Source of the DNA: Bacillota bacterium | Lineage (GTDB): Bacteria > Bacillota > Clostridia > Christensenellales > DTU072 | Assembly (NCBI GenBank): GCA_009781445.1 | Contig: WQYD01000003.1 | Location: forward strand, 2,464-66,463 | Length of the DNA: 64,000 nucleotides | Direction: 5' to 3' | In this document: positions 1-64,000 of the stretch, piece by piece | Position numbering within the stretch: position 1 is the first letter of the stretch | Layout of the letters: every line of letters starts with the position of its first letter | Notes under the pieces: generated by a model | Database searches by the model: none | What the model was told of the DNA's origin: nothing | What the model saw: the letters and a program-made list of their open reading frames with translations, nothing else | Position numbers and translations under genes: made by a program

Positions 1-156
1 GTTGCCGAGAGAAATATACGAAACACCCTGCGGTTTTAGCATATTTCTAAGCATTGTGCTTTTCCCAACCTGCCTCGGGCCGGTAACTATAACAACTTTC
101 TTCTTGTTTTTTACTCTTTCCACAACGGCTTCAATGTGCCTTTCTATATAATTCAT
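1..156 (-). CDS. AAA-family ATPase, N-terminal fragment (gene continues beyond left edge)
   Basis: Reverse translation from ATG at 154-156 gives MNYIERHIEAVVERVKNKKKVVIVTGPRQVGKSTMLRNML... with a Walker A loop (GPRQVGKST). Absent from the ORF track because it runs off the window. Confidence 0.6.
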   Translation of the reverse strand, partial: MNYIERHIEAVVERVKNKKKVVIVTGPRQVGKSTMLRNMLKPQGVSYISLGN

Positions 157-269
157 TACAACCTCTATTCGGAAATTATGATATCCAATGTCATTTTAGC
201 CGAAATTTAAAAGATTGTCAATTAGAACTGCGAAGTAATATAACTTTTCTGCAGGAAAAATTTCATTGC

Positions 270-299
270 AAAAGAACCGCACTAAAATGCGGTTCTTTT
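270..299 (-). terminator. Rho-independent terminator-like hairpin
   Basis: 10-bp stem aagaaccgca/tgcggttctt (272-281 / 288-297) with a 6-nt loop and a T-run on the minus strand, just downstream of CDS 357..737. Confidence 0.6.
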
Positions 300-356
300 G
301 CATGGGGGTTTTATATTTAAGTTTTAAGTTGTTTTAAGTTTTAAATTGTTTTTTGA

Positions 357-737
357 CTACAGCGGAACATCTTCGTCTATTATGATAAGTTCTTCAAAAT
401 CGTCAGGTTCAAAATATGCAGAGAGAGTGAAACGCATTGCCCTTACTAGCGGAACTTGGGGTTCGTCAAGAGTCATAGAGAAGCGTAAAGGCATAGGATC
501 GTCAAATATTATGATTTCAAGTTCGGGTTCAGGTACTACTTCAATTGTACTAAAGAAGCGTAGGGGGATGGGTTCGTCAACTATGTCAAGAGAAACTTTG
601 GCACGCAATGGAACTTCGTCATCAATTAAGTCAATAAAACTTGCCCTGATTGCGAATGCCCCTGCACCGAGTGCTAAGCATAGAACTAATGTTGCGCCGA
701 TTATTTTTTTAAGTTTATTTGTTTTAGTTGTTTTCAT
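357..737 (-). CDS. Small secreted repeat protein (hypothetical)
   Basis: Signal-like N-terminus (KKIIGATLVLCLALGAGAFA) followed by about 5 degenerate acidic D(D/E)xxPLR repeats. AAAGGAAA lies upstream of the ATG. The overlapping plus ORF 346..762 is judged a shadow. Confidence 0.5.
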   Translation of the reverse strand: MKTTKTNKLKKIIGATLVLCLALGAGAFAIRASFIDLIDDEVPLRAKVSLDIVDEPIPLRFFSTIEVVPEPELEIIIFDDPMPLRFSMTLDEPQVPLVRAMRFTLSAYFEPDDFEELIIIDEDVPL

Positions 738-1110
738 TTTAGTTGTTTCCTTTTTATTTTAGTTATTTGGTAGCCGTCCCACGGTGTGTTCTTTGGCTAA
801 CTTCAACCTATCATGTTATATTTTCATTGTCAATACCCCAAATTTTAGTAAATTAAAAGTAAAACCATGAAAGGAATATCGGCTGAATATTTGTGCTTTT
901 TGCGGTTTTTGTGAGAAACGGCAGATTTTTGAACGCGCGCGAAAACTTAGGTGCGTTTTGAGAGAATTTTTACCCAAATTTATCCCAAATTTTGTAAAAG
1001 TTATGCTAAAAATTATTATACTTTGTGGTATAATAATTTTGACACTACCAAGGTTGCTATTGTTTAAGGATTGTATCTTTAAGGTAGCAACAAAGCATGA
1101 GAGGCGGTTA

Positions 1111-2511
1111 ATGGGTGAATTCGTAGGCAGGCACGCGGAATTGAACACGCTTGAGAAAGAATACGCGAGGGAAAGTTCTTCACTCGTGGTTCTTTACGGC
1201 AGGTTGCGTGTGGGTAAAACCCGCCTTATCTCTGAATTTAAAAAACGCCACGGAAACTCTTTATACTTCCTTGCCACAGAGGAATCCGAGGCGCAGAATT
1301 TAAAAGCCTTTAAAGAACTTGTGGCAGATTTCACGGGAAATGTCCTTTTAAAAACCGCTGATGCGGATTGGGCTTTGGTTTTTAAACTTCTTGCTTCACA
1401 CAAAACGGAAACCAAGAAAATAATCGTCATGGACGAATTTCAATATATCGGACACCGCAACCCTTCATTCCCCTCAGAAATGCAAAAGATTTGGGACACG
1501 GTTTTGCAAGACGCGAATGTGATGCTGATTTTATCGGGTTCAATAGTATCCATGATGCGCGCGCAGATTTTGGATTACGATAGCCCCCTTTACGGCAGAA
1601 AAACAAGCAGAATTAAATTAAAGCAAATTGAATTTAAGCACTTTGGTGAATTTTTTAACGGTGAAAAACCTTCCATGGAATTGCTACCATATTATGCAAT
1701 CACGGGCGGTGTTCCCAAGTACATAGAAATTTTTAAGCCTTACGCTAACATTTATGAGGCAATTGAACAAACCGTTCTCTCTCATGATAGCTTTTTGTGC
1801 GAAGAACCTTTCTTCCTTTTGCAACGCGAAGTTAGCGAAATCGGCACTTACTTCTCACTGATTAAGGCTATTGCCTCAGGAAATTCCCGCCTATCCGATA
1901 TCGCTGAGGTTGCCGATATGCAAGCCACAAGCCTAACCAAATATCTTAAGGTTCTCACGGATTTAAACCTCGTGAAGCGCGAAGTGCCTGCCACGGAAGA
2001 TAACCCCGAATCAAGTAAATCGGGGCAATATAGCATAACGGATAATTACCTAACCTTTTGGTTTAGATTTATTTACCCCTACCGCGCCAATCTTGAACAA
2101 GGCGAAACCGCGCTTGTGCTTGAAAGGATTAAAACGGATTTCATGAAAAGCTATGTCCCACTTGTGTACGAACAAGTTTGCCATGAAACTATGTGGGAAT
2201 TATCCCGCCAAGAAAAATTTAAATTTCTTTTTAACAAACTTGGTAGCCATTGGGGCAAAAAAATTGAGGACACGGGCATAGTAGCCGTGGATTCAATCGG
2301 GAAAAACATTATCGTGGGTTGCTGTGAATATGCCACTGAACCCAAAGGCTTAAGCGTGCTTCGTGAACTTGAAAGCAAGGTAGATGCCCTAAAAGAACTC
2401 ACAGGAAGCAAAGGCGCGCAATTCGTAATCTTCAGCCCCTCAGGTTTCACCCAAGAACTAATTGAAGAAGCCATGGAAAGCCAAGATGTGGTTTTGGTGG
2501 AAGGGTTTTAA
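1111..2511 (+). CDS. ATP-binding protein, archaeal-type AAA ATPase with DUF234-like C-terminal region
   Basis: P-loop YGRLRVGKT and Walker B IIVMDEF. The ATG at 1111 is preceded by GAGAGG; the 958 start in the ORF track only adds a hydrophobic extension. Confidence 0.65.
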   Translation: MGEFVGRHAELNTLEKEYARESSSLVVLYGRLRVGKTRLISEFKKRHGNSLYFLATEESEAQNLKAFKELVADFTGNVLLKTADADWALVFKLLASHKTETKKIIVMDEFQYIGHRNPSFPSEMQKIWDTVLQDANVMLILSGSIVSMMRAQILDYDSPLYGRKTSRIKLKQIEFKHFGEFFNGEKPSMELLPYYAITGGVPKYIEIFKPYANIYEAIEQTVLSHDSFLCEEPFFLLQREVSEIGTYFSLIKAIASGNSRLSDIAEVADMQATSLTKYLKVLTDLNLVKREVPATEDNPESSKSGQYSITDNYLTFWFRFIYPYRANLEQGETALVLERIKTDFMKSYVPLVYEQVCHETMWELSRQEKFKFLFNKLGSHWGKKIEDTGIVAVDSIGKNIIVGCCEYATEPKGLSVLRELESKVDALKELTGSKGAQFVIFSPSGFTQELIEEAMESQDVVLVEGF

Positions 2512-2613
2512 TTACTTAACGCAAAGAACATTTTACATAAAAACATGGGCTACTTGATATAAAAACTAATTATATGGTATAATTTAAACATAAATTTAAG
2601 TAAAGAGGTTTAT

Positions 2614-2883
2614 ATGCCGTCAATATCTATGTTCTACGGAATTATAATATATATGTATGGGCGAGATAACAAGCAACATAATCTGCCACACATTCATGCG
2701 AAGTATGCTGGCGAATATGCGGTGTTTGACATTGCCACAGGCGAACTGCTTGACGGTAAAATACCGCAAAAGCAAATTCAGCTTGTTAAAACATGGATAT
2801 TGCTTAGGCAAGAAGAATTGTTTGCAAATTGGGAACTTGCCGTATCGGGCGATGTTCCTTACAAAATTTTGCCGTTGCAATAA
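2614..2883 (+). CDS. DUF4160-like small protein
   Basis: The N-terminus FYGIIIYMY...HNLPHIHAKY is the pattern I associate with DUF4160. An AGAGG RBS precedes it. Confidence 0.6.
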   Translation: MPSISMFYGIIIYMYGRDNKQHNLPHIHAKYAGEYAVFDIATGELLDGKIPQKQIQLVKTWILLRQEELFANWELAVSGDVPYKILPLQ

Positions 2884-2898
2884 GCACAGGGGCGGACT

Positions 2899-3135
2899 AT
2901 GATACGGATTACAAGCGTAATGCCACAAGACGATTATAAATTAGCCTTGGTTTTCTCAGACGGGAAAGCAGGGGTTTTTGATGCAAAGCCCTATTTGTAC
3001 ATGGGTGTTTTTAAAGAACTGCTTTGCCCTTCGCTTTTTAAAAGCGTTAGGATTGCCGATGCCACGATAGAGTGGGCAAACGGTGCAGACTTATGCCCAG
3101 ATTGCGTTTATTTGGAAACTAAATTTGTGCAATAA
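2899..3135 (+). CDS. DUF2442-like small protein
   Basis: 78-aa protein with ...I.W.NG.DL.PD.. at the C-terminus. It sits immediately after the DUF4160-like gene, a commonly seen pairing. Confidence 0.5.
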   Translation: MIRITSVMPQDDYKLALVFSDGKAGVFDAKPYLYMGVFKELLCPSLFKSVRIADATIEWANGADLCPDCVYLETKFVQ

Positions 3136-3168
3136 ACACTCTGCCGTAATTTTTGCAGGGTTCTTTTT

Positions 3169-3684
3169 TTAAAATTCTTTTTTAATCAAAACTTCCATTA
3201 TTTCGCCGATATAGAAATGGTGGAAATCTTTGTTAGGATAGACGGCTTTGGGGATTTCGCTGTTTACGAAGTGGGATTCGCAAATTTGCTGATTGCCGAA
3301 AAGTTTTTTGCAGATAAACACGCGGTTTGCTTCCTCAAATGTGGTTGTGCCGTTAATGAAGAGGGGGGTTAATCCTGATTCTTTAACCTTATCGCAATTT
3401 TTGCCTGATTTTGAACCAAGAAGCGAAAGTGCCTTTTTATACTCAGCAGGGAAAAAACTTACGGTAAATAATTCGTTATTATCAATAAACTCTTTGGTGA
3501 ACCGTTGGGGGCGCAAAACAATGTTAAGCACAGGCTTATACCACATTACGCCCATAAAGCCCCAACTTATCGTCATTGTGTTAAAGCTATCCTTGCTTCC
3601 TGCCGTAACCAAAGCCCATTCGTCATTAAGCATGGTAAACGGATTCATGTTAAGCGTTCTTAAATCTTGAACTTCAAATGCCAT
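3169..3684 (-). CDS. Flavin reductase-like (FMN-binding split-barrel) protein
   Basis: 171 aa. The motif ALVTAGSKDSFNTMTISWG...RPQRFT resembles the flavin reductase-like domain family. Confidence 0.6.
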   Translation of the reverse strand: MAFEVQDLRTLNMNPFTMLNDEWALVTAGSKDSFNTMTISWGFMGVMWYKPVLNIVLRPQRFTKEFIDNNELFTVSFFPAEYKKALSLLGSKSGKNCDKVKESGLTPLFINGTTTFEEANRVFICKKLFGNQQICESHFVNSEIPKAVYPNKDFHHFYIGEIMEVLIKKEF

Positions 3685-3844
3685 TTTAAACCTCTTTATG
3701 TTTTAAACCTTTTTATGTTTTGAAACCTATTTATATAATGATACGCACGCGCACACGCGTATATATTAACTATATCATATATTAAATGAAATATATTTGT
3801 TTTGGTTTGAAAATACCCCTAAAGTAGTATATACTTTTAATATT

Positions 3845-4699
3845 ATGAGTTATCAAATTGAACTTGTGTGTAAAATCGGCTCTATGGCACTTATCAATAA
3901 GGCTTACGGCGATGTGGATTATAACATTATCGCAAGGCTTTCGCGTGAATTAAAACCGGGGTATGTTTTGGTTACTTCGGGCGCAACCGAAATCGGGCGG
4001 ATTGATTATTTCAAACGGAACGGCAAAGAACTTGAGGGCGGTTGCAAGGAAGATATTAAAACCGATTATGCCTCTCAAGGGCAAATTGTGCTAATGGAAA
4101 CTTACAGAAGATTTATGAATTCTTCCTATTCCTTGCGCCAATTTTTGGTGGAACACCAACATTTTAATGACGAAAAGAAGCGCGAACACCTTAAAAACGC
4201 ATTGCTTCGTTGCCCTCTCGCCAACGCTGTGCCGATAATTAATTATAACGATCCTGTGAGTGATGAGGAAAACCGCAAACTTGAAATCCGCGCCCTGCGT
4301 GAAAAGCACAGCGGAAAAGCAGTGGCGGAATGCGTGGATAATGACGAAACCGCCTCTGAAATAGCCTGCCTTTTAAAGCCTAAGAACTTAATAATCTTCA
4401 CAGGGGTAGACGGAATTTTTACAAATGTAAACGATCCCGATTCATTAGTGAAAGAAATTTCGGCAAAAACCGCAAGCGAAACGGTGGAAAAAATTAACTA
4501 CTACCAAACCTTTTGCTCAGGCGCAAGCCGTGAGGGCGCAAACGGCGCAGGCATGAAACTGGAATTTATTAAGCAAGCGGTAATAAACGGCACAATCGTG
4601 TTTGTGGCGAACAGCAAATATTCTATTTCGGAAATCTTAAGCGGTGCTAAACCGTGTACGAAGATATTTATCAGCGCACAGCGCACAGTGAAGGAATGA
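3845..4699 (+). CDS. Amino-acid kinase family protein (glutamate-5-kinase-like)
   Basis: KIGSMALIN...VLVTSGATEIGR resembles the aspartate/glutamate/uridylate kinase fold. I prefer the ATG at 3845 over the TTG at 3797. The last residues (SAQRTVKE) and the stop codon lie inside repeat 4672-4804. Confidence 0.45.
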   Translation: MSYQIELVCKIGSMALINKAYGDVDYNIIARLSRELKPGYVLVTSGATEIGRIDYFKRNGKELEGGCKEDIKTDYASQGQIVLMETYRRFMNSSYSLRQFLVEHQHFNDEKKREHLKNALLRCPLANAVPIINYNDPVSDEENRKLEIRALREKHSGKAVAECVDNDETASEIACLLKPKNLIIFTGVDGIFTNVNDPDSLVKEISAKTASETVEKINYYQTFCSGASREGANGAGMKLEFIKQAVINGTIVFVANSKYSISEILSGAKPCTKIFISAQRTVKE

Positions 4700-4804
4700 T
4701 TTATAAGATATTTGATCCACGCCTGTTGCCTATTGCCTAATCAATAATGAGATTTAGAATCCACCATTGTGCGCTGTGCGCTGTGCGCTGTGCGTTGTGC
4801 GCTG
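4672..4804. repeat. Family-1 heptamer-array palindromic element
   Basis: (CAGCGCA)x2.5 - agtgaaggaatga - TTGCCTA-type array - core aataatgagatttagaatccacc - (TGTGCGC)x5. The closest copy is 44863-45015 in the opposite orientation. Confidence 0.9.
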
Positions 4805-4812
4805 AATTAATC

Positions 4813-5709
4813 TTATTTTTCCTCAAACTTGCCAAAAAATTGTGCGGTACTATACGCCGAATCCCTGTTAAACCGATTAAGCCTAAGCAGTGTTTCGGGG
4901 TTACCGCGTGAGATAATGTTTTCCCTTTCACAGCAATTAAAAATCATTTTAAAGCCCATTTCTTTTAAATATCCGCGGGTGGTTTTTTCAAATTTTCCGA
5001 AAGGATAAGCAAAGGTTACAGGGGTGAAATCACATTCCTTGATAATCTTATCTTGCAGGCGTTTAATATCTTTTTGAAGTTCTTCTTTGTAACCACATTC
5101 AGATTCACCGCCCTTTTTGCCCACGCCGTAACGCGGTGCGAATTTGTGCATATTGTAAGTATGGTTTCCTATTTCATAATTTTTGGAATCCGAAAGTGCT
5201 TTAATTTGATTCCATGTCATATAAGAATATTGGGGCTTGCTGTGTTCACCGCTTGCGGTGCTGAATTCGCAATGCGCGCCTATCACATTAAAAACCGCCT
5301 TGCACCCAAGTTTTTCAAGAATAGGAACGCCGTAATGAATGTTGTTATAATGCCCGTCATCAAAGGTTATCATAATGGGCTTTTTGGGAAGTGAACCGCC
5401 GTTTTCGCAAAAATTAATTACCTCGTGGGGAAGCACCGTTTCGTAGCCCCGCTTTTTAAGTTCGCGCAAATCATTTTCAAAATCCTTTGCAGAAACCACA
5501 TAGGTGCTGTTCTTGCGGGAATTTAAAATTTGGTGATACATTATTATAATCAACCGCCTTTCATTTGAATTAAAAACTTCGCTTGCCTCTGCTTTAGGGC
5601 TTTCCGCGGTTGAGGATAAACCTTTTTTAACAGAGAAACTTGCACCAAAAAATGCTAACGCGCAAATAAAAACCAAAGCTACCACGCTTAATAATACTTT
5701 CTTTACCAT
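4813..5709 (-). CDS. Polysaccharide deacetylase (NodB-homology) family protein, membrane anchored
   Basis: MITFDDGHYNN and later His motifs, with an N-terminal TM (VVALVFICALAFF). The start is set to the ATG at 5709; the longer ORF-track start overlaps the upstream gene. Confidence 0.75.
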   Translation of the reverse strand: MVKKVLLSVVALVFICALAFFGASFSVKKGLSSTAESPKAEASEVFNSNERRLIIIMYHQILNSRKNSTYVVSAKDFENDLRELKKRGYETVLPHEVINFCENGGSLPKKPIMITFDDGHYNNIHYGVPILEKLGCKAVFNVIGAHCEFSTASGEHSKPQYSYMTWNQIKALSDSKNYEIGNHTYNMHKFAPRYGVGKKGGESECGYKEELQKDIKRLQDKIIKECDFTPVTFAYPFGKFEKTTRGYLKEMGFKMIFNCCERENIISRGNPETLLRLNRFNRDSAYSTAQFFGKFEEK

Positions 5710-5740
5710 GCTTTTAGGGTGCGCGGTTTGTAAAAAATTA

Positions 5741-6676
5741 TTACTCAACCGCTTCCGCGGGCGCGCTTTCTTTGGCTTTTTTGGCGCGCGGATAAGAGGC
5801 AAGGGCTGTGCCGAGGCTAAAAAATGCCACAAGCGAAATGGTATCCGCAGGGTAAGGGAATGAAAACGATTCTTTAGGCGGTGCGATAACCTCGCGTGAT
5901 TCATATTGCGCAGTTGCGCCTGATATATAGTTAAATCCCTTGTTGCAAAGTATAAGCGTAAGGGGGCAAAACTTTGAACAGGCAGTACACCTTAATCGGC
6001 TTAAGAATTCTTTTAATGTTAGTTCGTTACCGCTTTCGTCCTCATAAACTGCGTCTGGGTAGCTATATTTTCCGCTTGGCGCACCGCCCGATAACGCCGA
6101 ATTAACTTCGTTTTTATAGGTAAAGGGTGCAACAATGTTTTCCCTTTCAGAGGTAAAGCCAAGCGTAAACACCCCTATTCCGCCTGCCACAATCACCACC
6201 ACGGCAAGCGCAGTTTTGGCTACTGCCAAAGGAATCTTTTTATTATTTAAAATTCTTCTAACAGGAATATGAAGCCCCAAGTGAACAGAGGCAAGAATTA
6301 AAAATGAATAAGCCACAAACCTGTGGATATTTAGCCACTGCCCGATTTCCGCACGCGGGTGATAAATTACCCCGCTAATAATAAATCCGCTTATCAATAT
6401 GATTACCGCCTGCGCTAAAAGGGTGAAATTTATTAAAAATGCGAATTTGGTTTTTAGTTTAATCTTCCACGAAAACAGCAACGGAACTATTTTCTTAATG
6501 CTTTTAAAGTTCAAAGAAAGATGCAAAACGAACAAAGAAAGCAACACATATCCCAAAACTTCATGCAGTAAAACATTGCCGTTAATTAACCGCATGGATA
6601 ATAGAAGCAATATTAGCATAACCGCGTCAAGGCAGATTTTGGTGATTTTTAAAGCTTTCCGCTTTGTTCTTTCCAT
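5741..6676 (-). CDS. Integral membrane protein, DUF4405-like (cytochrome-b-like His pairs)
   Basis: Multiple TM helices carry H...G......H..N patterns (LHEVLGYVLLSLFVLHLSLN; NIHRF...SVHLGLH). The C-terminal part is Cys-containing. Confidence 0.45.
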   Translation of the reverse strand: MERTKRKALKITKICLDAVMLILLLLSMRLINGNVLLHEVLGYVLLSLFVLHLSLNFKSIKKIVPLLFSWKIKLKTKFAFLINFTLLAQAVIILISGFIISGVIYHPRAEIGQWLNIHRFVAYSFLILASVHLGLHIPVRRILNNKKIPLAVAKTALAVVVIVAGGIGVFTLGFTSERENIVAPFTYKNEVNSALSGGAPSGKYSYPDAVYEDESGNELTLKEFLSRLRCTACSKFCPLTLILCNKGFNYISGATAQYESREVIAPPKESFSFPYPADTISLVAFFSLGTALASYPRAKKAKESAPAEAVE

Positions 6677-6727
6677 TTTTTTACTGTAACACTTCTTGCC
6701 TTAAAATGCAACTTCTTTGTTTTTTAA

Positions 6728-6756
6728 TTGCGTTGTTTGTTTTTTTATGTTAAAAT
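6728..6756 (+). promoter_or_regulatory. Sigma-70-like promoter for the 6868.. operon
   Basis: TTGCGT, a 17-nt spacer, then TAAAAT with TGT immediately upstream (extended -10). It would give a leader of about 100 nt. Confidence 0.4.
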
Positions 6757-6867
6757 TAGCTATCACAAAAATCCGATTGCGCTTACCTAAGGGGTTTTTA
6801 TCTACGGAAGCGTAACAATGGGTATAGTTGGAAACGGCTATGCCTCCCGTATTGGAAAGGAAGCAAT

Positions 6868-8886
6868 ATGAAGAAGTTTTTTAAAGTTACCACATTGTTA
6901 TTAGTTCTTGTGTTTGCAGGCACGCTTATTTTAACGGCTTGCAATGACGGAAATCCGAATAGTGCTATAAGCGATGACGATTACACGCTTACTATCAAAG
7001 GCTATTTAGATGACGGCAAAGATCTTGTAATCAAAAAGAGTGTTATCAAAGAGTTTTATGCAGAAAACCCCGATAAGCGCGCACCCGAAGACGGCGAACG
7101 CGTGGCAGGAATCCGCACCCACAAGGTAGACGGAAAGGACGAACTTATCACTTATGAGGTAAGCGGGGTTTATCTTGACGATATTTTGGCACTTTACGGC
7201 GAAAAAACCGCGTCTGACTTTGATGTTATGACGGTTATTTCCTTAGATGACGGCTATGAGAATATTTTAAAGCCCGACATTTTTGATACAACCAAGGGTG
7301 GCGTTAAAATGATTATTGCCCTATTTTATGAGGGTGAAGAATTAACGCAAGAATCCCAATCGGGCGCACTTCGTGCAGTTTTCCCCACAAAGGCTAACAA
7401 CGCTTGGGCAAAGCACCTTTGTGAAATAAGGTTTGGCGAAACCGCCCCTATGCAAGACGCAACCACCACTGCTTACTTTATGGAAACGCTAACGGACTTC
7501 GTGGATACCTTCTCAAAAGGTAACGCTTGGTACAGCGGTGTAAGCATTTCCGCACTTCTTGACGCAGGAATTCTTGCAGATAATGAAGATCTTTATATGT
7601 TCATTACAGGGTTTGACGAAGAAGAAGATTACCTCGTGGTAAAGAATTATCTTAATTACGCAAGCGCATTTTTAACTGATAAAATTTCTTTAACGGGCGA
7701 AAACGGGCAGTATAACGCACTTGCAAAAAGCCCTGTGTTTGACGGCGCGGATTATCTTAACGCATTAAAAATCAGCAACACAGCTTTCTTAACCCTTGGC
7801 AAAACCGCACTTGTTTCTTTTGCACAGCTTGCAGAACGCCACGCAAACGCACAAGGCGATTTAAAAGTTTCAGACATTTTAACCGAACTCAATATGCCTA
7901 AAACAGGCTTAGTTAATTACGAAGTTAAAGATACTAACGGTGAAATGGCGGTGCTTACCGCAGACATTTTCAACTCGGCAACTATTAAATCTGAGGGCGG
8001 TAATTTCGTACTTACCCACGCAAACGGCACGCTTAATATAGCTTCGTTTGTTTGTAAAGAATTTTCATTTTTGTTGGATATTCTTGACGGAAACGGTGAA
8101 TTGCTTCGCACAATAACCACCGCAGATTTAAATAAGCTTAAAGGTACAGTTCTGACGGTAACAAGTGGCGGTGGCGCAGTAACAGAATACCTCGGCTATG
8201 ATTTGGGGCAAGTTTTAACAACTGTTGGCGTGAGAGGCACATTTACAAGCATAACCGTAATAGAAAATGACGGTGGCGAATGGGGCAGAGATATTACCAC
8301 GCTTAACGGCGCGTTTATATCTGTGGGCATTGTAAATGCCAATAACGAACTAACAACGGACGCAAACGGCCCGCGTTATATAGGTGGCTTAAATGTGGGT
8401 GGCAGTAGCACCCGTTCAAGAACGGCTAAAATCCGCTTAGAGGGCTTTGAACCTGCACCCCTACCAATCTATTTTGACGACATTGAGGTTAATATTGAAA
8501 TCGTGCATGACGGAAATTTGCTATTCACTATAAAGAATGAACATTTTGCGGGAATAACCCCAACAGTTCTTATTGCCACCGATAACAACGACCGCCATTA
8601 TTTTTGCTACAGCATTGAGGCAATTTTGGCAAAGGCGAATGTGGACATTAGCGCGCTTGACTTTAACCGCATTGTTGCAAACGGCAAAACCTCACAGGGC
8701 GACCAAAACCAAGATAGGACTTACACCGCTTCGTCTTTGGCAAACACATATATCTCAGTGGCTTTTGGTAGCAATGCTTCAAATATAACCACCGATAGAG
8801 TAAGGTTCTTTATCTATGACCATGAGAAAAACCAAATCGGAACATTCTCACAGTTTACTTACAGGCTTAACCTTGTAACTATTTAA
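6868..8886 (+). CDS. Large extracytoplasmic lipoprotein (hypothetical)
   Basis: Lipobox LILTAC. 672 aa with several internally similar domains. One segment (GALRAVFPTKANNAWAKHLCEIRF) resembles the SUOX-fold Moco-domain C-terminal motif. Confidence 0.55.
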   Translation: MKKFFKVTTLLLVLVFAGTLILTACNDGNPNSAISDDDYTLTIKGYLDDGKDLVIKKSVIKEFYAENPDKRAPEDGERVAGIRTHKVDGKDELITYEVSGVYLDDILALYGEKTASDFDVMTVISLDDGYENILKPDIFDTTKGGVKMIIALFYEGEELTQESQSGALRAVFPTKANNAWAKHLCEIRFGETAPMQDATTTAYFMETLTDFVDTFSKGNAWYSGVSISALLDAGILADNEDLYMFITGFDEEEDYLVVKNYLNYASAFLTDKISLTGENGQYNALAKSPVFDGADYLNALKISNTAFLTLGKTALVSFAQLAERHANAQGDLKVSDILTELNMPKTGLVNYEVKDTNGEMAVLTADIFNSATIKSEGGNFVLTHANGTLNIASFVCKEFSFLLDILDGNGELLRTITTADLNKLKGTVLTVTSGGGAVTEYLGYDLGQVLTTVGVRGTFTSITVIENDGGEWGRDITTLNGAFISVGIVNANNELTTDANGPRYIGGLNVGGSSTRSRTAKIRLEGFEPAPLPIYFDDIEVNIEIVHDGNLLFTIKNEHFAGITPTVLIATDNNDRHYFCYSIEAILAKANVDISALDFNRIVANGKTSQGDQNQDRTYTASSLANTYISVAFGSNASNITTDRVRFFIYDHEKNQIGTFSQFTYRLNLVTI

Positions 8887-8892
8887 GAAGTA

Positions 8893-9747
8893 ATGAAAAA
8901 ACAACGGTTTTTGCAAGCGTTTAGCGCGTATGATTTGATTTTAATCGCGATGCTTACCGCGCTTGCCGTTGCTTTTAAAGTTGTAGTAAAAATGCTTATA
9001 GGACTCATTGCCACACCCCTCGGAATACCGGGGGGTGCTTTGGCAGGCGGATTTTATATGCTTTGGATTCCGCTTACCGTGGCAATAGTGGGAAAGCGCG
9101 GTTCGGCTTTTTTAATGACATTTGTGCAATGCCTTGTGATAATAATCACCGCCATGCCGGGTAGCCACGGTATTTGGACATTTGCCACATACCTGCCACC
9201 TGCTATTTTGGCGGAAGTGGTTATGCTACGCAGAACGCAGGCAAAGCCTGCGAGAGACGAGAGACGAGAGACGAGAGACGAGATAAGGAATGATAACAAT
9301 ATAATTACGAATGACGACTTACGACTTACGAATGATAGAGGTATCAATGAAGATTTCGCAAATCAAAATTCACCACCTCTCGTCTCTCGTCTCTCGTCTC
9401 TCGTCTCTAATCCCTCACAATACACAGTTCTTCACTTCATATTCGCCTGCATTCTTGCAAACCTTGCGGGGACATTCGGAAGTAACCTGCTATTCTTCCG
9501 CCTAGGGTTTGTGCCGTTGTTTTTTGCAATGTCGGCGGGTGCGTTTTCGGGCGCAATGGGCGGTGTGCTTGGGTATTTGGTTTATAAACTTGTGGCAAAA
9601 TCAGGCATTTTTACTGCACACGCAACGCAGTATAAAAATTATAACGAAGAATCGCCAAGTGAATTCTGTGCGCCGAAAGGTGAAACGCCGTGGGAAGAAA
9701 TGAGTCAGCGCACAGCGCATGAAGATATGAAGACGCTACGCTTGTGA
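8893..9747 (+). CDS. Putative ECF-transporter substrate-capture (S) component, carrying an in-frame repeat insertion
   Basis: Polytopic membrane protein (DLILIAMLTALAVAFKVV...) next to ECF A/T genes. Residues encoded by 9253-9408 come from a palindromic element. The C-terminal tail runs into repeat 9705-9958. Confidence 0.45.
   Translation: MKKQRFLQAFSAYDLILIAMLTALAVAFKVVVKMLIGLIATPLGIPGGALAGGFYMLWIPLTVAIVGKRGSAFLMTFVQCLVIIITAMPGSHGIWTFATYLPPAILAEVVMLRRTQAKPARDERRETRDEIRNDNNIITNDDLRLTNDRGINEDFANQNSPPLVSRLSSLVSNPSQYTVLHFIFACILANLAGTFGSNLLFFRLGFVPLFFAMSAGAFSGAMGGVLGYLVYKLVAKSGIFTAHATQYKNYNEESPSEFCAPKGETPWEEMSQRTAHEDMKTLRL
9253..9408. repeat. Family-1 element inserted in frame in a CDS
   Basis: Perfect 30-bp inverted arms, (GAGACGA)x4 at 9253-9282 and (TCGTCTC)x4 at 9379-9408, flank a centre with an ACGACTT array. 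Near-identical copy at 12556-12708. Confidence 0.9.
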
Positions 9748-9958
9748 AGTGCGCCTTTGGCGCGTGAAGACGCTACGCTTGTGAAGACGGCTTCGCCTTA
9801 TTATGGATAATTATATAAACATTCCGCCACGAAAGCAAAGCAACACTTCACAAGTGAACGATAGACGAACGGCTTCACAAGCGTAGCGTCTTCACAAGGC
9901 GAAGCCGTCTTCACTAAACTTCCACCACTATGCCCGTAGCCCAAACACCTATGCCCTA
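9705..9958. repeat. Family-2 element (GTGAAGAC-word type) with GCGCACA and CTATGCC array remnants at its ends
   Basis: Left arm gtgaagacgctacgcttgtgaagacggcttcgcctt is complementary to right arm aaggcgaagccgtcttcacaagcgtagcgtcttcac. The centre is ...cattcc...gcaaagcaaca. Confidence 0.85.
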
Positions 9959-9965
9959 AGAAAAT

Positions 9966-11366
9966 ATGAAAAAACTAACTTTCCTTATCTTCATTTCCCT
10001 ACTCTTCGCCCTGCTGTTTGCTTGTGGTGGTGATTTGGGTGAAAATTTATCCCCTCTTTATATTGAGGTAAACGGCGATATTGTCGGCGTGTCTTTAGCG
10101 GTGGATTTAAATAAGGTTGCAAAGGCGGAATTTAGCACGCAGGACGGAAATCTTAAAGGGCATGAACTTGATAAGATTCTTGCAAAAACTTCCCTAAACT
10201 TTAGCGGTGGCGGAAGCGTAATGATAACCGCTAAGGACGGAACAAGCGCGCTTATTGATTTGGAAAATGCCAAAGGTTGCTTTGTGGTTGAAACTGAAAA
10301 CGGCTTTAACCTCGTTGCGCCCAATCACCCCCGCGTGCTTGGCATTAAGGAAATTAAAGAACTAACGGTGATTTCCAAAAGTAAGGGTGCTGATTTTAAA
10401 ATCCTATACCTTTACGGCGAAGAAAGCTATTCCTTTGGAAATGCGAAAATGCTTTTTTACGAACAAGAAGGGGGCGTGCAAACGCTTAACGGAATAACTG
10501 CACGAAAGTTTACCCCCCTTGCAAAAGCCGTTACCGCGCAGTCTCTTGTGGGTGAAAGCTGTTTTATATATCTTGATAATTTCAATATTGTTAAGAGTGA
10601 TAACAGCAAGGTTTTCTCTTGGGAAAGCGGAAGAGTTTGTTATGACGGCGAAGCGGTTTTCGGCATTGTGGCAGGCGCGGGGGATTTAATTAGTAAAGCG
10701 TTTTATGATATTAAATCCGCACTTGACGGCGGTGAAAAGGTTATTGCTGTGCTACTGGACGGGCTTTCTTTAAACCAAGTGAATATCTTTAATTCTCAGT
10801 TAAGCATTTTAAAAAGCGGTTACTCTGCCACGGCTTCGGTGTATCCTGCGATTTCCAATGTTGCGCTTGCCTCAATTATCACAGGCGCAACCCCTTTTGA
10901 AACGGATATTTACGAAAGAAATGTAAAATTCCCTGCCGTCCCCGATATCTTTGACTATGCAACCGAAACGCTTGGGCTTGAAGCCATTTTCGTGGAAGGA
11001 AATTCCCGCCTTGTGCGCACAAATATAAAGCAGGAATTGCACCCTACAGACGATAACGGATTTACGGATTCAGCCGTGTATCAAACTGCGCGCCAAGCGG
11101 TTATAAATGAGGTTGATTTTGTGTTTGCGCATTTCCACGGAATAGACGATATAAATCATGATTATTCGCCGAACAGTGCCGAAGCCCTTGCAAAAATTAA
11201 AGAAATTGAGGATTATATTGAAAGGCTGATAAGGGGCTTCAGCGGTAAGCTGATAATCATTAGCGATCACGGGCATTCAACCGTGGACGGCAAGGGCGTA
11301 CACGAAGGTGTTTTTGATATTTATAATATGTTCGTACCGTATTACATTTTGGATATAACAGCATGA
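9966..11366 (+). CDS. Lipoprotein with alkaline-phosphatase-superfamily (nucleotide pyrophosphatase/phosphodiesterase-like) domain
   Basis: Lipobox LLFAC. Motifs VLLDGLS, HFHGIDDINHDYSP and IIISDHGHS. The N-terminal domain ends in a SUOX-like motif (NHPRVLGIKEIKELTVI). Confidence 0.6.
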   Translation: MKKLTFLIFISLLFALLFACGGDLGENLSPLYIEVNGDIVGVSLAVDLNKVAKAEFSTQDGNLKGHELDKILAKTSLNFSGGGSVMITAKDGTSALIDLENAKGCFVVETENGFNLVAPNHPRVLGIKEIKELTVISKSKGADFKILYLYGEESYSFGNAKMLFYEQEGGVQTLNGITARKFTPLAKAVTAQSLVGESCFIYLDNFNIVKSDNSKVFSWESGRVCYDGEAVFGIVAGAGDLISKAFYDIKSALDGGEKVIAVLLDGLSLNQVNIFNSQLSILKSGYSATASVYPAISNVALASIITGATPFETDIYERNVKFPAVPDIFDYATETLGLEAIFVEGNSRLVRTNIKQELHPTDDNGFTDSAVYQTARQAVINEVDFVFAHFHGIDDINHDYSPNSAEALAKIKEIEDYIERLIRGFSGKLIIISDHGHSTVDGKGVHEGVFDIYNMFVPYYILDITA

Positions 11367-11920
11367 AAAAACCGATTTCAAAAAATGCGATAATCGCCAT
11401 AGTTCTTATCTTCGTTCTCGCCGTGGCATTCGGGGTGGGGCTTTATTTGATTCTTGATTTTAATAAGGAATTTAAAGAACTTTACGAAAGCGAAAAAATC
11501 CGCATAATATCCAAAGATTTTGTGAAAGATTTTTCTTTTGACGAACTTAAAGAATTAGCAACGCCCAAAACCTTTACCGCAACTTACAAGCCAAACCAAC
11601 GCTTGCCGATAACGCGTGAGTACACGGGCTTTTGCCTTTTGGATATTTTTTCAGCACTTGATATTGAACTAAGCAAAAGTAAGGGCGTTTCATTCATGCC
11701 GTCTGACGGGCGCGAAACGGTTTATAATATAAACGACATACTAACCCCAAACAATGTGTTTATTGCTTTTAAGTGGGACGGAAAGGCTTTCCCCAAAGGC
11801 AATGCGGGCATTTCGCCGTATCCAGACGAAAACGGCGGGCCTTTTGTGGTTATCCGTGCCAAAGATTTAGTAAGCACGAACAGAGTAAAGTGGCTTGTGC
11901 AAATTGAGGTTTTATTTTAA
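11363..11920 (+). CDS. Membrane-anchored protein with SUOX-fold (Moco-domain-like) module
   Basis: N-terminal TM. The C-terminal GGPFVVIRAKDLVSTNRVKWLVQIEV resembles the G.P.R..vP......VKW...IEV motif of YedY/sulfite-oxidase-type domains. ATGA overlap with the upstream gene. Confidence 0.45.
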   Translation: MKKPISKNAIIAIVLIFVLAVAFGVGLYLILDFNKEFKELYESEKIRIISKDFVKDFSFDELKELATPKTFTATYKPNQRLPITREYTGFCLLDIFSALDIELSKSKGVSFMPSDGRETVYNINDILTPNNVFIAFKWDGKAFPKGNAGISPYPDENGGPFVVIRAKDLVSTNRVKWLVQIEVLF

Positions 11921-13350
11921 TGGAAACCGTGCTTGAAATTAAAAATTTAACCTTATCTTACGGCGAAAGGATTTTGTGTGAAAACCTTAATTTTAGCGTG
12001 AACGCAGGCGAAATTGTGGGGGTAAGGGGCGGTAACGGCACAGGAAAATCCACCCTGATAAAGCGGATTTCCGCACTTATGCCCGCAAATTTAAACAGTG
12101 AAGGCAGTGTGCTTTTGTACGGTGCGGAAACGCTTGATTTAAACATTAAGGATAGGTGTACCGCCATTGCCACGATTTTCCAAGAACCCGAAGCACAGCT
12201 TTTTTCCTCTTTCGTGGAAGACGAACTTTCCTTTGCAAACGAAAACCTGCGTGTTCAGCGTGAAGAGATAAGAAAAAGGATAAACGCCGTTTCAGAACTT
12301 ACGGGCATTAGCCATTTAACTGATAGCAAATCCGAAAAGCTATCAGGCGGTGAAAAACAGCTTGTGGCAATAGCCTCTGCTATTTCTTCTTATCCGCGCG
12401 TAATCCTCGCAGACGAAATCACCGCACGGCTTGATTTAGAAGCCCGCACAAGAATAAGAACCCTCTTAAAAGATTTTGCCAAAGCAGGCGGTGCGGTTAT
12501 ATTCGTTCACCACACGGAAGAAGACGGGGGGGTTTGTGATAGGGTTATTGAAATTAGAGACGAGAGACGAGAGACGAGAGACGAGATAAGGAATAATAAT
12601 ATAATTACGAATGACGACTTACGACTTACGAATGATAGAGGTATCAATAATGATTCTATAAATCAAAACTCACCACCTCTCGTCTCTCGTCTCTCGTCTC
12701 TCGTCTCTAATCCCCAACAAACAATCGTCCTCAACAACCTTTCTTTCTCATACCTCAAAACTAAAGCCCTGATAAGCAATTTAAGCATGAGTTTTGAAAG
12801 CGGTAAGTGCTATCTTATTACAGGCAAAAACGGTGCAGGGAAAACTACTCTCGGCAAACTTATTTTGGGGCTTTTAAAGCCTCAAAGCGGAAGTGTGGAA
12901 ATCGGCGGTGAGTGCGTGGCTAAAATGCGGATAGGCAGTGTGGCAAAGAAGATAGGTTATGTGTTTCAGAACCCTGATTTGCAGTTTTTCACAAATTCCG
13001 TTGGGGAAGAATGTGAGTTTAGTTTTAAACTTACAAGCGCATTAACCGATAGTGTAAAAGAAAGAATCAATGATTGTTTAGTTAAGTTTGGGCTACAAGA
13101 CTTTAGAGAACGGAATCCCTTAACGCTGTCTACAGGCGAAAAGCAAAGGCTTGCCCTTGCCATAACTTCTTTAAGCGGTGTTAGTTTTTTATTGCTTGAC
13201 GAACCCACTTCTTCTCTTGATAATGAAGCTAAAAACTTTGTGGTTGATTATATTAAACGCTTTGTGGCGGACGGTGGTGGCGCGATAATTATCACGCATG
13301 ACAGCACGCTTTTAAGCCACTTGCCAGAGGGGGTAATTTATGAAATTTGA
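11920..13350 (+). CDS. ECF/ABC transporter ATPase, fused duplicated NBDs (EcfA-EcfA'), with in-frame repeat insertion in the linker
   Basis: Two Walker A sites (GGNGTGKST, GKNGAGKTT), two signatures (LSGGEKQ, LSTGEKQ) and Walker B motifs (ILADE, LLLDEP). TAATG overlap with the upstream gene. Confidence 0.85.
   Translation: METVLEIKNLTLSYGERILCENLNFSVNAGEIVGVRGGNGTGKSTLIKRISALMPANLNSEGSVLLYGAETLDLNIKDRCTAIATIFQEPEAQLFSSFVEDELSFANENLRVQREEIRKRINAVSELTGISHLTDSKSEKLSGGEKQLVAIASAISSYPRVILADEITARLDLEARTRIRTLLKDFAKAGGAVIFVHHTEEDGGVCDRVIEIRDERRETRDEIRNNNIITNDDLRLTNDRGINNDSINQNSPPLVSRLSSLVSNPQQTIVLNNLSFSYLKTKALISNLSMSFESGKCYLITGKNGAGKTTLGKLILGLLKPQSGSVEIGGECVAKMRIGSVAKKIGYVFQNPDLQFFTNSVGEECEFSFKLTSALTDSVKERINDCLVKFGLQDFRERNPLTLSTGEKQRLALAITSLSGVSFLLLDEPTSSLDNEAKNFVVDYIKRFVADGGGAIIITHDSTLLSHLPEGVIYEI
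12556..12708. repeat. Family-1 element inserted in frame between the two ATPase domains
   Basis: Same 30-bp GAGACGA/TCGTCTC arms as 9253-9408. It differs by one 3-nt indel and a few central substitutions, and is translated in the same frame. Confidence 0.9.
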
Positions 13351-14068
13351 TCCCCGTACAAAGCTATTTATTATCGCAGTTTTAACCGCTGTTTCGGTGT
13401 TTGCGCCAAGCATTTTTTACCTCTTGGGAATCCTATTTGTTACGCTTGTTTTTGATATTATCTTAAAGGTGAATTTTTTAACCGTGCTTAAGCGGTTAAA
13501 GTTTTTATTATCTGCAATCGTGTTTGTGTCCTTAATTCAAAGTTTAACAATTAAGGGCGAACCGCTTATCACAATAAACGGTTTTACCTTAATTAGCTAT
13601 CAAGGCTTAATGCTTGGGCTTGAATTTTTGGTGCGCATGAGTATAATTATATTTGCCTCGGCAATCGCGCTTACCTCAAGCGGTAAGGAAATGACGGACG
13701 CGCTTATTCGGTTAAAGTTTCCTTATGAGGTTGCTTTTATGGTTAGCACGGCAATATCGTTTTTGCCAATGTTCCGTGAGGAATTTTTGCACCGCGTTAC
13801 AGCGGTTAAGCTAAGGGGCATTGATATTAAAAAGCTACCGATAGGCAAAAAATTTAAGGTTTATGCTTTTGTTCTGTCCCCCGCGGTGGTGGGTGGCGCG
13901 ATAAAAAGCCGTGCGCTTGCAGATTCAATGACTGCCAAAGCCTTCCGCGCGCACAGTTCGCGCACAATGCTTAGAGAATTAAAGTTAAAACCGCGTGATT
14001 TTATTGCTATAATATTAGTAGCCTTACTTATGGCAGGGTTCTTTGCAACCCTCATGATTATCGGCTAA
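13340..14068 (+). CDS. ecfT: Energy-coupling factor transporter transmembrane (T) component, CbiQ family
   Basis: 242-aa polytopic protein directly after the double ATPase, with an 11-nt overlap. Typical EcfT size and the coupling-helix region ...ALADSMTAKAFR. Confidence 0.7.
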   Translation: MKFDPRTKLFIIAVLTAVSVFAPSIFYLLGILFVTLVFDIILKVNFLTVLKRLKFLLSAIVFVSLIQSLTIKGEPLITINGFTLISYQGLMLGLEFLVRMSIIIFASAIALTSSGKEMTDALIRLKFPYEVAFMVSTAISFLPMFREEFLHRVTAVKLRGIDIKKLPIGKKFKVYAFVLSPAVVGGAIKSRALADSMTAKAFRAHSSRTMLRELKLKPRDFIAIILVALLMAGFFATLMIIG

Positions 14069-14099
14069 CACGGCAAAAAATGCGGTTATAGGGGGATTT

Positions 14100-14750
14100 A
14101 TGAAAATTTTTAGCGTAACAGGCTTAACGGGTTCGGGAAAAACCACGGTTATTGAAGCTATCATTAGGGAACTTAAATCAAGAGGTTTCAGCGTTGGCAC
14201 GGTTAAAAACATTCACGCGGAAAGTTTTAAAATGGACACTGAGGGAAAAAATACTTGGCGACACCGCAACGCAGGCGCGGATACGGTGGTGGCGCACGCG
14301 CACTATGAAACGGATATTTTATATAATTACCGCCTTCCGCTTCACACTCTTTTAAAGCATTTTACTGAGGATTTTGTGATTCTTGAGGGAATGGGCGAAG
14401 CAAGTGTGGAAAACATTGCCGTGTGCAAAGAGGGTGAAACGCCTCAAATCGGCGATTTAACCGTTGCCGTTAGCGGTAGGTTTGCAAACTCAGGGGTTAA
14501 GGAATTTAAGGGGTTGCCTGTGTTTAACCTAAGTGATATAAAAGCCCTTACGGATTTAATTATAAATAAGGTTTCTTTTGTGCCTGCTAAGGATTTAATT
14601 CATGGCGGAAATGTTGAGGTAAAGGTGAACGGCGAAGTGCTTACCCTTGTGCCGTTTGTGCAAAATATTTTAAAAAATGCGGTTCTTGGGGTAATTAAGG
14701 AACTTAGAGGCTATAACGAAGGCGCAGAAGTTGAGGTTATTTTAAAATGA
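14100..14750 (+). CDS. mobB: MobB-like P-loop protein (molybdopterin-guanine dinucleotide biosynthesis adapter) with C-terminal extension
   Basis: MKIFSVTGLTGSGKTTVIEAIIRELKSRGFSVGTVKNIH...KNTWRHRNAGADTVV matches my recollection of the MobB N-terminal domain. At 216 aa it is longer than typical MobB. Confidence 0.65.
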   Translation: MKIFSVTGLTGSGKTTVIEAIIRELKSRGFSVGTVKNIHAESFKMDTEGKNTWRHRNAGADTVVAHAHYETDILYNYRLPLHTLLKHFTEDFVILEGMGEASVENIAVCKEGETPQIGDLTVAVSGRFANSGVKEFKGLPVFNLSDIKALTDLIINKVSFVPAKDLIHGGNVEVKVNGEVLTLVPFVQNILKNAVLGVIKELRGYNEGAEVEVILK

Positions 14751-15292
14751 AAAACAAGGTAACCTTTAGCGAAAACGGAACGGTTATTAAAGAATTTTTA
14801 ACCTTAAAGGGCTATAAGAAAGAACTTTCCGTGCTTAAAAAAATGAATTGCAACCTTGCCCCAAAAATTATCCGCACGGAAAAAGGCATTATTGAAATGA
14901 GTTTTATAAGCGGTGTAAGCCTTATTGATAAACTTATTGACTTAGAAAAGAACGGCGAATGCCCTGCCCCTACCGCTTCTGCGCTTGCAGAGTTTTTTAA
15001 GGTTTTCCACAGCTTAAATAAATATAAATCATTGGGGGATTTAAATTTTCATAACTTTATTGCCACTGAAAACGGTGAAATTTTCGGTATAGATTACGAA
15101 GAAGTAACGGTGGGAAGTATCTACAGCACTACCGCACGCGCCCTTGCCTTTCTTTATTCGTATAATGATTTATCTGATACAACCAAAGAAACATTTTCCC
15201 AAACCCTTTTATCCGAACTAAAAATCCCCCCCCACCGAATAATTACCCGAATTTTCCGCCATATTATCTTTTTAAAAAAGAGAAGGGGTTGA
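14747..15292 (+). CDS. Small atypical protein-kinase-like protein (Bud32/RIO/Kdo-kinase-like)
   Basis: 181 aa with the pattern ...IIEMSFISGVSL...LGDLNFHNFIATENGEIFGIDYEE (catalytic-loop and DFG-like). ATGA overlap with mobB. Confidence 0.4.
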   Translation: MKNKVTFSENGTVIKEFLTLKGYKKELSVLKKMNCNLAPKIIRTEKGIIEMSFISGVSLIDKLIDLEKNGECPAPTASALAEFFKVFHSLNKYKSLGDLNFHNFIATENGEIFGIDYEEVTVGSIYSTTARALAFLYSYNDLSDTTKETFSQTLLSELKIPPHRIITRIFRHIIFLKKRRG

Positions 15293-15381
15293 AATCTATA
15301 TAAACTTATGGTATAATTTTCCTTAAGGAAACAATGAATAGACAGACGGTATTTATTCAGTGATTCATTAAAGGTGATATA

Positions 15382-16278
15382 ATGAGTTCTTTTTGGGGTA
15401 AAACTTTAAAGCTAAGTATGTTCGGCGAAGTTCAGGGCGACATTGTGGGCGGGACGCTTCATGATTTTCCTATAGATGTTGCTGTTAATTTGGATAGGAT
15501 TAAGCTGGGATTAAAGCTAAGGCAAGGTTCTGTAAATTTTGCAAGCGCGAACAGAGCGGAAGATAGGCCAGAAATTATTTCGGGCATTACCGCAGGCGTA
15601 ACTAACGGCGCGCCGATTACCGTGCAGTTTCAAAATAAACAAAAAACGGATAGGGTTTTCAGCAGTTATTTTTCACCGCGGTTTACGCTTCCAATGGTGT
15701 TTTTCGGAATGCTTGCGTCCGATTATCTTTCCAAACGCGGAATTGAGATTTGTTCTCACATTAAATCCGTGGGTTCAACTGAGGACGATTCTTTACCGCT
15801 TGTGTGCGATCAAGTTTTGTTTGACAGGCTGAACGCAAGCCCCCTTGCCACAATAAATCCAGACGCAAGAAAGCAAATGGTTTCATTGCTTGAAAGCGTG
15901 AAAGCCACAGGGGATTCCGTGGGCGGTACGGTGGAAACGGTGGTTGTGGGCATGCCCGATAGCCTAAAAAGCCCTCTTTTTGACAGCTTGGATGCGCGCA
16001 TTGCAAGGACGGTTTTTCCCATTCCGGGGGTGAAAGCGGTTAGCTTTGATAAACTTATAACCAATTCGGTTGTTATGACAACCACATTCCGCCCCACACC
16101 CACAGTTAAGCAACAGCAAGCCTTTTTGCAACAGCAGGCAGATTCTTCCAAGCACATGGATTTAGATTTAAAGCGCGAACATGTGCCGTGTGCAGGAATA
16201 AGAGGTTCTATTGTGGTAACCTCTGCCGTGGCACTTGCGGTTCTTGACGCACTTCTTGAAAGGGATTTAAGAGTATGA
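15382..16278 (+). CDS. Chorismate-synthase-like protein, short and divergent (possibly non-catalytic)
   Basis: Colinear similarity to AroC (FGEVQG vs FGESHG; GDSVGG; C-terminal ...VPCAGIRGSIVVTSAVALAVLDALL). It is only 298 aa and core motifs are replaced or missing. Confidence 0.5.
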   Translation: MSSFWGKTLKLSMFGEVQGDIVGGTLHDFPIDVAVNLDRIKLGLKLRQGSVNFASANRAEDRPEIISGITAGVTNGAPITVQFQNKQKTDRVFSSYFSPRFTLPMVFFGMLASDYLSKRGIEICSHIKSVGSTEDDSLPLVCDQVLFDRLNASPLATINPDARKQMVSLLESVKATGDSVGGTVETVVVGMPDSLKSPLFDSLDARIARTVFPIPGVKAVSFDKLITNSVVMTTTFRPTPTVKQQQAFLQQQADSSKHMDLDLKREHVPCAGIRGSIVVTSAVALAVLDALLERDLRV

Positions 16279-17030
16279 CGGGTTTACCCTATCTTGCACC
16301 AAAAACCGTGCTTATCACAGGCGCGGGCGGTGGCATAGGTGGCGAGATTGCAAGAGGCTTTGCAAAACTTGGCTACACCTTGGTGCTTGCCTATAACAAT
16401 TCCGAAAAGGAATGCCTTTCACTTTGCGAGGAACTTAAAGGGCAATGCTTAACTTATGCTTTTAAGGCGGATTTAAGCAACGGCGAGGGGATTGATTCCC
16501 TTGTGGATTTTTGCAAAAAAAGCATTGGCTATCCCGAAATTTTAATTAACAACGCAGGGATTTCCTTAATTGCGCCCTTAAATGAAGTTAGCGGTGAAGA
16601 TATTGATTTGCTTTTAAAAACGAACCTTTACGCACCCATAAAGCTAACCAAAGCATTTTATGATAAACTTCTTTTAAACGAACGGGGCTTGGGGCGGATT
16701 ATAAATATTTCAAGCGTGTGGGGAATATCGGGCGGTTCGTGCGAAGCCGTGTATTCCGCGTCCAAAGCTGGGCTTATCGGGTTTACGAAAGCACTTTCTA
16801 AAGAAATAGGGCTTTACGGCACAACGGTAAACTGCATTGCCCCCGGGTACATTGAAACCGCCATGAACAACGCGCTTTCGGAAAGCGAAAAAGAAAATAT
16901 AATTAAAGATATCCCCATGCGCCGTGCAGGCACACCAAAAGACATTGCCGATTCCGTACTATTCCTTGCAAGCGAAAATGCAAAGTATATCACGGGTGAG
17001 GTTTTGAGTGTGAGTGGGGGGTGGAAGTAG
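16275..17030 (+). CDS. SDR-family oxidoreductase (3-oxoacyl-ACP reductase FabG-like)
   Basis: TGAGGGIG, NNAG and YSASK motifs, 251 aa. ATGA overlap with the upstream gene. Confidence 0.8.
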   Translation: MTGLPYLAPKTVLITGAGGGIGGEIARGFAKLGYTLVLAYNNSEKECLSLCEELKGQCLTYAFKADLSNGEGIDSLVDFCKKSIGYPEILINNAGISLIAPLNEVSGEDIDLLLKTNLYAPIKLTKAFYDKLLLNERGLGRIINISSVWGISGGSCEAVYSASKAGLIGFTKALSKEIGLYGTTVNCIAPGYIETAMNNALSESEKENIIKDIPMRRAGTPKDIADSVLFLASENAKYITGEVLSVSGGWK

Positions 17031-17205
17031 GTATGATGTGCGCCTTTGGCGCATGATGATATGATGACGCTACGCTAATGATGGGCGGGCAAGCCCGCAT
17101 GAACTGATTTAATTTAGCATTCCTTAATGTTGCGAAGCAACACATCATAAGGCGAAGCCGACATCATACCATCATAAGCGAAGCGACATCATAAGCGCAC
17201 GCGCC
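17031..17205. repeat. Family-2 element (ATGATG-word type)
   Basis: Left half has ATGATG words separated by GC-rich mini-palindromes. The conserved centre is gggcgggcaagcccgcatgaactgatttaatttagcattccttaatgttgcgaagcaaca. The right half has CATCAT words. Confidence 0.85.
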
Positions 17206-17209
17206 CAAC

Positions 17210-17626
17210 CTATTCCCCAATAACCTTTATCAGCACCCTCTTTGGCCGTTTGCCGTCATATTCGCCGTAAAAAATTTGTTCCCAAGTGCCGAAGTCAAGT
17301 GCGCCGTTTGTGATTGCGCAAACTACTTCGCGCCCCATAATTTGGCGTTTTAGGTGTGCGTCTGCGTTATCCTCATAGCCGTTGTGCTTATATTGGCTGT
17401 GGGGTTTTTCGGGCGCAAGGGTTTCAAGCCATTTTTCAAAATCACTGTGAAGCCCGCTTTCGTTATCGTTTATAAAAACGCTTGCGGTTATATTCATTGC
17501 GTTCACAAGCACAAGCCCCTCTTTAACCGTGCTGTCATTAATCGCTTTTTGAATATCGGGGGTTATGTTCACATAACCTCTGCGTGAGGGAACTATCAGC
17601 GTTAATTCCTTTCTAAAAGATTTCAT
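17210..17626 (-). CDS. YjbQ/UPF0047 family protein (secondary thiamine-phosphate synthase-like)
   Basis: 138 aa with YVNITP...[14 protein letters not shown]...WL..L.P....Y.HN...DNADAHLK, typical of UPF0047. Confidence 0.8.
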
Positions 17627-18963
17627 TATTCCTCCTTGGCTAATTCAGCCCTTTTATTTAAATACTTTAATATCAGCATCATTGCTATGCCTGCTACGGC
17701 GCAAGAGGATGATATTATAAATGCAGGTAACATTAGTGTAACATTTGTTGAAGCCAAATCCTTATAATATCCTGCAATAAATGAAGAAATTATCGCGCCT
17801 GCGCCAAAACCCAAAAGCACAACGCCGTAATTTGTGGCTTGGCTTTTTGCGCCGAATGTATCCGCAGTTAAGGACGGGAACACGCTTAACAGCCCCCCGT
17901 AGAAGAATCCGATTAGTGCGATAAGCGCGTAAATGAAGTATCCGTTTGCAAGGATAACGAACGGCGCAACAACGGCACTGCCCGAAAGCAATATTAAAAG
18001 TGTGTTCACACGCCCAAGTTTATCCGAAGCTATGCCCCATGTAAGCCTGCCGAGGGAATTAAATATTGATATTATCATTACCCCCACATAGGCGGTATCG
18101 CCAAGCCCTTTTGCCACAGCAATAGGTTTTGCAAACCCGATAATCATTAAACCGCCCATGCAAGCAAGCATAAATGTAAATATAATTAGGTAAAATTCGG
18201 GCTTTTTAAGCATTTCGCTTGTGGAATAGCTTTGCTTTGTGCAAGGAACTGCGGATTTCGGCACTATTTTGCTTATCAGATAATTATCAGGCGGATTTTT
18301 AAGAAAAATGCTACTAACCGAACAAACCACAAGAAAGATTCCGCTTAAAACCATAAATGCGAATGATTCGCCCACGCCCTCACCGCCGAAAGCCTTAATT
18401 AACGCTTCCACAACGGGGGTGAAGATAACCCCGCCAAAGCCGAGCGCGGAAACTATTATGCCCGTAACAAGCCCCTTTTTGTGCGGATACCATTTTTGCG
18501 CGCAAGCAATGGTGGTGGAATATGTGAAGCCCATGCCCACACCGCCCATTACGCCATAGGTAAACCATAAAAGCCAAGGCGCATTTGCGGTAACGAAAGA
18601 TGCGAGGAAAAACCCAAGGCTTAAAATCACACCGCCCAAGAGAATAACCGATCTTAGAGGGATTTTGGTGGCAAGTTTTCCGCCTATTACACTGCCGATT
18701 GTGAGTGTGGCAAGAAGAAGCGAAAAGGTTAGGCTTGCTTGCGCGCTGTTTCCGCCAAAAAGCGTAACCGCAACCCCAGTTTGAAACAAACTCCACAAAT
18801 ACGCAATCCCAAGCGTAAGCTGAATTGCAATAGCGGAAATTTCAGAAAGAAGCCCTTGCCTTGCAAGCGGTTTTTTACTGCCCTTTTCTTCTGCCACTTC
18901 CCTTTTTAAATCAAGCGCGGTGGCATTGTTGTTTGAAACTTCATGAGTGGTTTCGTTTTCCAT
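17626..18963 (-). CDS. MFS transporter, oxalate/formate antiporter (OFA)-like
   Basis: 445 aa with about 12 predicted TM segments and a composition and order like OFA/L-lactate-type MFS proteins. Confidence 0.7.
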
Positions 18964-18982
18964 AACTTCTTCCTTATGCGAA

Positions 18983-19012
18983 CAAAAAACCCTACGGCGT
19001 TGTACCGTAGGG
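18983..19012 (-). terminator. Leader terminator (attenuator) upstream of the MFS gene
   Basis: On the minus strand: ccctacgg-tacaacg-ccgtaggg followed by TTTTTTG, only about 20 nt before the AAGGAAG RBS and ATG of 17626..18963. Confidence 0.55.
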
Positions 19013-19036
19013 TGAATAACTTAATTATTCGTTAGC

Positions 19037-19117
19037 CTATTCGGTACAACGCGAAACTGCCTTACTAATAATAAGGATAATCAGCGATATTCCGAACACG
19101 AAAACGATATTTAACAT
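19037..19117 (-). CDS. Candidate 26-aa hydrophobic leader peptide
   Basis: ATG at 19117 preceded by AAAGGAC encodes MLNIVFVFGISLIILIISKAVSRCTE*. Its last codons (cgttgtaccg) are complementary to part of the downstream terminator. Confidence 0.3.
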   Translation of the reverse strand: MLNIVFVFGISLIILIISKAVSRCTE

Positions 19118-19295
19118 TTTGTCCTTTTGTAATTTTCTTAATGATAGCACGGCGCAAACCTAATGTAAAGGATTATTTACTGCTTTTTTTGCGATTTTTC
19201 GCATTTAAAATTTTGTTTGAATCTTGCCGTGATTTTATTCAGAGTTTTTTAAGTTTTTTAGGTTTTACATTTGTTTTATATGGTAAAATATAATT

Positions 19296-20534
19296 ATGAA
19301 AAAGCATATTATTGAAGACGCGCAAAGATGTTTGCAGTGCAAAAATCCGCTTTGTGAAAGCGGTTGCCCTATCGGCACGCCTATTAAAGAGGCAATTCAG
19401 CTACTAATCGGAAGCAATCTTAACGAAGCAGGCAAACTTCTTTTTGAAAACAATCCGCTTTCTATCGTTTGTAGCCACATTTGCCCCCAAGAAAACCAAT
19501 GCGAAGGGCATTGCGTTCTCGGCAAAAAGGGTTCACCTGTTTTTATAAGCGCGATAGAAGGTTATATTTCTGACTATTATTTAAATATCCACAAGCCTGC
19601 CACTATCGCGGATAAAAACGCGCCGAAAGTTGCCCTAATCGGTTCTGGCCCTGCTGGGCTTGCCATTGCTTTTATGCTTTGCACGAAGTACCGCGTAACC
19701 ATTTTTGAGGGAAATGATAGGCTTGGCGGTATCCTCAGATACGGAATTCCCGAATTTCGCTTACCAAAGGACATTGTGGACAGGCTTAGCGACATTTTGA
19801 TTAAAAGCGGTGTATCCGTCCGCCCCAATACCGCCATAGGTTCAAATTTAACAATAGACGATCTTTTTAGGGACGGCTTTAAGGCAATTTTCATGGGTAC
19901 GGGGGTTTGGCGTCCGCGAAAGCTAAATATAAAGGGCGAAAGCCTCGGGCATGTTCATTTTGCCATTGAATATTTAAGAAGCCCTGACGCCTATCGCCTT
20001 GGCAAGGAAGTAAGCGTGATAGGTGCGGGCAATGTGGCAATGGATGTGGCAAGAACTGCCCTAAGGCAAGGCGCAAGAGAAGTTACAATTTTTTGCAGGG
20101 GCGGTGAGGATGCTATTGCCGCAGGCAAATCCGAAGTGCAATATGCAAAAATTGAGGGCGCGAAGATAGAGGTTTTAAAATCCCCCGTGGAAATTACAGA
20201 CGAAGGCTTAATACTTGTGGATAACGAAGTGAAAATCAATGAGGACGGCACTAAATCAATAATTCCGATTGCAGGCAGTGAAAAACTTCACCCCTCAAGT
20301 TCCGTGATAATTGCCGTAAGCCAAGGCCCGCGTTCGGTGGTAATTTCTTCCACTAAGGGAATCAATATTAAAGATAGCGGGCTTGTTGCCGTGGACGAAT
20401 TCGGACACACTTCGCGCGCAGGGGTTTTTGCAGGCGGTGATGTGGTAACAGGCGCAAAAACCGTGGTTGAAGCCGTGGTTGCGGCGCGAAAAGTGGCGAA
20501 GGCGATTGAAGAATATCTTATGCATAATGCGTAA
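19296..20534 (+). CDS. GltD/NfnB/SudA-family NAD(P)H-dependent oxidoreductase (glutamate synthase small-subunit-like)
   Basis: N-terminal Cys clusters (CLQCKNPLCESGCP; CSHICPQENQCEGHC) and two dinucleotide-binding motifs (GSGPAGL, GAGNVAMD). Confidence 0.75.
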   Translation: MKKHIIEDAQRCLQCKNPLCESGCPIGTPIKEAIQLLIGSNLNEAGKLLFENNPLSIVCSHICPQENQCEGHCVLGKKGSPVFISAIEGYISDYYLNIHKPATIADKNAPKVALIGSGPAGLAIAFMLCTKYRVTIFEGNDRLGGILRYGIPEFRLPKDIVDRLSDILIKSGVSVRPNTAIGSNLTIDDLFRDGFKAIFMGTGVWRPRKLNIKGESLGHVHFAIEYLRSPDAYRLGKEVSVIGAGNVAMDVARTALRQGAREVTIFCRGGEDAIAAGKSEVQYAKIEGAKIEVLKSPVEITDEGLILVDNEVKINEDGTKSIIPIAGSEKLHPSSSVIIAVSQGPRSVVISSTKGINIKDSGLVAVDEFGHTSRAGVFAGGDVVTGAKTVVEAVVAARKVAKAIEEYLMHNA

Positions 20535-20546
20535 ACGCATTATGCA

Positions 20547-20683
20547 ATGCACAACGCACAACGCACAGCGCACAATGAAGGATTAATTCAGAATTAAGAA
20601 TTCAGAATGCAGAATTATGGATTAATTAACTAATAATGAGATTTAGAATCTATCATTGTGCGCTGTGCGCTGTGCGCTGTGCA
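20547..20683. repeat. Family-1 heptamer-array palindromic element
   Basis: (CA[A/G]CGCA)x4 - aatgaaggattaatt - (CAGAATT-type)x4 - atggattaattaactaataatgagatttagaatc - (TGTGCGC)x3.5. Confidence 0.9.
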
Positions 20684-20706
20684 TTTTTAACGCTTTGCGT
20701 TAAAAA
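20684..20706. terminator. Bidirectional terminator-like palindrome overlapping a stop codon
   Basis: tttttaacgc-ttt-gcgttaaaaa. The right arm contains the TAA (complement) of CDS 20700..21614. Confidence 0.5.
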
Positions 20707-21614
20707 TTCACCCTCACATTCCCCGTTGTGGCTTTGGCGGTGAGGCTTTTTTCGCCGTCTATCTTGATATAGGGTTTTCCTACGCTTTGGTGATTTAAGT
20801 AGCATTTTCCTGTGTTTGCGGAAAGGTGCAATCTGTAATCTGAAAGCGTGCCGTTAACTTTAATGTCAATATCCCCTGTGGTTACCTCTACGGAAATTTT
20901 TGGTGAGGTTACACCGCTTAAAGATACCGCGCCTGTGGTGGCTTTTGCGCTAAGTTCGCTACTCGCGGTAACATTTTCACACCTTATGTACCCTGTGGTT
21001 GAATTAAGCCTTACCGCGAGGGCTTGAGAATTTGCAAGCCTTATATAACCTGTGGTGCTTTTTACATTAATTTCGTTTGCGGTTATTCCGCCTAAGTTCA
21101 CATATCCTGTGGTTACCTCAGCTTGAAACTTTGAAAATGCGCCAAGGTTGCTTCCTCTTATATCTGCGGTTTTTGCGCTTACGCTTAATTCGCCGTTAAA
21201 TCCGCTTGGCAAAAGAATCTTAACCGCAAAAAAACTTGAAGGCAATCTTGCGAAACCTATGAACCCCCATGCTTGCCATTGCTTTTTGCTTTGGGCATCG
21301 TCATGATAGATTCTAAGGCTTTCCCCCTGCTGGTTTATCTTAATATCTAATAGCCTAATGTGCTTTTCACTTTTGGGGTAAGATATTGTGATAGCTTCCA
21401 CATTCGCCCTTTCAATTACCACAGGGCTTCGGCTACCGCCTTCCATGGATATTTTGCTAATATTGCCCTCTGCCGTATATTCTTCCCTTGTAAAATCTTC
21501 CGCCACGGCGAAATTGAGGTTTTCAATATCAAACCCTATAACCGAAAAGCCTGCAAGCGCAAGCACCAAACCAAGTGCTATGCACACAACTAAAACTCCT
21601 ACTAATGCTTTCAT
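20700..21614 (-). CDS. DUF4097-family beta-repeat protein (putative adhesin-like), membrane anchored
   Basis: N-terminal TM, then repeated ..TTG.I.L.. strands (TTGYVNL, TTGYIRL, TTGAVSL, TTGDIDI, TTGNVRV). Confidence 0.7.
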   Translation of the reverse strand: MKALVGVLVVCIALGLVLALAGFSVIGFDIENLNFAVAEDFTREEYTAEGNISKISMEGGSRSPVVIERANVEAITISYPKSEKHIRLLDIKINQQGESLRIYHDDAQSKKQWQAWGFIGFARLPSSFFAVKILLPSGFNGELSVSAKTADIRGSNLGAFSKFQAEVTTGYVNLGGITANEINVKSTTGYIRLANSQALAVRLNSTTGYIRCENVTASSELSAKATTGAVSLSGVTSPKISVEVTTGDIDIKVNGTLSDYRLHLSANTGKCYLNHQSVGKPYIKIDGEKSLTAKATTGNVRVNF

Positions 21615-21663
21615 AATCTTTCTCCTTTTTAATAAAACCGTTCTTACGCCGATTCGTGCTAAT

Positions 21664-22431
21664 TTAAATTTGAGGATTGGGGCTATTAACCGCCTTGTTC
21701 TTTTTTCCGTAAAACGCTTTCGCCGATGCCACCGCGCCTTTTAAAAGATATTTAAGGAATATCTTTCCAAGTTTGTAAGAAATTATTGCAAGAATTCCAA
21801 GAACCCCTGTGGCAATAAGCAATCCCCCTGCCGTGAATAACGCCCACGGCGTTCCCTCTGTGGCAGAAAGCACCGCCCCTGGGATAACCGCAAGCAGGCA
21901 AGCAAAGGAAGAAACCGCAAGCCCAAGAATCGTACCGCCCACCGCAAACACCGCACTTATAAACAGCACAAAAAACACAATCCCCACAGGAATCAAAATC
22001 GGCGCACTAAAAAGCCTTGCAACCATTGCAATGGTACTGCCTTTTTTAGAGGGTGCAGCTTGCAGGTTGCAGGGTGCAGGGTTGGATTGGTGATTGGTGA
22101 TTGGTGGTTGGTGATTGGTGGCGGAATTATTATTATTAAATAATCCTTCATTCTGAATTCTGAATTCTGAATTCTTAATTAGTCCTTCATTGTGCGCTGT
22201 GCGCTGTGCGCTGTGCATTGAAGAAAGCCTTTCCCCCGCAAGTTCAGCTTGAATTTGACGGCTAATCATTCTTATATCGCCAAGGTTATGCACCACGCGA
22301 TATTCATTTTCGCCTGCCTCAATTTTATCGCTGATAAGTTCGTCATAATAATTTAGCACCCTGTTAAGTTCGTCTGCACTGAACCCTTTTAGGTAAGACG
22401 ATAGTACACTTAAAAATTCATGTTTGTTCAT
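21664..22431 (-). CDS. DUF1700-like membrane protein with repeat-derived linker
   Basis: N-terminus MNKHEFLSVLSSYLKGFSADE...YYDELI is DUF1700-like and the C-terminal half has TM helices. The central ~55 aa are encoded by element 22051-22217. Confidence 0.6.
   Translation of the reverse strand: MNKHEFLSVLSSYLKGFSADELNRVLNYYDELISDKIEAGENEYRVVHNLGDIRMISRQIQAELAGERLSSMHSAQRTAHNEGLIKNSEFRIQNEGLFNNNNSATNHQPPITNHQSNPAPCNLQAAPSKKGSTIAMVARLFSAPILIPVGIVFFVLFISAVFAVGGTILGLAVSSFACLLAVIPGAVLSATEGTPWALFTAGGLLIATGVLGILAIISYKLGKIFLKYLLKGAVASAKAFYGKKNKAVNSPNPQI
22051..22217. repeat. Family-1 module concatenate inside a CDS (non-palindromic)
   Basis: TGCAGGG-type array, GGTGATT array, CTGAATT array, tccttcat junctions, then a (TGTGCGC)x3 array. 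All are read through in frame on the minus strand. Confidence 0.85.
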
Positions 22432-22452
22432 TTTCGTTTCCTCTTAATTCTT

Positions 22453-22764
22453 TTATCTAAAATTCGCAATTATAAAATCGTACGCTTTAACTAACTCACG
22501 CCATTCTTCGGTGAAGTTAAAAAGTTTTTCGCGCCCTTCACGCGTTATACCGTAATACTTCCTTAGCCTGCCGTTGTGTTCCCTGCTATAGGTAATCAGC
22601 GCGCCTTGCAATTCAAGCCTTCTCAAAATCGGATATAGCGTTGATTCACTGATTTCCACCACAGGGGTTATATCTTGAATAATCCTATAGCCGTAAGAAT
22701 CCCCGCGCATTAGCGAGGCAAGCACTATCGCATTTAACAGCCCTTTCTTTAATTGAACTTCCAC
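22453..22764 (-). CDS. PadR-family transcriptional regulator
   Basis: GTG start at 22764, 6 nt after GGGAGG, giving (M)EVQLKKGLLNAIVLASL...GYRI...LYPILRRLE. The ORF-track start at 22815 would include the promoter. Confidence 0.8.
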   Translation of the reverse strand: MEVQLKKGLLNAIVLASLMRGDSYGYRIIQDITPVVEISESTLYPILRRLELQGALITYSREHNGRLRKYYGITREGREKLFNFTEEWRELVKAYDFIIANFR

Positions 22765-22786
22765 GGAATACCTCCCACTGCGGTAT

Positions 22787-22815
22787 ATTATACATTGCAT
22801 AGTATGCGGTGTCAA
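22787..22815 (-). promoter_or_regulatory. Consensus sigma-70 promoter of the padR operon
   Basis: On the minus strand: TTGACA (22815-22810), a 17-nt spacer, TATAAT (22792-22787). Confidence 0.65.
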
Positions 22816-22859
22816 GAGAATTTGTAAAAAAATTTAAAAATTTTTTGCAGGGCATTTTT

Positions 22860-23016
22860 CAGCGCACAACGCACAGCGCACAGCGCACAATGAAGGAATC
22901 ATTTATTGATGAGATTTAGATTCCACCATTCGTAAATCGTAAGTCGTAAGTCGTCATTACTCTTAATGAGATTTAGAATCCACCATTGTGCGCTGTGCGC
23001 TGTGCGTTGTGCGCTG
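22860..23016. repeat. Family-1 element with duplicated core
   Basis: (CAGCGCA)x4 - aatgaaggaatc - core 1 (gatgagatttagattccaccatt) - (CGTAAGT)x3 - core 2 (taatgagatttagaatccaccatt) - (GTGCGCT)x4. Confidence 0.9.
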
Positions 23017-23689
23017 TTTTGCGGTTTATGAAATAAACAATAAAAAAGAACCCCGCAAGCAAAGCAAACAGCCCAACATAATATATCGCGTAAAATCCGC
23101 TTATCGCACTTGAGTCAATAATGCCGTTAAAGAGGTTTCCTTCCGCAAGATCCAAAATTACATAACTGCCCTGCGGGTTTATAAGCCACCTCATAAAGAA
23201 TGCGTAGCCCACGGATATGCCCGTGAAAAGAGGGGCTTGCCTTATGTAATGCCTATCAAGTTTGTGGGTAATTAAAAGCGTAAGCCCTGATAGATATAGC
23301 AGTGCGTGATTAAAAGTTGCCATTATAAAAAGGAAAGTTCCGTCATTTTCAAAGAGGTATATTGCTGGGGTGGCAATCCCTGTAAGGAAGTAAAAGAACC
23401 CTGCCACAGGCGCGCAAAACACGGCAAAATTTATTAGCGGTTTTTTATTGGTAAGCACTGCAAGCGAAAAAACAAAATAGCTGATTGCGCTGAATTCAAT
23501 AGGCACTTTGTGGTGAAGCCCCACTATTTGCCAATAAATATATTCAGTAATTTTATATGTTAAGAAAAATATTGCTGAGGAATAAAGCAGAATTTTTGAC
23601 GCTTTTTTGTTATCTTTAAATATGCCGAACACGGCAAGATTTAAGCCTATAAAAATCAGAATTAACAGCAGAGAAAACAGATAAATCAT
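22973..23689 (-). CDS. Polytopic membrane protein (hypothetical)
   Basis: About 7 hydrophobic segments. I prefer the ATG at 23689 (MIYLFSLLL...). The C-terminal [15 protein letters not shown] and the stop lie in repeat 22860-23016. Confidence 0.45.
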   Translation of the reverse strand: MIYLFSLLLILIFIGLNLAVFGIFKDNKKASKILLYSSAIFFLTYKITEYIYWQIVGLHHKVPIEFSAISYFVFSLAVLTNKKPLINFAVFCAPVAGFFYFLTGIATPAIYLFENDGTFLFIMATFNHALLYLSGLTLLITHKLDRHYIRQAPLFTGISVGYAFFMRWLINPQGSYVILDLAEGNLFNGIIDSSAISGFYAIYYVGLFALLAGFFFIVYFINRKTAHNAQRTAHNGGF

Positions 23690-23756
23690 ATGTAATTTTA
23701 TCTTATCACAGTAAAAAAGCCTAAGCAAGCGTGTTTACAAAAAAGGATAAATTCCA

Positions 23757-23790
23757 CCAAAAAACCGCCTCAAAATTGAAGCGGTTTTTG
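23757..23790 (-). terminator. Rho-independent terminator downstream of the ferredoxin gene
   Basis: aaaaccgc / gcggtttt stem with a 12-nt loop and a T-run on the minus strand. Confidence 0.55.
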
Positions 23791-23812
23791 GATTAAAAAC
23801 TGTGTTCCGATA

Positions 23813-23986
23813 TTAGCCCGAAATTGCTTCCGTGGGGCAAGTGCCTTCACAGATGCCACAATCAATGCACTTGTCTGCAATGATTTCGTACTTGTTATCA
23901 GGTGCGGGAACTATTGCTTCTGTGGGGCAAGCGCCTTCACATTCACTGCAACCAATACACTTTTCTTTTTCAATTACATATGCCAT
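23813..23986 (-). CDS. 2x[4Fe-4S] ferredoxin (57 aa)
   Basis: Hand translation gives [57 protein letters not shown], with two CxxCxxCxxxCP motifs. It is below the ORF-track size cut-off; plus ORF 23832..24035 is its shadow. Confidence 0.8.
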
Positions 23987-24065
23987 ATTCAATCTCCTTA
24001 AATCTCATGTGTTATCTCATTATAACCTGTTTTAGTTAGCTTGGCAAGCGTTTTATGTTTAATTT

Positions 24066-27000
24066 TTATCTACGCGGTGAACGGCTGTAACGGCGTCCTG
24101 CGTGAGTTCTGTCTTTCCGCTTGAAAATCATGCTAAAGAAGAACAGAATGATTAACAGCGCAACACCGCCGATTGCAAACCCAAGAACATAATTCATATA
24201 TTCAGGCATTTCAGGAATCCTTAATCCGCCCACGCTTATGGAACGCACAGGGATATAATTCTCTGAATCAAAGTTCTCGCCTGCAAACAGCACCTCAACC
24301 ACAAACGCTTGGTTCGCGCTTATGCCGTTAAACACATTACTGCTTTGCCCCGGTGCAATTTCATTGCCCTCCAAATCAATCAATCTGTACACAGTGCCTG
24401 CGGGCGCATTGGTTGAAATAACATGGATAGTACCGTCCTCATTTCTTGTTACGCGGATATCAATATTAAATTCTGCCCTGTTTATAGTTAGAATTGCACC
24501 TATGCGGGCAACCTCAAAGCCGTAGTGCATTATAACAGCGGTAACATCGTATTGCCCTGCGTTCACTGGGAATGTGGTAAGCTGAAGCCCGTCCGACATT
24601 CTTATAAAGCTATAGTAAACCGATACGCCCTCTTGGGTAAAGCCTTGCGGTTGCGAACCGAAGTTCACTGCCCCTGGGGATTTCGCATTGCCGTCATACA
24701 CATATTCTGCGTCCCCCACAACTATTGCATTGAACGCATTGGCGGTAATCCTCAATGTGGTTGTTACCGTTTCAAATGTGTAGTTATCCGCCACTATTGA
24801 AAGCACGAATTCGTAATCACCAAGAAGCGTGGGGTTAGCTTCGCTTCCGTCTTTATAATAATTGGTAAACACTGTGATATTCTCAATATCGTTTCCGAAC
24901 AGCCCCAATATATTATATGTTGCTTGCTTAGCCGTACCGCTGTACTTGTGTTCAAGCCCTGCGATTGACGCGGTAAGAATTGCTTTAAAGATTTCAAAGT
25001 GGAACATGGTTTCGCCGTCATAGCTATAGTTTCCGAATTCGTCTTCAAAGCTGATAACCACAATGTATTTGCCTGCACCGCTTGCGTTTTCCACGATTTC
25101 ATAACCGCTTGGCACGCTGATTCCGAATGCGCCCCCGCTTGCGTTTTTGGGTGCGGGATTTCCTGCATTTACATATGTTTCACGCATGAAAATCATATGC
25201 GGAATAACCTTATAATCTTCGTCATACTGCGCAAATAAATTGATATTTGCGTTACCGCCGTTGAAGCTTAATTCGCTAATAAATTCTTCTTTTAGTTCCA
25301 CTTCGCGTGCGTGAATATCAAAGGAATAAGCGTAAACCTCAGTGAGTTCGCTGTTAGGATTTTGAAGCCTTACTTCCACGCTGTAAGTTCCCACATTACG
25401 CACTTGGCTTACTGGAATCTCATTTCCGTTTCTAAAGTACACGAATATTAAATCGCTTGAAATTTCCTCACCGCCGTCAAAAGCGAATGCTTTTAAGGTT
25501 TGCGTAAGCGCGCCGATTCCGTTTTCTTTTGCAGAGAACTGGAATGTTTTTCCGTTAGGCGCGTCCGATTCGTCAAGCACAGCTTCCGCCCTGCTTATCG
25601 TAAATGTTATGCCCGAAACCACGAAGGGGTGAATTGTGTTAGGCGAAGAAACGGTGAACGAAACAACGAAACTTCCTGCGCCCCTAATTTCCTTACCGCC
25701 TAAATCTGCCACGAACGATAAGCCGTGCGCATTGGGCAGGTTGGTTATTACAGGGGTTGTGATTTCGCCGTTGTACACCCTTGTGGCGTTATTGAATAAA
25801 AGTTCGGCTTGCAAGAAGTCCTCTGTGTACATTGCCCTTGCAATCACGAACACCGCGCTTAGCCCTGCGCTTGGCATTTCAAAATTAGAATCGTTTACCA
25901 CAAGGTTAACCACATATTCGCCTGCGTTCACGGGGACTACTTGGGTGCTTAAATCGTCTGAACGGAAGAAGTATTTTTCTAAATCCGCAACGGTGAAGCC
26001 GTTTCCTTGGGCATCTTTAAATAAGAAGGAAGCAATGTAATGCTTGCTTAGCCCGTCATACACCACCGCGTTTCCAGTTGCCTCTGCAAGGCTTAAAGCC
26101 CTTGGCATAACAACGATTTCAAAAGCGGTTTCGCTTAACTCATAATATGCGTTTGCCAAGGTGTTAAGGCTTAAGGTAACCAAGTACGCGCCTGCGTTCT
26201 TAACCGCGCTTGCAACCGCGCCGTTAAGCCTTATATCCTTATCAATAGTAAGGGCAACGCCACTTACAACAGGGAATGCTTGTGTGGAAGCCACCACTTC
26301 AAACTCTTCGCCAGAGTAAACGAACTGCGTGCTTGAAGTAAGTGAGGACTGAACCAAAATCTTGCTTATATAAATAAGGATACTAATATTAGCTGAGGAC
26401 GCGTCAAGCAACACATTACCGCCAACCACATTCACGGTTATGGCGTTTGCACCCACGCTAAGAGGTTGGTTGCTTATGAATCCGCCGAACTGCGTGCTTG
26501 CAATAAAGCTGTTCACAATGAATGCGTTATCAGGGAATAAGGAATTAAGAACTGAGTTAATCTCTTCCGTAATACCGCCTTGGAACGCGCTAAACGATGC
26601 AAGATATTCCACCCTTTCGCTTTCGCCGATTGAGATATCAATGCTAAAGTTTTCCACCGTAAACGGCGCAACATTTAGCGTGATTACATATGTTGCATTG
26701 TAATAAACACTGTTTTCATTGAGGCTTAAAGCGAACAAATCGTTATAGCTGTTCACGGTTAATTCATTAAGATTTACACCGCCGTTTGGTTGAAAGATTA
26801 GCCCCTTACTTGCAAAGTTAGCCTCTGCCCTGTTCACGGCAAATGCTCTGCCAAGTTCGTCAATATCATTTATATCAAGGGTATCCGTGCTAACGCTTTC
26901 CACGGTGTAATCACTTAAGGAATAAAGTTTTGAAAGCTCAATTTCCGCAAGCACATTAGCACGGCGCATTGTAAGCGTTACGGATAAATCCGCCACCTCA

Positions 27001-30000
27001 TAGTTAGAAGCCAAGCCGTTTAACATTGCGTAAGGGTTATTATCAAAATCGTTTTCCTTATTGAAATCAATTCTGAATTCATAGCCCACACCGCTGATAA
27101 ATTGAAGCTGTGTAACCGAAAGCGTGATTAAACCAAGTGCCTCAGAGGGCTTAACGAAATCACTTGCATTAGCATGAAGAACATATGCGGAAGCACTTGA
27201 GAAATCATTTCCGCCTGCTGTGTAATTGATTACCGCACCGCTGTTAACCGCGCCACCGCCAAAGAAGTTTATGGAAACAGGCAGGTTCTTTTTTGTAACC
27301 TCAAACACATATTGGGGAACTGCCGAAGCCACCACATAGTTCACGCTTGCAAAGCCTGCCGAATTGGCTACATATGCAAGGGTGTAAGAATCTGCATTAA
27401 GATATTCGTCATTAAGCGGAACGGAAACACCGAAGCCGTTTCTTAAAGTAAGCCCAAGCCTTATTAGGCGGTTATCCGTTTCACCCACCACAAGCTGTTC
27501 GCCGAACAAATTAAGCGCGTTGATTTCGGCTATCGTCATGCTTTCAAAGTCAAGATCCACCGAACTTGCGCGCATACTTCCGTACTCGTTTTGAAGGTTC
27601 GCAAGCCTGCTTAAGTTAAGCGTGAGTTGCCTCGGGCGGATTTGCACCACAAGCCTATTGCCGTTTGCAAGAAGCAAATAGCTTCCGATTGCCTCAATGT
27701 TATCTATATCATAATTCCTTTGCGCGCTTAAATAATTTATGCTTGCAAAGTAGTCGCCCACATCACCAAGAGTTCCCGCGCCTATTCTCTCAAGATTCAC
27801 TTCCACCGTGCTTCTAACTTCTGCACCAGCGGGAAGGTTCGTAACATTTGCGCCACCGTTAAACACGCTGAAATCATTTAACGCGCCAAGTTCGTCATAG
27901 GTAAGGGCGAATGTTCCGCTGTAATTTATGCTTAGAAGCAAGCGCAGAATCTCAATTGGGAAACTGCCGATATCAAGCGCAAAATTAAAGTTTTGGCTTT
28001 GGTTTGCGCCTGCTTGAAGCGACCAGAAATAGTTGCCTGCGTTCACTGCCTGCACGCCGTTTTCGTCCGAAGCCGTAACGGTAACGCCTGCAAAATACCC
28101 TGCCACATAAGTGCGCAAGTTGCCCTCAACTATATTTCCGTTTAAGTATACTTCATATGAAAGTGCGGTTAAAAGCCTTGTGATTACTGCGCCTGTGTAG
28201 TTCGCGCTGTTAGAGGTTGAACCTATAGCAATGTCTATTGTAATCGCTTCAATTACATATGTTAACACCACATTGCCGAAGCTATAATTGGCTACAGTTT
28301 CGTCACTTAAATTAACCGTGTAAATGCCTGCGTTTCTAAAGCCCACAGCGGTTATATTATCACCCGCGGGATTCTTAAATTGATACGCGCCTTGCAACAC
28401 ATTGTATATACCTGCGCTGTCCTTTGAATTATCCCATGCGGTAACGCCAAGCATTTCATAATCATTAAGCACGATATATCCGCTTGCGTCAAACGCACGG
28501 CTGAATGCTGTTTTGCTGAACGATACAGCGCGCCTTGTGATTGAGAGTGCGCCGTTCACAAACGAAATATTATAGTTATCCGAAGTGAAACCGCCTATGC
28601 TGATTACATATGAATCACCCACCGCACTCTGTTCGTTTGCGCTAAGGATTTGGATATTTAGAGTACCGCCTAAGTCTTGATAAGTGTCCTCACCAAGTAA
28701 CGAATCGCCGATTGAAGTTCTGAAAATTACATTGCTAATGCTTAAAGAAGGATTAGCTTCACCGTACACACGGCTTATGTTTTTGGCTATAACTTGAAGC
28801 GAAGCAGGGGTTATTATTTTTGTTTCTGTAAGCCCCGAAACCGCAAGCTGATAGTTATCATTGCTTGGTGCGTTAAAGCCCGTTACGGTTAATGTGTGCG
28901 TTCCCACATTCCTAAAATCATTTTGTTCTTGCGTAACAAAGGAAACAACTTCGCCGTACGCAGCGGCTAAAGGAAGGGCAACAGGGTTAAATTTTACACC
29001 CGAATAAACCGCCGTTTCAAAACCGCTGAACGAAACGGTAAGAGTGAATTTGGTAACGGTGAGCGTACCGCCCACAAATGCAATATCATAGTTTGGTGAA
29101 GAAACACCGTCCACGATAATCTCATATTCCGCCACATTTAAATGCCCCGTTTCGGCAAGCCTTGCGTTAAGCGTGCCACTTAGAACAGAGGCATTTTCGC
29201 CCTGTGCAAACGGTGAGAATCCATATGAAAAGCTTGGCGTTCCGCCGTAAACCATGGCGATGTTATCTGCCCTTACGGTTAATGCCATGGGGGCAATGTT
29301 CCATGTTACTGAAAGATCAAAAACACTGATTTCATATAGGTTTGTGGTTTCCGCACTTATGGTTGTGGTGTGCGTTCCTGCGTTTCTTGCGCTTGCATTA
29401 ACTAATTGAATTATATCGCCGTTAACGGTTGCACCGCTTATTGAAACAGTCTTATCTTCGTTGCTGTAAATTGCGTTTTGCGGTAGTAGCCAAGTAACAT
29501 TTAGGTTTCGTTTATTTACAGTTATGGTTGAACCTGAAAACAGAATGTCATAATTATCTGAAGTCAGCCCGCTTACCGTAACAGGATATGTGCCGGGTAC
29601 GGAACGCGCGTCAGCCACGGTGGAAATAACTAATTTACTGTTAGTTGCCGTTTCCACAGATTCTATTGTTTGCCCCCCAACCAATCCGCTAACGCTATAT
29701 TGCAGTACGGGGTTAGGATTGCCGTACTGTCTGCTACCGGCAGGATTGGCTTGAATTGATAGGCTTGCCCTGTTGATTACATATGAAATTTCGTCCACGG
29801 AAGGAATTTCGTAATTATTGCGATCCGATAAATCAATAACTTTTGCAGTGTATGTTCCTGCGTTTATTGCACTTCCGCCCGAAACGGTGGTGGTGATTGT
29901 TTCGCCGTTTGCAGGGTTGGTAACAGTGGCGGTAACGCTAACCGGCCCACCGATATAAGTAAGCCCTGTATGCCCGTTCCATTGAAGCCCTACCACGCGT

Positions 30001-32327
30001 TTGGTAATTGTGATTGTGCCTGTGGGGAAAGAGATATCATAGTTGTTAGACGAGAATCCGCTTGGGGTAACCACGCGCTGAGAACCTGCCACGGTGGTTG
30101 TGGTGGCATCGTGTGCATAGCTTATTGAACCGCTGAGGACACTAACCGTTTCGCCGTTCACAAAACCGCTTGCGGTGTAGCCAAGCATGCTTGCATTAAA
30201 ACTGCCGTAATCAGTGGTTACATTGTTTGCCCTTATCGTGAGAGGCGCAGGGAAGATTGACCATGTTTCAGAGGTGTTACCCATAACCACATTGTACCTT
30301 GTGAGGGTGGTTTGGATTATGGAAGCGGTGTAACCCCCTGCGTTCGTTTCGGTGTTTCCCGAAAGCAAAATGCTATCACCGTTCACAAGGTTGGTGCTTG
30401 ACGCGGTAACCGTTTGAGGCACGCCTGTGTAAAGCGCGTAACCATTCCCCGGTTTGTGCCATGTAACGCTTATGCTTCTTCTTTCTATCGTGAGTTGCGC
30501 GTTGGTGGTTGAAATTTCATAGTTGCCCGAAGTGAGGGAATTAACCGTTATTGTGTAAGTCCCCGGTAAATCCGTAACAGTCGCATTTGTGGTTGCGCCG
30601 TGCGTTCCCCAACCGGTGAGAACCGTGCTTGCTTGTTCGCCGTTCACCAGCCCGGTAACCGTTAGGCTTGGGGCAGGGTTGGCGTCACCGTATTGGCGGG
30701 ATTGGTTTCCTGCCACCACTGAAAGCGTTGCCCTTGTTATGTTCCATGCTTGGGAAGAGTTAGAGGGTAACGCATAGTTAGAATTTTGAATAGTTGCCGA
30801 AGCGGTATAGCTTCCCACATTGGTTGCCTTAGTGTTAGCAAAACTTACCACGCTTGCTTGGCTTGCACCAAGTAAGCCCGACACGGTAGGTTCATGCGTT
30901 TGTTCCACACCCGAATAGGGGCGCGAACTGCTTGGCCACGAAAAAACTAAAGGCGCAGGGTTTATGGTGAACGCATAGTTTACCTCACCTATCGTGGTAC
31001 TGCTACCATTCCTCAGCACCGCCCGCAGTCGGTAACTGCCTGCATTTGTGGGGGCGGTAACACCTATGTTCGTGCCTGCCGAATTTTGGTAATACGGCGA
31101 GGTAGACCAAGCTACCCCTGTGGGCAGTCCCCCCCCGCTTGGCAAGGTTACAGTAGGCCCTTGCGCCGAACCGCTGAATGTGTACGAACTACCGCCCGAA
31201 ATTGTAAAAGATACGAAGTTTGCAGTAAGTGTGATTGCCCTGCCGTTATAGCTTACCTCACCTGCAATTGAGGGGGTTAGCGTGGGGCTTGCGTTGCTTA
31301 TATAGGTTGCACCTGTAATGTTTGCAGACCAATCTCTAAAGTAATAGTTAGCGTTAGGGCTTGCGGTGTTTGCAAGCATACCAGTAGTGCCGTTAGACGG
31401 AAGCGTAACGGCAAGGCTTGTTCTTGTAAGAGAACCGCCCGCACCGCCTGCCGCACCGTTAGTGGTGATGCCATAGGTGTGCGTTGAAGCGCTGTAAGTC
31501 CATGTAATTGTAACGCTATTTACAGTTAGATTCGCATAAACCCTCGCCCTGCTTCCGCCTGCTGAACCTGAGTTGCAGGTTGCGTGCTGATAGGATTGGT
31601 ATTCAAGGCGGATACCCGTCATGTTAGTTGCTGCGGCAAAGCTCGCAGTGTTGCTATTTCTTGCGCCGGTATTTGAGCCGGTAAAGGTGGTTGTGCCACG
31701 GCTTGTAACTGTGCCACTTACATTAGAGTATATTTCTGACCAGCCTTCGTATCTGCTCCCGCCACCAGTGCTTCCGCTTATAGAACCGCTCCATATGCCG
31801 TTTGTAACCACAGATATATTGGTAATCTTGCCACTAGATATTGCACGCAAAACATCCCCTGTAAATGTAATGTTATATTGGAATCTGAGCATTGCGTGCG
31901 CCCTTTTATCATTACCTGCGATAACCGCCTTGTAATCTGATTCCATATCCGCTGTCCAACCGCCTCTTACTGTGGAGTTTGACCAGCTTGCACCGGGAGT
32001 CCCGCCGGCATCTATATTCACCACATGGAGTGCGTTGCTACTTGGGGCTGCGTTGGGAATATTTGTGCTTCCGTTGTTGTTACCAGAACGGTTACCCGAA
32101 AGATCATGGTTCATACGGCGGTTATTATGGCTATTATTATTGTTATCCCTGCCGTTCCACCCAGGTAAAGCGGCATCTGCCGATTCAATAACTTCTCTAT
32201 CAAAAATTGCAGGGGCAAGCCGTCCAAGGCTGAACACCCCCATGGTAAATAACAGCGTAAAGCAAATAAACAGCCCTAAGCCAAGCAGTAAATATGCTGA
32301 TAATCTTCTTTTTGTGTTTGTTTTCAT
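24066..32327 (-). CDS. Giant cell-surface repeat protein (MBG-domain-like repeats), 2753 aa
   Basis: N-terminal signal/anchor and an Asn-rich segment. At least a dozen repeats carry YG..NP.L.....G.VNGE...L.G...GTY.I......S.NY.I.F..G.L.I. C-terminal TM (FAIGGVALLIILFFFSMIF) plus a basic tail; AGAGGTGA RBS. Confidence 0.85.
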   Translation of the reverse strand: MKTNTKRRLSAYLLLGLGLFICFTLLFTMGVFSLGRLAPAIFDREVIESADAALPGWNGRDNNNNSHNNRRMNHDLSGNRSGNNNGSTNIPNAAPSSNALHVVNIDAGGTPGASWSNSTVRGGWTADMESDYKAVIAGNDKRAHAMLRFQYNITFTGDVLRAISSGKITNISVVTNGIWSGSISGSTGGGSRYEGWSEIYSNVSGTVTSRGTTTFTGSNTGARNSNTASFAAATNMTGIRLEYQSYQHATCNSGSAGGSRARVYANLTVNSVTITWTYSASTHTYGITTNGAAGGAGGSLTRTSLAVTLPSNGTTGMLANTASPNANYYFRDWSANITGATYISNASPTLTPSIAGEVSYNGRAITLTANFVSFTISGGSSYTFSGSAQGPTVTLPSGGGLPTGVAWSTSPYYQNSAGTNIGVTAPTNAGSYRLRAVLRNGSSTTIGEVNYAFTINPAPLVFSWPSSSRPYSGVEQTHEPTVSGLLGASQASVVSFANTKATNVGSYTASATIQNSNYALPSNSSQAWNITRATLSVVAGNQSRQYGDANPAPSLTVTGLVNGEQASTVLTGWGTHGATTNATVTDLPGTYTITVNSLTSGNYEISTTNAQLTIERRSISVTWHKPGNGYALYTGVPQTVTASSTNLVNGDSILLSGNTETNAGGYTASIIQTTLTRYNVVMGNTSETWSIFPAPLTIRANNVTTDYGSFNASMLGYTASGFVNGETVSVLSGSISYAHDATTTTVAGSQRVVTPSGFSSNNYDISFPTGTITITKRVVGLQWNGHTGLTYIGGPVSVTATVTNPANGETITTTVSGGSAINAGTYTAKVIDLSDRNNYEIPSVDEISYVINRASLSIQANPAGSRQYGNPNPVLQYSVSGLVGGQTIESVETATNSKLVISTVADARSVPGTYPVTVSGLTSDNYDILFSGSTITVNKRNLNVTWLLPQNAIYSNEDKTVSISGATVNGDIIQLVNASARNAGTHTTTISAETTNLYEISVFDLSVTWNIAPMALTVRADNIAMVYGGTPSFSYGFSPFAQGENASVLSGTLNARLAETGHLNVAEYEIIVDGVSSPNYDIAFVGGTLTVTKFTLTVSFSGFETAVYSGVKFNPVALPLAAAYGEVVSFVTQEQNDFRNVGTHTLTVTGFNAPSNDNYQLAVSGLTETKIITPASLQVIAKNISRVYGEANPSLSISNVIFRTSIGDSLLGEDTYQDLGGTLNIQILSANEQSAVGDSYVISIGGFTSDNYNISFVNGALSITRRAVSFSKTAFSRAFDASGYIVLNDYEMLGVTAWDNSKDSAGIYNVLQGAYQFKNPAGDNITAVGFRNAGIYTVNLSDETVANYSFGNVVLTYVIEAITIDIAIGSTSNSANYTGAVITRLLTALSYEVYLNGNIVEGNLRTYVAGYFAGVTVTASDENGVQAVNAGNYFWSLQAGANQSQNFNFALDIGSFPIEILRLLLSINYSGTFALTYDELGALNDFSVFNGGANVTNLPAGAEVRSTVEVNLERIGAGTLGDVGDYFASINYLSAQRNYDIDNIEAIGSYLLLANGNRLVVQIRPRQLTLNLSRLANLQNEYGSMRASSVDLDFESMTIAEINALNLFGEQLVVGETDNRLIRLGLTLRNGFGVSVPLNDEYLNADSYTLAYVANSAGFASVNYVVASAVPQYVFEVTKKNLPVSINFFGGGAVNSGAVINYTAGGNDFSSASAYVLHANASDFVKPSEALGLITLSVTQLQFISGVGYEFRIDFNKENDFDNNPYAMLNGLASNYEVADLSVTLTMRRANVLAEIELSKLYSLSDYTVESVSTDTLDINDIDELGRAFAVNRAEANFASKGLIFQPNGGVNLNELTVNSYNDLFALSLNENSVYYNATYVITLNVAPFTVENFSIDISIGESERVEYLASFSAFQGGITEEINSVLNSLFPDNAFIVNSFIASTQFGGFISNQPLSVGANAITVNVVGGNVLLDASSANISILIYISKILVQSSLTSSTQFVYSGEEFEVVASTQAFPVVSGVALTIDKDIRLNGAVASAVKNAGAYLVTLSLNTLANAYYELSETAFEIVVMPRALSLAEATGNAVVYDGLSKHYIASFLFKDAQGNGFTVADLEKYFFRSDDLSTQVVPVNAGEYVVNLVVNDSNFEMPSAGLSAVFVIARAMYTEDFLQAELLFNNATRVYNGEITTPVITNLPNAHGLSFVADLGGKEIRGAGSFVVSFTVSSPNTIHPFVVSGITFTISRAEAVLDESDAPNGKTFQFSAKENGIGALTQTLKAFAFDGGEEISSDLIFVYFRNGNEIPVSQVRNVGTYSVEVRLQNPNSELTEVYAYSFDIHAREVELKEEFISELSFNGGNANINLFAQYDEDYKVIPHMIFMRETYVNAGNPAPKNASGGAFGISVPSGYEIVENASGAGKYIVVISFEDEFGNYSYDGETMFHFEIFKAILTASIAGLEHKYSGTAKQATYNILGLFGNDIENITVFTNYYKDGSEANPTLLGDYEFVLSIVADNYTFETVTTTLRITANAFNAIVVGDAEYVYDGNAKSPGAVNFGSQPQGFTQEGVSVYYSFIRMSDGLQLTTFPVNAGQYDVTAVIMHYGFEVARIGAILTINRAEFNIDIRVTRNEDGTIHVISTNAPAGTVYRLIDLEGNEIAPGQSSNVFNGISANQAFVVEVLFAGENFDSENYIPVRSISVGGLRIPEMPEYMNYVLGFAIGGVALLIILFFFSMIFKRKDRTHAGRRYSRSPRR

Positions 32328-32341
32328 AGTTCACCTCTTTT

Positions 32342-32470
32342 TCAGCGCGAAGCGCACAATGGTGGTTTTTTTAATAATGATATTTAGAATCCTTCTCGTT
32401 TCATGTTTCTCGTTTCATGTTTCTCGTTTCATGTTTCTCGTTTCACACGCTACGCATACGCGTAGCGCGC
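32342..32470. repeat. Family-1 element with 14-nt tandem repeat, in the 5' leader of the giant gene
   Basis: cagcgcgaagcgcacaatggtgg - core taataatgatatttagaatcc - (TTCTCGTTTCATGT)x4 - hairpin cgctacg..cgtagcg. Confidence 0.85.
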
Positions 32471-32508
32471 AGGGTTGGCAAACAATCCGCCCCCCGTGCG
32501 GTACTTTT

Positions 32509-32537
32509 ATTGTATCACAGGTTGCGCGTGCGTGCAA
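32509..32537 (-). promoter_or_regulatory. Sigma-70-like promoter for the giant surface-protein gene
   Basis: On the minus strand: TTGCAC (32537-32532), a 17-nt spacer, TACAAT (32514-32509) preceded by TGA (extended -10-like). Confidence 0.45.
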
Positions 32538-32668
32538 TAGCAATATATGCGCGCATGAGGGGAAAAAGGTAAAAAATAGCAAAAACACGCGAAAACGCGG
32601 TAAAATGAACTTAAACTTATGAATTTTAATGGTAAGATTTACTAAGTTTTTACTAAAAGGCATTATTT

Positions 32669-32833
32669 CAGCGCACAGCGCACAGCGCACAGCGCACAGC
32701 GCACAGCGCACAATGGTGGATTCTAAATCTCATTATTGGTTAACTAATCCATAAATTCGTACTTCGTACCTTGTACTTCGTACCTAAATAAATCATTCCT
32801 TCACTGTGCGCTGTGCGCTGTGAATTGTGCGCT
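32669..32833. repeat. Family-1 heptamer-array palindromic element
   Basis: (CAGCGCA)x6 - aatggtggattctaaatctcattatt (core, reverse) - TTCGTAC-type array - aatcattccttcac - (TGTGCGC)x3. Confidence 0.9.
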
Positions 32834-32859
32834 ATTCCGTAGCCTCAGCTACCAAATTT

Positions 32860-33522
32860 CTACAAAATCCCGTTATCCCTAAAACTAAACCACCCACCGC
32901 TTGGCGTTACAATAACATGTTCGTCCAGCGTGATTCCAAGGCATTCAAGCACATTTTTAATCTTTTGTGTGGCTTCAATGTCGTGGGAAGAGGGTTCTGT
33001 ACTGCCCGAAGGGTGGTTGTGTGCTAAAATTACGCGTGAAGCACCTGCGGAAACCACTTCGTCTGCAATTTTTCTAATTTCGCAAACGGTAAAATCAATA
33101 TCGCCGTTAAAAATCTTTCGGCGGATAAATTTGTGGCGCGAATTAAGCGAAATTACCTCAAGAAACTCTGAATTCGTGTCAATTCCCCTTGCGCTTAAGT
33201 ATTCTTTAAGTTTTTGAGGGGTTAAAATGCTGATATCTTCAACTTCGTCAAGCAAAACTCTTTCATAAAACGGCTGAAACTGCCCAAAGAAATATGCCGC
33301 GCTTTTTGGCATTAAAGGAACTTCAAGAAGTTCTTCCTCTTTTGCAAGAATCACACCGCGAAGTGAACCGAACCGCTTTAAAAGCTCTCTTGCAAGCATA
33401 CCCGTATCCTTGCGCTTTTCAAACGCATAAAGCATGGCTTCAAGGCATTCATGGCTTGCAAGCGCGTCAAAGCCCACTTCGGTTAGCTTTGATTTGGTTC
33501 GCTGTCGTCTGCCTTCAGCCAT
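32860..33522 (-). CDS. radC: RadC-family JAB/MPN-domain protein
   Basis: C-terminal ILAHNHPSGSTEPSSHDIEAT (JAMM motif), 220 aa. It directly abuts the upstream HTH gene. Confidence 0.8.
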   Translation of the reverse strand: MAEGRRQRTKSKLTEVGFDALASHECLEAMLYAFEKRKDTGMLARELLKRFGSLRGVILAKEEELLEVPLMPKSAAYFFGQFQPFYERVLLDEVEDISILTPQKLKEYLSARGIDTNSEFLEVISLNSRHKFIRRKIFNGDIDFTVCEIRKIADEVVSAGASRVILAHNHPSGSTEPSSHDIEATQKIKNVLECLGITLDEHVIVTPSGGWFSFRDNGIL

Positions 33523-33837
33523 TTACTTTTTTTGGCGGAAACTTCTAACTATCGCCCTTACAGCTTCTTTTTCGGAGGAGGAAAGCGCACACCAGCTATC
33601 ATAAAGCTCTTGTTTTTCTTTTGTAAGCTCAATGGTGTTATCTTCTGCAAAAAAATCTGAAAGTGTCATTTGAAATACTTCGCAAACTTTTTCAACTGCG
33701 GGCAATGAGGGAATCACATCTTTCCCAAACCATTTATGAAGCGTTTGAGGATAGATACCGCTTTCCTGCGCTAACTTATATAGCGACATTCCGCGTTCTG
33801 CCCGCAATTTATCTATTTTTGCAACATATTTGTTCAT
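33523..33837 (-). CDS. XRE-family helix-turn-helix transcriptional regulator
   Basis: N-terminal KIDKLRAERGMSLYKLAQESGIYPQTLHKW is a typical Cro/C1 HTH. Confidence 0.7.
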   Translation of the reverse strand: MNKYVAKIDKLRAERGMSLYKLAQESGIYPQTLHKWFGKDVIPSLPAVEKVCEVFQMTLSDFFAEDNTIELTKEKQELYDSWCALSSSEKEAVRAIVRSFRQKK

Positions 33838-33907
33838 ACTTACTTAAGATTATACAACATAACGAACATTAAGTTAATAATTTTATGTATAGAAAAATAT
33901 CCCCTAA

Positions 33908-33934
33908 AATTGATTAGTTTCTCACAAATCAATT
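33908..33934. promoter_or_regulatory. Candidate operator (inverted repeat) upstream of the XRE gene
   Basis: aattgatt-N11-aatcaatt lies about 70-95 nt upstream of the ATG at 33837. A TATAAT sits about 20 nt upstream of the ATG, implying a near-leaderless transcript. Confidence 0.35.
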
Positions 33935-33965
33935 ATACCTAATTGGTGTTAGAATTGCGCTACGG

Positions 33966-33994
33966 CAAAAAGGCAACACCCCGTTGCCCTTTTC
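33966..33994 (-). terminator. Rho-independent terminator downstream of the nitroreductase gene
   Basis: On the minus strand: ggcaac-ggggt-gttgcc followed by TTTTT. Confidence 0.5.
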
Positions 33995-33996
33995 CC

Positions 33997-34698
33997 TTAT
34001 CCCTCAAAAACGATTTCAGTCCCAAAAGTATTCCCCTTATCAATAGGGGTAATGGAAACGATTTGTTTGCCTTCGTTTAAAAGCGCAAGTTCTGTAAAGC
34101 GCGTTACGATACCAATATCAAATTTACTCATTTTCTTTTTAAGGATAAATTTAAGAGGCCCTCTTCCGAAGTAATCAATATTAACCTTGTTTTCACTAAA
34201 GGTTAATTTCCAAGGCTGATCGTTAACAGCAGAGGGGGCAATTCTTGCGGTGCGGGCGATTTTATTATCTTCATTACTCATTTCTAAAACGCTAACGCGC
34301 TTAAAATCCTGTTCGCCTTTTCTTAACGGCACTTCGGTTTTGCCGAAAGCTATCATGATTGCATATTCCTGCCGTTCGGTTTTGGATTTGGGGCGCGCCA
34401 GCCCAAGCCAAAGCGAACCAAGCCCTTTTGCTTGAAGCCATAAATCAAATTCCTGAATAACGAAACCCGCGTTAATATATTCTAAAGTTAACGGTTCGCA
34501 GTAAGCAAGCGCGTAATGCGGTGCGTGGTTATCATTAACCGCTTCGCCTGTGCTAAGTTCAAACCTCACCGTGCAACCGCTTAATTGCTTAATGCCGTTA
34601 AGATAATCTTTAATTTCATTTAATTCTAATTCGGATAATTTTTCATTTAAAAATTTTCTTACCGAACGCCTTTTAAACATTGTTTCATATAAGTTCAT
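33997..34698 (-). CDS. Nitroreductase-family protein
   Basis: MNLYETMFKRRSVRKF is a typical nitroreductase N-terminus. The start is set to the ATG at 34698, preceded by GGGGAATGAGG. Confidence 0.7.
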   Translation of the reverse strand: MNLYETMFKRRSVRKFLNEKLSELELNEIKDYLNGIKQLSGCTVRFELSTGEAVNDNHAPHYALAYCEPLTLEYINAGFVIQEFDLWLQAKGLGSLWLGLARPKSKTERQEYAIMIAFGKTEVPLRKGEQDFKRVSVLEMSNEDNKIARTARIAPSAVNDQPWKLTFSENKVNIDYFGRGPLKFILKKKMSKFDIGIVTRFTELALLNEGKQIVSITPIDKGNTFGTEIVFEG

Positions 34699-34969
34699 TT
34701 GCCTCATTCCCCTTAATATTTGTTCTGTGATTCCTTTAAAACATACTAACACAAAGGTTGACAAATGTAAACCAATGCCACATAATTAGGTGTGTCCACT
34801 GCGTGGATTTAAAAAAATTAGCAATGAGTTTTAGGTTTAGTTTTGGCTTTTGCGGGCTTCGGGCGTACTTGCTGTACGCTAAAAAGCACGCAAAAGGCGG
34901 AAATAAGCCAAAAATGCAAGCTAAGGTTTTAAGTCCACGCAATGGGCGCGCCTCATATAATAAAGGAAC

Positions 34970-35875
34970 ATGGGAAAATCACAATATATTACAAAGCATG
35001 ACAAAAGCACTAAAATCGTTCTTCGCGTAACGATTATCGGCATTCTTGCCAACCTTGTGCTAGTGATTTTGAAATCCGTTTTCGGGTTTATTTTTGGCAA
35101 CCTTTCTGTGCTTTCCGATGCCGTGCATTCTGCTTCGGATTTATTTACTTCGCTTTTTATTATTGTTGCGGTTTTTATTTCAAGCCCCAAAAGGGATAAA
35201 GAACATAACTACGGGCATGAAAAGGTGGAATATCTGTTTGTGCTGTTCTTCGCTGTGGTTATTGCCGTGGTGGGCGGGCTTTTGGCTTGGCAGGGGGTTG
35301 AGGGAATTGTTTCACCCAAAAAATCCGAATTTAATTGGTACCTTGTAAGCGTAACGGTTGCGTCTATGGTTATCAAAGAGGGGCTTTTTTGGTACGAAAT
35401 CTATTACGCGAAAAAGACTGGTTCGGAAATGCTAAAAGCAGACGCTTGGCACAGCCGTTCGGATAGCTTATCCTCAGTTGCCGTACTCATTGGCTTAGTT
35501 TGCGCGAACTTTATTAAAACCAATATTGCGGAAAGCATTGCGGTACTAATCGTATCCTTAATGATGTTCAAAGTGGCTTATGACATTGCAAAGCCTGCCT
35601 TAAATCAGCTTACGGACAGGGCTGCAAGCGATAAAACCATTGAAAAGATTAAAGAAGTTACCCTATCGGTAAGCGGTGTAAATTCAGTGGAAAGCCTAAG
35701 AACAAGGCTTTTCGGAAAAAGCATTTTTGTGGATTTGATTATAGGGGTTAACGGAAATTTAACCGTTAATGAAGCGTACGAAATCGCCGAAACCGCACAT
35801 AACGCACTTGAAGCTACGGAAGAACTTACGATTAAACATTGTGTGGTGAGTGTGAAGCCAAGTAATGAAATATAA
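34970..35875 (+). CDS. Cation diffusion facilitator (CDF) family metal efflux transporter
   Basis: SDAVHSASD and HNYGHEKVE motifs, 6 TM helices and a C-terminal cytoplasmic domain. Confidence 0.8.
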   Translation: MGKSQYITKHDKSTKIVLRVTIIGILANLVLVILKSVFGFIFGNLSVLSDAVHSASDLFTSLFIIVAVFISSPKRDKEHNYGHEKVEYLFVLFFAVVIAVVGGLLAWQGVEGIVSPKKSEFNWYLVSVTVASMVIKEGLFWYEIYYAKKTGSEMLKADAWHSRSDSLSSVAVLIGLVCANFIKTNIAESIAVLIVSLMMFKVAYDIAKPALNQLTDRAASDKTIEKIKEVTLSVSGVNSVESLRTRLFGKSIFVDLIIGVNGNLTVNEAYEIAETAHNALEATEELTIKHCVVSVKPSNEI

Positions 35876-35940
35876 AATATAAAATATAAGAACCTGCCTG
35901 TGGCAGAACCTTGGTGTCGCCTTGCAGGCTTAACTAAAAA

Positions 35941-36099
35941 TATGAATTATGGAATTTTTTATTAAGAATTTATCTTAATTAGATTTAGAATCCACCATTC
36001 GTAAATCGTAAGTCGTAAGTCGTCATTACTCTTAATGAGATTTAGATTCCACCATTGTGCGCTGTGCGCTGTGCGCTGTGCGCTGTGCGCTGTGCGCTG
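35941..36099. repeat. Family-1 element (one-armed; duplicated core)
   Basis: Degenerate AAGAATT part - core - (CGTAAGT)x3 - core - (TGTGCGC)x6. The inner part is nearly identical to 22905-23016. Confidence 0.9.
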
Positions 36100-36104
36100 A
36101 CACA

Positions 36105-36767
36105 TTACGCTTCGTCCCTAAACCACTTCTCAAGTGAATCGTCCTCGGGGTTTGAGGAACTTGAACTTAAGAGGCGGAAAAGTTTTGAAAAGCCTTCTGC
36201 GCCCTTAATGATTTTTGGTTCAAGAACAGGGGAAAACTTTTTAAGTGTTTCTTTATTAAAATCTTCACCGATTCCCACAGGGAAAATTTTAATCTCTCTT
36301 GATTTAACCATTTCGCTTAGGGCTTTGGCGGATTCTTCGTAATCGTCCGTAGGTTCGCCGTCCGACATTAATAGCATAATAGGCTTATAATGTTCAATAT
36401 CATTTTCGCGGTAATAATTGCGCCGTGCTTTCAAAAGTTCTATCGCCTCGCTAACCGCCGAACCCATTGGGGTTTTGCCTCCTGCGTACAGCCCCAAAAA
36501 TTTAATGTTTTCAATGCTTTCGTAGCCCCATTTAACTTTAACCGTGTCGCCGAAAGTGATTATGGCAATATCTGCAATTCTGCCCGCCTTGGGATCGTTT
36601 TTTACATAACGCAAAAAGTCCTCAATGTTTTTATTGAGTTCTTTAATCTTCTCACCTGCCATGCTTCCGCTATCGTCAAGAACCATGCAAATAGGAACTT
36701 TGCGCGAAATCTTTATCGTTTTTGCGCTGTAATCACCGAAATCAAGTTCGTCAAAAAAATCTCTCAT
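36105..36767 (-). CDS. von Willebrand factor A (vWA) domain protein, TerY-like
   Basis: MIDAS motif VLDDSGSM, ...GGKTPMG... and LLMSDGEPTD, 220 aa. Confidence 0.75.
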   Translation of the reverse strand: MRDFFDELDFGDYSAKTIKISRKVPICMVLDDSGSMAGEKIKELNKNIEDFLRYVKNDPKAGRIADIAIITFGDTVKVKWGYESIENIKFLGLYAGGKTPMGSAVSEAIELLKARRNYYRENDIEHYKPIMLLMSDGEPTDDYEESAKALSEMVKSREIKIFPVGIGEDFNKETLKKFSPVLEPKIIKGAEGFSKLFRLLSSSSSNPEDDSLEKWFRDEA

Positions 36768-36774
36768 ATTAAAA

Positions 36775-37683
36775 TTATCCTCTATTTAAAAAGAAGTTCA
36801 GCATTTCCCTGTTAGTTTCCTCGCTTTCCTTATAATCATGGTTAATAACAGGGAAAACATGGGTTAAAGGTTTTTTAGCCTTATCCCAAAAGCGCAATTT
36901 ATATTCCGCGCCCAAATTATCAAGGATTTTTACAAAACTTTTTGTTTGGAATTTCAAAAAATCCTGTTCGCTACTCGCCACATAAATCGGGGGCAAAAGT
37001 TCTTTGTTGGCGCAGTATTTAAAGGATATATCTTTCCTGATATCCGATTTCCTATATCCCTTGCCAAGAATCATTTTAAGCATTCCGCCAGCAGGGGCGA
37101 ACAGGCGGTATTTATACACAATTTCAAGATCCGTGGCAGGGCAAATCAATCCAAGTGCCTTAATTTTTAATTCAGACGGCTTTTGGTTAAACCTTTCTTG
37201 ATACCCTTCGCAATTATTTATCATTGAAGCAAGCACGGCAAGATGCCCGCCTGCGGAATCACCCACCACAAAAAAATTATCCTTATCGCCACCGTATTTG
37301 GTTATATTTTGATTTGCCCATTCAAGCGCACTAAAAATATCCTTAACTTGTTCTTTCAACGAAACCTCAGGCACAAGGCGGTAATTGATATTAAAAACCA
37401 AAAAGCCCTCGCTTGCAATAAACATTCCGAAGTGCTTATTAAGCCTTTTTGTGCCGTAAAGCCAACCGCCACCGTGAATATTGAAAACCACAGGAAGCAT
37501 ATCGCTTGCACCCTTTTGCTTATAAATATCCAAAAGGTGCATAGGATTTTCACTGCCGTTTATGTAAGGAATATCCTCATAAATATCCGCACCCTCTGGC
37601 GCAGTTTGCTTTGCGATTCTTTTATTGTCGCACCTCGCCGTGTGATTCCAAAAAGCCTTAAGCATTAGTTTGCTGATTAACAT
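36775..37683 (-). CDS. Alpha/beta hydrolase (esterase/lipase, HSL-like)
   Basis: HGGGW oxyanion motif and GDSAGG nucleophile elbow. Confidence 0.75.
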   Translation of the reverse strand: MLISKLMLKAFWNHTARCDNKRIAKQTAPEGADIYEDIPYINGSENPMHLLDIYKQKGASDMLPVVFNIHGGGWLYGTKRLNKHFGMFIASEGFLVFNINYRLVPEVSLKEQVKDIFSALEWANQNITKYGGDKDNFFVVGDSAGGHLAVLASMINNCEGYQERFNQKPSELKIKALGLICPATDLEIVYKYRLFAPAGGMLKMILGKGYRKSDIRKDISFKYCANKELLPPIYVASSEQDFLKFQTKSFVKILDNLGAEYKLRFWDKAKKPLTHVFPVINHDYKESEETNREMLNFFLNRG

Positions 37684-37699
37684 TTGTTACACCTTCTTT

Positions 37700-37787
37700 A
37701 ATTAAGAATTCAGAATTCAGAATTCAGAATTGTGGATTAATTAATATTGAAATTAAAATTCCGCCATGTTTCTCGTTTCTCGTTTCA
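37700..37787. repeat. Family-1 element (short)
   Basis: (AAGAATT/CAGAATT)x4 - gtggattaattaat - degenerate core attccgccat - (GTTTCTC)x2.5. Confidence 0.8.
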
Positions 37788-37790
37788 CTT

Positions 37791-37823
37791 TATAAAAATA
37801 TGCAGGACTTTCGCCCTGCATAT
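37791..37823 (-). terminator. Rho-independent terminator downstream of lipoprotein gene 37849..39297
   Basis: atatgcagg / cctgcatat stem with an 8-nt loop and TTTTT on the minus strand. It directly abuts repeat 37700-37787. Confidence 0.6.
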
Positions 37824-37848
37824 ATTCTAACATATTTGTAACTAAAAG

Positions 37849-39297
37849 TTAATCGGAAATTTCCGTGTAGGTGTTTAAATCAAGCGGAAGCCTTGGAACT
37901 AAGGACGAAATCGTTTCGCTATACTCTGTTTCGCCCACTGTAAGTTTACCGCTTTTGTACTCTGTGTTATCAAAGTTAAGTGTTATTATTTCGCTTGTTT
38001 CGGTATCTGTTTCAAGAGTTAGGGTAACCGTAACCGCCAAGTTATCAAACACTACTGCCACATTGCCTTCGCTGTTAAGTGCGGTGAAAATTATGGCTTT
38101 GGGGATAAACAACTCTATATCTTCTTTATACATTGGGTTAGAATAAAGTTCTTCACTCATAACTAAAAACTTCTCAAGCCCTGTGTTAACATAGCTTAAC
38201 CGCTTACCCAACTCATTATCAATATAGGAATAGAATAGCTTTTCGCCGTTCTTGTAATAATACTTTCCGCTATCCGAATACACCCCGAAAATGTTAGTTT
38301 CTTCACCGTTTGTAACGGTTGTTTCGTAAAATTCCATGCCCCAAATTTTGCCTTTTAAGAAATCAAAAATCACCCCGTCATTAACTTCGGGAATATAATC
38401 CGAACTTTCATAAGATTCTAAATCCTCAAAAGGGACTATCGTGCTTGCCTCTTTGCTGATATTAACTTCGGAATCAAGACGGCTGTTTATGGTTATTGTT
38501 TCGGTTTCGCTGTTTTCATTTTCTGTGGCGTACACAAGCCTTATATCAAGGTTTGTTTTAATGCCTCTTATAAATCCGTCCTGAATTGTAACGATAACTT
38601 CGCCCTTTGCATGAGAGTTGCTTTTGTGTTCTTCAGCCATGGTTACATTCTCGCCACCGCCAAACGAATTGTAAAGCCCTAAAATAGTTTCTTCCTCGTT
38701 AATCGTGCGTGTTACCGTGGTAATGCCTTCTTTCATTATTCCTGTGTGCTTAGAAAAGGAAATGCCGTCAAAATCAACCATGGATTTAACGAAAGGAATA
38801 GATTTTAAGCCAAATATCTCATTTTTTAAGCAAAAATCCACATATTTTTCGGGTATTGCGCGCTTAATTTTGTGGCTATTTTCTTCGCCTGTTTCTTCCT
38901 CACTCATATAAAGCACAAAATCAGCGAAATAGGTTTTTGAAGTCCGTTCCCTTTCGGTTTCTTCCTCATAAATATCCTTTTGGATTTCGGCGGTATAAAT
39001 AACGGGCTTTCCGCCTATTTCTGCCTTATCCGCCCTTGATATAACGCGCGTTTCCTGCTTATCTTTGGTTATTTCCTCGCCGTTATCGGACAAAAATTCC
39101 TGAATTTGATTGTACTGCGCGTGAACCCCATAATTATTAAGTGCCAAAGTTTTGTCCTTTGCAGATTCCAAAACGGTGTGTGCGTTTTCAATTTCTTTAC
39201 CGTGGTTGCCGTTTTTATCGTTGCAAGCAACGGCTATTGCCATCACAAACGCGATAGAAATCAGCAAACTTACAAATAATTGTAGTTTTTTCTTCAT
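37849..39297 (-). CDS. Lipoprotein (hypothetical), 482 aa
   Basis: Lipobox AIAVAC. Acidic, Thr/Glu-rich, with no recognisable catalytic motif. Confidence 0.5.
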   Translation of the reverse strand: MKKKLQLFVSLLISIAFVMAIAVACNDKNGNHGKEIENAHTVLESAKDKTLALNNYGVHAQYNQIQEFLSDNGEEITKDKQETRVISRADKAEIGGKPVIYTAEIQKDIYEEETERERTSKTYFADFVLYMSEEETGEENSHKIKRAIPEKYVDFCLKNEIFGLKSIPFVKSMVDFDGISFSKHTGIMKEGITTVTRTINEEETILGLYNSFGGGENVTMAEEHKSNSHAKGEVIVTIQDGFIRGIKTNLDIRLVYATENENSETETITINSRLDSEVNISKEASTIVPFEDLESYESSDYIPEVNDGVIFDFLKGKIWGMEFYETTVTNGEETNIFGVYSDSGKYYYKNGEKLFYSYIDNELGKRLSYVNTGLEKFLVMSEELYSNPMYKEDIELFIPKAIIFTALNSEGNVAVVFDNLAVTVTLTLETDTETSEIITLNFDNTEYKSGKLTVGETEYSETISSLVPRLPLDLNTYTEISD

Positions 39298-39385
39298 AAA
39301 CCTCCAAATGTTTGGTTTAGTATTAGCAAATATTAAAAATGTATGCTATCATATCACCAAATGCCATTACTAAAAAGGAATTGCT

Positions 39386-40525
39386 ATGAACAAAGTTTTT
39401 TTATGTAAAGAAATTGCCAAGGGTGAAACGCGCGTTGCTTTAAACCCTGCCGATGCCAAAAAGCTTATTGAACTCGGATATGAACTATCCGTGCAAAGCG
39501 GTGCGGGTGCTGTGGCAGGATATAAGGATTCGGAATACGAATCCGCAGGTGCAAGCCTTGTGAAAACGCTTAAAGACGGCTATGCTTTTGCAGATATTAT
39601 TATAAGGATTAACAAGCCCGACAGCGTGGCAGGAATTAAGGAAAACACATTGCATGTTAGTTCGCTTGATGTTTTTAACGAAACAGGGCTTGTGCAGGAT
39701 TTTGCAAAAGCAAATGTGAAAGCCGTTAGCCTTGAAATGATGCCCCGTTCCACAATAGCGCAAAAAATGGATATTCAAAGTTCGCAAGCCTCTCTTGCAG
39801 GCTATTATGCGGTGATTCTTGCTTCCTCACGGATTCCCAAAATCTTCCCCATGATGATGACGCCTTCGGGAACAATACCCCCCGTAAGCATTTTTATTAT
39901 CGGCGTGGGCGTGGCTGGGCTTCAAGCTATTGCCACAGCTAAGAGGCTGGGCGCAAGGGTTTCCGCATTTGACACCCGCCCCGTGGTGGAAGAAGAAGTG
40001 AAATCCCTCGGTGCAAAATTCGTTAAAATTGATTTGGGCGAAACAGGGCAAACAGAACAAGGCTACGCCAAAGAACTAACCCCCGAACAAATTGAAATTC
40101 AAAGAAAAGCGCAGGCAAAAGTTTGTGCCTCGTCTAATGTGGTTATTACCACAGCTAAGGTTTTCGGACGCAAAGCCCCCTTACTTTTAACCAAAGAAAT
40201 GATAAGCCAAATGAAAAGCGGTTCAATTATTATAGATATGGCGGTTAAGACGGGCGGAAATGTGGAAGGTTCAGATCCCGAAAGAGATGTGGTTCTTGAA
40301 AACGGCGTAACCATAATCGGCGGTGATTCTCTTGAACGCTTTGTGGCAAAGGACGCAACGGATATGTTTTCAGGAAATATCCTTGCTTTCCTCTCTCACT
40401 TTTGGAATAAAGAAGCTAAATCTTTCAACCTTGACACCGAGGACGAAATTATCAGCGGTTGCTTAATAACCGCAAACGGCGAAGTTGTGAACAGCAGGGT
40501 TAAGCAAGTGTTGGGCAACGCTTAA
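39386..40525 (+). CDS. pntAA: NAD(P) transhydrogenase subunit alpha, part 1
   Basis: 379 aa with an alanine-dehydrogenase/PNT fold and a GVGVAGLQAIATAKRLGA dinucleotide motif, followed by pntAB and pntB. Confidence 0.85.
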   Translation: MNKVFLCKEIAKGETRVALNPADAKKLIELGYELSVQSGAGAVAGYKDSEYESAGASLVKTLKDGYAFADIIIRINKPDSVAGIKENTLHVSSLDVFNETGLVQDFAKANVKAVSLEMMPRSTIAQKMDIQSSQASLAGYYAVILASSRIPKIFPMMMTPSGTIPPVSIFIIGVGVAGLQAIATAKRLGARVSAFDTRPVVEEEVKSLGAKFVKIDLGETGQTEQGYAKELTPEQIEIQRKAQAKVCASSNVVITTAKVFGRKAPLLLTKEMISQMKSGSIIIDMAVKTGGNVEGSDPERDVVLENGVTIIGGDSLERFVAKDATDMFSGNILAFLSHFWNKEAKSFNLDTEDEIISGCLITANGEVVNSRVKQVLGNA

Positions 40526-40531
40526 GCGTTG

Positions 40532-40655
40532 TAATTCAGAATTAAGAATTCAGAATGCAGAATTATGGATTCTAAATATCATTAATAATATAATCTGTCA
40601 TTCGTAAGTAATAATCAATCCGCAATTCTTAATTCTGAATTCTGAATTCTTAATT
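40532..40655. repeat. Family-1 element with CAGAATT arrays on both arms, inside the pnt operon
   Basis: aattcagaattaagaattcagaatgcagaatt ... aattcttaattctgaattctgaattcttaatt flank a reversed core (ggattctaaatatcatta) and cgtaagt. Confidence 0.9.
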
Positions 40656-40674
40656 AAAAAAATAAGAGGTAAAT

Positions 40675-40962
40675 ATGGATTTCATGTTGTTAATTTTCAT
40701 TTTTGTTATCGCCGCATTTTTGGGGGTGGAACTTATATCCAAAGTTCCCTCTCAATTGCACACACCGCTAATGTCTGGCACGAATGCGATTTCGGGCGTT
40801 ACTGTGGTGGGTGCGCTTGCAATGTGCGCCACGCAGTTCACAGGCTCGCTTGGCATGGTTCTTTCATTTATTGCGGTGGTTCTTGCCACAATCAATGTGG
40901 TTGCGGGATATATCGTTACAGATAGAATGCTCGGAATGTTTAAAAATAAGGGGGCGAAATAA
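40675..40962 (+). CDS. pntAB: NAD(P) transhydrogenase subunit alpha, part 2 (membrane)
   Basis: 95 aa with 3 TM helices and AAGAGG RBS. Confidence 0.8.
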   Translation: MDFMLLIFIFVIAAFLGVELISKVPSQLHTPLMSGTNAISGVTVVGALAMCATQFTGSLGMVLSFIAVVLATINVVAGYIVTDRMLGMFKNKGAK

Positions 40963-40964
40963 TT

Positions 40965-42380
40965 ATGTATTTAAATATCGCTTACATGGTTGCATGTGTT
41001 CTTTTTATTATCGGTATCAAGAAGCTATCTAAGCCAAAGAGTGCGCGCCAAGGCAATATGCTATCCGCAGTGGGTATGCTTATTGCGGTTGTTGCGGTGT
41101 TCTTTGATAACGATGTGGTTAAATCTTGGGATACCTCAAATTGGTTGCAAAACGGATATTTGTGGATAGCTATTGCTATCGCGATAGGTTCTGTAATCGG
41201 TGTTATTTGGGCAAAAAAGGTTAAAATGACTAAAATGCCCGAATTGGTGGCAATTCTTAACGGAATCGGTGCGCTTGCGTCTGCGTTCGTTGGGTTTAGT
41301 GAATTTTTGAAAGATAACACAGGCGGAAACGCGGTAACCGCGGTTTCCATAGGGCTTGCAATACTTATCGGCGCGGCAGCTTTCACAGGTTCAATTCTCG
41401 CGTGGGGCAAACTTGCAGAAAAAATCCCGGGGAAAGCCATTGTGTTCAGAGGGCAAAACGCTTTGAACGCGCTTTTAATTCTTGTGGCGGTGGCGTCAAT
41501 TGTGCTGTTTGCAATCCCCTCTCTTGATGTTCAAATTAAAGTTATAGCGGTTTATGTGCTATGCGCGATTTCCTTAATCTTCGGTGTTACGCTTGTTCTG
41601 CCTATCGGCGGTGGCGATATGCCCGTGGTAATTTCGCTTATAAACAGCTTGACTGGTGTGGCAGTGGCAATGGTTGGCTTCATCCTTTCAAACACCGTTC
41701 TTGTGGTTACGGGTTGCTTGGTGGGTGCGTCAGGAATAATCCTAACCCTTATTATGTGCAAAGCCATGAACCGTTCTATCGGCAACCTCTTATTCAGCGG
41801 ATTCGGTTCTGATAAGAAAACCGCAGGAAAAGGCGGTTCGGCAGGTGCAGAACCAAAATCAATTTCGGTTGAAGACGCGTATGTTATGCTTGAATCCGCA
41901 AGTTCGGTTGTTTTCATTCCGGGGTACGGCATGGCGGTTGCGCAAGCCCAACACGCGGTTAAAGAACTTTCTGCAAAACTTGAAGAAAACGGTGCTGAAG
42001 TTAGCTTCGCCGTTCACCCTGTGGCAGGGCGTATGCCGGGGCATATGAATGTGCTTTTGGCTGAGGCGGATATTCCTTACGAACAGCTTAAAACCATGGA
42101 AGAAATCAATCCCACCATGCCCACGCAAGATGTGGCAATAGTTATAGGCGCGAACGATGTGGTTAACCCTTCCGCCGAAACGGATAAATCTTCCCCCATT
42201 TACGGAATGCCGATAATCAAAGCCCACGAAGCAAGAACCGTGTTTGTTCTAAAGCGCGGAAAAGGAAAAGGCTTCTCAGGCATTGAAAACGAATTATTCT
42301 CACGCCAAAACGCACTTATGATTTACGGCGATGCAAAGGCAACCATTTCTTCACTTGCAGGGGAATTTAAGGCGGAATAA
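40965..42380 (+). CDS. pntB: NAD(P) transhydrogenase subunit beta
   Basis: 471 aa with an N-terminal membrane domain. The C-terminal NADP(H) domain has ...GYGMAVAQAQH...VHPVAGRMPGHMNVLLAEA... Confidence 0.9.
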   Translation: MYLNIAYMVACVLFIIGIKKLSKPKSARQGNMLSAVGMLIAVVAVFFDNDVVKSWDTSNWLQNGYLWIAIAIAIGSVIGVIWAKKVKMTKMPELVAILNGIGALASAFVGFSEFLKDNTGGNAVTAVSIGLAILIGAAAFTGSILAWGKLAEKIPGKAIVFRGQNALNALLILVAVASIVLFAIPSLDVQIKVIAVYVLCAISLIFGVTLVLPIGGGDMPVVISLINSLTGVAVAMVGFILSNTVLVVTGCLVGASGIILTLIMCKAMNRSIGNLLFSGFGSDKKTAGKGGSAGAEPKSISVEDAYVMLESASSVVFIPGYGMAVAQAQHAVKELSAKLEENGAEVSFAVHPVAGRMPGHMNVLLAEADIPYEQLKTMEEINPTMPTQDVAIVIGANDVVNPSAETDKSSPIYGMPIIKAHEARTVFVLKRGKGKGFSGIENELFSRQNALMIYGDAKATISSLAGEFKAE

Positions 42381-42444
42381 CCTTAAAATGAAAAACCAAA
42401 AGCTTCTATTGTTCTGCCAGCTGAACTAAAAGTGTGCGCAAGTC

Positions 42445-42474
42445 TTGACAATTAAGCCTTGGTTTTGCTAAAAT
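42445..42474 (+). promoter_or_regulatory. Sigma-70-like promoter of the orphan two-gene cassette
   Basis: TTGACA (42445-42450), an 18-nt spacer, TAAAAT (42469-42474). Confidence 0.5.
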
Positions 42475-42571
42475 GAATATAGGAAGTGCGCCTGTCGCGG
42501 TTAAATATATCCTGATAAGCGTAAGTTTCCTGCAAACGAAGCATACTTATAAATAGGAAGAGAAACAAACA

Positions 42572-42766
42572 ATGAATACTGATATTATGGAAAGGGCTTA
42601 CATTACACCCATTGTAACGCACAAACATATTGATTTTATTGAAAAAAACCCTCACCTTCACAGGGGTAGCGTTTTGCTTGCAACGGCGCGAATTTTTACT
42701 AACGATGAATTGGAACACTTGCGTTGCAAAGAGTTTGAAAAGATTAGAACAAAGAAGAGGAAATAG
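42572..42766 (+). CDS. Hypothetical 64-aa protein
   Basis: ORF with AGGAAGAG upstream. No recognisable motif; basic C-terminus. Confidence 0.3.
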   Translation: MNTDIMERAYITPIVTHKHIDFIEKNPHLHRGSVLLATARIFTNDELEHLRCKEFEKIRTKKRK

Positions 42767-42768
42767 CC

Positions 42769-43395
42769 TTGTTTACAAAAGCTGAAATTGAGGATATTTT
42801 AAGCCTTTACAGAGAAACGAAAGCCTACATACTTAATGCCGAAACTTTTTCGGATAAAGGCTCGCCGACACTTGCGTACGAACTTAGAAATAGCTATGAC
42901 CATTTTTTGCGTGCCGCTCAATACAGAATCCATAAACAGGAAGAAAAGGCTTTAGAAGCATTAAGTCATTCTAAAAATCACATAGTAAGAACTCTTTTTG
43001 ACGCTATTGAGATGCACTTCCTTAACATAAAGTCCGCAATAATTGAGTTGGAAAATAATTACTCTTTTGGCTTGTTGATTCTCGCGATGCCTGACTATAT
43101 TGAAAAGGTGCGAACCAAATTTGAAGAACTTGCTATTGAGTTTAAAAAACTAAAAACAAAAAAGGAAGTAGAAGCCTTTGTTCCTTCGCAAGTTTTAGAA
43201 GATGGCAAAAAATATCTAACCGAAAGCATAGAGTTGTCTGACCTTTTAAAAACAAAACTGCAAACGCTGAGTAGGCTTAAAAAAGAAGAAGAAAGTAGGC
43301 GCAAAAAAGATACAACGAAAAATATACTAATCACGGTTATTGCTGGCGCGGTAATGACTGGTATAGGCTTTATTATGGGGTACTTCATTCCTTGA
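42769..43395 (+). CDS. Hypothetical tail-anchored membrane protein (helical N-domain plus single C-terminal TM)
   Basis: 208 aa. The ORF-track start is TTG and the true start is uncertain. Coiled, charged region followed by ILITVIAGAVMTGIGFIMGYFIP at the extreme C-terminus. Confidence 0.4.
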   Translation: MFTKAEIEDILSLYRETKAYILNAETFSDKGSPTLAYELRNSYDHFLRAAQYRIHKQEEKALEALSHSKNHIVRTLFDAIEMHFLNIKSAIIELENNYSFGLLILAMPDYIEKVRTKFEELAIEFKKLKTKKEVEAFVPSQVLEDGKKYLTESIELSDLLKTKLQTLSRLKKEEESRRKKDTTKNILITVIAGAVMTGIGFIMGYFIP

Positions 43396-43421
43396 TTCGC
43401 TTAAGCAAATCACAATCACCG

Positions 43422-43448
43422 CCCACCGCATTTGGTGGGTTTTGTTTG
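43422..43448 (+). terminator. Rho-independent terminator (also the 5' end of the family-3 repeat)
   Basis: cccacc-gcattt-ggtggg followed by TTTTGTTTG. Confidence 0.55.
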
Positions 43449-43568
43449 TGTGGGTTAGCTTGCTGTGCCGTTACTTTGCCACGGGTTTCACCCGTGGTTA
43501 TGCACATTGCGCCCCCTTGGGTTTCACCCAAGGTTATGCATATCCTGCCCACTACGGGGCAGTTGCGG
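43449..43568. repeat. Family-3 hairpin-cluster repeat
   Basis: gtgtgggttagcttgctgtgccgt...ccacgggtttcacccgtggttatgca...ccttgggtttcacccaaggttatgca...ctgccc..gggcag. Homologous block at 60112-60205. Confidence 0.8.
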
Positions 43569-43616
43569 AATTATTAATGAGATTTAGATTCCACAATTCG
43601 TACTTCGTACCTAAAT
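43569..43616. repeat. Family-1 fragment (core plus TTCGTAC array)
   Basis: attattaatgagatttagattccacaa-ttcgtacttcgtacc. Confidence 0.8.
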
Positions 43617-43621
43617 TTGCC

Positions 43622-44839
43622 TTAAAGTCCGTTTTCGTTAAATATCTCAACCGCCGTAATACATACTTCAAACGCTTTCTGCATACATTCAACACTCAAG
43701 TTATCCGCATTATCAAGCCTTGTGTGGTAAAAGGGCGCGGGGGTGTGTTCCATGCCGAGGATTGCCACGGCAGGAATGCCCTTTTGCGCGAATGCGGCGG
43801 CATCGGTTGAACCAAGGGGTACGCCTTTGTGGGGCAGGGGTTTATCAAAGTGCTTTTCGGCAGATTTGTCTATCAGCTTTACGGCGCGTTTATCGTGCTT
43901 AACGATTCCGTTTAAATCCTTAGATATAACTTGAAAATGTTCAAGTTGCCCCAAGGTTTCAAGCCCCACAAACACCGTTTCCACATTTTTATCTTTAAGC
44001 AAACTTAAATTTTGCTTTACAAAGGCTTTTGCACCGCGAAGTCCTGCCTCTTCACTGCCTGTGTTAAGCGCGCAAACTTCGGTGTTTTCATAATTGATAT
44101 TGTTATCTTTAAGGTATTTAAGTACGCAAACCGCCACAAGTGAGGCACTTAAATTATCGTTAGCACCGTCTACCACCGTTTTAAAATCAATAAAGAACAG
44201 AATTAAAAAGATAAACGGCAGGAAAGCCACTGAGATTCCGAAGAAAATCCATTTGTGCATATCGGTGTAACTACCAAGCATTTTAAAATGAAGCGCGGTG
44301 ATACTCATGGCAAGCGAAACCAAGATTCCCACTATGGCGGTAACAATTAACAGCTTTGCAGGTTTTGCGCCGAATTTATGCCCAAGAGTCATTTCGTAAG
44401 CGGAATCTGCGTGTCCGCCGAAGATTATCCGCCTTTTAACTTCGCCCAAGGGGGATTTAACCGCGTAAAGGTTTACCGAAGTTTTCTTTTTGAAAAACGG
44501 GTTAAGCACAAGGCGGTATAAAATCATGTGCGACACGAAGAAAAAGAGTGAAACCGCCACCGCCACAATAAGTGCGACAGGGTGAAGCAAGAACAGCCCT
44601 ATTCCTATCGCCATTAAAAACGGCAATATTTTAGTGAAAATAAGGAATGCTTTGGGCGCAACCTTAAAATCTTGAAGCGAAACCTCATTCGCCCAACCAT
44701 TTTGCTTAATTTCCCCTGCAAGGTATTCTTGAGAATCCCTCTCGCCCTTACTGCCCGGTTCGCGCTTGCCAAAACTTTCGCAAATGTGCCTGATTTGTTC
44801 TTCCGCATAGTCTGCGTACTGTTTTGTGTTGTTTGTCAT
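43622..44839 (-). CDS. M28-family metallopeptidase with membrane-spanning insert
   Basis: GGHADSAYE and GSEEAGLRGAKAF motifs, with several TM helices between them. Confidence 0.7.
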   Translation of the reverse strand: MTNNTKQYADYAEEQIRHICESFGKREPGSKGERDSQEYLAGEIKQNGWANEVSLQDFKVAPKAFLIFTKILPFLMAIGIGLFLLHPVALIVAVAVSLFFFVSHMILYRLVLNPFFKKKTSVNLYAVKSPLGEVKRRIIFGGHADSAYEMTLGHKFGAKPAKLLIVTAIVGILVSLAMSITALHFKMLGSYTDMHKWIFFGISVAFLPFIFLILFFIDFKTVVDGANDNLSASLVAVCVLKYLKDNNINYENTEVCALNTGSEEAGLRGAKAFVKQNLSLLKDKNVETVFVGLETLGQLEHFQVISKDLNGIVKHDKRAVKLIDKSAEKHFDKPLPHKGVPLGSTDAAAFAQKGIPAVAILGMEHTPAPFYHTRLDNADNLSVECMQKAFEVCITAVEIFNENGL

Positions 44840-44862
44840 TTTTTTGTCCCCCTCTTGTTGTT

Positions 44863-45015
44863 TAATTCAGAATTATTTTTCAGCGCACAGCGCACAACGC
44901 ACAGCGCACAATGTTGGATTCTAAATATCATTATTGATTAGGCAACAGGCAATAGGCGCGGAATTATTATCAATATTTCCTTCACTGTGCGCTGTGCGCT
45001 GTGCGCTGTGCGCTG
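44863..45015. repeat. Family-1 heptamer-array palindromic element
   Basis: (CAGCGCA)x4 - aatgttggattctaaatatcattatt (core, reverse) - AGGCAA[C/T] array - ttccttcac - (TGTGCGC)x4. Reverse-orientation homologue of 4672-4804. Confidence 0.9.
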
Positions 45016-45022
45016 ATTTATG

Positions 45023-45805
45023 CTATTTCGCAAACCCCGCTATTATCATCATAAACTGCCCTAACTGCCCCCCGAATTCGGGTGCGCCGTCCATAATAAG
45101 TTTGCTTTCGGCGGTGTAGCTAAGCATATCCGCTTTTTGTAGTAAGATATTAAGCGCGCTTTCAATGCTATCAAACCTCATGCGGAAAAACGGCATACAC
45201 CTTTCATATTCGCCCCTGCCCGCTTTGCTGTTGCCTGCTTTCACGCGAACCCAAGCGGAAACCTCGGGCATTCCGTTAACTGCAAAAGCATAAACCCTAT
45301 CAGGGCTTTTTTGCGCCCATTCTTTAACTTCGGGGTGTCCTGCTTTATTTAATTGGCTGATTCCGCCCGAAAGAAGATAAAAATATAGCTTAACAAGCAA
45401 AACCCTATCCGCCTCTTTCTTTGGCAAATCCTTTGCCTGCAAAAGCGATGCCATTTTCAAAAGCAACCGCATTACGGATATAAACGCGCCGAAATTCTTC
45501 ATTGCGCCCTTAATCTTGGGCAATTTCATGGTTTTTCCTGCCATAAAGTTCACAAAATGATCTATATTCGGAAAGGACAACTCTATATCGGGGCTTTCAT
45601 GCACACTAAGCACGGTTTTAAATTCACCGCTTTCAATCACGAAATGCGTGGCATACTTCACCCCCTCGTCTATCGCAGAAAGCTGTAACACAAAACTTTT
45701 GCCTTTAAGCTTTAAGCCAAGTGGCGTGTCCGTAGCCACCACTTTAAGTAGCGGTATTGCTGATTTAAAAAATATTGAACTTGCGTATTTTTGATTATCT
45801 GTCAT
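45023..45805 (-). CDS. Tandem SCP2-like domain protein (hypothetical), paralogue of 49239..49997
   Basis: Start set at the ATG at 45805 (MTDNQKY...); the ORF-track N-terminus MRCALCAEIPTTNHKSPITKKI is repeat-derived. Two halves have SCP2-like ...F.N.D.F..FM.GK....K.KG... patterns. Confidence 0.45.
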   Translation of the reverse strand: MTDNQKYASSIFFKSAIPLLKVVATDTPLGLKLKGKSFVLQLSAIDEGVKYATHFVIESGEFKTVLSVHESPDIELSFPNIDHFVNFMAGKTMKLPKIKGAMKNFGAFISVMRLLLKMASLLQAKDLPKKEADRVLLVKLYFYLLSGGISQLNKAGHPEVKEWAQKSPDRVYAFAVNGMPEVSAWVRVKAGNSKAGRGEYERCMPFFRMRFDSIESALNILLQKADMLSYTAESKLIMDGAPEFGGQLGQFMMIIAGFAK

Positions 45806-45813
45806 GATTTTTT

Positions 45814-46025
45814 TGGTGATTGGTGATTTGTGGTTGGTGGTTGGTATTTCAGCGCACAGCGCACAACGCACAGCGCACAGTGAAGGAATTATTTATTTAG
45901 ATACGAAGTGCGAATTGTGAATTACCTAATTTTCAGTTACCGACTGAAAAATTGCTTGTGTTAATTTGTTAATAATGAGATTTAGAATCCGCCATTGCGC
46001 GCTGTGCGCTGTGCGCTGTGCGCTG
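45814..46025. repeat. Family-1 composite element
   Basis: GGTGATT-type array (45814-45846) - (CAGCGCA)x4 - agtgaaggaatt - degenerate GTACGAA array - small hairpin tttcagt/actgaaa - core - (GCGCTGT)x3. Confidence 0.9.
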
Positions 46026-46048
46026 ATTAGTGCGGAACGCGTTCCGCA

Positions 46049-47056
46049 CTAAATATCATCACTCCAATCCTCGTCTGCCTCAAAGTCTGCCTTTAAGAGT
46101 TCGCCTGCGTTTTTAACTATGCCGTTAGCGTCTATCTCGTGCATTGCCATTAAATCTTCGTGTAGCCCGATTGGGGAAAATTTATCTTGAAGCCCAAGCA
46201 TTCTGAACGCACAACCCTTTCCGCTACCTGCAATAACTTCAGCTACCGCACTTCCCAAACCGCCGATAACGGAATGATCTTCCACGGTTATAATTCGGCG
46301 CGTATCTTTAACTGCCGATAAAATAGCTTCTTTATCTATTGGCTTAATTGTGTGAATATTTAAAACGCGTGCTTTTATTCCGCTTGCGTTTAAAATTTTG
46401 GACGCCTCGCGTGCTTGGAAAACGCAAGAACCTGTGGCGATAATCGTGAGATCCGTTCCCTCGCACACCTTAACCGCCTTGCCGATTTCAAAGCCGTAAT
46501 CTTCCTTATCATAAAACACATTGTCAAATCCTCTGTTAATGCGGATATAAAAAGGGCCGGGGGTTTTGTGCGCCATTTTAACTGCGTTTGCGGTTTCAAT
46601 TCCGTCTGCTGGGATAATAACCGTCATGTTCACAAAGGAACGCATTACCGCAATATCCTCAATCGCATGGTGGGTTGAACCTGCCTGCCCGAAAGAAGTT
46701 CCGCCGTGCGTGGCGATAATTTTCACATTCAAATTTTGATAGCAAACATCCGAATGCACTTGATCCGCACACCTTAAAGAGGTGAAAACGGAAAATGACG
46801 AAACGAAAGGTATCAGCCCTGCTTTCGCCATGCCTGATGCCATGCCGATCATATTTTGTTCGGCAATCCCCACATTGAAAAATCTATCGGGGTATGCGTC
46901 CCCGAACATTCCTATTTTTGTGGACTGCGCAAGATCCGCCGTAAGCGCAACTACTTTTTTATCCTTCGCTCCCAATTCCACCAAGGTTTTTCCGTAAACC
47001 TCTGAGGTGGATAGCTTTGTGGTTTCCACTGCCGTGTAAGTTAAACTTCCTGCCAT
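46049..47056 (-). CDS. Transketolase, C-terminal (pyrimidine-binding) subunit
   Basis: 335 aa with ...FNVGIAEQNMIGMASGMA... and C-terminal domain motifs, immediately downstream of the N-terminal subunit gene. Confidence 0.85.
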   Translation of the reverse strand: MAGSLTYTAVETTKLSTSEVYGKTLVELGAKDKKVVALTADLAQSTKIGMFGDAYPDRFFNVGIAEQNMIGMASGMAKAGLIPFVSSFSVFTSLRCADQVHSDVCYQNLNVKIIATHGGTSFGQAGSTHHAIEDIAVMRSFVNMTVIIPADGIETANAVKMAHKTPGPFYIRINRGFDNVFYDKEDYGFEIGKAVKVCEGTDLTIIATGSCVFQAREASKILNASGIKARVLNIHTIKPIDKEAILSAVKDTRRIITVEDHSVIGGLGSAVAEVIAGSGKGCAFRMLGLQDKFSPIGLHEDLMAMHEIDANGIVKNAGELLKADFEADEDWSDDI

Positions 47057-47065
47057 AATTCCCTC

Positions 47066-47926
47066 CTATGCCTTAATTCTTTTTTCATGGTAAGCCTTTA
47101 GGCTTAAGTTTGCTTCATTATACTTCTTTTCGTCTATCGCGCCGTAATGCCAGCGGTAATCGTCTTCCATATAATTGATGCCTGCGCCTTTAATTGTGTT
47201 TGCGATTATCACAGTGGGTTTTTCCGCCGTCTTCGCACCGTTTTTGGCTTTTTCAAGTGCGGAAACAAGTTCGGGAATGCTGTGTCCGTCCACTTCCACC
47301 ACTTCAAAACCAAAAGCGCGCCATTTATCCGCAAACGGTTCAAGTGCCATAACGCTTTCGGTGCGTCCGTCTATCATGCACTTGTTGCGATCAACAATCG
47401 TAACCAAATTTGTAATCTTAAAGTGGCTTATTGCCATTGCCGATTCCCAAATCGCGCCTTCGTTACATTCGCCGTCCCCAAGAATGCAATAGGTTATATA
47501 ATCCTTATTATTTATCTTCCCAGCCAAGGCAATGCCCGAAGCCATGGAAAGCCCGTGTCCCAATGAACCTGTGGAAGCGTCTACCCCTGCAACCTTGTTA
47601 GAGTCCAAGTGGATTCCCAGCTTTGAACCTGTGAGGTTAAAAGTTTTTAAATCCTTTTTATCAATAAAGCCAAGATCGGCAAGAACAGAGGCGTGCGCAA
47701 TGCCTGCGTGTCCTTTACTCATAATCATTCTGTCTCTATCTTCCCAATTCGGATTTTTAATATCAATTTTCATTATCTTGTGGTATAAAACCGCCAAAAT
47801 ATCCATTACACTCATGCCACCGCCGATATGCCCCGAACCTGCGTCATAAGTGGTTAACAAACACAAAGCGCGCAAATCCGCCACTTTTTGTTCAAGCCTT
47901 AGAAGTTCTTGTTTGTCCATTATCAT
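47066..47926 (-). CDS. Transketolase, N-terminal (TPP-binding) subunit
   Basis: 286 aa with SGHIGGGMS, SKGHAG and GDGECNEG motifs. Confidence 0.85.
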   Translation of the reverse strand: MIMDKQELLRLEQKVADLRALCLLTTYDAGSGHIGGGMSVMDILAVLYHKIMKIDIKNPNWEDRDRMIMSKGHAGIAHASVLADLGFIDKKDLKTFNLTGSKLGIHLDSNKVAGVDASTGSLGHGLSMASGIALAGKINNKDYITYCILGDGECNEGAIWESAMAISHFKITNLVTIVDRNKCMIDGRTESVMALEPFADKWRAFGFEVVEVDGHSIPELVSALEKAKNGAKTAEKPTVIIANTIKGAGINYMEDDYRWHYGAIDEKKYNEANLSLKAYHEKRIKA

Positions 47927-47949
47927 TCTCCTTATATTCTTTTTCTCTA

Positions 47950-49218
47950 TTAGTCCCCAAAGAATTTTGGGTTGTTTTTTCTTGTAACTTTAAATGCCTC
48001 TTCGGCTACTTCGCCTGTGAAATTGATGTCGCTATCCGTCATTGCCATGCAGGTGAAGTGGTTGTGGTGGTTTGTTAAAAACACACCTCTCTTAACGCAT
48101 TCCGCCACCCATTGTTGGTGAATTATTTGGGAATAATCATTTTTAAGCATTAAGTAAAAAAGCGCGGGTTCGCCCGATACTTCCACCTCAAAGCCGTGCA
48201 ATGCCCCTGCTTTAACTATAATATCGGTAACCTTTTGCCCCGTTTCCTTTAAAAATTTGGGTGCGTTAAGTTTTTTAAGTTTGTTAATATTCGCAATTGC
48301 CGCCGCCATTGGCGCGGAAGACATCCAATAGCTTCCCGTGAACATTATTGCACTTGCCACTGGCTTTAAAAAATCCTTACCGCAAAGCGCGGAAATGTTA
48401 TAGCCGTTTGCGATTGCCTTGCAAAAGCAGATTAAATCCGCCTCAAATCCGTAAAAATGATCAGAACCTGCCAAATCAAGCCTGAATCCGCAACGGATAT
48501 CGTCTATGATAAGCACAGAACTGTGCTTGGTGCAAAGTTCACGCACGCGTTGCCAATAGCCGTTTGCAGGGGTTACATTTGTTTTAAAATTTCCGTGCAT
48601 ATACGGCGTGCCGATAAATCCCGCAATGCTGTCCCCGTGTTCGGCAAACACTTTTTCAAGGGCGGTAAAATCATTAAATTCAATGTAAAGCGCGTTTCTT
48701 ATATCGTCCTCAATCACGCCTGCATTATCAATTTTTTGACACCACGGCATAACCCCGTGGTAAAACCCGTTCACAAACACTATCTTTTTGCGCCTTGTTG
48801 CCTCGCGCGCGATCATAATAGAATAGCTTGTGGCATCACCGCCGTTTTTCATGAAATATGCCCAATTTGCAGATTTCACGGTATCCACCAAAAGTTCCGC
48901 AAGTTCCACCATTTTAAAAGACGGTAAGGTTAAGCAATCGCCGTCTGCAAGCTGTTTTTTAAAAGCCTCGTCTACATCGGGATCACCATATCCAAGCACG
49001 CTTGGGCCATAGGCGCACATATAATCAAGAAATTTATTTCCGTCTGCGTCCCAAAAATATTGCCCTTGCGCTTTTGAGGCAAAAAACGGATACGCTTCCA
49101 CAGGCGTCATGCAACCTGAAGCAGGGCCTAAATGCCCATAAACCCCGCTTGGTATAACCTTAAGCGCGCGTTCAAAATATTCTCTTGATTTTGTGTAATC
49201 GTTTAATTTGTTTTGCAT
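47950..49218 (-). CDS. Class-III (omega/GSA-like) pyridoxal-phosphate aminotransferase
   Basis: 422 aa with ...DYMCAYGPSVLGY..., ...LIIDDIRCGFR... and ...DLICFCKAIANG (PLP-lysine context). Confidence 0.75.
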   Translation of the reverse strand: MQNKLNDYTKSREYFERALKVIPSGVYGHLGPASGCMTPVEAYPFFASKAQGQYFWDADGNKFLDYMCAYGPSVLGYGDPDVDEAFKKQLADGDCLTLPSFKMVELAELLVDTVKSANWAYFMKNGGDATSYSIMIAREATRRKKIVFVNGFYHGVMPWCQKIDNAGVIEDDIRNALYIEFNDFTALEKVFAEHGDSIAGFIGTPYMHGNFKTNVTPANGYWQRVRELCTKHSSVLIIDDIRCGFRLDLAGSDHFYGFEADLICFCKAIANGYNISALCGKDFLKPVASAIMFTGSYWMSSAPMAAAIANINKLKKLNAPKFLKETGQKVTDIIVKAGALHGFEVEVSGEPALFYLMLKNDYSQIIHQQWVAECVKRGVFLTNHHNHFTCMAMTDSDINFTGEVAEEAFKVTRKNNPKFFGD

Positions 49219-49238
49219 TATAAATCCGTAGCCTCTCT

Positions 49239-49997
49239 TTAATCCTTAAGATAGATTGATACTCTGTTCAATATATTGTTAAGGTTCATCATTATGGGAA
49301 AATAGCCCTTGGTTTCAAGCGTACCCTTGCCGATTTCCGCCATGGCGTCCTTTTCGCCACTAAATACGCCTTTTGCCGTAGCCAAGCTATCAAAGCGCAT
49401 GATTGCGCGCGGGTTAGGGCTTTCCGATTTAATTAAGGAAAGTTTATTTTCTTCTGTGCGGATAGTTAGCTTAACTTCGCCTGCCTCAAAACTTAAATCC
49501 CCGTTTGGAATTCTTTTTGCGGAAGTTTTGCCCACAGGATCATGGTTGCCGATTTCACAAATCGCGCCTGCCACCACACTGCACATAATCTTGGTGCTGA
49601 TTTCGCTAAACTCTTTATCTTCATGCTTTTCGGGCGGGGCTTTTAAATAGCTTTCAAGCATTGCGCCAAGTTTTTTAAAATTATTAAGCACAAAACCAAG
49701 TTTTAAAAACCCTTTTATCGGCAAAGGGTTGCCCTTGCCGTTTGCCATATCGTTAAGTGCCTCGGGGCTTTTAAACCAAAGCGTAACAGAGGGTTTTGCA
49801 CTTTCGGGCAAAATTTCGCACTTTCCGCCAAAAAATTTAAACACCGCTTTGGGGCCGTTTTTAACAGAAAATTTAATAAGCACAGGCTTTTTGGGCGAAG
49901 CAAGCGCAGTGGCTTCGCTATCCAAAGCGCAAAGCGTTTCAATCGCGCCGAAAACCGCGAAGAGGTTTATGTAAGAGAGAGTTAGTGTGTCTTTCAA
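49239..49997 (-). CDS. Tandem SCP2-like domain protein (hypothetical), paralogue of 45023..45805
   Basis: 252 aa. Two halves each end in ...F.S.E/A....G...........KG... patterns reminiscent of SCP2 sterol-carrier folds. Confidence 0.45.
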   Translation of the reverse strand: MKDTLTLSYINLFAVFGAIETLCALDSEATALASPKKPVLIKFSVKNGPKAVFKFFGGKCEILPESAKPSVTLWFKSPEALNDMANGKGNPLPIKGFLKLGFVLNNFKKLGAMLESYLKAPPEKHEDKEFSEISTKIMCSVVAGAICEIGNHDPVGKTSAKRIPNGDLSFEAGEVKLTIRTEENKLSLIKSESPNPRAIMRFDSLATAKGVFSGEKDAMAEIGKGTLETKGYFPIMMNLNNILNRVSIYLKD

Positions 49998-50012
49998 TTT
50001 TGGAACTCCTTT

Positions 50013-50163
50013 TTTAATTCAGAATTCAGAATGCAGAATTATGGAATTATTTATTTAGGTACGAAGTACAAGGTACGAAGTACGAATTATGGATTAATTA
50101 ACTAATAATGAGATTTAGATTCCTTCATGTTTATCGTTTATCGTTTCTCGTTTCTCGTTTCAT
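50013..50163. repeat. Family-1 module concatenate in a divergent intergenic region
   Basis: (CAGAATT)x3 - atggaattatttatttag - (GTACGAA)x4 - ttatggattaattaactaataatgagatttagattccttcat - (GTTT[A/C]TC)x4. Confidence 0.9.
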
Positions 50164-50238
50164 ATTCCATTATATACCATTTTTTCGCTTCCGTAAATAG
50201 GGAAAATCGCAATAAAAGTGCAATAAAAGTGCGGTTGC

Positions 50239-50267
50239 TTGCTTTTGGGGTTAAAAGAGAGTATAAT
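50239..50267 (+). promoter_or_regulatory. Sigma-70-like promoter for prfB
   Basis: TTGCTT (50239-50244), a 17-nt spacer, TATAAT (50262-50267). Confidence 0.5.
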
Positions 50268-50297
50268 TCCTGATAATGCGTAAAGCGCGGTGAGAGA

Positions 50298-51392
50298 ATG
50301 GATTTTTATAATCAGAAAGAACAGCTTAAAGAATATTTAGCGTCCTTAAGAACTTCAGAGGACGCGCTTAATGTTTCCGCGCTTAACGCGGAACTTTCCG
50401 CAATTAAAATTAAGCAGGAAAATCCTGACTATTGGCAAAATGCAGACGAAGCGAAAAAGGACGGGCAAAGGCTATCCTTCATTGAAAAAAAACTTGGCGC
50501 GGTGAGTGCGCTTAATGAAAAAATTAAGTACCTTAGCGAACTTTTTGAACTTGCCGAACTAATGCAGGATAATGAAGTTAAAGCGGAAGCGGATTCGCTT
50601 TTGGTTGAGGTGGGAAAAGAAAGCGAAGCGTTGTTTTTGGAAACGCTTATGAACGGAAAGTACGATAATTTAAACGCAATTTTAAGCCTGCACGCAGGCG
50701 CAGGCGGTACGGAAGCGCAGGATTGGGCAGAGATGCTTTACCGAATGTATTCCCGCTATGCAGAACGCGCAGGATTTATAGTTACAGAACTTGACAGGCT
50801 TCAAGGGGACGAGGCAGGCATTAAAAGTGCCTCGTTCTTAATTTCGGGAAACAACGCGTATGGGTTCCTAAAAGCCGAGAAAGGGGTACACAGACTGGTG
50901 AGAATAAGCCCTTTTGATTCCAATAAAAGAAGGCACACTTCGTTCGCTTCTCTTGAGGTTATGCCCGAAATTTTGGATAGTAATGAGATAACCATTAACC
51001 CAGAAGAACTAAGGATAGACACCCTTAGAAGCGGTGGCGCAGGCGGACAGCATGTGAACAAAACCGAAAGCGCAGTGCGGATTACCCACCTGCCCACAGG
51101 CATAGTAACCCAATGCCAAAACGAACGATCTCAAATCCAAAACCGCGAAACCGCCATGAAAATGCTGATTTCCAAGCTAACCGAAAAGCGCGAAAGAGAA
51201 CTGCTTGAAAGAGATCAAAGCATAAAGGGCGACATTAAAAAAATTGAATGGGGTTCACAAATCCGTTCGTATGTCTTTTGCCCTTACACCCTCGTAAAAG
51301 ATCACCGCACCGCCTACGAAAACACAAATGTGGGTGCTGTTATGGACGGGGACATTGAGGGGTTTATTTTTGATTATCTTAAAAGAGTTTAG
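50298..51392 (+). CDS. prfB: Peptide chain release factor 2
   Basis: SPF tripeptide (RISPFDS), GGQ (SGGAGGQHVNKTESAVRITHLPTGI) and 364 aa as a single uninterrupted ORF. Confidence 0.9.
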   Translation: MDFYNQKEQLKEYLASLRTSEDALNVSALNAELSAIKIKQENPDYWQNADEAKKDGQRLSFIEKKLGAVSALNEKIKYLSELFELAELMQDNEVKAEADSLLVEVGKESEALFLETLMNGKYDNLNAILSLHAGAGGTEAQDWAEMLYRMYSRYAERAGFIVTELDRLQGDEAGIKSASFLISGNNAYGFLKAEKGVHRLVRISPFDSNKRRHTSFASLEVMPEILDSNEITINPEELRIDTLRSGGAGGQHVNKTESAVRITHLPTGIVTQCQNERSQIQNRETAMKMLISKLTEKRERELLERDQSIKGDIKKIEWGSQIRSYVFCPYTLVKDHRTAYENTNVGAVMDGDIEGFIFDYLKRV

Positions 51393-51611
51393 TGAAGACG
51401 GCTACGCCTTATGAAGTCGCGTGCGCTGCACGCTTGTGAAGACGGCTACGCCTCATGAAGACGCTACGCTTATGGAGCGCGGGCGCGCCCGCATGAACTG
51501 ATTAAATTTAGCATTCCTTCATGTTGCAAAGCAACACTTCACAAGTGAACGAAGTGAACGACTTCACAAGCAAACTTGTTTGCGTCTTCACGCGCAAAAG
51601 GCGCACTTCAT
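51393..51611. repeat. Family-2 element (GTGAAGAC/ATGAAG-word type)
   Basis: Left words are gtgaagac/atgaag plus GC-rich mini-hairpins. The centre is gcgcgggcgcgcccgcatgaactgattaaatttagcattccttcatgttgcaaagcaaca. Right words are cttcac. Confidence 0.85.
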
Positions 51612-51714
51612 TAATATTGCATTCTGCCGAAAGCAGAATGTAATTATTCATTGCGCATTTTGTTTTTATAATATATAATTATTTATAACACAAAATATGA
51701 AGTGAGGAATTTTT

Positions 51715-52434
51715 ATGAAAAAGAATTTTGAAAAGATTGTATCTATCGCACTCGGCACGATGTCTTTGATTTTCGTGGTTGCTTTGTTGATATTTATTTT
51801 TAACACCGATGCCGCTATTGAGGCAAATAATTCAGTGGTTCATGCCCTGTTTGTGGTTTTCTTTGTTATCTTTGCCGCGCTTACCGCACTCAATATCTAT
51901 TCCGCTTTCACGGATAATGACAAGGTAAACCAAGTTTTGATTTTCAAATCCAAGGGTGGCAAAACTGAGGCGACAGTGGGCGTTATCGGCAAACTTTCCA
52001 AGAAAGCCGTTACCATGGCAGGCGGGGTTAAGGTTGGCAAGCCTCACCTTTTAGTAGACGATAATTTTGAAGTTACCATGAGGATAGCTATAAAATTAAC
52101 AGACGAAAAGGTGGAAGCAGTTGTGCCTGTTATCCGTGAATCCCTTGAAATTGCGTTTGCAGAAGAACTTGGGCTTAAGTTTAAAGCTATAGACTTTAAG
52201 GTTACAAGCATGAAGAGTAAAAAAGCGAAAGCTGAAAAAGCGGAAGATAGCCCTGCTAAATTTTATAATGAAGAACCTGTTCTTGCCACAACTGAGGACA
52301 TTGTGCCTTTTGAAGTAAGTTCGGCTTACGATAAGTTTGCAGAAGAAAAAGCAAGCGAAATTAAAGCGGAAGAAATTATTGCAGAAGAACCTATTGCCCA
52401 AGAAGTAGCAGAAGAAGCAGATACGGACAAATAA
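51715..52434 (+). CDS. Membrane protein with Asp23/AmaP-like region and acidic tail (tentative)
   Basis: Two N-terminal TM helices, a central region with a pattern like alkaline-shock-family proteins, and a Glu/Ala/Lys-rich C-terminus. Confidence 0.35.
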   Translation: MKKNFEKIVSIALGTMSLIFVVALLIFIFNTDAAIEANNSVVHALFVVFFVIFAALTALNIYSAFTDNDKVNQVLIFKSKGGKTEATVGVIGKLSKKAVTMAGGVKVGKPHLLVDDNFEVTMRIAIKLTDEKVEAVVPVIRESLEIAFAEELGLKFKAIDFKVTSMKSKKAKAEKAEDSPAKFYNEEPVLATTEDIVPFEVSSAYDKFAEEKASEIKAEEIIAEEPIAQEVAEEADTDK

Positions 52435-52451
52435 CCCTTTAAAATACCAAA

Positions 52452-54698
52452 ATGAACGATTTAAAACTAATAGCCGAACGCATTAAATATTTAAGAGATA
52501 TTTTCGGGCTATCCCAACCTGCCATGGCTGAAGTGGCAGGCGTTAGCCTTGAAGAATACGCGCTTTACGAAGAGGGTAAGGCGGATTTCACCTTTAGCTT
52601 TTTGCAAAAACTTGCCAAATTTTACTCTGTGGACATAGTTGAGATTATATCGGGCGGTTCGCCCAAGCTTTCGGGCTTTCAAGTTATGCGTGCGGGTGAG
52701 GGCATGCCTTTTGAAAGGCGCAAGGGGTTTTCCTACTTACATAAAGCGTCCAAGTTTAAGAATAAACTTGCCGAACCCTTTGTGGTTACCGCGCCTTTTA
52801 ACGCAAGCATTAAGGAATTAAGCCTTTCTGCGCACAATGACGATGAACTCAATTTTATTTTAAAAGGTAGCCTCAGATTTAAGATAGGTGATTACGAAAC
52901 CGTGCTTAATGAGGGTGATTCCGTTTATTATAACGCGCTTGTACCACACGGAATGTCTGCCACGAACGGCAAAGAATGCACATTTTTATCCGTTGTGGTT
53001 AAAAAAGATTTGGCGGATAACGGCATTGCCACAGTGATAGGCGCAGACGAAGTTAAGAAAATTAAGGATAAAACCGCAATTTACCGCAAGTTCGTTATTC
53101 CCGAAGAAAATGAAAAAGGTAATTTAACCAAAATATCATTTGATATCCCCACAAATTTTAACTTCGCTTACGATGTGGTAGACGCCTTGGCTAAGAAATG
53201 CCCCGATAAGCCTGCCATGCTTTGGGTGGGCGCGGATAAAAATGAAAAAGTTTTCACATTCGCGGATATGAAAAGGCTATCCGATAAATGCGCTAATTTC
53301 TTTTTATCTGAGGGCATAAAGAAGGGTGATAAAGTTATGCTTGTGCTAAAACGCTATCACCAATTTTGGCCTGCGATTCTCGCGCTTCATAAAATCGGCG
53401 CAATCGCGATTCCTGCCACCCACCTTTTAACTAAAAAGGATTATCTTTATAGATTTGAGTCCGCAGGGGTTAACCATGTGGTTATCACTTCAGACGGCGA
53501 TGCCACGGCGGAATGCGAAGAAGCGGGCAAAGAATATAAGAAGATTGATAAAAAATTCATAGTGGGCGCGGATAGAAAGGGTTGGATAAATTTTGACAGT
53601 GGTTTGGAATCGGCAAGCGAAAGCCTAAACCGCATAAATAATTTTGCGGACGATCTTATGCTTATGTACTTCACCTCAGGCACAACGGGCTATCCTAAAA
53701 TCACCGCGCATTCTTACAAATACCCCCTTGGGCATTTAATAACCGCCAAATATTGGCAAAATGTGGATCCAGACGGTTGCCACTTTACCGTGGCGGACAC
53801 AGGTTGGGCAAAATCTGTGTGGGGTAAACTTTACGGACAATGGCTTTGCGAAGCCTGTGTATTCACTTACAATATGGAAAAGTTTGTGCCTCAAGATTTG
53901 CTTGAAATGTTTGCAAGGTATAACATTACCACATTTTGCGCACCGCCCACCATGTACCGCTTTTTCATAAAAGAGGATTTATCAAAATATGATTTATCCT
54001 CATTAAAGCACTGTTGCATTGCAGGTGAAGCACTTAACCCCGAAGTTTACGAACAATGGCAAAAAGCCACAGGCTTAAAGCTAATGGAAGGTTTCGGGCA
54101 AACTGAAATGACGGTTTGCGTGGCAAATCAACCCGCAGACGAACCAAAACCCGGTTCAATGGGCAAGCCCATGCCTCTTTATGATATTGCGATAGTTGAT
54201 TCGGATAACAAGCCCGTGAAAAGCGGTGAAATCGGCGAAATCGTGATAAGAACTGATAAAGGCGTTCCCCCCGGAATGTTTTTAGGATATTATAATGACG
54301 AAACGGCAACCAAAAAGGCTTGGAACAAGAATGTTTACCACACAGGCGATGTGGCATGGCAGGACGAGGACGGATATATTTGGTATGTGGGCAGAACGGA
54401 CGATGTGATAAAATCCGCAGGCTACCGCATAGGGCCTTTTGAAGTGGAATCCGTGATTATGGAAATTCCTTACATTCTTGAATGCGCTGTAACGGGCGTG
54501 CCAGACGAAGTCCGCGGGCAAGTAATCAAAGCCACAATCGTGCTTAAAGGAAAACCCCCTTCGGAAGAACTTAAAAAGGAAATCCAAAAATATGTTAAAG
54601 AACACACCGCCCCTTACAAATACCCGCGCATAATAGAATTTGTGGACGCTTTGCCAAAAACAATAAGCGGAAAGATTATGAGGAAAGACTTGAGATAA
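52452..54698 (+). CDS. Fusion protein: XRE HTH + cupin + AMP-forming acyl-CoA synthetase/ligase
   Basis: N-terminal HTH (IKYLRDIFGLSQPAMAEVAGVS), a cupin (GDSVYYNALVPHGM), then the AMP-binding signature MYFTSGTTGYPK, ...YHTGD... and a C-terminal ...PKTISGKIMR. Confidence 0.8.
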   Translation: MNDLKLIAERIKYLRDIFGLSQPAMAEVAGVSLEEYALYEEGKADFTFSFLQKLAKFYSVDIVEIISGGSPKLSGFQVMRAGEGMPFERRKGFSYLHKASKFKNKLAEPFVVTAPFNASIKELSLSAHNDDELNFILKGSLRFKIGDYETVLNEGDSVYYNALVPHGMSATNGKECTFLSVVVKKDLADNGIATVIGADEVKKIKDKTAIYRKFVIPEENEKGNLTKISFDIPTNFNFAYDVVDALAKKCPDKPAMLWVGADKNEKVFTFADMKRLSDKCANFFLSEGIKKGDKVMLVLKRYHQFWPAILALHKIGAIAIPATHLLTKKDYLYRFESAGVNHVVITSDGDATAECEEAGKEYKKIDKKFIVGADRKGWINFDSGLESASESLNRINNFADDLMLMYFTSGTTGYPKITAHSYKYPLGHLITAKYWQNVDPDGCHFTVADTGWAKSVWGKLYGQWLCEACVFTYNMEKFVPQDLLEMFARYNITTFCAPPTMYRFFIKEDLSKYDLSSLKHCCIAGEALNPEVYEQWQKATGLKLMEGFGQTEMTVCVANQPADEPKPGSMGKPMPLYDIAIVDSDNKPVKSGEIGEIVIRTDKGVPPGMFLGYYNDETATKKAWNKNVYHTGDVAWQDEDGYIWYVGRTDDVIKSAGYRIGPFEVESVIMEIPYILECAVTGVPDEVRGQVIKATIVLKGKPPSEELKKEIQKYVKEHTAPYKYPRIIEFVDALPKTISGKIMRKDLR

Positions 54699-54700
54699 TA

Positions 54701-54726
54701 AAAAACCGCCGAAAGGCGGTTTTTTC
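54701..54726 (+). terminator. Rho-independent terminator
   Basis: aaaaaccgcc-gaaa-ggcggttttt followed by T. Repeat 54727-54856 starts immediately after it. Confidence 0.75.
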
Positions 54727-54856
54727 AGCGCACAATGCACAGCGCACAATGATTGATTCTAAATATCATTATAGATTAATCCATAATTCTGCATTCTGAA
54801 TTCTTAATTCTGAATTAATCCTTCATTGTGCGCTGTGCATTGTGCGCTGTGCGCTG
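54727..54856. repeat. Family-1 heptamer-array palindromic element
   Basis: (CAGCGCA/CAATGCA)x3 - aatgattgattctaaatatcatta (core, reverse) - AATTCTG-type array - aatccttcat - (TGTGCGC/TGTGCAT)x4. Reverse orientation of 20547-20683. Confidence 0.9.
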
Positions 54857-54858
54857 AA

Positions 54859-55293
54859 TTAAATCAATCCAATAACCGCCGTTGCCCTTTCTTCCCTTGC
54901 AAGGATTATATCCACATTCGTGGTTTGGTTGTGGGCTTTCATGGTGTCAAGGGCGGTGAGTAAACTTATTTGCAAATCAATAAGCAAATCTTTTCCGCGC
55001 GGATAGTTACCGTTTCTTTTTTGGCAACAAGACGGGTGGGCAATACCGCTACCCCTTAAATTGCACAAATCCACAAGCGTTAACCGCTTAAGGCTTTCAA
55101 GATATGTAAGCGCGCTGTTAGTTTGCCGTCCGCACGCAAGCGCAACGGTTATAATATCAAGCTGTTTTTCCACTATTTCAATAAGTTCGTCTGCATGGGC
55201 GAACGGCATACCGTGCGTTTTTAAGGCTTTGCCGTATTCCCTCGCAAGTTCTTCCATATATCCTATTTCCACTTTTAACCCCGCTTTTTGCAT
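54859..55293 (-). CDS. Hypothetical protein (144 aa)
   Basis: ORF with plausible codon usage and no motif I recognise. Confidence 0.35.
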   Translation of the reverse strand: MQKAGLKVEIGYMEELAREYGKALKTHGMPFAHADELIEIVEKQLDIITVALACGRQTNSALTYLESLKRLTLVDLCNLRGSGIAHPSCCQKRNGNYPRGKDLLIDLQISLLTALDTMKAHNQTTNVDIILAREERATAVIGLI

Positions 55294-55360
55294 TGTTTTT
55301 AATGGTGAGAAAACAACGCCACACTATATATATGCGTGGCGCGCGCTATGTGTTCATTAT

Positions 55361-55440
55361 ATTGCAAATTATTGCACACATTTTTGCTTTAAATGTGTTA
55401 GAATATTTACACAAACAATAATTGCAATATTTTGCACACG
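55361..55440. promoter_or_regulatory. Two 20-nt direct repeats bracketing an extended -10 element
   Basis: ATTGCAAATTATTGCACACA (55361-55380) and ATTGCAATATTTTGCACACG (55421-55440) flank TGTTAGAAT (55396-55404). Confidence 0.35.
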
Positions 55441-55448
55441 AGGTGAAT

Positions 55449-55820
55449 ATGTTACTTGATACAACGGGCAAATTAGTTAAAAAACTTGATTTCCGTGGCA
55501 CAAAGTTTTCCTACCTTGATAAGGTTTCCGCAAAGGATTTACTTCTTATCATGGCTTCGGCACAGCAGTTGGTTAACGCTAAGGATAGCTTTAAGGCAAC
55601 CGATCTTTTACCTAAAGATTGGTCTAAAACCATTTATCAGCCAATAATGCAGGCTTGCGAAGAAAACGAAGCGGATCACGCAAAAGCAAGGGCTGCGGCT
55701 AACCGCCTGTTCGGCGTAATTATTAAGCAAGCCCTAATAATGACACCCCTATTATTCAGCCAAACAAGTGGCGGTGAATGGGAAGGGGTTGTGTACTCAA
55801 GGGAATCGCTTGATTTCTAA
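55449..55820 (+). CDS. Hypothetical protein (123 aa)
   Basis: ATG at 55449 preceded by GAGGTG. No recognisable motif. Confidence 0.35.
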   Translation: MLLDTTGKLVKKLDFRGTKFSYLDKVSAKDLLLIMASAQQLVNAKDSFKATDLLPKDWSKTIYQPIMQACEENEADHAKARAAANRLFGVIIKQALIMTPLLFSQTSGGEWEGVVYSRESLDF

Positions 55821-55855
55821 TTACTTAAGTATAGAATCTAAGTGTCGCGGTGTGT

Positions 55856-56006
55856 CAGCGCACAATGCACAGCGCACAGCGCACAATGAAGGATTCTAAA
55901 TCTTATTATTAGTTAACTAATCCATAATTCGTACTTCGTACCCTGTACTTCGTACTTAAATAAATAATTCCACCATTGTGCGCTGTGCATTGTGCGCTGT
56001 GCGCTG
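55856..56006. repeat. Family-1 heptamer-array palindromic element
   Basis: (CAGCGCA/CAATGCA)x4 - aatgaaggattctaaatcttattatt (core, reverse) - TTCGTAC array - aattccaccat - (TGTGCGC/TGTGCAT)x4. Confidence 0.9.
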
Positions 56007-56019
56007 AAAAAACAGAAAA

Positions 56020-57279
56020 ATGCTTGATTTTAGATTTGTTGCAGAAAATATAGAACTTATTGAGAAAAAGTGCCGTGATAGACGGCTTAGCCTTGATTTA
56101 ACGCCCGTTAAAGAACAGGCTACTAAAAGGAAAAACCTCATAAGAGATGTTGAGGCTTTGAAGGCACGCAAAAATACCGTGAGTGCGGAAGTTGCCACGA
56201 TTAAAAAGGCGGGTGGAAATTGTGATAGCCTTATCCTTGAAATGCGCGAAACTGGCGATAAGATTAAGGAAATGGATTCACTTCTTTCCGAAGTTGAAGA
56301 ATGGTTAAGCGAATTTATGTTTAACATTCCTAACCTTGTGGACGACAGCGTGCCAATCGGCAAGGACGCAGAGGATAACAAAGAGGTTAGGAAATTTCTT
56401 GAACCCACCAAATTTAGCTTTAAGCCCCTGCCTCATTGGGAAATAGGTGAAAAGCATGATATTCTTTCGGCTTCACTCGGCGCAAGGATAGCGGGCGCGC
56501 GGTTCACCGTTTATAAAGGAATGGGGGCAAAACTTGAACGCGCAATTATCAATTTAATGCTTGATACGCACGGCGAAGCAGGCTATACCGAAATTTTTCC
56601 GCCCTTCCTTGCAAACCGCGAAAGCATGATTGGCACGGGGCAACTTCCCAAATTTGAGGAAGATATGTTCCGCGTGGCAAACACTAATTTTTATTTAGTG
56701 CCTACCGCCGAAGTTCCCGTAACGAATTTATTCAGAAATGATATTATAGACGGCGCAAAACTTCCAATTAAATACACCGCTTACACGGCTTGCTTCCGCG
56801 CGGAAGCTGGAAGTGCTGGCAGAGATACAAGGGGGCTTATCCGCCAACACCAATTTAATAAGGTGGAACTTGTGAAGTTTGCGCACCCGGACGAAAGTTT
56901 TAAAGAACTTGAAAGCCTAACGGCAGACGCTGAAAAAATCCTAAAACTATTAAAACTTCCTTACAGAGTTGTTATGCTATGTTCGGGCGATACGGGGTTT
57001 AGCAGTTGCAAAACTTACGATTTAGAAGTTTATATGCCAAGCTATGAAAGATATGTGGAAATCTCAAGCTGTTCTAACTTTGTGGATTTTCAAGCACGGC
57101 GTGCAAATATCAAATTCAGGGACGAAAGCGGAAAATTGCGCCTTGCCCACACCTTAAACGGTTCGGGGCTTGCCGTGGGCAGAACTGTGGCGGCAATTTT
57201 AGAAAATTACCAACAAGCAGACGGCAGTGTGATAATCCCCGAAGTGCTGAGGAAATATGTGGGGGCGGAAAGGATTTAG
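56020..57279 (+). CDS. serS: Seryl-tRNA synthetase
   Basis: [17 protein letters not shown]..., the N-terminal coiled-coil arm and class-II motifs (...[24 protein letters not shown]...; ...GSGLAVGRT). Confidence 0.9.
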
Positions 57280-57466
57280 CGCACAACGCACAGCGCACAG
57301 CGCACAATGAAGGAATTATTTATTAAGTACGAAGTACGAATTGTGGATTAATTAACTAATAATGATATTTAGATTCCAACCCTGCACCCTGCATCCTGCA
57401 ACCTGCACCCTCAATAATAATATATAGAATCCACCATTGTGCGCTGTGCGCTGTGCATTGTGCGCT
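57280..57466. repeat. Family-1 element with five modules
   Basis: (GCGCACA)x4 - atgaaggaatt - (GTACGAA)x2 - ttgtggattaattaactaataatgatatttagattcc - (CCTGCA[C/T/A])x4 - second partial core - (TGTGCGC)x4. Confidence 0.9.
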
Positions 57467-57478
57467 GAATTAAGAAAT

Positions 57479-58117
57479 ATGTCCAAAAAAGATAAAGAAA
57501 AAGCTGAAAAGAAAGAAAAAACGGGTTCGGGTGAGGCACTCGGTTCTTTGCTACGCGTTATTGTGGGCTTTTTTAAGGTTTTATTTAAAATAATTACCTT
57601 TTTCGGGCTTTGGGCGCCTGCGCTTTACGCACTTTTCGGCGTTATTCTGCATTATTCTTCGGGGTTTGATCCCTTTCAGGACGGCGGAAATTCGCGCCTT
57701 TTTTGGGTGGGATTCGCGCTGTGCCTTGTTACCACAATAATAATTTTTATAAACAATTTATTCGTTAAGCCTATTAAGAATATTAGAAAGGGCTATAAAA
57801 ACCCTGTTTGGAAAAAGGGCGAAGAGGAAAGCGAAGATAAAAAGGGTGCGAAAAAAACCAAAAGCAAGGAAAGCGCAAAGCCTAATCAAAAGGCAGAACC
57901 TCAAAACGCCCCCAAAGGAAAAGTGCCACCCAAGCGCGAAGAGATTCAAAGGCCAAAACCGCAAGGCGGGCAATCTTACGCGCCTGAAAGAGAAATGCCA
58001 CAAATCTATTTTAGCGCACGCGAACCCGATACGCTTGTGCATGAATATAAGGATAGATTTGAGGTTTATAAAATAAGAAACGGCAAACCTTATATAGATA
58101 GGGTTGAATTTAAATAA
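57479..58117 (+). CDS. Hypothetical membrane protein with Lys-rich N- and C-terminal regions
   Basis: Start set at the ATG at 57479 (MSKKDKEKAEKK); the ORF-track N-terminus [14 protein letters not shown] is repeat-derived. Has 3 hydrophobic segments. Confidence 0.4.
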   Translation: MSKKDKEKAEKKEKTGSGEALGSLLRVIVGFFKVLFKIITFFGLWAPALYALFGVILHYSSGFDPFQDGGNSRLFWVGFALCLVTTIIIFINNLFVKPIKNIRKGYKNPVWKKGEEESEDKKGAKKTKSKESAKPNQKAEPQNAPKGKVPPKREEIQRPKPQGGQSYAPEREMPQIYFSAREPDTLVHEYKDRFEVYKIRNGKPYIDRVEFK

Positions 58118-58133
58118 TTTTAAGAGTTAGCTA

Positions 58134-59018
58134 ATGGATTCAAATATAACCGCCGAAAAGGTTAAAAAAGAGAGAAAAAAGCGCGCATGGGAACTGGACT
58201 TTTTGCGCGGTTTATCCATTCTCTTGGTTGCAATGGATCACACTTTTTACGATATGGCGCACCTGTTCGGTTGGGGCTGGAAAGATTCTGGGGTTACCGC
58301 GCTTGAAAAAGCGCAAGCCTTTTCGCTTGGCTATCTACAATCAGCTTTGCGCTTTTTTTGGTGGCCTATCTTTATTTTTATCTTCTTTTGCGTGTCGGGC
58401 ATTTGCACTGCCTTTAGCAGAAATAACCTTTGGCGCGGAATTAAACTTTCCATAGTCGCCCTTGCACTATCTGGCGCTACTTATCTTCTGGACACTTCGG
58501 GCGTTGCCGAAGGTTCAACAATAGTATTCGGGGTTATCCACTGCATTGCGGTGTGCATAATTGTTTATGCGTTTATTGAGGTTGCGGTTAACTTTTTTGC
58601 CAAAAACAAAAATGTTAAAAAGTACATTAAAGCAGGAATTTCCTTTGCAATTGCTTTAACCGTGCTTATCCTTAACGCGGTTTATAATGTGAATTATAGA
58701 AATGTAAGCGTTTCCGCTGAATATGTGGTAACAAGCCACTTCTTGGGGGGGCTGTTTGTGTACACAAGAGATTTTTGGCTTATAAGTTCGGATTACTTCC
58801 CCCTGCTTCCGCACCTTGGGTTTTTTATGTTCGGCGCAGGGCTATCCGCCATTATATATCCTAATAAAAAATCCCTTCTTCCCTCTCTTGATCGCGCTTG
58901 GCATTTGCCCGTTACTATCCCCGGCAGATTCTCACTAATCGTATATGTGGGTTCCCAAATAGCTGTTATCGGAATCCTTGTAATAGTTAATTACGCATAT
59001 TTGGGGTATTGGTTTTAA
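58134..59018 (+). CDS. DUF1624-like acyltransferase-type membrane protein (HGSNAT-like)
   Basis: ELDFLRGLSILLVAMDHTFYD is the DUF1624 N-terminal pattern. About 8 TM helices. Confidence 0.6.
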   Translation: MDSNITAEKVKKERKKRAWELDFLRGLSILLVAMDHTFYDMAHLFGWGWKDSGVTALEKAQAFSLGYLQSALRFFWWPIFIFIFFCVSGICTAFSRNNLWRGIKLSIVALALSGATYLLDTSGVAEGSTIVFGVIHCIAVCIIVYAFIEVAVNFFAKNKNVKKYIKAGISFAIALTVLILNAVYNVNYRNVSVSAEYVVTSHFLGGLFVYTRDFWLISSDYFPLLPHLGFFMFGAGLSAIIYPNKKSLLPSLDRAWHLPVTIPGRFSLIVYVGSQIAVIGILVIVNYAYLGYWF

Positions 59019-59021
59019 AAT

Positions 59022-59918
59022 ATGAAAGCATTCTATATTGAAAAAGACATTTATATAAACCCTGTGGACACGGAAAACATTGATTATGTTTTCTCGCCAC
59101 GATATGGGTATTTGAAGTTAAATAAAAATAAGAAGATAAGGGGCGGTGAAGCGTTTTTGTTCGGCACTTATAACAACTTGTTTTTAAAACTATATCACGC
59201 AAGCCACCTTTCGTACACTAATCTTAAAAAACTTCAAGCCATGCTTGAGATTGATATAAGGAATCCTTTTATCCTTTGGCCCAAAGATTTAATTTTTTAC
59301 GAAAATAATTTCGTGGGCTATGTTATGGACGAATTAAAGGATTGCCGTTCTATAGACGAACTACGGGACGAAAATTTTGCGTCTTTTAAAACGCTTGATA
59401 GGTTCGTTATCGTTAAAAACTTTTTGAAAAATATTGCGTATCTTCACAAGAAAAATATCCTTGTGGGGGATATGAAGCTGGATAATATCCTTGTTAAGCA
59501 AAATAAGGAAGTTTATATTATAGACACGGGAAGTTTCCAAGTAGAGGATTACCCTTGCGCCGTTTACCACAGAGATTACACAGAAAGGAAATTAACGGAA
59601 GAGGAACTAAAGCAAAGCCTAAGAGAATTAAAGGACGAATTTTACCCGATAAATAAAATTATATTTGAAATCCTTATGCTTAAAACCCCCTATTATAATA
59701 AGGATAATATAGAGATAGACGCCGAGGGTAGCCGTGAATTTCATTACCCAATGAACGCAGACGAAGCAGGCAAAAACCCCCCTCTTCACATAAAAATTTG
59801 GCTTTCGCTTAGCCCTGCCATGCGTGGATTTTTTAAGGATTACTATAAGGACGGAAAAATTACACCGCTAAATGTGTGGATTGAGGAACTTGAGAGGTTT
59901 ATCGGGGAAAAGCAGTAA
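59022..59918 (+). CDS. Protein-kinase-like protein
   Basis: Catalytic-loop-like HKKNILVGDMKLDNILV and an IIDTGSF (DFG-like) motif. No obvious glycine-rich loop. Confidence 0.55.
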   Translation: MKAFYIEKDIYINPVDTENIDYVFSPRYGYLKLNKNKKIRGGEAFLFGTYNNLFLKLYHASHLSYTNLKKLQAMLEIDIRNPFILWPKDLIFYENNFVGYVMDELKDCRSIDELRDENFASFKTLDRFVIVKNFLKNIAYLHKKNILVGDMKLDNILVKQNKEVYIIDTGSFQVEDYPCAVYHRDYTERKLTEEELKQSLRELKDEFYPINKIIFEILMLKTPYYNKDNIEIDAEGSREFHYPMNADEAGKNPPLHIKIWLSLSPAMRGFFKDYYKDGKITPLNVWIEELERFIGEKQ

Positions 59919-59986
59919 GTACGAAGTACGAATTAAGGATTAATTCAGAATTAAGAATTCAGAATGCAGAATTGTGGATTAATTCC
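59915..59986. repeat. Family-1 fragment (GTACGAA and CAGAATT arrays), overlapping the kinase stop codon
   Basis: gtaagtacgaagtacgaattaaggattaattcagaattaagaattcagaatgcagaattgtggattaatt. Confidence 0.85.
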
Positions 59987-60232
59987 TAACAGAACCCCGC
60001 AGGGGTGAAATGTGCATAACCCCATGCAAGCGGTAGCGAAGCTTGGGGTAAGGCAAAGGAATGTGGGTAGCAACACAAAACCCACCTTTCTGCCATTGGC
60101 AGAAAGGTGGGTTTTGTTTGTGTAGGTTAGCTTGCCGTACCGTCCTTAGCCACGGGTTTCACCCATGGTTATCCAAATTCTGCCCGCTTGGGGGCAGTTA
60201 CGGATTTTTCCATAATTTGTACTTCATAATTC
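59987..60232. repeat. Family-3 hairpin-cluster repeat (includes a bidirectional terminator)
   Basis: Shares ggtgggttttgtttgtgt[a/g]ggttagcttgc.gt.ccgt...ccacgggtttcaccc.tggttat...ctgccc..gggcag with 43434-43560. Extra left part has gcaggggtgaaatgtgcataacc. Confidence 0.8.
60081..60120. terminator. Bidirectional rho-independent terminator between convergent genes
   Basis: 14-bp stem cccacctttctgcc / ggcagaaaggtggg with a 3-nt loop, an A-run before it and TTTTGTTTG after it. Confidence 0.7.
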
Positions 60233-61603
60233 TTACTGTTTCATTTTCCTCACCTCATATAAAATCAAACTTCCCGCAACTATCGCGGCGGCGAAGTCTG
60301 CCACTGCGCCAGAGTAAAGCACGCCGTCTATTCCAAAAAAGAGTGGCAGGATTAGAATTAAGGGTAGCAGGAATATAACTTGCCGTGTGAGTGCAACCGT
60401 TACCCCCCTAATGGGCTTGCCTATGCCCGAAAATAGGTGCGCGCCAAGGGGTTGAACCCAATTAAGCGCGGTTAGCATTAAAAATATTCTAAAGTATTTT
60501 ACGGCAAATTCATTAAATAGTTCCCCTTTTACCCCAAAAATCCCTATTATTTGCAATGGGAAAATTTGAAACAGCAAAAAAGCAATTATGGAAACGGCAC
60601 TAACGGCAATAAACGCCTCAAAAAGCACGCGCTTTACGCGTTCGTACTGCCCTGCCCCAAAGTTATAGCTGATTATGGGGTGCGCGCCCTGCGCCGTGCC
60701 GATTACTATGGAAAGATAAATTATGTTAATTTTTGTGATAATTGCAAAAACCGCTTGAGGGATTTCCGCGCCGTACACGCTTGCTTCGCCGTACTTTTTA
60801 AGCATATTGTTCATAACAATTTGAAGTGCCATAAGCGAAGTTTGGTTCACAAGGGGGCTTGCGCCCAGCCCTGCGATTTTTAGCATTAAATTAAAATCAG
60901 GCTTAAAATGCTTTTTAGTAAGTTTAACCCTTTTGAATCTAAAGAAGTACGCCACCGTGAACGAAGCAGACACAAACTGCGCAATAACCGATGCCCACCC
61001 TGCGCCCTTTATGCCAAGGTTTAGCCAAAGAATAAAAACTGCGTCCAAAATCACATTCAGCACCGCGCCCGAAAGCACGCAGAACATTGCGTATTTGGGG
61101 CTACCGTCCCCACGGATTATCACGCTACCGCCCACCGTAAAAGTTATTAACGGAAAGCCTAACAGCACAATGCGCGCATAATCTTTTGCAAGCGGAAAAG
61201 TAATATCGGTTGCGCCGAACGCAACCAACACCGAATCAAGAAACACGCTTAAAAATATGGCAAGAAGAACGCTTAAAACGCCAAGCATTACGATTCCGTT
61301 TCCCACCGCCTTTCCTGCGCTTTCGCGGTTTTCTCTGCCAAGTTCCAAATTATAGAATGCAGTTGTGCCTATTCCGCAAAGAAGTGAAACGGCTGTGGTA
61401 AGCGTGGCAAGCGGAATAACTGAGGCAATAGCGGCGTTGCCCGCACTGCCGATAACATGCCCGATAAAAATCTGATCCACAATTTTATAAAGCGCGCTAA
61501 CGAGGTTTGCAATTATCGCAGGCACAGCAAAACGCACAAGTAGCCTTGTGATTTTTTCATACCCGAGGGGATTTTTATCATTTAGCGCAACCGTATCATT
61601 CAT
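60233..61603 (-). CDS. MATE-family efflux transporter
   Basis: 456 aa with 12 TM helices and the N-terminal ...LLVRFAVPAIIANLVSALYKIVDQIFIGH pattern typical of MATE. Confidence 0.85.
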   Translation of the reverse strand: MNDTVALNDKNPLGYEKITRLLVRFAVPAIIANLVSALYKIVDQIFIGHVIGSAGNAAIASVIPLATLTTAVSLLCGIGTTAFYNLELGRENRESAGKAVGNGIVMLGVLSVLLAIFLSVFLDSVLVAFGATDITFPLAKDYARIVLLGFPLITFTVGGSVIIRGDGSPKYAMFCVLSGAVLNVILDAVFILWLNLGIKGAGWASVIAQFVSASFTVAYFFRFKRVKLTKKHFKPDFNLMLKIAGLGASPLVNQTSLMALQIVMNNMLKKYGEASVYGAEIPQAVFAIITKINIIYLSIVIGTAQGAHPIISYNFGAGQYERVKRVLFEAFIAVSAVSIIAFLLFQIFPLQIIGIFGVKGELFNEFAVKYFRIFLMLTALNWVQPLGAHLFSGIGKPIRGVTVALTRQVIFLLPLILILPLFFGIDGVLYSGAVADFAAAIVAGSLILYEVRKMKQ

Positions 61604-61670
61604 TTACAAATTTATTCTAACACGAACAACACGCTGTATGATATACTTTAAAGAGAGTTTGGAGGCGGTA

Positions 61671-63299
61671 ATGAAATTAAATTATGTTAAAACTATTAAA
61701 GTGGGCATAGCATTTGCTATTTGCATGGCATTTTGGACGACTTATAACTTCGCAATGCCCCTGCTTCTTGAAAATGCTTACGGATTTTCAAATACCTTAA
61801 GGGGTTTGATTATGGGCGCGGGTAGCTTTATCGGGCTTATTCTTTTGCCTATATTCGGCAAACTTTCGGATAACACAAAAGGCAAGGTGGCAAGGTTCGG
61901 CAAAAGAACGCCTTACATATTTATAGGCACAATCGTAACGGTTTTGCTTATGGCGTTTGTTCCGCTTTCGGCAACTTCGCAACTAAATAAAGCGGTTGAT
62001 TTAAGAAAAGAGATTACAAATACGGCAGTTGAGGGATATTCGTATACGGACAGCAAAGGAAAAACTTATAACAACGCAAGCGAACTTTACACAATGATTT
62101 ACGAAAAAGGCGCGGAAAATTCAGACTATGCGGATTACGCATATTTAAAAAACAACGGCATTGATTCCTTAGCCAAGTACCTTGCTATTGCAGAAAACCC
62201 AAGTTCGGGGGATTACGATAAGTTCGTGAAAACAGGCATAAACACTTACGCAAGCGATGAAGTTTTTGAAAAGCTAACCAAAACCAACGGTGGCGGTGTG
62301 GCGGGGTTTATGGTGATTTTATTCTTCGCGCTTGTGGCGGTGGCAACCTTTAGAAGCCCTGCCGTTGCCCTCATGCCCGATGTTACCCCCAAACCTTTAA
62401 GAAGCCCCGCGAACGCAATAATCAACCTTGCAGGGGGGCTTGGCGGTGCGCTTGCTTTCATAATTTACACGGCGGTTTTCCTATTTAACCCCACGGGGTA
62501 CACCCTTGTTTTCGGGCTTACTGCGGGGGTTATGCTAATTTTGCTTGCGCTTTTTGTGAAATTCGTTAATGAACCGAAAATGGTTAAGGAATGTGAGGAT
62601 TTATGCCTTGAATATAACTTAACTGACGAAGAAGAACAAAAAGCAGAAAGTGAGAACAGCGAACTCATATCCGCAGACGCAGGGCAGGACACAAAGAAAC
62701 GCGCAAAACTTGTTTCGTTTTGCTTGATTCTTGCGTCCATTTTCATGTGGTTTTTGGGATACCAAGCGATAAACGCGAACCTATCCATATATTTAACCAA
62801 AACGCTGAACATTGAACCGGGGTTCGGCGGAATAATCACAGGGGTTTCTATGGGAATATCCGCAGTGGCGTTTATCCCAGTGGGAATGCTTGCAGGGAAA
62901 ATCGGCAGAAAGAAATCAATTATAATAGGATTCTTTTTGGCACTCGTTTCATTTATATTGATTTTCTTCTTTGCTTCCGCGCCTGTAACCGCGGTTGCCG
63001 TTCTGTTTACCGCGTTCTTCTTGATTTCGGGATTCGGCATGATAATTGCGAATGTGAACACTTTCCCTATGGTTGTGGAACTTTCAGATAAAAAAAGCAT
63101 AGGAAAATACACTGGGCTATATTACACCGCAACTATGAGTTCGCAAGCAATAACCCCCTTTATTGCAGGGCTTATTATGGATAGGTGGGGCAATAAATTT
63201 ATGTTTCTTTACGCAGTGTTCGCAATCGCGGTGGGAATTGTGCTAATGATGCTTGTGAAGCATGGGGATAGTAAGCCTGTACCAAAAAGCAACGCATAA
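61671..63299 (+). CDS. MFS transporter (GPH/SLC45-like) with a large hydrophilic insert
   Basis: ATG at 61671 preceded by GGAGG. GKLSDNTKGKVARFGKRTPYIFIG motif, and an insert of about 115 aa after the early TM helices. Confidence 0.7.
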   Translation: MKLNYVKTIKVGIAFAICMAFWTTYNFAMPLLLENAYGFSNTLRGLIMGAGSFIGLILLPIFGKLSDNTKGKVARFGKRTPYIFIGTIVTVLLMAFVPLSATSQLNKAVDLRKEITNTAVEGYSYTDSKGKTYNNASELYTMIYEKGAENSDYADYAYLKNNGIDSLAKYLAIAENPSSGDYDKFVKTGINTYASDEVFEKLTKTNGGGVAGFMVILFFALVAVATFRSPAVALMPDVTPKPLRSPANAIINLAGGLGGALAFIIYTAVFLFNPTGYTLVFGLTAGVMLILLALFVKFVNEPKMVKECEDLCLEYNLTDEEEQKAESENSELISADAGQDTKKRAKLVSFCLILASIFMWFLGYQAINANLSIYLTKTLNIEPGFGGIITGVSMGISAVAFIPVGMLAGKIGRKKSIIIGFFLALVSFILIFFFASAPVTAVAVLFTAFFLISGFGMIIANVNTFPMVVELSDKKSIGKYTGLYYTATMSSQAITPFIAGLIMDRWGNKFMFLYAVFAIAVGIVLMMLVKHGDSKPVPKSNA

Positions 63300-63317
63300 T
63301 GCGGGGCATTATGTGTT

Positions 63318-63476
63318 AGGCCATAGGCCATAGGGCATAGGCCATAGTAATTGAATTTTCTAATTCAGAATTGTGGATTAAATAATAAATTGAATTTTCT
63401 AATTCAGAATTGTGGATTAAATAATAATGAGATTTAGAATCCACCCCTATGCCCTATGCCCTATAACCTATGCCCT
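63318..63476. repeat. Family-1 element with GGCATAG/CTATGCC arms and a 39-bp internal tandem duplication
   Basis: aggccataggccatagggcataggccatag ... 2 x (aattgaattttctaattcagaattgtggattaaataata) ... tgagatttagaatccacc - cctatgccctatgccctataacctatgccct. Confidence 0.9.
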
Positions 63477-63477
63477 C

Positions 63478-64000
63478 TTATAAATCATAATACTTCTTAA
63501 ACTCAATCGGGTGTGGCATCATGTTAACTTCTTCTGCGTCTTTTCTTAATTTTTTAAGCTGACTTGTGATTAGTTCTTTGCTGAAAACACCGCCGTTTAA
63601 TAAAAACTCGTGATCTTTTTCTAATGCGTCTGCGGCTTCGTCTAAAGATTTGGGAAGAGATTTAACGGTTTTCTTTTCTTCCTCTGTGAGGTTGTACATA
63701 TTTTTATCATAAGGCCCGAAACCGAGTGCAGTGGGGCAGGATTTCTTTTGAATGCCGTCTATCGCCGCCATTGCTATTGCCGAAAAGCAAAGATAAGGGT
63801 TGGCGGTGGCATCTGCGGGGCGGAATTCAAAGCGTTTGTCCTCTGGTTTAATTGCGTACCCCGGGATTCTTATAACGCTACTGCGGTTGGCAGTGGCAAA
63901 GCAAATTGTTACAGGGGCTTCATACCCCGGGACAAGCCTTTTATACGAATTTGTGGAAGGGCAACAAAACGCGGTAAGCGCAGAGGAATGTTCTAAAATT
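63478..64000 (-). CDS. glnA: Glutamine synthetase type I, C-terminal part (gene continues beyond right edge)
   Basis: The frame stays open to the window end. It reads ...CCPSTNSYKRLVPGYEAPVT... and a C-terminal ...LPKSLDEAADALEKDHEFLLNGGVFSKELI...PHPIEFKKYYDL. Confidence 0.85.
   Translation of the reverse strand, partial: ILEHSSALTAFCCPSTNSYKRLVPGYEAPVTICFATANRSSVIRIPGYAIKPEDKRFEFRPADATANPYLCFSAIAMAAIDGIQKKSCPTALGFGPYDKNMYNLTEEEKKTVKSLPKSLDEAADALEKDHEFLLNGGVFSKELITSQLKKLRKDAEEVNMMPHPIEFKKYYDL

Follow-up and report, generated by a model that had tools for sequence, protein, structure and literature searches.

Dispersed, probably mobile elements built from modular heptamer arrays at gene ends and within reading frames of an uncultured gut Firmicutes bacterium

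The window, i.e. the whole stretch of 64,000 nt that was analysed, belongs to an uncultured gut bacterium deposited at NCBI as a 'Firmicutes bacterium' metagenome-assembled genome (MAG). The host SerRS was closest to those of rumen and gut Clostridia MAGs (identity ≤69%), in line with the Clostridia-like context proposed in a first-pass annotation. Between and within the genes lie 20 elements and one fragment of an undescribed small repeat family, in which runs of 7-base units are joined by a conserved linker. They cover 2,856 nt (4.5% of the window), less than the first-pass estimates of approximately 23 elements, 3.5–4 kb and about 6%. With one detector, the window yielded 41 period-7 arrays with a length of 28 nt or more, whereas 30 dinucleotide shuffles averaged 0.2 (maximum 1), and periods 5, 6, 8 and 9 gave 0–1 arrays. 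Per kb, there were 0.64 period-7 arrays in the window and 0.012 in a 1.28-Mb set drawn from 80 other genomes. Tandem Repeats Finder (TRF) detected period-7 arrays at every site named by the first-pass annotation, and the heptamer vocabulary, the occurrence of both orientations, the unequal arm copy numbers and the single-position unit variants were as it had described. The 20-nt core AATAATGAGATTTAGAATCC had 18 matches in the window with up to 3 mismatches and none in 100 shuffles. No match to the family was found in Rfam, nor to its literal sequences in the papers searched. The presence of the family on further contigs from this organism rules out a local artefact.

Each module consisted of a conserved linker ('head') and an array of approximately 30 nt, corresponding to about 4.3 copies of one heptamer. 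The linker had a long form (AATAATGAGATTTAGAATCC-NCC-AT) and a short form (AATAA-ATTCC-TTC-AT), and more than 12 interchangeable array types shared this one scaffold. One to three reverse modules faced one or two forward modules across an AT-rich centre, from which the modules pointed outward. Array lengths had a sharp mode near 30 nt across many heptamers and organisms and were not geometrically distributed. Copy number was unequal between arms, and 14-nt super-units were present. Complementary outer arrays, typically (CAGCGCA)n and (TGTGCGC)n, were predicted to form hairpins of 30–45 bp with a mismatched foot. The claim that every copy folds into a long hairpin held for 13 of the 20 elements (z ≤ −5), with dG of about −50 to −89 kcal/mol (−30.8 for E11) and z of −5 to −14. 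The remaining seven were weakly paired or unpaired combinations: six had no complementary arrays (those starting at 32373, 35974, 37697, 43570, 50013 and 59914), and the intragenic element at 22046 paired weakly (z −2.1).

Heptamer elements occupied seven of the nine convergent junctions in our gene map, rather than the eight first claimed. The eighth (17030–17210) held a sister, non-heptameric family, a palindrome of ~17–22-nt units, each with RTGAAG and a small GC hairpin, with further copies at 9728..9914 and 51392–51610; its centre has the ATTCCTTCAT head in common with the heptamer family. Intergenic elements abutted stop or start codons at about 0–45 nt, and three elements other than those inside long ORFs overlapped stop codons. 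E1 (4669..4807; (CAGCGCA)2.4, short linker, (GCCTATT)2.7, core, (TGTGCGC)5.3; dG −51.9, z −5.3) fills the convergent junction AA_kinase / Polysacc_deac and contains the stop codon of ORF 3797..4699. E4 (20545..20685; (CAACGCA/CAGCGCA), (CAGAATT), core, (TGTGCGC); dG −63.4, z −11.1), also at a convergent junction, carries small ACGC/GCGT hairpins on both flanks. E6 (22857..23020; (CAGCGCA)4, short linker, core, (TCGTAAG)3.6, core, (TGTGCGC)4.4; dG −89.3, z −14.4) lies between tandem minus-strand genes, its right arm holding the stop codon of 22973..23728(−). E21 (63314..63480; (TAGGCCA)4.4, duplicated 39-nt centre, core, (CCCTATG)4.6; dG −55.3, z −6.0) is located at the convergent junction before glnA. 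E16 (54723..54859; (CAGCGCA/CAATGCA), reverse-complement core, (AATTCTG), (TGTGCGC); dG −59.1, z −10.5) directly follows a canonical bidirectional terminator hairpin (54707–54730). The gene serS is bordered on both sides: E17 (55853..56009; (CAGCGCA), reverse-complement core, (TTCGTAC), (TGTGCGC); dG −68.2) ends 14 nt upstream of its start codon, and the first unit of E18 (57277..57470; (CAGCGCA), (GTACGAA), core, (ACCCTGC), core, (TGTGCGC); dG −80.3, z −11.5) overlaps its stop codon. E11 (40530..40658; (CAGAATT), reverse-complement core, (AATTCTG); z −5.4), an AT-rich palindrome, is situated within the pnt operon between pntAA (39386..40525) and pntB (40965..42380).

Three further elements had strongly folding arms, namely E8 (32666..32836; (CAGCGCA)6.3, reverse-complement core, (TTCGTAC)4, short linker, (TGTGCGC)4.3; dG −73.3), E13 (44878..45018; (CAGCGCA)4.3, reverse-complement core, (AGGCAAT), short linker, (TGTGCGC)4.4; dG −74.9, z −10.4) and E14 (45810..46028; (TTGGTGA)4.7, (CAGCGCA)4.4, long centre, core, (TGTGCGC)3.9; dG −82.9). 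The other intergenic copies were partial or had non-complementary arms. The half element E7 (32373..32447, +), a core with a 14-nt-period (TTCTCGT/TTCATGT) array, was unpaired (z +0.4) and lies upstream of a gene for a 2,753-aa MBG-domain protein. Convergent junctions held the half element E9 (35974..36102, +; core-(TCGTAAG)-core-(TGTGCGC)6.3), i.e. two forward modules without a left arm, the single module E12 (43570..43615, +; core and (TTCGTAC)2) and the partial element E19 (59914..59990; (GTACGAA)(CAGAATT), left-hand modules only), near which a further fragment was found (60205–60240). Arms were non-complementary in E10 (37697..37790; (CAGAATT)4.6, centre, (GTTTCTC)2.7; z −0.4) and E15 (50013..50165; (CAGAATT), (GTACGAA), core, (GTTTCTC); z +0.2). 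E15 alone among the window copies lies in a divergent promoter region, upstream of prfB.

The description of the family as intergenic palindromes applied at gene ends, but three elements were located in frame inside long ORFs. E2 (9248..9420, +; GAGACGA type; dG −69.5) lies within ORF 8893..9747, which encodes an ABC_cobalt-like membrane protein; it encodes RDERRETRDEIRNDNNIITNDDLRLTNDRGINEDFANQNSPPLVSRLSSLVSNP, and transmembrane segments resume downstream. Only one of its six frames was open, the frame used. E3 (12550..12722, +; GAGACGA type) falls between the two ATPase domains of a double ABC_tran ECF ATPase (ORF 11920..13350), and homologues lacked this segment. In the AlphaFold2 model of the host protein, two domains modelled with confidence flank residues 216–264, for which pLDDT fell below 50. 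In two ECF ATPases with 32–44% mutual identity, one 53-aa peptide was found at three different positions; the E3 peptide lies at two other positions in P0002. E5 (22046..22222, −) is contained in ORF 21664..22431(−), with a HAAS domain and a membrane region; its sense strand reads (CAGCGCA)(CAGAATT)-centre-(CACCAAT)(CCTGCAx). Frame −1, the sole open frame, is used and encodes SMHSAQRTAHNEGLIKNSEFRIQNEG...TNHQPPITNHQSNPAPCNLQAAPS, peptides that recur in other host proteins.

About nine more intragenic copies were seen in the same organism. All kept the host frame open, and all lay in the one frame and orientation of the element that is free of stop codons. Outside genes, 12 of the 17 window copies had no open frame, and the other five, short or partial, had one or two. 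Within one MAG, element peptides were found in AddB, AddA (four copies), GH31, MscL, RqcH (two copies) and a radical-SAM PFL-activating enzyme, so that housekeeping genes are among the hosts, and homologues of the host proteins were without the insertions. The peptides were 7-aa-periodic (SAQRTAH, NSEFRIQ, RDERRET, TNHQSPI, PMPYALC), and most intragenic copies were non-hairpin combinations with non-complementary arms. Judging from the open frames, intragenic copies are apparently read through and translated; the products would apparently be hydrophilic, 7-aa-periodic loops, for which disorder is predicted.

Related elements were detected in other metagenome contigs (GC 37–58%), in separate JGI metagenome datasets (Ga0123353, Ga0123356, Ga0209755) and in NCBI MAG proteins. 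A GH94 protein on contig L090 carried 13 private insertions totalling 625 aa, or 25% of the enzyme, none of which occurred in its five closest homologues. At least 10 intragenic clusters on this contig kept the host frame open, and insertions were also present in AddB (L085), a DUF512 protein (L087) and a WG-repeat protein (L091). A conserved foot, CAATG-NNN-GATT...AATC-NNN-CATTG, enclosed unrelated loops on contigs of GC 37–58%. On other contigs, a (CAACGCA)n hairpin immediately preceded A-rich DNA, a Shine-Dalgarno site and ATG. Since the (CARCGCA)n hairpin with its conserved foot is common to other organisms, the phenomenon is not confined to this genome.

Whole composites recurred at unrelated loci, in both orientations, with about 87–96% identity. 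The copies in AddA and in the PFL activase were 95.6% identical over 183 nt, E2 and E3 were 92% identical, and L096:14305, E8 and E17 were mutually 88–91% identical; the inverted pairs E4/E16 and E1/E13 shared 92% and 87% identity, respectively. Because copies had internal variant units in common (e.g. TTCGTAC TTCGTAC CTTGTAC TTCGTAC), the arrays were copied, not regrown. Element termini were TCAG...CTGA or ...CCTCA, and sister copies differed by whole terminal modules. No target-site duplications were found at the copies compared, no parent IS was seen, and no filled-versus-empty site pair was found between close strains. As composites recur at unrelated loci in both orientations without target-site duplications, the elements are dispersed, non-autonomous and probably mobile; we infer mobility from dispersed near-identical copies and not from observed movement. 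In agreement with the first-pass annotation, no transposase or RAYT was present among the window ORFs tested against Pfam. Extending the search to 132 kb of this organism, a small part of its genome, also revealed no mobilising enzyme.

We consider it fairly likely that these sequences are small, modular DNA elements of one lineage-specific family, non-autonomous, dispersed and probably mobile. Composites are copied whole to new sites in either orientation, most plausibly via a single-stranded hairpin intermediate on which a structure-specific enzyme acts; its gene would lie elsewhere in the genome, and the best candidate is a HUH enzyme of the RAYT/IS200 kind. Whole modules are gained, lost or exchanged to give new composites, probably because recombination or template switching takes place at shared linkers, and array length would be adjusted by replication slippage, as the unit variants and 14-nt super-units suggest. 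Since no U-tract follows the element stems, the long dsRNA stems of intergenic copies are more likely to be RNase III or exonuclease barriers than intrinsic terminators. Within genes, the survivors would be only those copies that lie in their single stop-free frame and in sense orientation. Against this reading stand the lack of a mobilising enzyme in the 132 kb examined, the ~30-nt length mode, which simple slippage does not predict and which hints at a ruler or selection, and the seven elements without a long hairpin, which strictly hairpin-dependent transposition would not propagate; these may be decayed or recombinant copies.

It is less likely, yet conceivable, that the elements are primarily host-functional (3′/5′-end stabilisers, RNase III sites, terminators or nucleoid-protein arrays), kept by selection at gene boundaries, with spread being secondary. 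The filled convergent junctions, the proximity to stop and start codons, stems stable enough to suit RNase III, the hairpin next to a Shine-Dalgarno site elsewhere, and the recurrence of the foot and the ~30-nt arm length across organisms would all fit such a role. However, the core showed no orientation bias relative to transcription in the window, and the terminator scan of the elements found no canonical site except for one array, inside which a short stem has formed by chance. The hairpin-less copies and those in coding sequence and a divergent promoter region also argue against it, and subfamilies of 88–96% identity scattered over unrelated loci are what selfish spread predicts.

That arrays arise independently in place, through replication machinery prone to 7-nt slippage and without any movement, appears very improbable. 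Heptameric SSRs are over-represented in many bacteria, with polymerase slippage proposed as the cause (PMC4692102), and the unequal arms and super-units would agree with this. The arrays are nevertheless always joined to the same conserved linkers (18 cores, none expected), their lengths peak instead of declining geometrically, and the idea is already contradicted by the one peptide at different positions in paralogous proteins and by the similarity of whole composites of up to 183 nt, variant units included. Similarly small is the chance that intragenic copies go untranslated, by intron-like removal or programmed translational bypass, with incidental open frames. It is surprising that insertions splitting conserved domains (the GH94 catalytic domain, DUF512 and the radical-SAM enzyme just after its CxxxCxxC motif) are tolerated; but every intragenic copy seen in this organism and on L090, L085, L087 and L091 is in its only stop-free frame and most intergenic copies have no open frame, a contrast expected only under ribosome read-through. 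An assembly or binning artefact (chimeric joins or collapsed low-complexity reads) can practically be dismissed: the assemblies are short-read metagenomes and the ENA contig is the window itself, hence not independent, but related elements occur in several separate JGI datasets and NCBI MAG proteins, long host ORFs are intact across elements, and module orders are distinct and site-specific.

A dispersed, probably mobile family agrees with the first-pass view of an unnamed modular palindromic family comparable to REP/BIME, Correia, RPE and STRR, with three amendments: not all elements are hairpins, coding sequence is colonised in frame, and the phenomenon extends beyond one genome. Among known systems, REPIN/BIME, Rickettsia RPEs and cyanobacterial STRR come closest. 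REP/REPIN/BIME elements are short, abundant, mostly extragenic palindromes at gene ends; as inverted pairs they fold into hairpins (REPINs), in BIMEs a few motifs and linkers alternate in orientation to build a mosaic, and REP elements are mobilised in trans, without target-site duplication, by a single-copy enzyme not adjacent to most copies (PMC3116915). The present family resembles them in its gene-end palindromes, inverted-pair hairpins, mosaic build and lack of target-site duplication. It differs in that its arms are ~30-nt tandem heptamer arrays rather than a 20–40-nt imperfect palindrome with a GTAG head, in its more than 12 array types on one scaffold, its copies in coding sequence, its Firmicutes host and the absence of a RAYT from the 132 kb. 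Correia/NEMIS elements and bacterial MITEs are likewise small, non-autonomous inverted-repeat elements at gene boundaries that are co-transcribed as hairpins. Correia hairpins are processed by RNase III. MITEs have IS-derived, defined terminal inverted repeats and target-site duplications, whereas neither duplication nor parent IS was found here. RPEs are named in a review of MITEs (PMC10969869).

Multicopy elements of about four tandem heptamers also exist in Geobacter metallireducens (Gmet_H4##). At Deltaproteobacteria and Geomonas loci, we found SRP RNA and tRNA genes flanked by similar arrays. The GGGAATC repeats of Xanthomonas comprise ~186 copies, four units being the commonest size, with some inverted pairs (PMC4692102). 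The Geobacter and Xanthomonas families each use a single heptamer without a shared linker, multi-module grammar or long composite hairpins, and are not linked to mobility or translated insertions. STRR are, like the present family, tandem heptanucleotide arrays scattered in intergenic DNA, at times as inverted pairs. Very small mobile elements (SDR) reportedly reside inside cyanobacterial tandem heptamers. To our knowledge, STRR1–3 differ from all 12 canonical units of this family, and the present family further differs from STRR in phylum, heptamers, the repeated fixed linker-plus-array module and the prominence of in-frame genic insertion. RPEs are palindromic repeats of ~100–200 bp at intergenic and genic sites, in frame in unrelated, often essential protein-coding genes whose homologues lack the peptide segment; we know of no transposase for them. 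Palindromic structure, in-frame genic insertion and absence of the peptide from homologues are features in common with the present elements. Unlike RPEs, these elements have an unrelated sequence and host, their modular heptamer arrays give 7-aa-periodic peptides, most intragenic copies are non-hairpin, and insertions make up as much as a quarter of one protein (GH94 of L090).

Period-7 tandem arrays were detected with Tandem Repeats Finder at every site where the first-pass annotation had reported heptamer repeats. With one uniform detector, 41 period-7 arrays of ≥28 nt were counted in the window, against a mean of 0.2 in dinucleotide shuffles, and periods 5, 6, 8 and 9 yielded 0–1 arrays each. 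The density of period-7 arrays was approximately 53 times that of 1.28 Mb from 80 other genomes. These contrasts established the heptamer feature as genuine and period-7-specific, at a level well in excess of chance. A 20-nt core (AATAATGAGATTTAGAATCC) was present in 18 copies at ≤3 mismatches, on both strands, and in none of 100 shuffles. Twenty elements and one fragment were delimited, covering 2,856 nt or 4.5% of the window, which lowers the initial estimate of approximately 23 sites and 6%. The canonical units were ACAGCGC, AATTCAG, ACGAGAG, AAGTACG, AATTACG, AATAGGC, ACCCTGC, AATCACC, AAGTCGT, AAACGAG, AGGCCAT and AGGGCAT.

Each element was a composite of modules, in which a conserved linker (the head) was joined to an array of one repeated heptamer. 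As read from the copies, the long head was AATAATGAGATTTAGAATCC-NCC-AT and the short head AATAA-ATTCC-TTC-AT. The head preceded the array in right-hand modules, and left-hand modules were the reverse complement, with the array running into ATG-RW-GGAWT.... One to three left-hand and one or two right-hand modules opposed each other over an AT-rich centre, itself a small GGATT...AATCC stem. Outermost arrays were usually (CAGCGCA)n and (TGTGCGC)n, and the inner arrays (CAGAATT, GTACGAA, CGTAAGT, GTTTCTC, CCTGCAC, GGTGATT, TTGCCTA and GGCATAG) were often unpaired. In flanked subfamily alignments the termini were TCAG...CTGA, or ...CCTCA for CCTGCAA and CCCTATG arms. Long hairpins were predicted for 13 of the 20 elements (ΔG −50 to −89 kcal/mol, z −5 to −14 relative to dinucleotide shuffles). 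Six elements (at 32373, 35974, 37697, 43570, 50013 and 59914) had no complementary arms and a seventh, the intragenic copy at 22046, paired weakly (z −2.1), so that the proposal of a long hairpin in every copy was borne out for the 13 and failed for these seven. Array length had a sharp mode at 29–33 nt (approximately 4.3 units), which held across heptamers and organisms in the window and all related loci. Such a peak is not predicted by simple slippage. A preference for four units was also reported for heptamer repeats of Geobacter and Xanthomonas (Xanthomonas: PMC4692102).

Whether the family extended beyond the window had been left as a question; elements were also present on four other contigs of the same organism (L094–L097). 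An all-against-all comparison of 35 elements from these contigs and the window (132 kb) revealed that whole composite elements recurred at unrelated loci. The copy in addA and that in a PFL-activase gene were 95.6% identical over 183 nt, two window copies of the GAGACGA type (9248–9420 and 12550–12722) were 92% identical over 168 nt, and three intergenic copies (L096:14305 and window 32666 and 55853) were 88–91% identical over approximately 153 nt. Pairs in inverted orientation reached 92% over 131 nt and 87% over 126 nt. Idiosyncratic variant units were common to such copies, which argues that the arrays were copied and not regrown through slippage. Some sister copies had whole terminal modules that others lacked, and no direct repeats indicative of target-site duplication were found at element boundaries defined from the subfamily alignments. 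On sequence comparison, this recurrence marks a dispersed family of non-autonomous elements, with composites apparently reshuffled at shared linkers.

The window proteins are deposited at NCBI as 'MAG: ... [Firmicutes bacterium]', and the window sequence is also present in ENA assembly ERZ27264051, on MEGAHIT contigs, where contig L001 was 100% identical to it. Its seryl-tRNA synthetase was at most 69% identical to anything in 185,579 species representatives. The nearest synthetase relatives, among 80 related loci fetched with this protein, came from rumen and gut Clostridia MAGs, and the heptamer family was absent from the closest MAG loci (L002–L004). Seven elements lay at convergent gene junctions, filling seven of nine; the first-pass annotation had counted eight, and the eighth holds a sister family. 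Eight elements lay between tandem genes, including the interior of the pnt operon, one in a divergent promoter region and three inside ORFs, two of the latter within genes of the ECF-transporter operon. Elements closely adjoined stop and start codons and overlapped the stop codon in three cases (an AA_kinase gene, a TMEM164-like gene and serS). Sequence reading and a terminator scan of the window found no U-tract 3' of the stems; the elements are therefore not canonical intrinsic terminators. A genuine terminator hairpin was located at 54707–54730, and an element starts directly after it.

At their ends, many heptamer elements directly adjoined small perfect GC hairpins built around an ACGC...GCGT core, such as TGCATAATGCGTAAACGCATTATGCA and AACGCTTAAGCGTT (20520–20545, 20683–20705, 32446–32470, 40517–40530, 46030–46050 and 63295–63313). 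Possibly these hairpins are native terminators that serve as targets; alternatively, they could be one more type of terminal module. The only Rfam match in the window was a Moco riboswitch (RF01055, 57.7 bits, 6762–6876, plus strand), upstream of an ORF with a molybdopterin-binding oxidoreductase domain (6868..8886) and an ECF-type transporter operon with MobB. A probable giant surface protein, in which five MBG (YGX-type) domains were recognised, is encoded by an ORF of 2,753 aa (24066–32327, minus strand); this ORF had no internal heptamer arrays although elements lie immediately upstream. Contig L095 carried PemK-like and HicA/HicB toxin-antitoxin genes (18270–19375) as well as a short region (1193–2189) weakly matching Terminase_4 and ParB_N, perhaps the remains of a prophage or mobile element.

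Three of the 20 window elements (9248–9420 in an ABC_cobalt-like protein, 12550–12722 in an ECF ATPase, and 22046–22222) lay within long ORFs with Pfam domains on either side, and at least eight further intragenic copies were found on L094, L096 and L097. In each intragenic window element only one of the six frames was free of stops, and this is the frame in use by the host gene. Among the 17 extragenic window elements, 12 had no open frame, and five short or partial ones kept one or two. The DNA of host genes on L094–L097 contained the same modules, always in sense orientation, with (CAGCGCA)/(CAGAATT) first and (CCCTATG)/(CCTGCAA)/(CACCAAT) last. Most intragenic copies were non-complementary combinations with weak folding, the exception being the GAGACGA-type window copies, whose arms were complementary. 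The encoded peptides included SAHSAQRTAHNEG, NSEFRIQNEG, RDERRETRDEIRN and TPMPYALCPMP. If ribosomes read through the elements, this pattern of frame and orientation would be the expected residue of purifying selection. Removal of the elements by splicing, or their avoidance by translational bypass, is a reading against which the same pattern argues.

The copy at 12550–12722 encodes a 53-aa peptide that lies between the two ABC domains of the ECF ATPase and that homologues lack. The MAG encodes a further ECF ATPase (P0002), 32–44% identical to the first, in which this peptide occurred twice, at different positions, and one of these occurrences falls within the first ABC domain. The insertions in the two proteins must therefore be independent. 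An AlphaFold2 model of the window ATPase gave a pLDDT of 80–94 for both ABC domains and <50 for the element residues 216–264, which suggests that the segment is a disordered linker. A word-indexed search with the 53-aa peptide returned no matches, probably due to low-complexity handling. With HMMER, the peptide of the 22046–22222 copy was compared with 1.84 billion representative proteins, and six real host proteins besides the window's own were retrieved, all from the host MAG itself (accessions MCL26...). They were an AddB-type nuclease, a GH31 protein, MscL, an AddA/UvrD protein with four insertions, an NFACT/RqcH protein with two, and a radical-SAM activase in which the insertion falls just past the CxxxCxxC motif. 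Matches to P0122, P0127 and P0131 and to the YDG-domain proteins P0129 and P0130 were rejected as chance low-complexity matches; such peptide probes also catch unrelated arrays. P0127 and P0131 (Fusarium redolens) were eukaryote-type proteins with long (TNHQSPI)n runs translated from an ACCAATC-type heptamer microsatellite.

A junction 22-mer (CATTGTGCGCTGTGCGCTGTGC), present in 10 copies in the window, matched 12 JGI metagenome contigs and no viral contigs. The contigs, from datasets including Ga0123353, Ga0123356 and Ga0209755 whose habitat, judging by the identifiers, we take to be the termite gut, had only the repeats in common with the window, and their GC contents ranged from 37% to 58%. 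The exact core 22-mer had no match in 185,579 GTDB species representatives or in IMG/VR, which indicates no reference-genome or phage source. Most JGI contigs carried a hairpin composed of a T-run, (CARCGCA)n, CAATG-NNN-GATT, an unrelated loop, AATC-NNN-CATTG and (TGCGYTG)n. In L086, L087, L089 and L092 a simple (CAACGCA)n hairpin was directly followed, on the opposite strand, by A-rich sequence, GGAG (Shine–Dalgarno) and ATG (L089, for example, reads ...GCGTTAAAAAAGGAGCTCCCATGG), and the predicted stem is thus at the extreme 5' end of the downstream gene's leader.

Window-like multi-module elements were found in L091 (GC 43%), where a 494-aa ORF reads through them. In L090 (GC 56%), which encodes a GH94 cyclic-glucan-synthase-type protein, a 2,499-codon frame crosses approximately 25 arrays built from many other heptamers. 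When this protein was aligned with six homologues, it proved to have 13 private insertions, totalling 625 aa or 25% of its length, versus none in the five closest. A relationship of the GH94 protein to the 2,753-aa window ORF was considered and rejected, since the latter is an MBG-domain protein. L085 encoded an AddB with array insertions. In L087 an insertion divided a DUF512 radical-SAM protein, and this insertion had the peptides ITNYKLQI and PHSSLLIPH in common with one L090 insertion. The copies in these four contigs indicate that the architecture and the colonisation of genes belong to a broader group, probably Clostridia, in which each organism has its own heptamer vocabulary.

The sister family (9728–9914, 17030–17210 and 51392–51610 in the window; 1580–1700 in L091) was palindromic, with arms of tandem units of approximately 17–22 nt, each consisting of RTGAAG/RTGATG and a small GC hairpin (GCGCCTTTGGCGC, GGCTTCGCC, CGCTACGC and GCGGGCGCGCCCGC). 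Its centre (ATGAACTGATTTAATTTAGCATTCCTTCATG) has the head motif of the heptamer family. Separately, heptamer arrays of approximately four units flanked SRP RNA and tRNA genes in Deltaproteobacteria MAGs, Geomonas silvestris and a Bacillota MAG (L051 3400–5300 and 8950–9250; L053 2330–2610; four sites in L072; L075). A GC-rich segment of approximately 150 nt in L053, with no Rfam match, lay between two complementary arrays, (GTTCTAG)n and (CTAGAAC)n, and L072 contained a recurring element, CATCCTGKAATCATTAAACTAATAGCTAA(NNGCTAA)n.

Taken together, the alignments and reading frames indicate that whole elements have been copied and dispersed in both orientations, without target-site duplication and with gain and loss of modules, and that survival inside genes has been filtered by frame and orientation. 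Movement may proceed through a single-stranded hairpin intermediate and a structure-specific enzyme encoded once elsewhere. The best precedent would be a RAYT/IS200-like HUH enzyme, because such enzymes leave no duplication and recognise imperfect hairpins (PMC3116915). Recognition could plausibly take place at the conserved mismatched foot. Slippage could tune array length, as suggested by 14-nt super-units and unit variants, and intergenic stems might act on RNA as barriers to RNase III or exonucleases. Array origin by telomerase or reverse-transcriptase templating was rejected, as nothing supported it and arrays were copied together with their variant units. We tentatively put forward, at somewhat less than an even chance, that the elements make up a superfamily, not recognised before, of hairpin-forming mobile elements with heptamer arrays in uncultured Clostridia. 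A dedicated enzyme system would then recognise the foot (CAATG-NNN-GATT / AATC-NNN-CATTG) and set or maintain arms of approximately 4.3 heptamers, and the superfamily would routinely invade the ends of genes as well as the coding sequence of essential ones. If so, arrays in housekeeping genes could supply disordered linkers and act as latent 7-nt frameshift switches.

Over-representation of heptameric tandem repeats in bacteria has been known since 2007, with the mechanism lacking. Here it takes an unusually legible form, with interchangeable heptamer arrays of approximately 30 nt on a fixed linker, copied as units. This makes testable which enzyme mobilises them, why seven bases and an arm of approximately four units are used, and to what extent proteins tolerate them. 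The invaded genes (AddAB, RqcH, PFL-activating enzyme, ABC ATPases and the one-quarter-insertion GH94 synthase) provide an independent, non-rickettsial case of selfish repeats in frame within essential genes, relevant to protein evolution. Slippage by 7 nt in any intragenic array would throw a housekeeping gene out of frame. For gene callers and domain annotators the consequences are split domains and inflated proteins, and contigs of MAGs will break at heptamer repeats.

The first-pass annotation had regarded the family as unnamed, and this stood: Rfam at gathering score matched no element, a text search of 8 million papers gave no literal-sequence match, and keyword searches gave no description. 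A CRISPR array, defined by at least three regularly spaced identical repeats of 28–37 nt with unique spacers, was dismissed, as elements had at most two direct linker copies of approximately 22 nt and the 'spacers' were low-complexity heptamer arrays shared between loci. MITEs are flanked by target-site duplications, whereas the element boundaries had none. As first noted, no window ORF had a transposase or RAYT domain. MITEs also have terminal inverted repeats that match a full-length IS of their genome, and REPs a cognate single-copy RAYT gene flanked by the repeats; neither a RAYT gene nor an IS was seen in the 132 kb of the organism. REP/REPIN units are imperfect palindromes of 20–40 nt with a conserved 5' GTAG-type tetranucleotide and are extragenic, whereas the present elements have arms of approximately 30 nt made of heptamer arrays and TCAG...CTGA or ...CCTCA termini, and also reside inside ORFs. 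The replicative unit of REPINs is an inverted doublet that forms a hairpin; of the present elements, 13 of 20 form long hairpins and seven do not. Like STRRs, they are tandem heptanucleotide arrays dispersed in a genome, but STRRs occur in heterocystous cyanobacteria and the present host is a Firmicutes bacterium. To our knowledge, none of the 12 canonical units equals those of STRR1–3. Like RPEs, they are inserted in frame into unrelated protein-coding genes and absent from homologues, but RPE-1 to RPE-8 are consensus families of Rickettsia, from which the present elements are set apart by their Firmicutes host and by the absence of the core 22-mer from the species representatives. By analogy, the elements may be described as REPIN/BIME-like in intergenic DNA, RPE-like in genes and STRR-like in build, and they depart from each of these in defining sequence, host or location. 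Non-autonomous, palindromic and dispersed, these repeats belong to a known class, and what is novel is the modular heptamer-array architecture combined with an RPE-like genic lifestyle.

Follow-up and report, generated by a model that had tools for sequence, protein, structure and literature searches.

The closest described transporters are the riboswitch-controlled ECF vitamin importers, such as YkoEDC and ThiT (under TPP), RibU (under FMN) and the cobalamin ECF systems. ECF importers normally work without extracytoplasmic binding proteins; besides vitamin importers, Co and Ni ECF transporters exist. In Haemophilus (NadN-PnuC-NadR), NAD is trimmed by an ecto-nucleotide pyrophosphatase; the trimmed part is then imported by a transporter and trapped by a kinase in the cytoplasm. 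In Listeria, ECF-linked flavin trafficking by RibU/FmnA/EetB has been described and FAD export proposed (PMC9973259). PruR, from the PruR-DcpA signalling system of Proteobacteria, has been shown experimentally to be a Cys-less SUOX-fold pterin binder; it binds small non-Moco pterins in a truncated pocket, and pockets of this type are described as too short to hold full Moco (PMC11194511). A class of Moco riboswitches without the P3 hairpin ('P3-less') has been tied to the tungsten cofactor (Regulski 2008, PMC2408646). The same link was made in Eubacterium limosum, in which ABC transporters for tungstate and for iron are under the control of such riboswitches (PMC11725836).

Riboswitch, operon layout and conservation

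The window, the whole stretch of 64,000 nt analysed here, had been described in a sequence-only reading as carrying an eight-gene operon. All eight ORFs were verified at their coordinates, co-directional on the + strand between 6868 and 15292, and the true 5' limit of the unit was found to be a riboswitch at 6762. The features are:

5741..6676, - strand: DUF4405 membrane protein, a divergent neighbour of uncertain membership (Pfam DUF4405)
6762..6876, + strand: Moco/tungsten-cofactor riboswitch aptamer RF01055, P3-less 'Tuco' type (cmscan)
6868..8886, + strand: P1, 672-aa lipoprotein with SUOX/PruR-like modules (Pfam PF00174, hhalign)
8893..9747, + strand: P2, 284-aa ECF S-component, YkoE/HtsT-like family (Pfam ABC_cobalt)
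9966..11366, + strand: P3, 466-aa lipoprotein, SUOX-like plus ENPP/NPP-type domain (AF2, Foldseek, profile, alignment)
11363..11920, + strand: P4, 185-aa membrane-anchored SUOX/PruR-like protein (AF2, Foldseek, profile against PDB)
11920..13350, + strand: fused EcfA-EcfA' ATPases (TIGR04520, TIGR04521)
13340..14068, + strand: EcfT, transmembrane coupling component (Pfam CbiQ)
14100..14750, + strand: MobB-family P-loop protein (TIGR00176, solved MobB structures)
14747..15292, + strand: minimal Bud32/RIO-type protein-kinase-like kinase, 181 aa (family alignment, weak structure matches)

Starts had been said to overlap the preceding stops from 11363 onward. This held at four junctions, P3/P4 (11366/11363, 4 nt), P4/EcfA-A' (11920/11920, 1 nt), EcfA-A'/EcfT (13350/13340, 11 nt) and MobB/kinase (14750/14747, 4 nt), but not between EcfT and MobB, which are separated by a 31-nt spacer. 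Another spacer, of 218 nt, lies 5' of the gene for protein P3.

The RF01055 match (E 2e-13) scored 57.7 bits, well over the gathering score of 36. Apart from the deleted P3 hairpin, it spanned the model from end to end (1-135), and its 3' part covered the P1 RBS (GGAAAGGAAG) and the ATG at 6868. In 14 loci besides the window (L003, L005, L008, L009, L010, L011, L014, L015, L016, L018, L021, L024, L025 and L027), the same riboswitch was detected 5' of the homologue of this first gene, making 15 in all. The P3 hairpin was absent from the window copy and from eight of the eight other copies with an alignment displayed, and an intrinsic terminator was present 3' of the aptamer in L010 and L011. 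Expression platforms that sequester the RBS or form a terminator imply that the genes are repressed at high cofactor levels, which is the logic of supply genes. The riboswitch alone leaves a supply role unproven, because Tuco riboswitches also lie 5' of cofactor-using enzymes such as WOR1 (PMC11725836). It is the decisive new evidence of this analysis and was beyond the reach of the sequence-only reading.

The gene order, first described from this one genome, was found in about 18 distinct Clostridia/Christensenellales MAGs at 30-50% identity. Such an arrangement goes far beyond what chance would give. L018 has a minimal form of the operon that consists only of the riboswitch, a SUOX module, the S-component, P4 and EcfAA'T, and adjoins ThiF and AOR genes; genes for tungsten aldehyde:ferredoxin oxidoreductase (AOR) are found at a distance of 1-3 kb in three loci (L010, L014 and L018). 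No mobA was found near the operon in the ~20-kb loci, and of moa/moe-type genes only MoeB/ThiF-like ones were seen there. An RnfG-like FMN_bind lipoprotein adjoins the operon in about 11 loci. In L016 and L028 it lies within the operon, and there the extracytoplasmic genes and FMN_bind occur without adjacent ECF, MobB or kinase genes. In L003, a FecCD/Peripla_BP_2 ABC transporter lies downstream.

In the window, the position taken by the FMN_bind lipoprotein in other loci is occupied by the DUF4405 gene, the product of which (33.5 bits, Pfam) has a Cys-rich extracytoplasmic tail. The window has no FMN_bind homologue, the DUF4405 protein shows no similarity to FMN_bind, and its gene is not conserved in the other loci. 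This protein may be a redox accessory of the system.

Protein families encoded by the operon

SUOX-like modules had been proposed in three exported proteins. Structure and profile searches supported the fold in all three, P1, P3 and P4; the number of modules exceeds three, as the P1 C-terminus adds at least one. Residues 37-192 of P1 matched Oxidored_molyb (PF00174; 29.7 bits, gathering score 24), and hhalign aligned this N-module with the P4 family (probability 97.4%, E 1.3e-11). At the other end of P1, residues ~537-636 matched the LipoB profile (95.8%). This 'LipoB'-type module or modules form a separate gene in most other genomes, and the extra lipoprotein (LipoB) modules matched the P4 family with a probability of 98.3%. 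The P1 middle region, flanked by these modules, has an unassigned fold. The N-domain of protein P3 also matched the P4 family (96.9%). P4 is anchored in the membrane by its N-terminus and has a single SUOX/PruR-like module, also Cys-less, and its gene lies directly 5' of ecfA in all loci. Its own Oxidored_molyb score was below threshold (18.7 bits), but 35 of 40 members of its family (261 representatives) matched PF00174. In a Foldseek search, the AF2 model of P4 (pLDDT 78.9) had PruR (7kom) as its top match (E 5.6e-6); sulfite oxidase, SoxCD, SorA and YedY came next (E 6e-6 to 1e-4 overall). PruR was also the best match of the P4 family profile against PDB.

The SUOX-fold lipoproteins carry lipoprotein signal peptides, not Tat signals; the lipoboxes are LTAC in P1 and LFAC in P3, with the Cys invariant across homologues. 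P1 homologues bear the YedY name in public annotation. The likeness to YedY and sulfite oxidases noted earlier did not extend to the Moco-ligating Cys: family alignments contained no conserved Cys at the Mo-ligand position in any SUOX-like module, and the only invariant Cys of P1 was the lipobox Cys25. Because the Mo-ligating Cys is missing, the modules are to be regarded as PruR-like binders, not SUOX enzymes; among solved structures, the pterin-binding PruR proteins are closest to them. Given that full Moco is described as too long for PruR-type pockets, a smaller pterin might be the ligand.

Protein P3 starts with a SUOX-like module, continues with a beta domain and ends in an ENPP/NPP-type domain; it matched Phosphodiest in Pfam (E 1.4e-14). 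The best Foldseek matches of its AF2 model (pLDDT 91.6) were ENPP1, ENPP3 and Xac NPP (E 5e-8). Its profile also found Xac NPP, with the DxxxH and DHG metal motifs aligned. In the family alignment, D265, G266, D394, H398, D434 and H435 were invariant and the nucleophile Ser297 was nearly so. The catalytic domain is ENPP/NPP-like with intact catalytic motifs, in agreement with the phosphodiesterase lipoprotein proposed before.

Pfam and NCBIfam searches identified a complete ECF module (S-component, EcfA-A' and EcfT), as the sequence-only reading had claimed. P2 matched ABC_cobalt with 32.6 bits, above the gathering score, and Trep_Strep weakly; its family alignment was conserved, and a homologue in public records is named 'thiamin/hydroxymethylpyrimidine transport permease'. 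As judged by sequence, the S-component is of the YkoE/HtsT-like vitamin type, not CbiM/NikM. EcfA-A' matched TIGR04520 (E 5e-91) and TIGR04521 (E 1.5e-76), and EcfT matched the CbiQ family (77 bits). A 162-nt in-frame palindromic repeat (9253-9414) sits in a loop of P2 and was missing from 14 of 14 aligned homologues; a second in-frame copy (12556-12714) joins the EcfA and EcfA' domains.

The MobB assignment was confirmed against that of a generic P-loop NTPase by TIGR00176 (93 bits, cut-off 76) and by a profile match to solved MobB structures (E 3e-15). The C-terminal small domain is conserved. The PRK14494 MobB/FeS architecture was matched by MobB homologues from end to end, and a Cys-rich Fe-S insert was present in 15 of the 16 aligned but missing from the window copy. 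The 181-aa protein, predicted to be cytoplasmic, had been read as a mini-kinase, and all protein-kinase-like catalytic residues were indeed present: Lys, Glu, DxNxxN and D(F/Y)E were invariant in the family alignment. Its matches to Rio2 and Bud32 structures and to RIO/Bud32 profiles, including NF011461 Bud32, were weak. The kinase gene lies 3' of MobB in 17 other loci.

Proposed function and rival explanations

We propose, with a probability of about 0.55, that the operon is a cofactor-repressed uptake and salvage system built on a dedicated (group I) ECF importer, with a pyranopterin cofactor species as its substrate. The candidate substrate would be molybdopterin, the Mo/W-cofactor or a form derived from their guanine/cytosine dinucleotides. 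The uptake or salvage function suggested by the sequence-only reading is supported. The data above show the folds and families, the riboswitch, the shared gene order and the intact catalytic motifs; from there on, we infer the substrate, the direction of transport and the role of each accessory protein as follows. The cell's own tungsten/molybdenum cofactor would repress the operon via the P3-less Moco ('Tuco') riboswitch. The Cys-less PruR-like modules on P1, the N-terminus of protein P3 and P4 would capture the pterin on the outside of the membrane, and the ENPP-like domain may cut the pyrophosphate/phosphodiester bond of dinucleotide forms, giving a mononucleotide-free pterin, as used by AOR-type tungstoenzymes. 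P4 would then hand the trimmed pterin to the YkoE-like S-component for import by EcfAA'T; cytoplasmic MobB, which in M. extorquens is required alongside MoeA1 for W insertion (PMC13197769), would take it over, and the small kinase might re-phosphorylate or otherwise activate it. In most genomes, the RnfG-like FMN-binding lipoprotein may keep the oxidation-prone ligand reduced. Because a cofactor riboswitch is combined with pterin-binding-type modules, an ecto-nucleotide-pyrophosphatase, an ECF transporter, MobB and a kinase, the operon is most likely the first candidate for a system by which bacteria scavenge molybdopterin-type cofactor in ready-made form. The searched literature contained no paper joining 'molybdenum cofactor', 'S-component' and 'ECF'. 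Some points count against uptake: L016 and L028 have no adjacent ECF, MobB or kinase genes, and ECF importers do not normally employ extracytoplasmic binding proteins. It is also questionable whether a pool of free Moco or Wco could exist outside the cell, as both are very labile.

An unlikely alternative to salvage is extracytoplasmic maturation of a Sec-exported pterin protein, in which the ECF module, as proposed for FAD in Listeria, would export a dinucleotide cofactor made with MobB; protein P3 would trim it and load it onto the SUOX-fold lipoproteins, which with the FMN-binding lipoprotein would form a redox enzyme. The adjacent or intra-operon FMN_bind gene is consistent with this, as are the signal peptides, since lipoprotein rather than Tat signals make cofactor loading in the cytoplasm impossible. 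There is precedent for ECF-dependent extracytosolic cofactor trafficking in Listeria (PMC9973259), and P3-less RNAs lie 5' of 'putative sulphite oxidases' in S. wolfei (Regulski 2008, PMC2408646). However, all modules lack the Mo/W-coordinating Cys that defines SUOX enzymes, and their nearest relatives are non-enzymatic PruR binders. The implied repression at plentiful cofactor is the opposite of what a consumer or exporter needs, and mobA was not found nearby.

It is less probable still that the transporter takes up tungstate, molybdate or some other inorganic compound or metal that the cofactor requires, with the SUOX-like modules otherwise employed. The Co and Ni ECF transporters, the Tuco-controlled tupABC and iron transporters of E. 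limosum, the ABC transporter downstream in L003 and the requirement for MobB, together with MoeA1, in W insertion in M. extorquens (PMC13197769) all point that way. Yet the S-component is of the YkoE/HtsT-like vitamin type rather than CbiM/NikM, and it is not obvious what the kinase, the nucleotide pyrophosphatase and the four to six modules of pterin-binding type would do in the uptake of an oxyanion. The binding of small non-Moco pterins by PruR and the public name of the P2 homologue would suit uptake or sensing of a non-molybdopterin pterin (neopterin, monapterin, or a folate- or methanopterin-derived compound) or of thiamine/HMP, with an indirect link to Moco. We regard this as the least probable reading, as the aptamer in 15 loci is Moco/Tuco rather than TPP or THF, the operon has a conserved MobB gene and AOR and ThiF genes close by, and it contains no GGDEF/EAL partner of the PruR-DcpA kind.

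Comparison with known systems

The likeness to Haemophilus NadN-PnuC-NadR is an analogy of salvage logic only; the families, substrate class and transporter type differ. Listeria RibU/FmnA/EetB likewise links ECF parts to extracytoplasmic cofactor-dependent lipoproteins and FMN-binding proteins, but it handles flavins and has no Moco/Tuco-class riboswitch, MobB or SUOX modules. MsrPQ (YedYZ) also includes an exported SUOX-fold protein, and the window has a gene for a b-type-like membrane protein (DUF4405); MsrP, however, is an enzyme with a Mo-ligating Cys and a Tat signal. The E. limosum Tuco regulon (tupABC, WOR1, fetABC, focA) shares the P3-less riboswitch in a Clostridia relative, and its cofactor users are tungsten AOR-family enzymes (PMC11725836); no ECF, SUOX-module or MobB system is among the operons reported for it.

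The window modules share with PruR a small, exported SUOX-fold domain in which the Mo-ligating Cys is missing. Unlike PruR, they lack the PW motif and a DcpA-type GGDEF/EAL partner, and they belong to a monoderm Clostridia bacterium, in which they have multiplied, are joined to a phosphodiesterase and are linked to both a transporter and a Moco riboswitch. The operon resembles the ECF vitamin importers in joining a dedicated S-component, of a YkoE-type Pfam family, with EcfA, EcfA' and EcfT, and in carrying a cofactor-sensing riboswitch with an RBS-sequestering or terminator platform in its 5' leader. It differs from them in using the Moco/Tuco riboswitch class and in its accessories, which are several extracytoplasmic modules of pterin-binding type, MobB, a kinase and an ecto-nucleotide pyrophosphatase; to our knowledge, these accompany no other ECF importer.

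The operon and its riboswitch

An ORF check of the window confirmed the eight-gene operon that had been read from the sequence alone, and profile searches upheld the domain guesses made for its products. All eight ORFs are co-directional.

Operon genes (window coordinates, strand, product and basis of assignment)
6868-8886, + strand: P1, 672-aa lipoprotein; Oxidored_molyb, 29.7 bits, above the Pfam gathering score
8893-9747, + strand: P2, ECF S-component of the ABC_cobalt (YkoE-like) family; Pfam ABC_cobalt
9966-11366, + strand: P3 protein, type I phosphodiesterase/nucleotide pyrophosphatase; profile search
11363-11920, + strand: P4, 185 aa; Oxidored_molyb, below threshold
11920-13350, + strand: fused EcfA-A'; TIGR04520 and TIGR04521
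13340-14068, + strand: EcfT; CbiQ
14100-14750, + strand: MobB; above the TIGR00176 cut-off
14747-15292, + strand: P8, 181 aa, RIO/Bud32-like; weak profile matches

The start/stop overlaps claimed from 11363 onward were found at four junctions and not at MobB, which starts 31 nt past the end of EcfT; a 218-nt gap lies ahead of the P3 protein gene. The window is a metagenome contig related to MAGs of Christensenellales and other Clostridia.

An Rfam scan identified an RF01055 molybdenum/tungsten-cofactor (Moco/Wco) riboswitch at 6762-6876 (57.7 bits; gathering score 36). Its conserved 3' part holds the RBS and its last helix holds the ATG of P1, which, as far as sequence can tell, is how a translational OFF switch is built. 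The aptamer was also detected directly 5' of the homologous first gene in 14 loci from other genomes (L003, L005, L008, L009, L010, L011, L014, L015, L016, L018, L021, L024, L025 and L027), scoring 38-67 bits and always just upstream of that gene; it was not found only in L019, in L022 and where the contig stops ahead of the leader. The P3 stem was deleted in the window copy and in all eight other copies with alignments shown. The P3-less class, a proposed tungsten-cofactor subclass, was defined, and its correlation with tungsten-cofactor metabolism described, by Regulski et al. (PMC2408646), who also recorded as unexplained exceptions two P3-less RNAs that Syntrophomonas wolfei carries 5' of 'putative sulphite oxidases' (PMC2408646). 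In Eubacterium limosum, the operons under control of this class include tupABC and WOR1 (PMC11725836). L010 carries a 13-bp terminator with a T-run overlapping the aptamer 3' end, and L011 a terminator-like hairpin; together with the RBS/ATG overlap in the window, these predicted expression platforms fit ligand-dependent repression.

A strong promoter-like site (15289-15317, 11/12 matches) lies directly 3' of the last operon gene, a weak hint that the chorismate-synthase-like gene and the SDR gene further downstream belong to a unit of their own; promoter and terminator scans of the window gave no excess over shuffled expectation and have hint value only. The chorismate-synthase-like ORF (15382-16278), which apparently has this promoter-like site as its own, is just 298 aa long with Pfam matches in three separate stretches, and the SDR gene follows directly with an overlap. 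No Moco-related gene was found among 30 further ORFs scanned in the window, a set that omitted about nine ORFs of at least 110 aa beyond 52.4 kb and a single 2753-aa ORF (24066-32327, - strand). Intergenic copies of a 91-nt direct repeat with 87% identity and a GC-rich hairpin (GGGCGGGCAAGCCCGC) occur at 17061-17151 and 51455-51545; the repeat could represent a small structured RNA or be of the terminator type.

Exported SUOX-fold modules and their partners

P1, the N-domain of the P3 protein and P4 had been proposed to carry a SUOX fold, and both Foldseek on an AlphaFold2 model of P4 (pLDDT 78.9) and profile-profile matches agreed with this. The best PDB match of the model was PruR (7kom, E 5.6e-6, TM-score on target 0.66; also 7kos and 7kou), followed by chicken sulfite oxidase, SoxCD, SorA, plant-type nitrate reductase and YedY; the SUOX structures 1sox, 2blf, 2xts and 1xdq gave E values of 7e-6 to 1e-4. 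Word-indexed homologue searches returned just two or three relatives of P4 and P1, and the P4 family became visible via an exhaustive profile search, which gathered 261 representative proteins, most of them membrane-anchored and ~170-190 aa long. PF00174 was matched individually by 35 of 40 aligned members, and the family profile retrieved PruR first (E 0.004) and SorA next from the PDB. In profile-profile comparisons with the P4 family, the P1 N-domain reached a probability of 97.4% (E 1.3e-11), the P3 protein N-domain 96.9% (E 1.4e-10) and the modules of LipoB, an extra SUOX-like-module lipoprotein encoded separately in most other genomes, 98.3% (E 2e-14). The C-terminal half of P1 showed no significance against the P4-family profile; as judged by its significant match to the LipoB-module profile, the C-terminal part of window P1 is one fused LipoB module. 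A phmmer search of P1 against the PDB gave noise alone.

The likeness to Moco-domain enzymes does not extend to the Moco-ligating Cys, which is conserved in none of the exported modules; alignment with PruR placed K, T or S at the equivalent position. The sole invariant Cys of P1 is the lipobox Cys, and the P4 subfamily has none. The signal peptides of P1 and the P3 protein are of the lipoprotein type, with a lipobox Cys and without a twin-arginine motif, and P4 has an N-terminal anchor helix. A canonical SUOX/YedY enzyme was rejected because both the Cys and the Tat signal are missing. A conserved Trp at the position of the PruR PW motif is also absent from these modules. Going by the model and the alignments, the exported modules have a SUOX fold of the Cys-less binding-protein kind. 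PruR is a SUOX-fold protein without the Cys, and its pterin binding has been shown experimentally (PMC11194511); on this basis we read the window modules as domains akin to pterin receptors and not as enzymes of the sulfite-oxidase type.

The AlphaFold2 model of the P3 protein was very good (pLDDT 91.6), and its catalytic domain was closest to ENPP1, ENPP3 and Xanthomonas (Xac) NPP (Foldseek E ~5e-8). Its DxxxH and DHG motifs aligned to 2gsn, the metal-ligand residues are invariant, and the nucleophile is a conserved Ser. ENPP1/ENPP3/NPP enzymes act on nucleotides and dinucleotides by splitting their pyrophosphate and phosphodiester bonds.

The MobB-like gene proved to encode a genuine MobB: it scored 93.2 bits against the TIGR00176 cut-off of 76.2, and its profile matched solved MobB structures (E 3e-15; 4nkr, 4oyh and 2f1r, E ~1e-15), by which a generic P-loop NTPase was rejected. 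In its homologues, the MobB/Fe-S architecture of PRK14494 is complete; a Cys-rich insert of ~30 aa and of Fe-S type (CCxxCGxxC...C) is retained in 15 of 16 aligned same-position homologues and missing from window MobB (14100-14750). The P8 family preserves all catalytic residues expected of a protein-kinase-like fold: the catalytic Lys, the Glu, the D-x-N-x-x-N loop and the metal-binding Asp are invariant columns (16 sequences). P8 itself gave weak, sub-threshold matches to RIO1 (16.6 bits), NF011461 (Bud32; 27.5 bits) and Rio2 in the PDB (E 0.003). In L003 (9765-11243), the operon kinase is fused to a ~300-aa domain weakly like 'methanogenesis marker protein 11' (TIGR03280, E 2e-12) and the TiaS TCKD kinase domain, and a FecCD/ABC/Peripla_BP_2 transporter lies downstream of it.

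Profile matches indicated that the operon carries a dedicated (group I) ECF set of S-component, EcfT and two ATPases. The S-component scored 32.6 bits with Pfam ABC_cobalt (gathering score 25.2) and is conserved in 18 loci; its profile found no relative in the PDB. EcfT matched CbiQ with 77 bits. EcfA-A' matched TIGR04520 (E 5e-91) and TIGR04521 (E 1.5e-76); owing to the fusion, both matches fall slightly short of the equivalog cut-offs.

Two operon genes contain, in frame, a palindromic element of ~160 nt, located in a loop of the S-component (9253-9414) and exactly in the EcfA/EcfA' domain linker (12556-12714). At its ends stand four AGAGACG heptamers in tandem and the reverse complement of this array. 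Both copies share a reading frame (RDERRETRDEIRN...SPPLVSRLSSLVSNP) and differ by a frame-keeping 3-nt indel; the S-component insert is absent from 14 of 14 aligned homologous S-components. The element is reminiscent of Rickettsia palindromic elements and looks like a member of a modular repeat family that is dense in the window, at many intergenic sites and in both orientations. This family consists of short arrays of differing heptamers (TGTGCGC, GAATTCA, GTACGAA, CGTTTCT and others) around a shared AT-rich core, TAATGAGATTTAGAATCC.

Examples of the modular repeat (window coordinates)
4738-4796
20537-20685
22125-22232
32355-32449
32675-32833
36026-36098
45842-46026
54711-54858
55848-56005
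57269-57466

Conservation and gene neighbourhood

A locus scan covering one genome per species, with a 10-sequence alignment as the query, returned 21 loci, all in Clostridia-type MAGs, two of which were labelled Bacteroidaceae. As judged by tblastn with the window proteins, one gene order recurs in ~18 distinct loci at 30-65% identity: a P1-like lipoprotein, often LipoB, the S-component, the P3 protein, P4, EcfA, EcfA', EcfT, MobB and the kinase. The neighbourhood is conserved beyond its source genome, and a lineage-specific accidental gene cluster was rejected on account of this shared order. An RnfG-like FMN_bind lipoprotein gene adjoins the operon in ~11 loci; none was found in the window. 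Reduced variants also occur. L018 has the riboswitch, a short SUOX lipoprotein, the S-component, P4 and EcfAA'T beside ThiF/MoeB-like and tungsten AOR genes; L016 and L028 have the riboswitch, P1, a single-module lipoprotein, the P3 protein, P4 and FMN_bind, and no ECF module adjoins them; L008 has the riboswitch and a lone P4 homologue.

In L010, L014 and L018, the operon has AOR-family genes at a distance of 1-3 kb. In L010 (2391-5634), AOR, ThiF/MoeB-like and FMN_bind lipoprotein genes are on the same strand just 5' of the riboswitch, and the ThiF-like stop overlaps the FMN_bind start. E. coli Moco-protein queries matched only MoeB/ThiF-like genes and MobB in the window and the fetched loci; MoaA, MoaB, MoaC, MoaD, MoaE, MoeA, MobA and Mog had no match there.

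Divergent from the riboswitch operon, the window encodes a DUF4405 membrane protein (5741-6676, - strand) that is not conserved in the other loci. Its extracytoplasmic tail contains CTACSKFCP...C and an 'ISGAT' motif resembling a flavinylation site; the tail has no detectable similarity to FMN_bind, so its 'SGAT' motif is merely a remark.

A candidate cofactor supply system and its relation to known systems

A putatively repressing cofactor riboswitch, several exported pterin-receptor-like modules, an ecto-nucleotide pyrophosphatase fused to one of these modules, a dedicated ECF module, MobB and a small kinase in one operon together point, with a probability of about 0.55, to a system supplying the pterin moiety of the tungsten/molybdenum cofactor. 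Direct observation covers only the list of parts, the regulatory signal and the conservation; from their combination we infer the substrate, the direction of transport and the individual roles. In what seems the simplest mechanism, the SUOX-like modules would capture released pyranopterin species, and the P3 protein would trim dinucleotide forms (MGD, MCD). P4 would then hand the trimmed product to the S-component for import by the ECF module. In the cytoplasm, MobB and the kinase would process the imported pterin ahead of tungsten insertion, and the FMN-binding lipoprotein may keep the pterin reduced or re-reduce it. A recent study found MobB, together with MoeA1, to be indispensable for inserting W (PMC13197769). 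The uptake or salvage hypothesis of the sequence-only reading is supported; the riboswitch, the PruR-like fold, the ENPP-like catalytic domain and the broad synteny add considerably to that support.

With the direction reversed, the ECF module would export its substrate for maturation of a redox lipoprotein outside the cell, which we consider unlikely. Uptake of an oxyanion or a metal appears somewhat less probable again, and a non-Moco pterin or thiamine-type substrate is the most doubtful of the three. A thiamine/HMP transporter was rejected because the riboswitch class is wrong. Public annotation of the operon genes is misleading; it includes 'molybdopterin-dependent oxidoreductase', 'YedYZ catalytic subunit' or 'YedY catalytic subunit', 'thiamin/HMP permease' and 'hypothetical protein'.

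Tentatively, at rather less than even odds, some anaerobic Clostridia (Christensenellales and relatives) would scavenge pre-formed pyranopterin cofactor (molybdopterin (MPT), Moco or Wco, with dinucleotide forms shed by other microbes included) via a dedicated pathway. Outside, this would comprise a Cys-less SUOX-fold receptor relay on the cell surface, a nucleotide-trimming ecto-pyrophosphatase and an ECF importer; inside, the MobB and kinase steps would re-activate the pterin for tungsten insertion. To our knowledge, the Mo/W cofactor is generally taken as made de novo by every prokaryote using it, because it is so labile, and a transporter that carries the cofactor or a pterin precursor of it is not known to us from any bacterium. 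Neither an ECF/MobB/SUOX-module system nor bacterial Moco/MPT uptake is described in the searchable full-text literature. If true, scavenging would be the first route by which bacteria take up the molybdenum/tungsten cofactor, and the first case of an ECF transporter working with extracytoplasmic binding proteins. [quoted passage not shown] It would also give MobB, whose role has long stayed obscure, a concrete context, take the PruR-type pterin-binding fold beyond signalling into nutrient capture, and add a new, experimentally tractable regulon member to the P3-less riboswitch class.

Among known systems, SUOX enzymes (sulfite oxidase, YedY/MsrP) are set apart by their defining Cys, which the window modules lack. 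PruR is a relative, likewise a small exported SUOX fold without the Mo-ligating Cys; however, the modules do not belong to the PruR-DcpA signalling family, having neither the PW motif nor a GGDEF-EAL partner. Whereas the operon partner of PruR is a DcpA-type GGDEF-EAL protein, those of the window modules are ECF, phosphodiesterase and MobB proteins. The window system would work like the riboswitch-controlled ECF vitamin importers, whose defining features are present in its core.

Follow-up and report, generated by a model that had tools for sequence, protein, structure and literature searches.

Palindromic repeats that persist in frame within genes are an established phenomenon (PMC10969869, PMC3184786). 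The Rickettsia palindromic elements (RPE; Ogata et al. 2000, via PMC10969869 and PMC3184786) are palindromes of about 150 bp present in many copies per genome, a sizeable share of them in frame in unrelated genes, with the element peptide placed at loops or on the surface and the host protein not destroyed. MITEs and comparable small repeats (QMITE1 of Coxiella, BOX/RUP/SPRITE, ERIC and BRE) are non-autonomous, end in inverted repeats and lie mostly between genes, now and then producing translational fusions or gene-end extensions (PMC5896051, PMC3184786). REP/BIME sequences and REPINs are dense in intergenic DNA, often at the 3' ends of genes, form hairpins, leave no target-site duplication and build mosaics of palindromic units in alternating orientation; REPs are imperfect palindromes of 20-40 nt with GTAG/CGTC tags, mobilised by RAYT and extragenic by definition (PMC3116915, PMC3733652). 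Heptameric simple-sequence repeats, such as the cyanobacterial STRR, GGGAATC of Xanthomonas and TAACTGA of Beggiatoaceae, are tandem 7-nt units, with about four units preferred, that sometimes form inverted pairs and are in excess in many bacterial genomes; the descriptions place them between genes and find them depleted in coding DNA (PMC4692102, PMC4679880).

We analysed a 64,000-nt stretch of DNA, hereafter the window, from an uncultured Bacillota MAG (contig WQYD01000003.1), in which a 156-nt palindrome with arms of tandem GAGACGA heptamers (copy A) lies inside the gene of an ECF S component and a 153-nt sister (copy B) lies in the double ATPase gene of the same operon (Table 1). The element shares traits with each of the systems above. 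Its length and its three copies known as DNA and two known as peptide are in keeping with the size and dispersal of RPE (about 100-150 bp, multiple copies); it stands in frame in the S component, in an EcfA fusion, in the protein P0067 and twice in P0073; and in the S component it forms a low-pLDDT loop, with the predicted fold still matching 5EDL. In contrast to RPE, the host does not belong to the Rickettsiales, the arms are stop-free tandem heptamer arrays, arrays can be interchanged within a mosaic or nested architecture, and one copy, possibly two, appears to fuse adjacent genes.

As in MITEs, the ends are terminal inverted repeats (perfect arms of 31 nt), but they are simple-sequence arrays as opposed to unique TIR, the aligned flanks of copies A, B and C contain no target-site duplication, and no cognate IS, transposase or RAYT/Y1 gene was found by Pfam scan of about 55 window ORFs. 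AAT(C) is shared to the right of A, B and C and ATT/TTT to the left of B and C, and no terminal signature in common with known IS was found. We infer that the element is mobile from the distribution of its copies. With REP/BIME sequences it shares hairpin-forming palindromic units, their mosaic arrangement and the lack of target-site duplication, and its family is likewise dense between genes, often at their 3' ends, but its stems are heptamer arrays of 28-44 nt, and the element itself is 156 nt long and intragenic, with tandem arrays for arms. The arrays of copy A have the three or more tandem units that define heptameric simple-sequence repeats of the LSSR/STRR type, yet such repeats are not described as arms of conserved-core palindromic mosaics or as in-frame protein inserts (PMC4692102, PMC4679880). 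A literature search of incomplete coverage returned no description of heptamer-armed mosaic palindromes or of their in-frame insertion.

The initial annotation had likened the insert to an RPE kept in frame, and as an analogy this is borne out by the lack of the segment in 29 of 29 aligned homologues, by its position in a tolerant loop and by further in-frame copies; we use RPE as a parallel for the GAGACGA element and make no family assignment. In our judgement, the insert is probably a genome-specific, non-autonomous palindromic repeat that is tolerated in frame, is translated with its host gene and needs no function.

Table 1. Coordinates of the features discussed, numbered from the first nucleotide of the window.
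Feature	Position	Strand	Remarks
Moco (molybdenum/tungsten cofactor) riboswitch	6762..6876	+	heads the operon holding copies A and B
Host gene, ECF S component (PF09819, YkoE-like), 284 aa	8893..9747	+	insert at residues about 121-172
Copy A, left arm	9251..9283	+	heptamer array CGAGAGA/GAGACGA x4.7; peptide RDERRETRDE
Copy A, centre	9284..9376	+	junction GATAAGGAAT, then inner heptamer module, then degenerate 'AATGA..TTC..AAATC..CACC' motif
Copy A, right arm	9377..9408	+	CTCTCGT/TCGTCTC x4.6, perfect complement of left arm; peptide LVSRLSSLVS
Copy A, right flank AATCCCTCACAA	9409..9420	+	common to copy B (AATCCCCAACAA); probably still element
EcfA1-EcfA2 fusion ORF, 476 aa	11920..13350	+	copy B makes up the entire linker save at most about 4 residues
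Copy B, 153 nt	12556..12708	+	same frame and same peptide as copy A; at ABC-domain boundary in ORF 11920..13350
Genic relative, HAAS/DUF1700 linker (ORF 21664..22431)	22050..22216	-	four heptamer arrays, ATGAAGGA junctions, translated
Typical intergenic member	22860..23017	.	(CAGCGCA)n - ATGAAGGAAT - inner TCGTAAG module - AATGAGATTTAGAATCCACCAT - (TGTGCGC)n; no open frame

Copy A and its host gene

The host gene is identified as an ECF S component by PF09819 (ABC_cobalt, YkoE-type; 32.6 bits against a gathering cut-off of 25.2, the match ending at residue 112), by its 5EDL-like fold and by genes for two ABC_tran domains and CbiQ downstream. Following the S component, the riboswitch-headed operon encodes an alkaline-phosphatase-like protein, a small Oxidored_molyb-like protein, the double ABC ATPase, CbiQ/EcfT and MobB, and all of its ORFs are intact.

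Copy A had first been described as a 156-nt block carrying a perfect 30-bp inverted repeat around an ACGACTT array, read in frame within ORF 8893..9747 and closed in the two other forward frames. Each of these statements holds except the length of the repeat: the complementarity is indeed perfect (100%), and a repeat search extended the arms to 31 nt (9253-9283 and 9378-9408, with 94 nt between them). The block is read in phase 0 as RDERRETRDEIRNDNN...SPPLVSRLSSLVS, both other forward frames meet stops within 10-12 codons, and all three reverse frames contain stops as well, leaving open one frame of the six, which is the one read by the gene. Tandem Repeats Finder gave 4.7, 3.9 and 4.6 units at 100, 85 and 100% matches. 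The middle array, TTACGAC x3.9 at 9305-9331, is the 'CCACCAT+(TCGTAAG)n' module of the intergenic copies in reversed orientation; the ACGACTT array is the reverse complement of the intergenic TCGTAAG arrays at 22930-22954 and 35999-36023. The 14-mer GAGACGAGAGACGA occurs 12 times in the window as against 0 times in 100 shuffles. The boundaries of the element appear fuzzy, and the stretch to the right of copy A that is shared with copy B is probably element DNA too. A promoter/terminator scan found no terminator-like site at copy A or copy B.

A protein search with the S component returned 67 database matches, 65 of which, the query's own entry (P0001) among them, are of the S-component family; only P0066 and P0067 were matched via the insert peptide. 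The segment is absent from all 29 aligned homologues (38-56% identity), whose consensus, ...VFLxxxKxGYNILHF..., runs uninterrupted across the insertion point, and the remaining family matches covered just the conserved flanks. Every invariant column of the family (22/22), whether before or after the insert, is retained in the window protein. That the segment could be a native ancestral loop of the S-component family, or an artefact of assembly, we regard as effectively refuted, and no evidence supporting it was found. A native loop is at odds with the 29 homologues, with a peptide confined to proteins of this MAG, or of this and a closely related MAG, and with near-identical DNA in unrelated genes; against an artefact, an ENA assembly contig of different length (k141_2755410, 53.9 kb) matches the window over 4,855 nt spanning copy A, with no differences. 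The heptamer copy number is the same in the two assemblies. The NCBI MAG contig with the same S-component protein is 79.7 kb long.

In an AlphaFold2 model built from the homologue alignment (mean pLDDT 80.5), the insert is predicted as a low-confidence loop between TM4 and TM5: the helical core scores above 90 and residues about 116-178, between helix 95-115 and helix 179-202, score 48-70. The sole predicted secondary structure within the insert is a short helix in its charged RDERRETRDEIRN part. A Foldseek search of the model against the PDB gave as its top match the ECF S component 5EDL (prob 1.0), followed by ThiT. ECF S components have an N-in, six-helix topology, and the end of TM4 carries the basic residues RRTQAK, so by this topology and the positive-inside rule the loop that bears the insert should be cytoplasmic. 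The insert peptide itself, about 52 aa long, is hydrophilic, with a charged part followed by a Ser/Leu-rich part; tryptic peptides of the predicted insert are NDNNIITNDDLR and GINEDFANQNSPPLVSR.

Other copies and the double ATPase gene

Copy B has arms identical to those of copy A and a centre that is ~90% identical, with 8 differences and one 3-nt indel; as with copy A, one of its six frames is open, the frame of the ATPase ORF. Copy C (L122:2372-2526) again has identical arms, with 3 centre differences from copy B, and its peptide forms part of the N-terminal tail of P0067 (MCL2630030.1 / MCL2631151.1), which the same MAG encodes as a membrane protein of 329 aa. Two more element peptides were found through an ATPase search in P0073, a double ECF ATPase of 704 aa that comes from this MAG or a close relative of it: one occupies residues about 25-78, towards the N-terminus of the first ABC domain and just ahead of the Pfam ABC_tran match that starts at residue 85, and the other lies at the C-terminus. 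P0073 has three inserts in all, counting a mosaic module between its ABC domains, and they are known as peptide only, with no DNA record. The in-frame copies thus number five, in four proteins, every one in the single open frame, and three of the five came from protein searches, which detect in-frame copies only. Four of the five are in ECF-transporter proteins, a bias that may not be due to chance.

When the 54-aa peptide was searched with phmmer/HMMER against 1.84 billion representative proteins, the only carriers were P0066, P0067 and P0001, all from this MAG; NCBI accessions were checked for two of these three, and P0073 was added by a later word-indexed search. Since the hits of this exhaustive search are confined to three proteins, the insert peptide is not a protein domain of wider distribution. 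At the DNA level, about 94 kb of the genome contained no intergenic copy of the GAGACGA subfamily, and a query of public metagenome contigs with arm plus junction returned 34 loci, none a copy of the element. The centre substitutions that distinguish the copies are mostly non-synonymous (E/N, F/S, A/I and one deleted D), so no selection on the peptide itself is seen. The centres of A, B and C have diverged without any stop or frameshift, their sole indel being 3 nt long.

Both ABC_tran domains of the ORF that contains copy B are recognised (2.4e-58), and the ABC motifs of both are preserved. In two syntenic relatives, L123 (which has the closest S component, P0002) and L161 (P0004), the ATPases are instead encoded by two separate genes of ~215 aa each, whose stop and start overlap as ATGA. 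Amino-acid identity between the window and L123 is 56%, and synonymous sites are saturated. The end of the first ATPase in the window, ..CDRVIEI, aligns with ..CTRFIDL* of L123, and the first residues after copy B, QQTIVLNNLSFSY, align with MKIKITNLTFSY of the same relative. No in-frame ATG, GTG or TTG follows copy B in the ORF, and the ATGA stop and start are absent. Most likely, then, judging from these alignments, the insertion of copy B erased the ATGA overlap and fused ecfA1 to ecfA2, a direction of events that we infer. The fusion may alternatively be ancestral, since double ATPases in a single chain are frequent among YkoD-type proteins at large; a native linker would then be expected, however, and none is present. 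In P0073, a different mosaic module, ..IQNSEFRIQNEGNIDNNSTPMPYALCPMP.., lies exactly between the two ABC domains, which hints at a second fusion made by an element.

Two insertions in a single operon could also mark that operon as dispensable and on its way to becoming a pseudogene, with the open frame a passing accident. We consider such decay very improbable. Every ORF of the operon is intact, the invariant residues of the S component and both sets of ABC motifs are kept, the three sequenced centres have drifted apart with no stop or frameshift and with an indel of 3 nt only, and all five copies, in four proteins, occupy the single open frame.

The heptamer-array palindromes of the window

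The window holds about 20 heptamer-array regions, about 12 of which are intergenic palindromes built on the plan (CAGCGCA)n - ATGAAGGA(A/T)T - optional inner arrays - TAATAATGAGATTTAGAATCCACCAT - (TGTGCGC)n. Other heptamers, among them AATTCAG, GTTTCTC, TCGTAAG, GATTGGT and CCCTATG, are swapped into the arm and inner arrays. Genic relatives also occur: besides the linker of the HAAS/DUF1700 protein (Table 1), whose orthologue in a related organism has a linker coded by different heptamers, in-frame array modules are present in a GH31 glycosidase (L164:4209-4339) and in the C-terminal region of MscL (L163). Copy A retains the family junction (GATAAGGAAT), a degenerate right-hand motif and the reversed TCGTAAG module, and differs in its arms. 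From these motifs, we read the GAGACGA element as a probable diverged, coding-compatible member of the mosaic heptamer-array family.

Perfect arrays of at least 21 nt number 16 in the window, of which seven lie inside three genes, two overlap the end of an ORF and seven are intergenic, in a window that is about 87% coding. The genic and intergenic members contrast sharply in their reading frames. Each of the 11 full intergenic palindromes has none of its six frames open, whereas exactly one is open in copy A, in copy B and in the HAAS arrays, and in each case it is that of the host gene.

This contrast bears on whether the mature protein might lack the segment, either because an intron-like hairpin or an intein-like peptide is excised or because the ribosome bypasses it. 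In favour of such removal, the segment has a length divisible by 3, and its two ends meet in a long hairpin, but an open frame would then be unnecessary, and yet all copies sit in the only open frame while the intergenic relatives have none. For the element, the Rfam scan returned no intron family, or any other family at gathering score, giving only spurious, sub-threshold matches to plant-miRNA-like hairpins; no intein Pfam family was detected, 52 aa is far below intein size, and the length of copy B differs by 3 nt. We judge removal highly improbable and, as every copy uses the only open frame, reject the intein, intron and bypass readings. By the same argument, which is indirect, the segment would be translated rather than removed.

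The arms and the centre suggest how such an element could be tolerated in genes. A stop-free heptamer encodes one cyclic 7-aa peptide in all three frames (7 = 1 mod 3); the arms are therefore frame-neutral, and the roughly 90-nt centre alone decides whether translation reads through. In the GAGACGA subfamily the centre is open in one frame, and copies inserted in that frame would survive at tolerant sites, such as a cytoplasmic loop, a gene boundary, protein tails or the stretch just upstream of an ABC_tran core, while copies in other frames would truncate the host protein and be lost. Copy A would be transcribed and translated with the S component, adding a largely disordered loop of ~52 aa, and would persist on the supposition of neutrality, as doing the host no serious harm. 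Its sister, copy B, would have landed on the ecfA1/ecfA2 ATGA overlap, eliminating the stop and the start and making one polypeptide of the two ATPases. On present sequence evidence, we regard the insert as a tolerated passenger peptide.

The arms are also the part of the element that does not vary. Across A, B and C, 0 of 62 arm columns are variable versus 10 of 91 centre columns (P about 7e-4), a pattern that simple neutral decay does not predict. Possible causes include selection on the hairpin, self-homogenisation of the arrays or hairpin, and re-synthesis of the arms with each move. A rival reading is that the element is retained for a function, either as an mRNA hairpin in the riboswitch operon (an RNase III site, a translational pause by which subunit ratios are set, or a stabiliser) or as a contingency switch, in which the gain or loss of one 7-nt unit of an arm would shift reading by +1, so that the centre is read in its stop-rich frames, and would turn the S component or ATPase off or on. 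In favour of a function, the arms are perfectly conserved and complementary in all DNA copies while the centre drifts, the predicted RNAs are very stable (copy A forms one long hairpin of -69.5 kcal/mol, z = -7.3, and copy B one of -71.1 kcal/mol), two copies share a single operon, the other forward frames close within 10-12 codons, and heptameric repeats are known to be prone to slippage (PMC4692102, PMC4679880). Yet arms of about 4.5 units are short for slippage to be efficient, the copy number is identical in two assemblies, the mostly non-synonymous centre changes give no sign of selection on the peptide, the family fills the DNA between genes much as selfish or REP-like repeats do, and tandem arrays and hairpins can homogenise without selection. 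We hold a retained function to be unlikely, though less so than decay or removal, and we prefer the tolerated in-frame repeat.

Wider occurrence and significance

In public genome contigs, (GAGACGA)3.3 was found at no fewer than 120 loci of other phyla, the carriers among the matches listed including Fibrobacter, Gemmatimonadota, Planctomycetota, Rikenellaceae, Sorangium and others. Among these listed matches, which do not include the source MAG, there was no further copy of the element. Several Fibrobacter loci have palindromic pairs of arrays, and 51 of the 135 arrays among the matches listed are inside long open frames. Genes with in-frame arrays and Pfam support are those for MnmE (with two inserts), CobA-HemD, HrpA, LysE, a GT4 glycosyltransferase and a class I tRNA synthetase; (GAGACGA)n is in frame in housekeeping genes, such as those for MnmE, CobA-HemD and HrpA, of Fibrobacter and other phyla.

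Beyond the initial annotation, our analysis adds the twin copy B, the probable element-made fusion, the contrast in open frames between genic and intergenic copies, and the membership in a mosaic family. A bolder reading, which we offer tentatively and consider doubtful as it stands, is that heptamer-array mosaic palindromes constitute an undescribed bacterial repeat class pre-adapted to genes, with at least eight sites in seven proteins of this lineage. On that reading, the class would have supplied linkers and would have fused ecfA once with good support, possibly twice.

To our knowledge, in-frame selfish palindromes have been regarded as largely a Rickettsia curiosity. That a gut-type, free-living Firmicute has them too, built to a different architecture, suggests a more general route to protein loops and linkers. 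The ecfA1-ecfA2 case, if true, would show concretely how a repeat can make a gene fusion by erasing an overlapping stop and start, and the contrast between intergenic members with no open frame and genic members with exactly one, which is used, offers a clean natural illustration of a selective filter. Through the heptamer arms, the over-abundance of 7-nt repeats in bacteria, itself poorly understood, is connected with the evolution of proteins and possibly with phase variation, and should an array lengthen or shorten by one unit through slippage, the genes that host it would be phase-variable too. The finding would gain in significance if the pattern across phyla reflected one class of element, or if slippage of the arms made the host genes phase-variable.

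In-frame GAGACGA inserts in other genomes

Among the matches listed from the scan of public contigs, in-frame inserts bearing (GAGACGA)n were found in HrpA, CobA-HemD, MnmE (twice), a GT4 glycosyltransferase, LysE and a class I tRNA synthetase, the loci concerned being L014, L016, L017, L033 and L110 from Fibrobacter MAGs and L004 from Pirellulales. In several of these inserts, a repeat of the type GTCATCCTGAGC... adjoins the array.

Heptamer arrays and other repeats in the window

Heptamer arrays are also translated in the linker of the HAAS/DUF1700 membrane protein, a member of a PadR-HAAS-DUF4097 module, and in P0069, its orthologue from a related organism, the linker at the same position is likewise heptamer-coded, but different. 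At 22973-23017, the C-terminus of a TMEM164-like protein (ORF 22973..23728, - strand) continues into an intergenic palindrome by way of its TGTGCGC arm, a case of a gene extended at its 3' end by a repeat.

Features with database match or array content
Feature	Position	Strand	Detail
Moco (molybdenum/tungsten cofactor) riboswitch	6762-6876	+	RF01055, 57.7 bits
Four heptamer arrays, ATGAAGGA junctions	22050-22216, in ORF 21664..22431	-	translated, linker of HAAS/DUF1700 membrane protein

Inner modules of the palindromes can evidently duplicate as whole units, as one TAGGCCA/CCCTATG-armed palindrome contains, at 63349-63427, a perfect tandem duplication of 39 nt x2 (AATTGAATTTTCTAATTCAGAATTGTGGATTAAATAATA). 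Two array clusters flank a GC-richer, structured-looking intergenic stretch at 59990-60200 (..CCGCAGGGGTGAAATGTGCATAACCCC..GGTGGGTTTTGTTTG..), for which no Rfam match at gathering score was found. The largest ORF of the window (24066-32330, - strand, 2,755 aa) is without heptamer arrays.

A repeat family distinct from the heptamer arrays, with units of 17-25 nt (GAAGACGCTACGCTTGTGAAG..., CATCATAAGGCGAAGCCGA...), occurs at 9728-9914 and 17143-17193. Directly after the S-component gene, these repeats form an imperfect 38-nt palindrome (9752-9789 / 9870-9907), and the last ~7 codons of the S-component ORF (..DMKTLRL*) come from the first repeat unit.

The ECF operon and a double ATPase

The Moco riboswitch lies immediately upstream of the operon of the S component, whose products are Oxidored_molyb-like lipoproteins, the S component, an AlkP-like protein, ECF ATPases, EcfT and MobB. 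The operon probably encodes an uncharacterised Moco-related ECF uptake system.

The 704-aa double ECF ATPase P0073, which comes from this or a sister MAG and whose inserts are known from the protein sequence, carries two further GAGACGA elements at residues ~25-78 and ~640-692. An AATTCAG/CCCTATG module sits exactly between its two ABC domains and is possibly a second element-made ecfA1-ecfA2 fusion.
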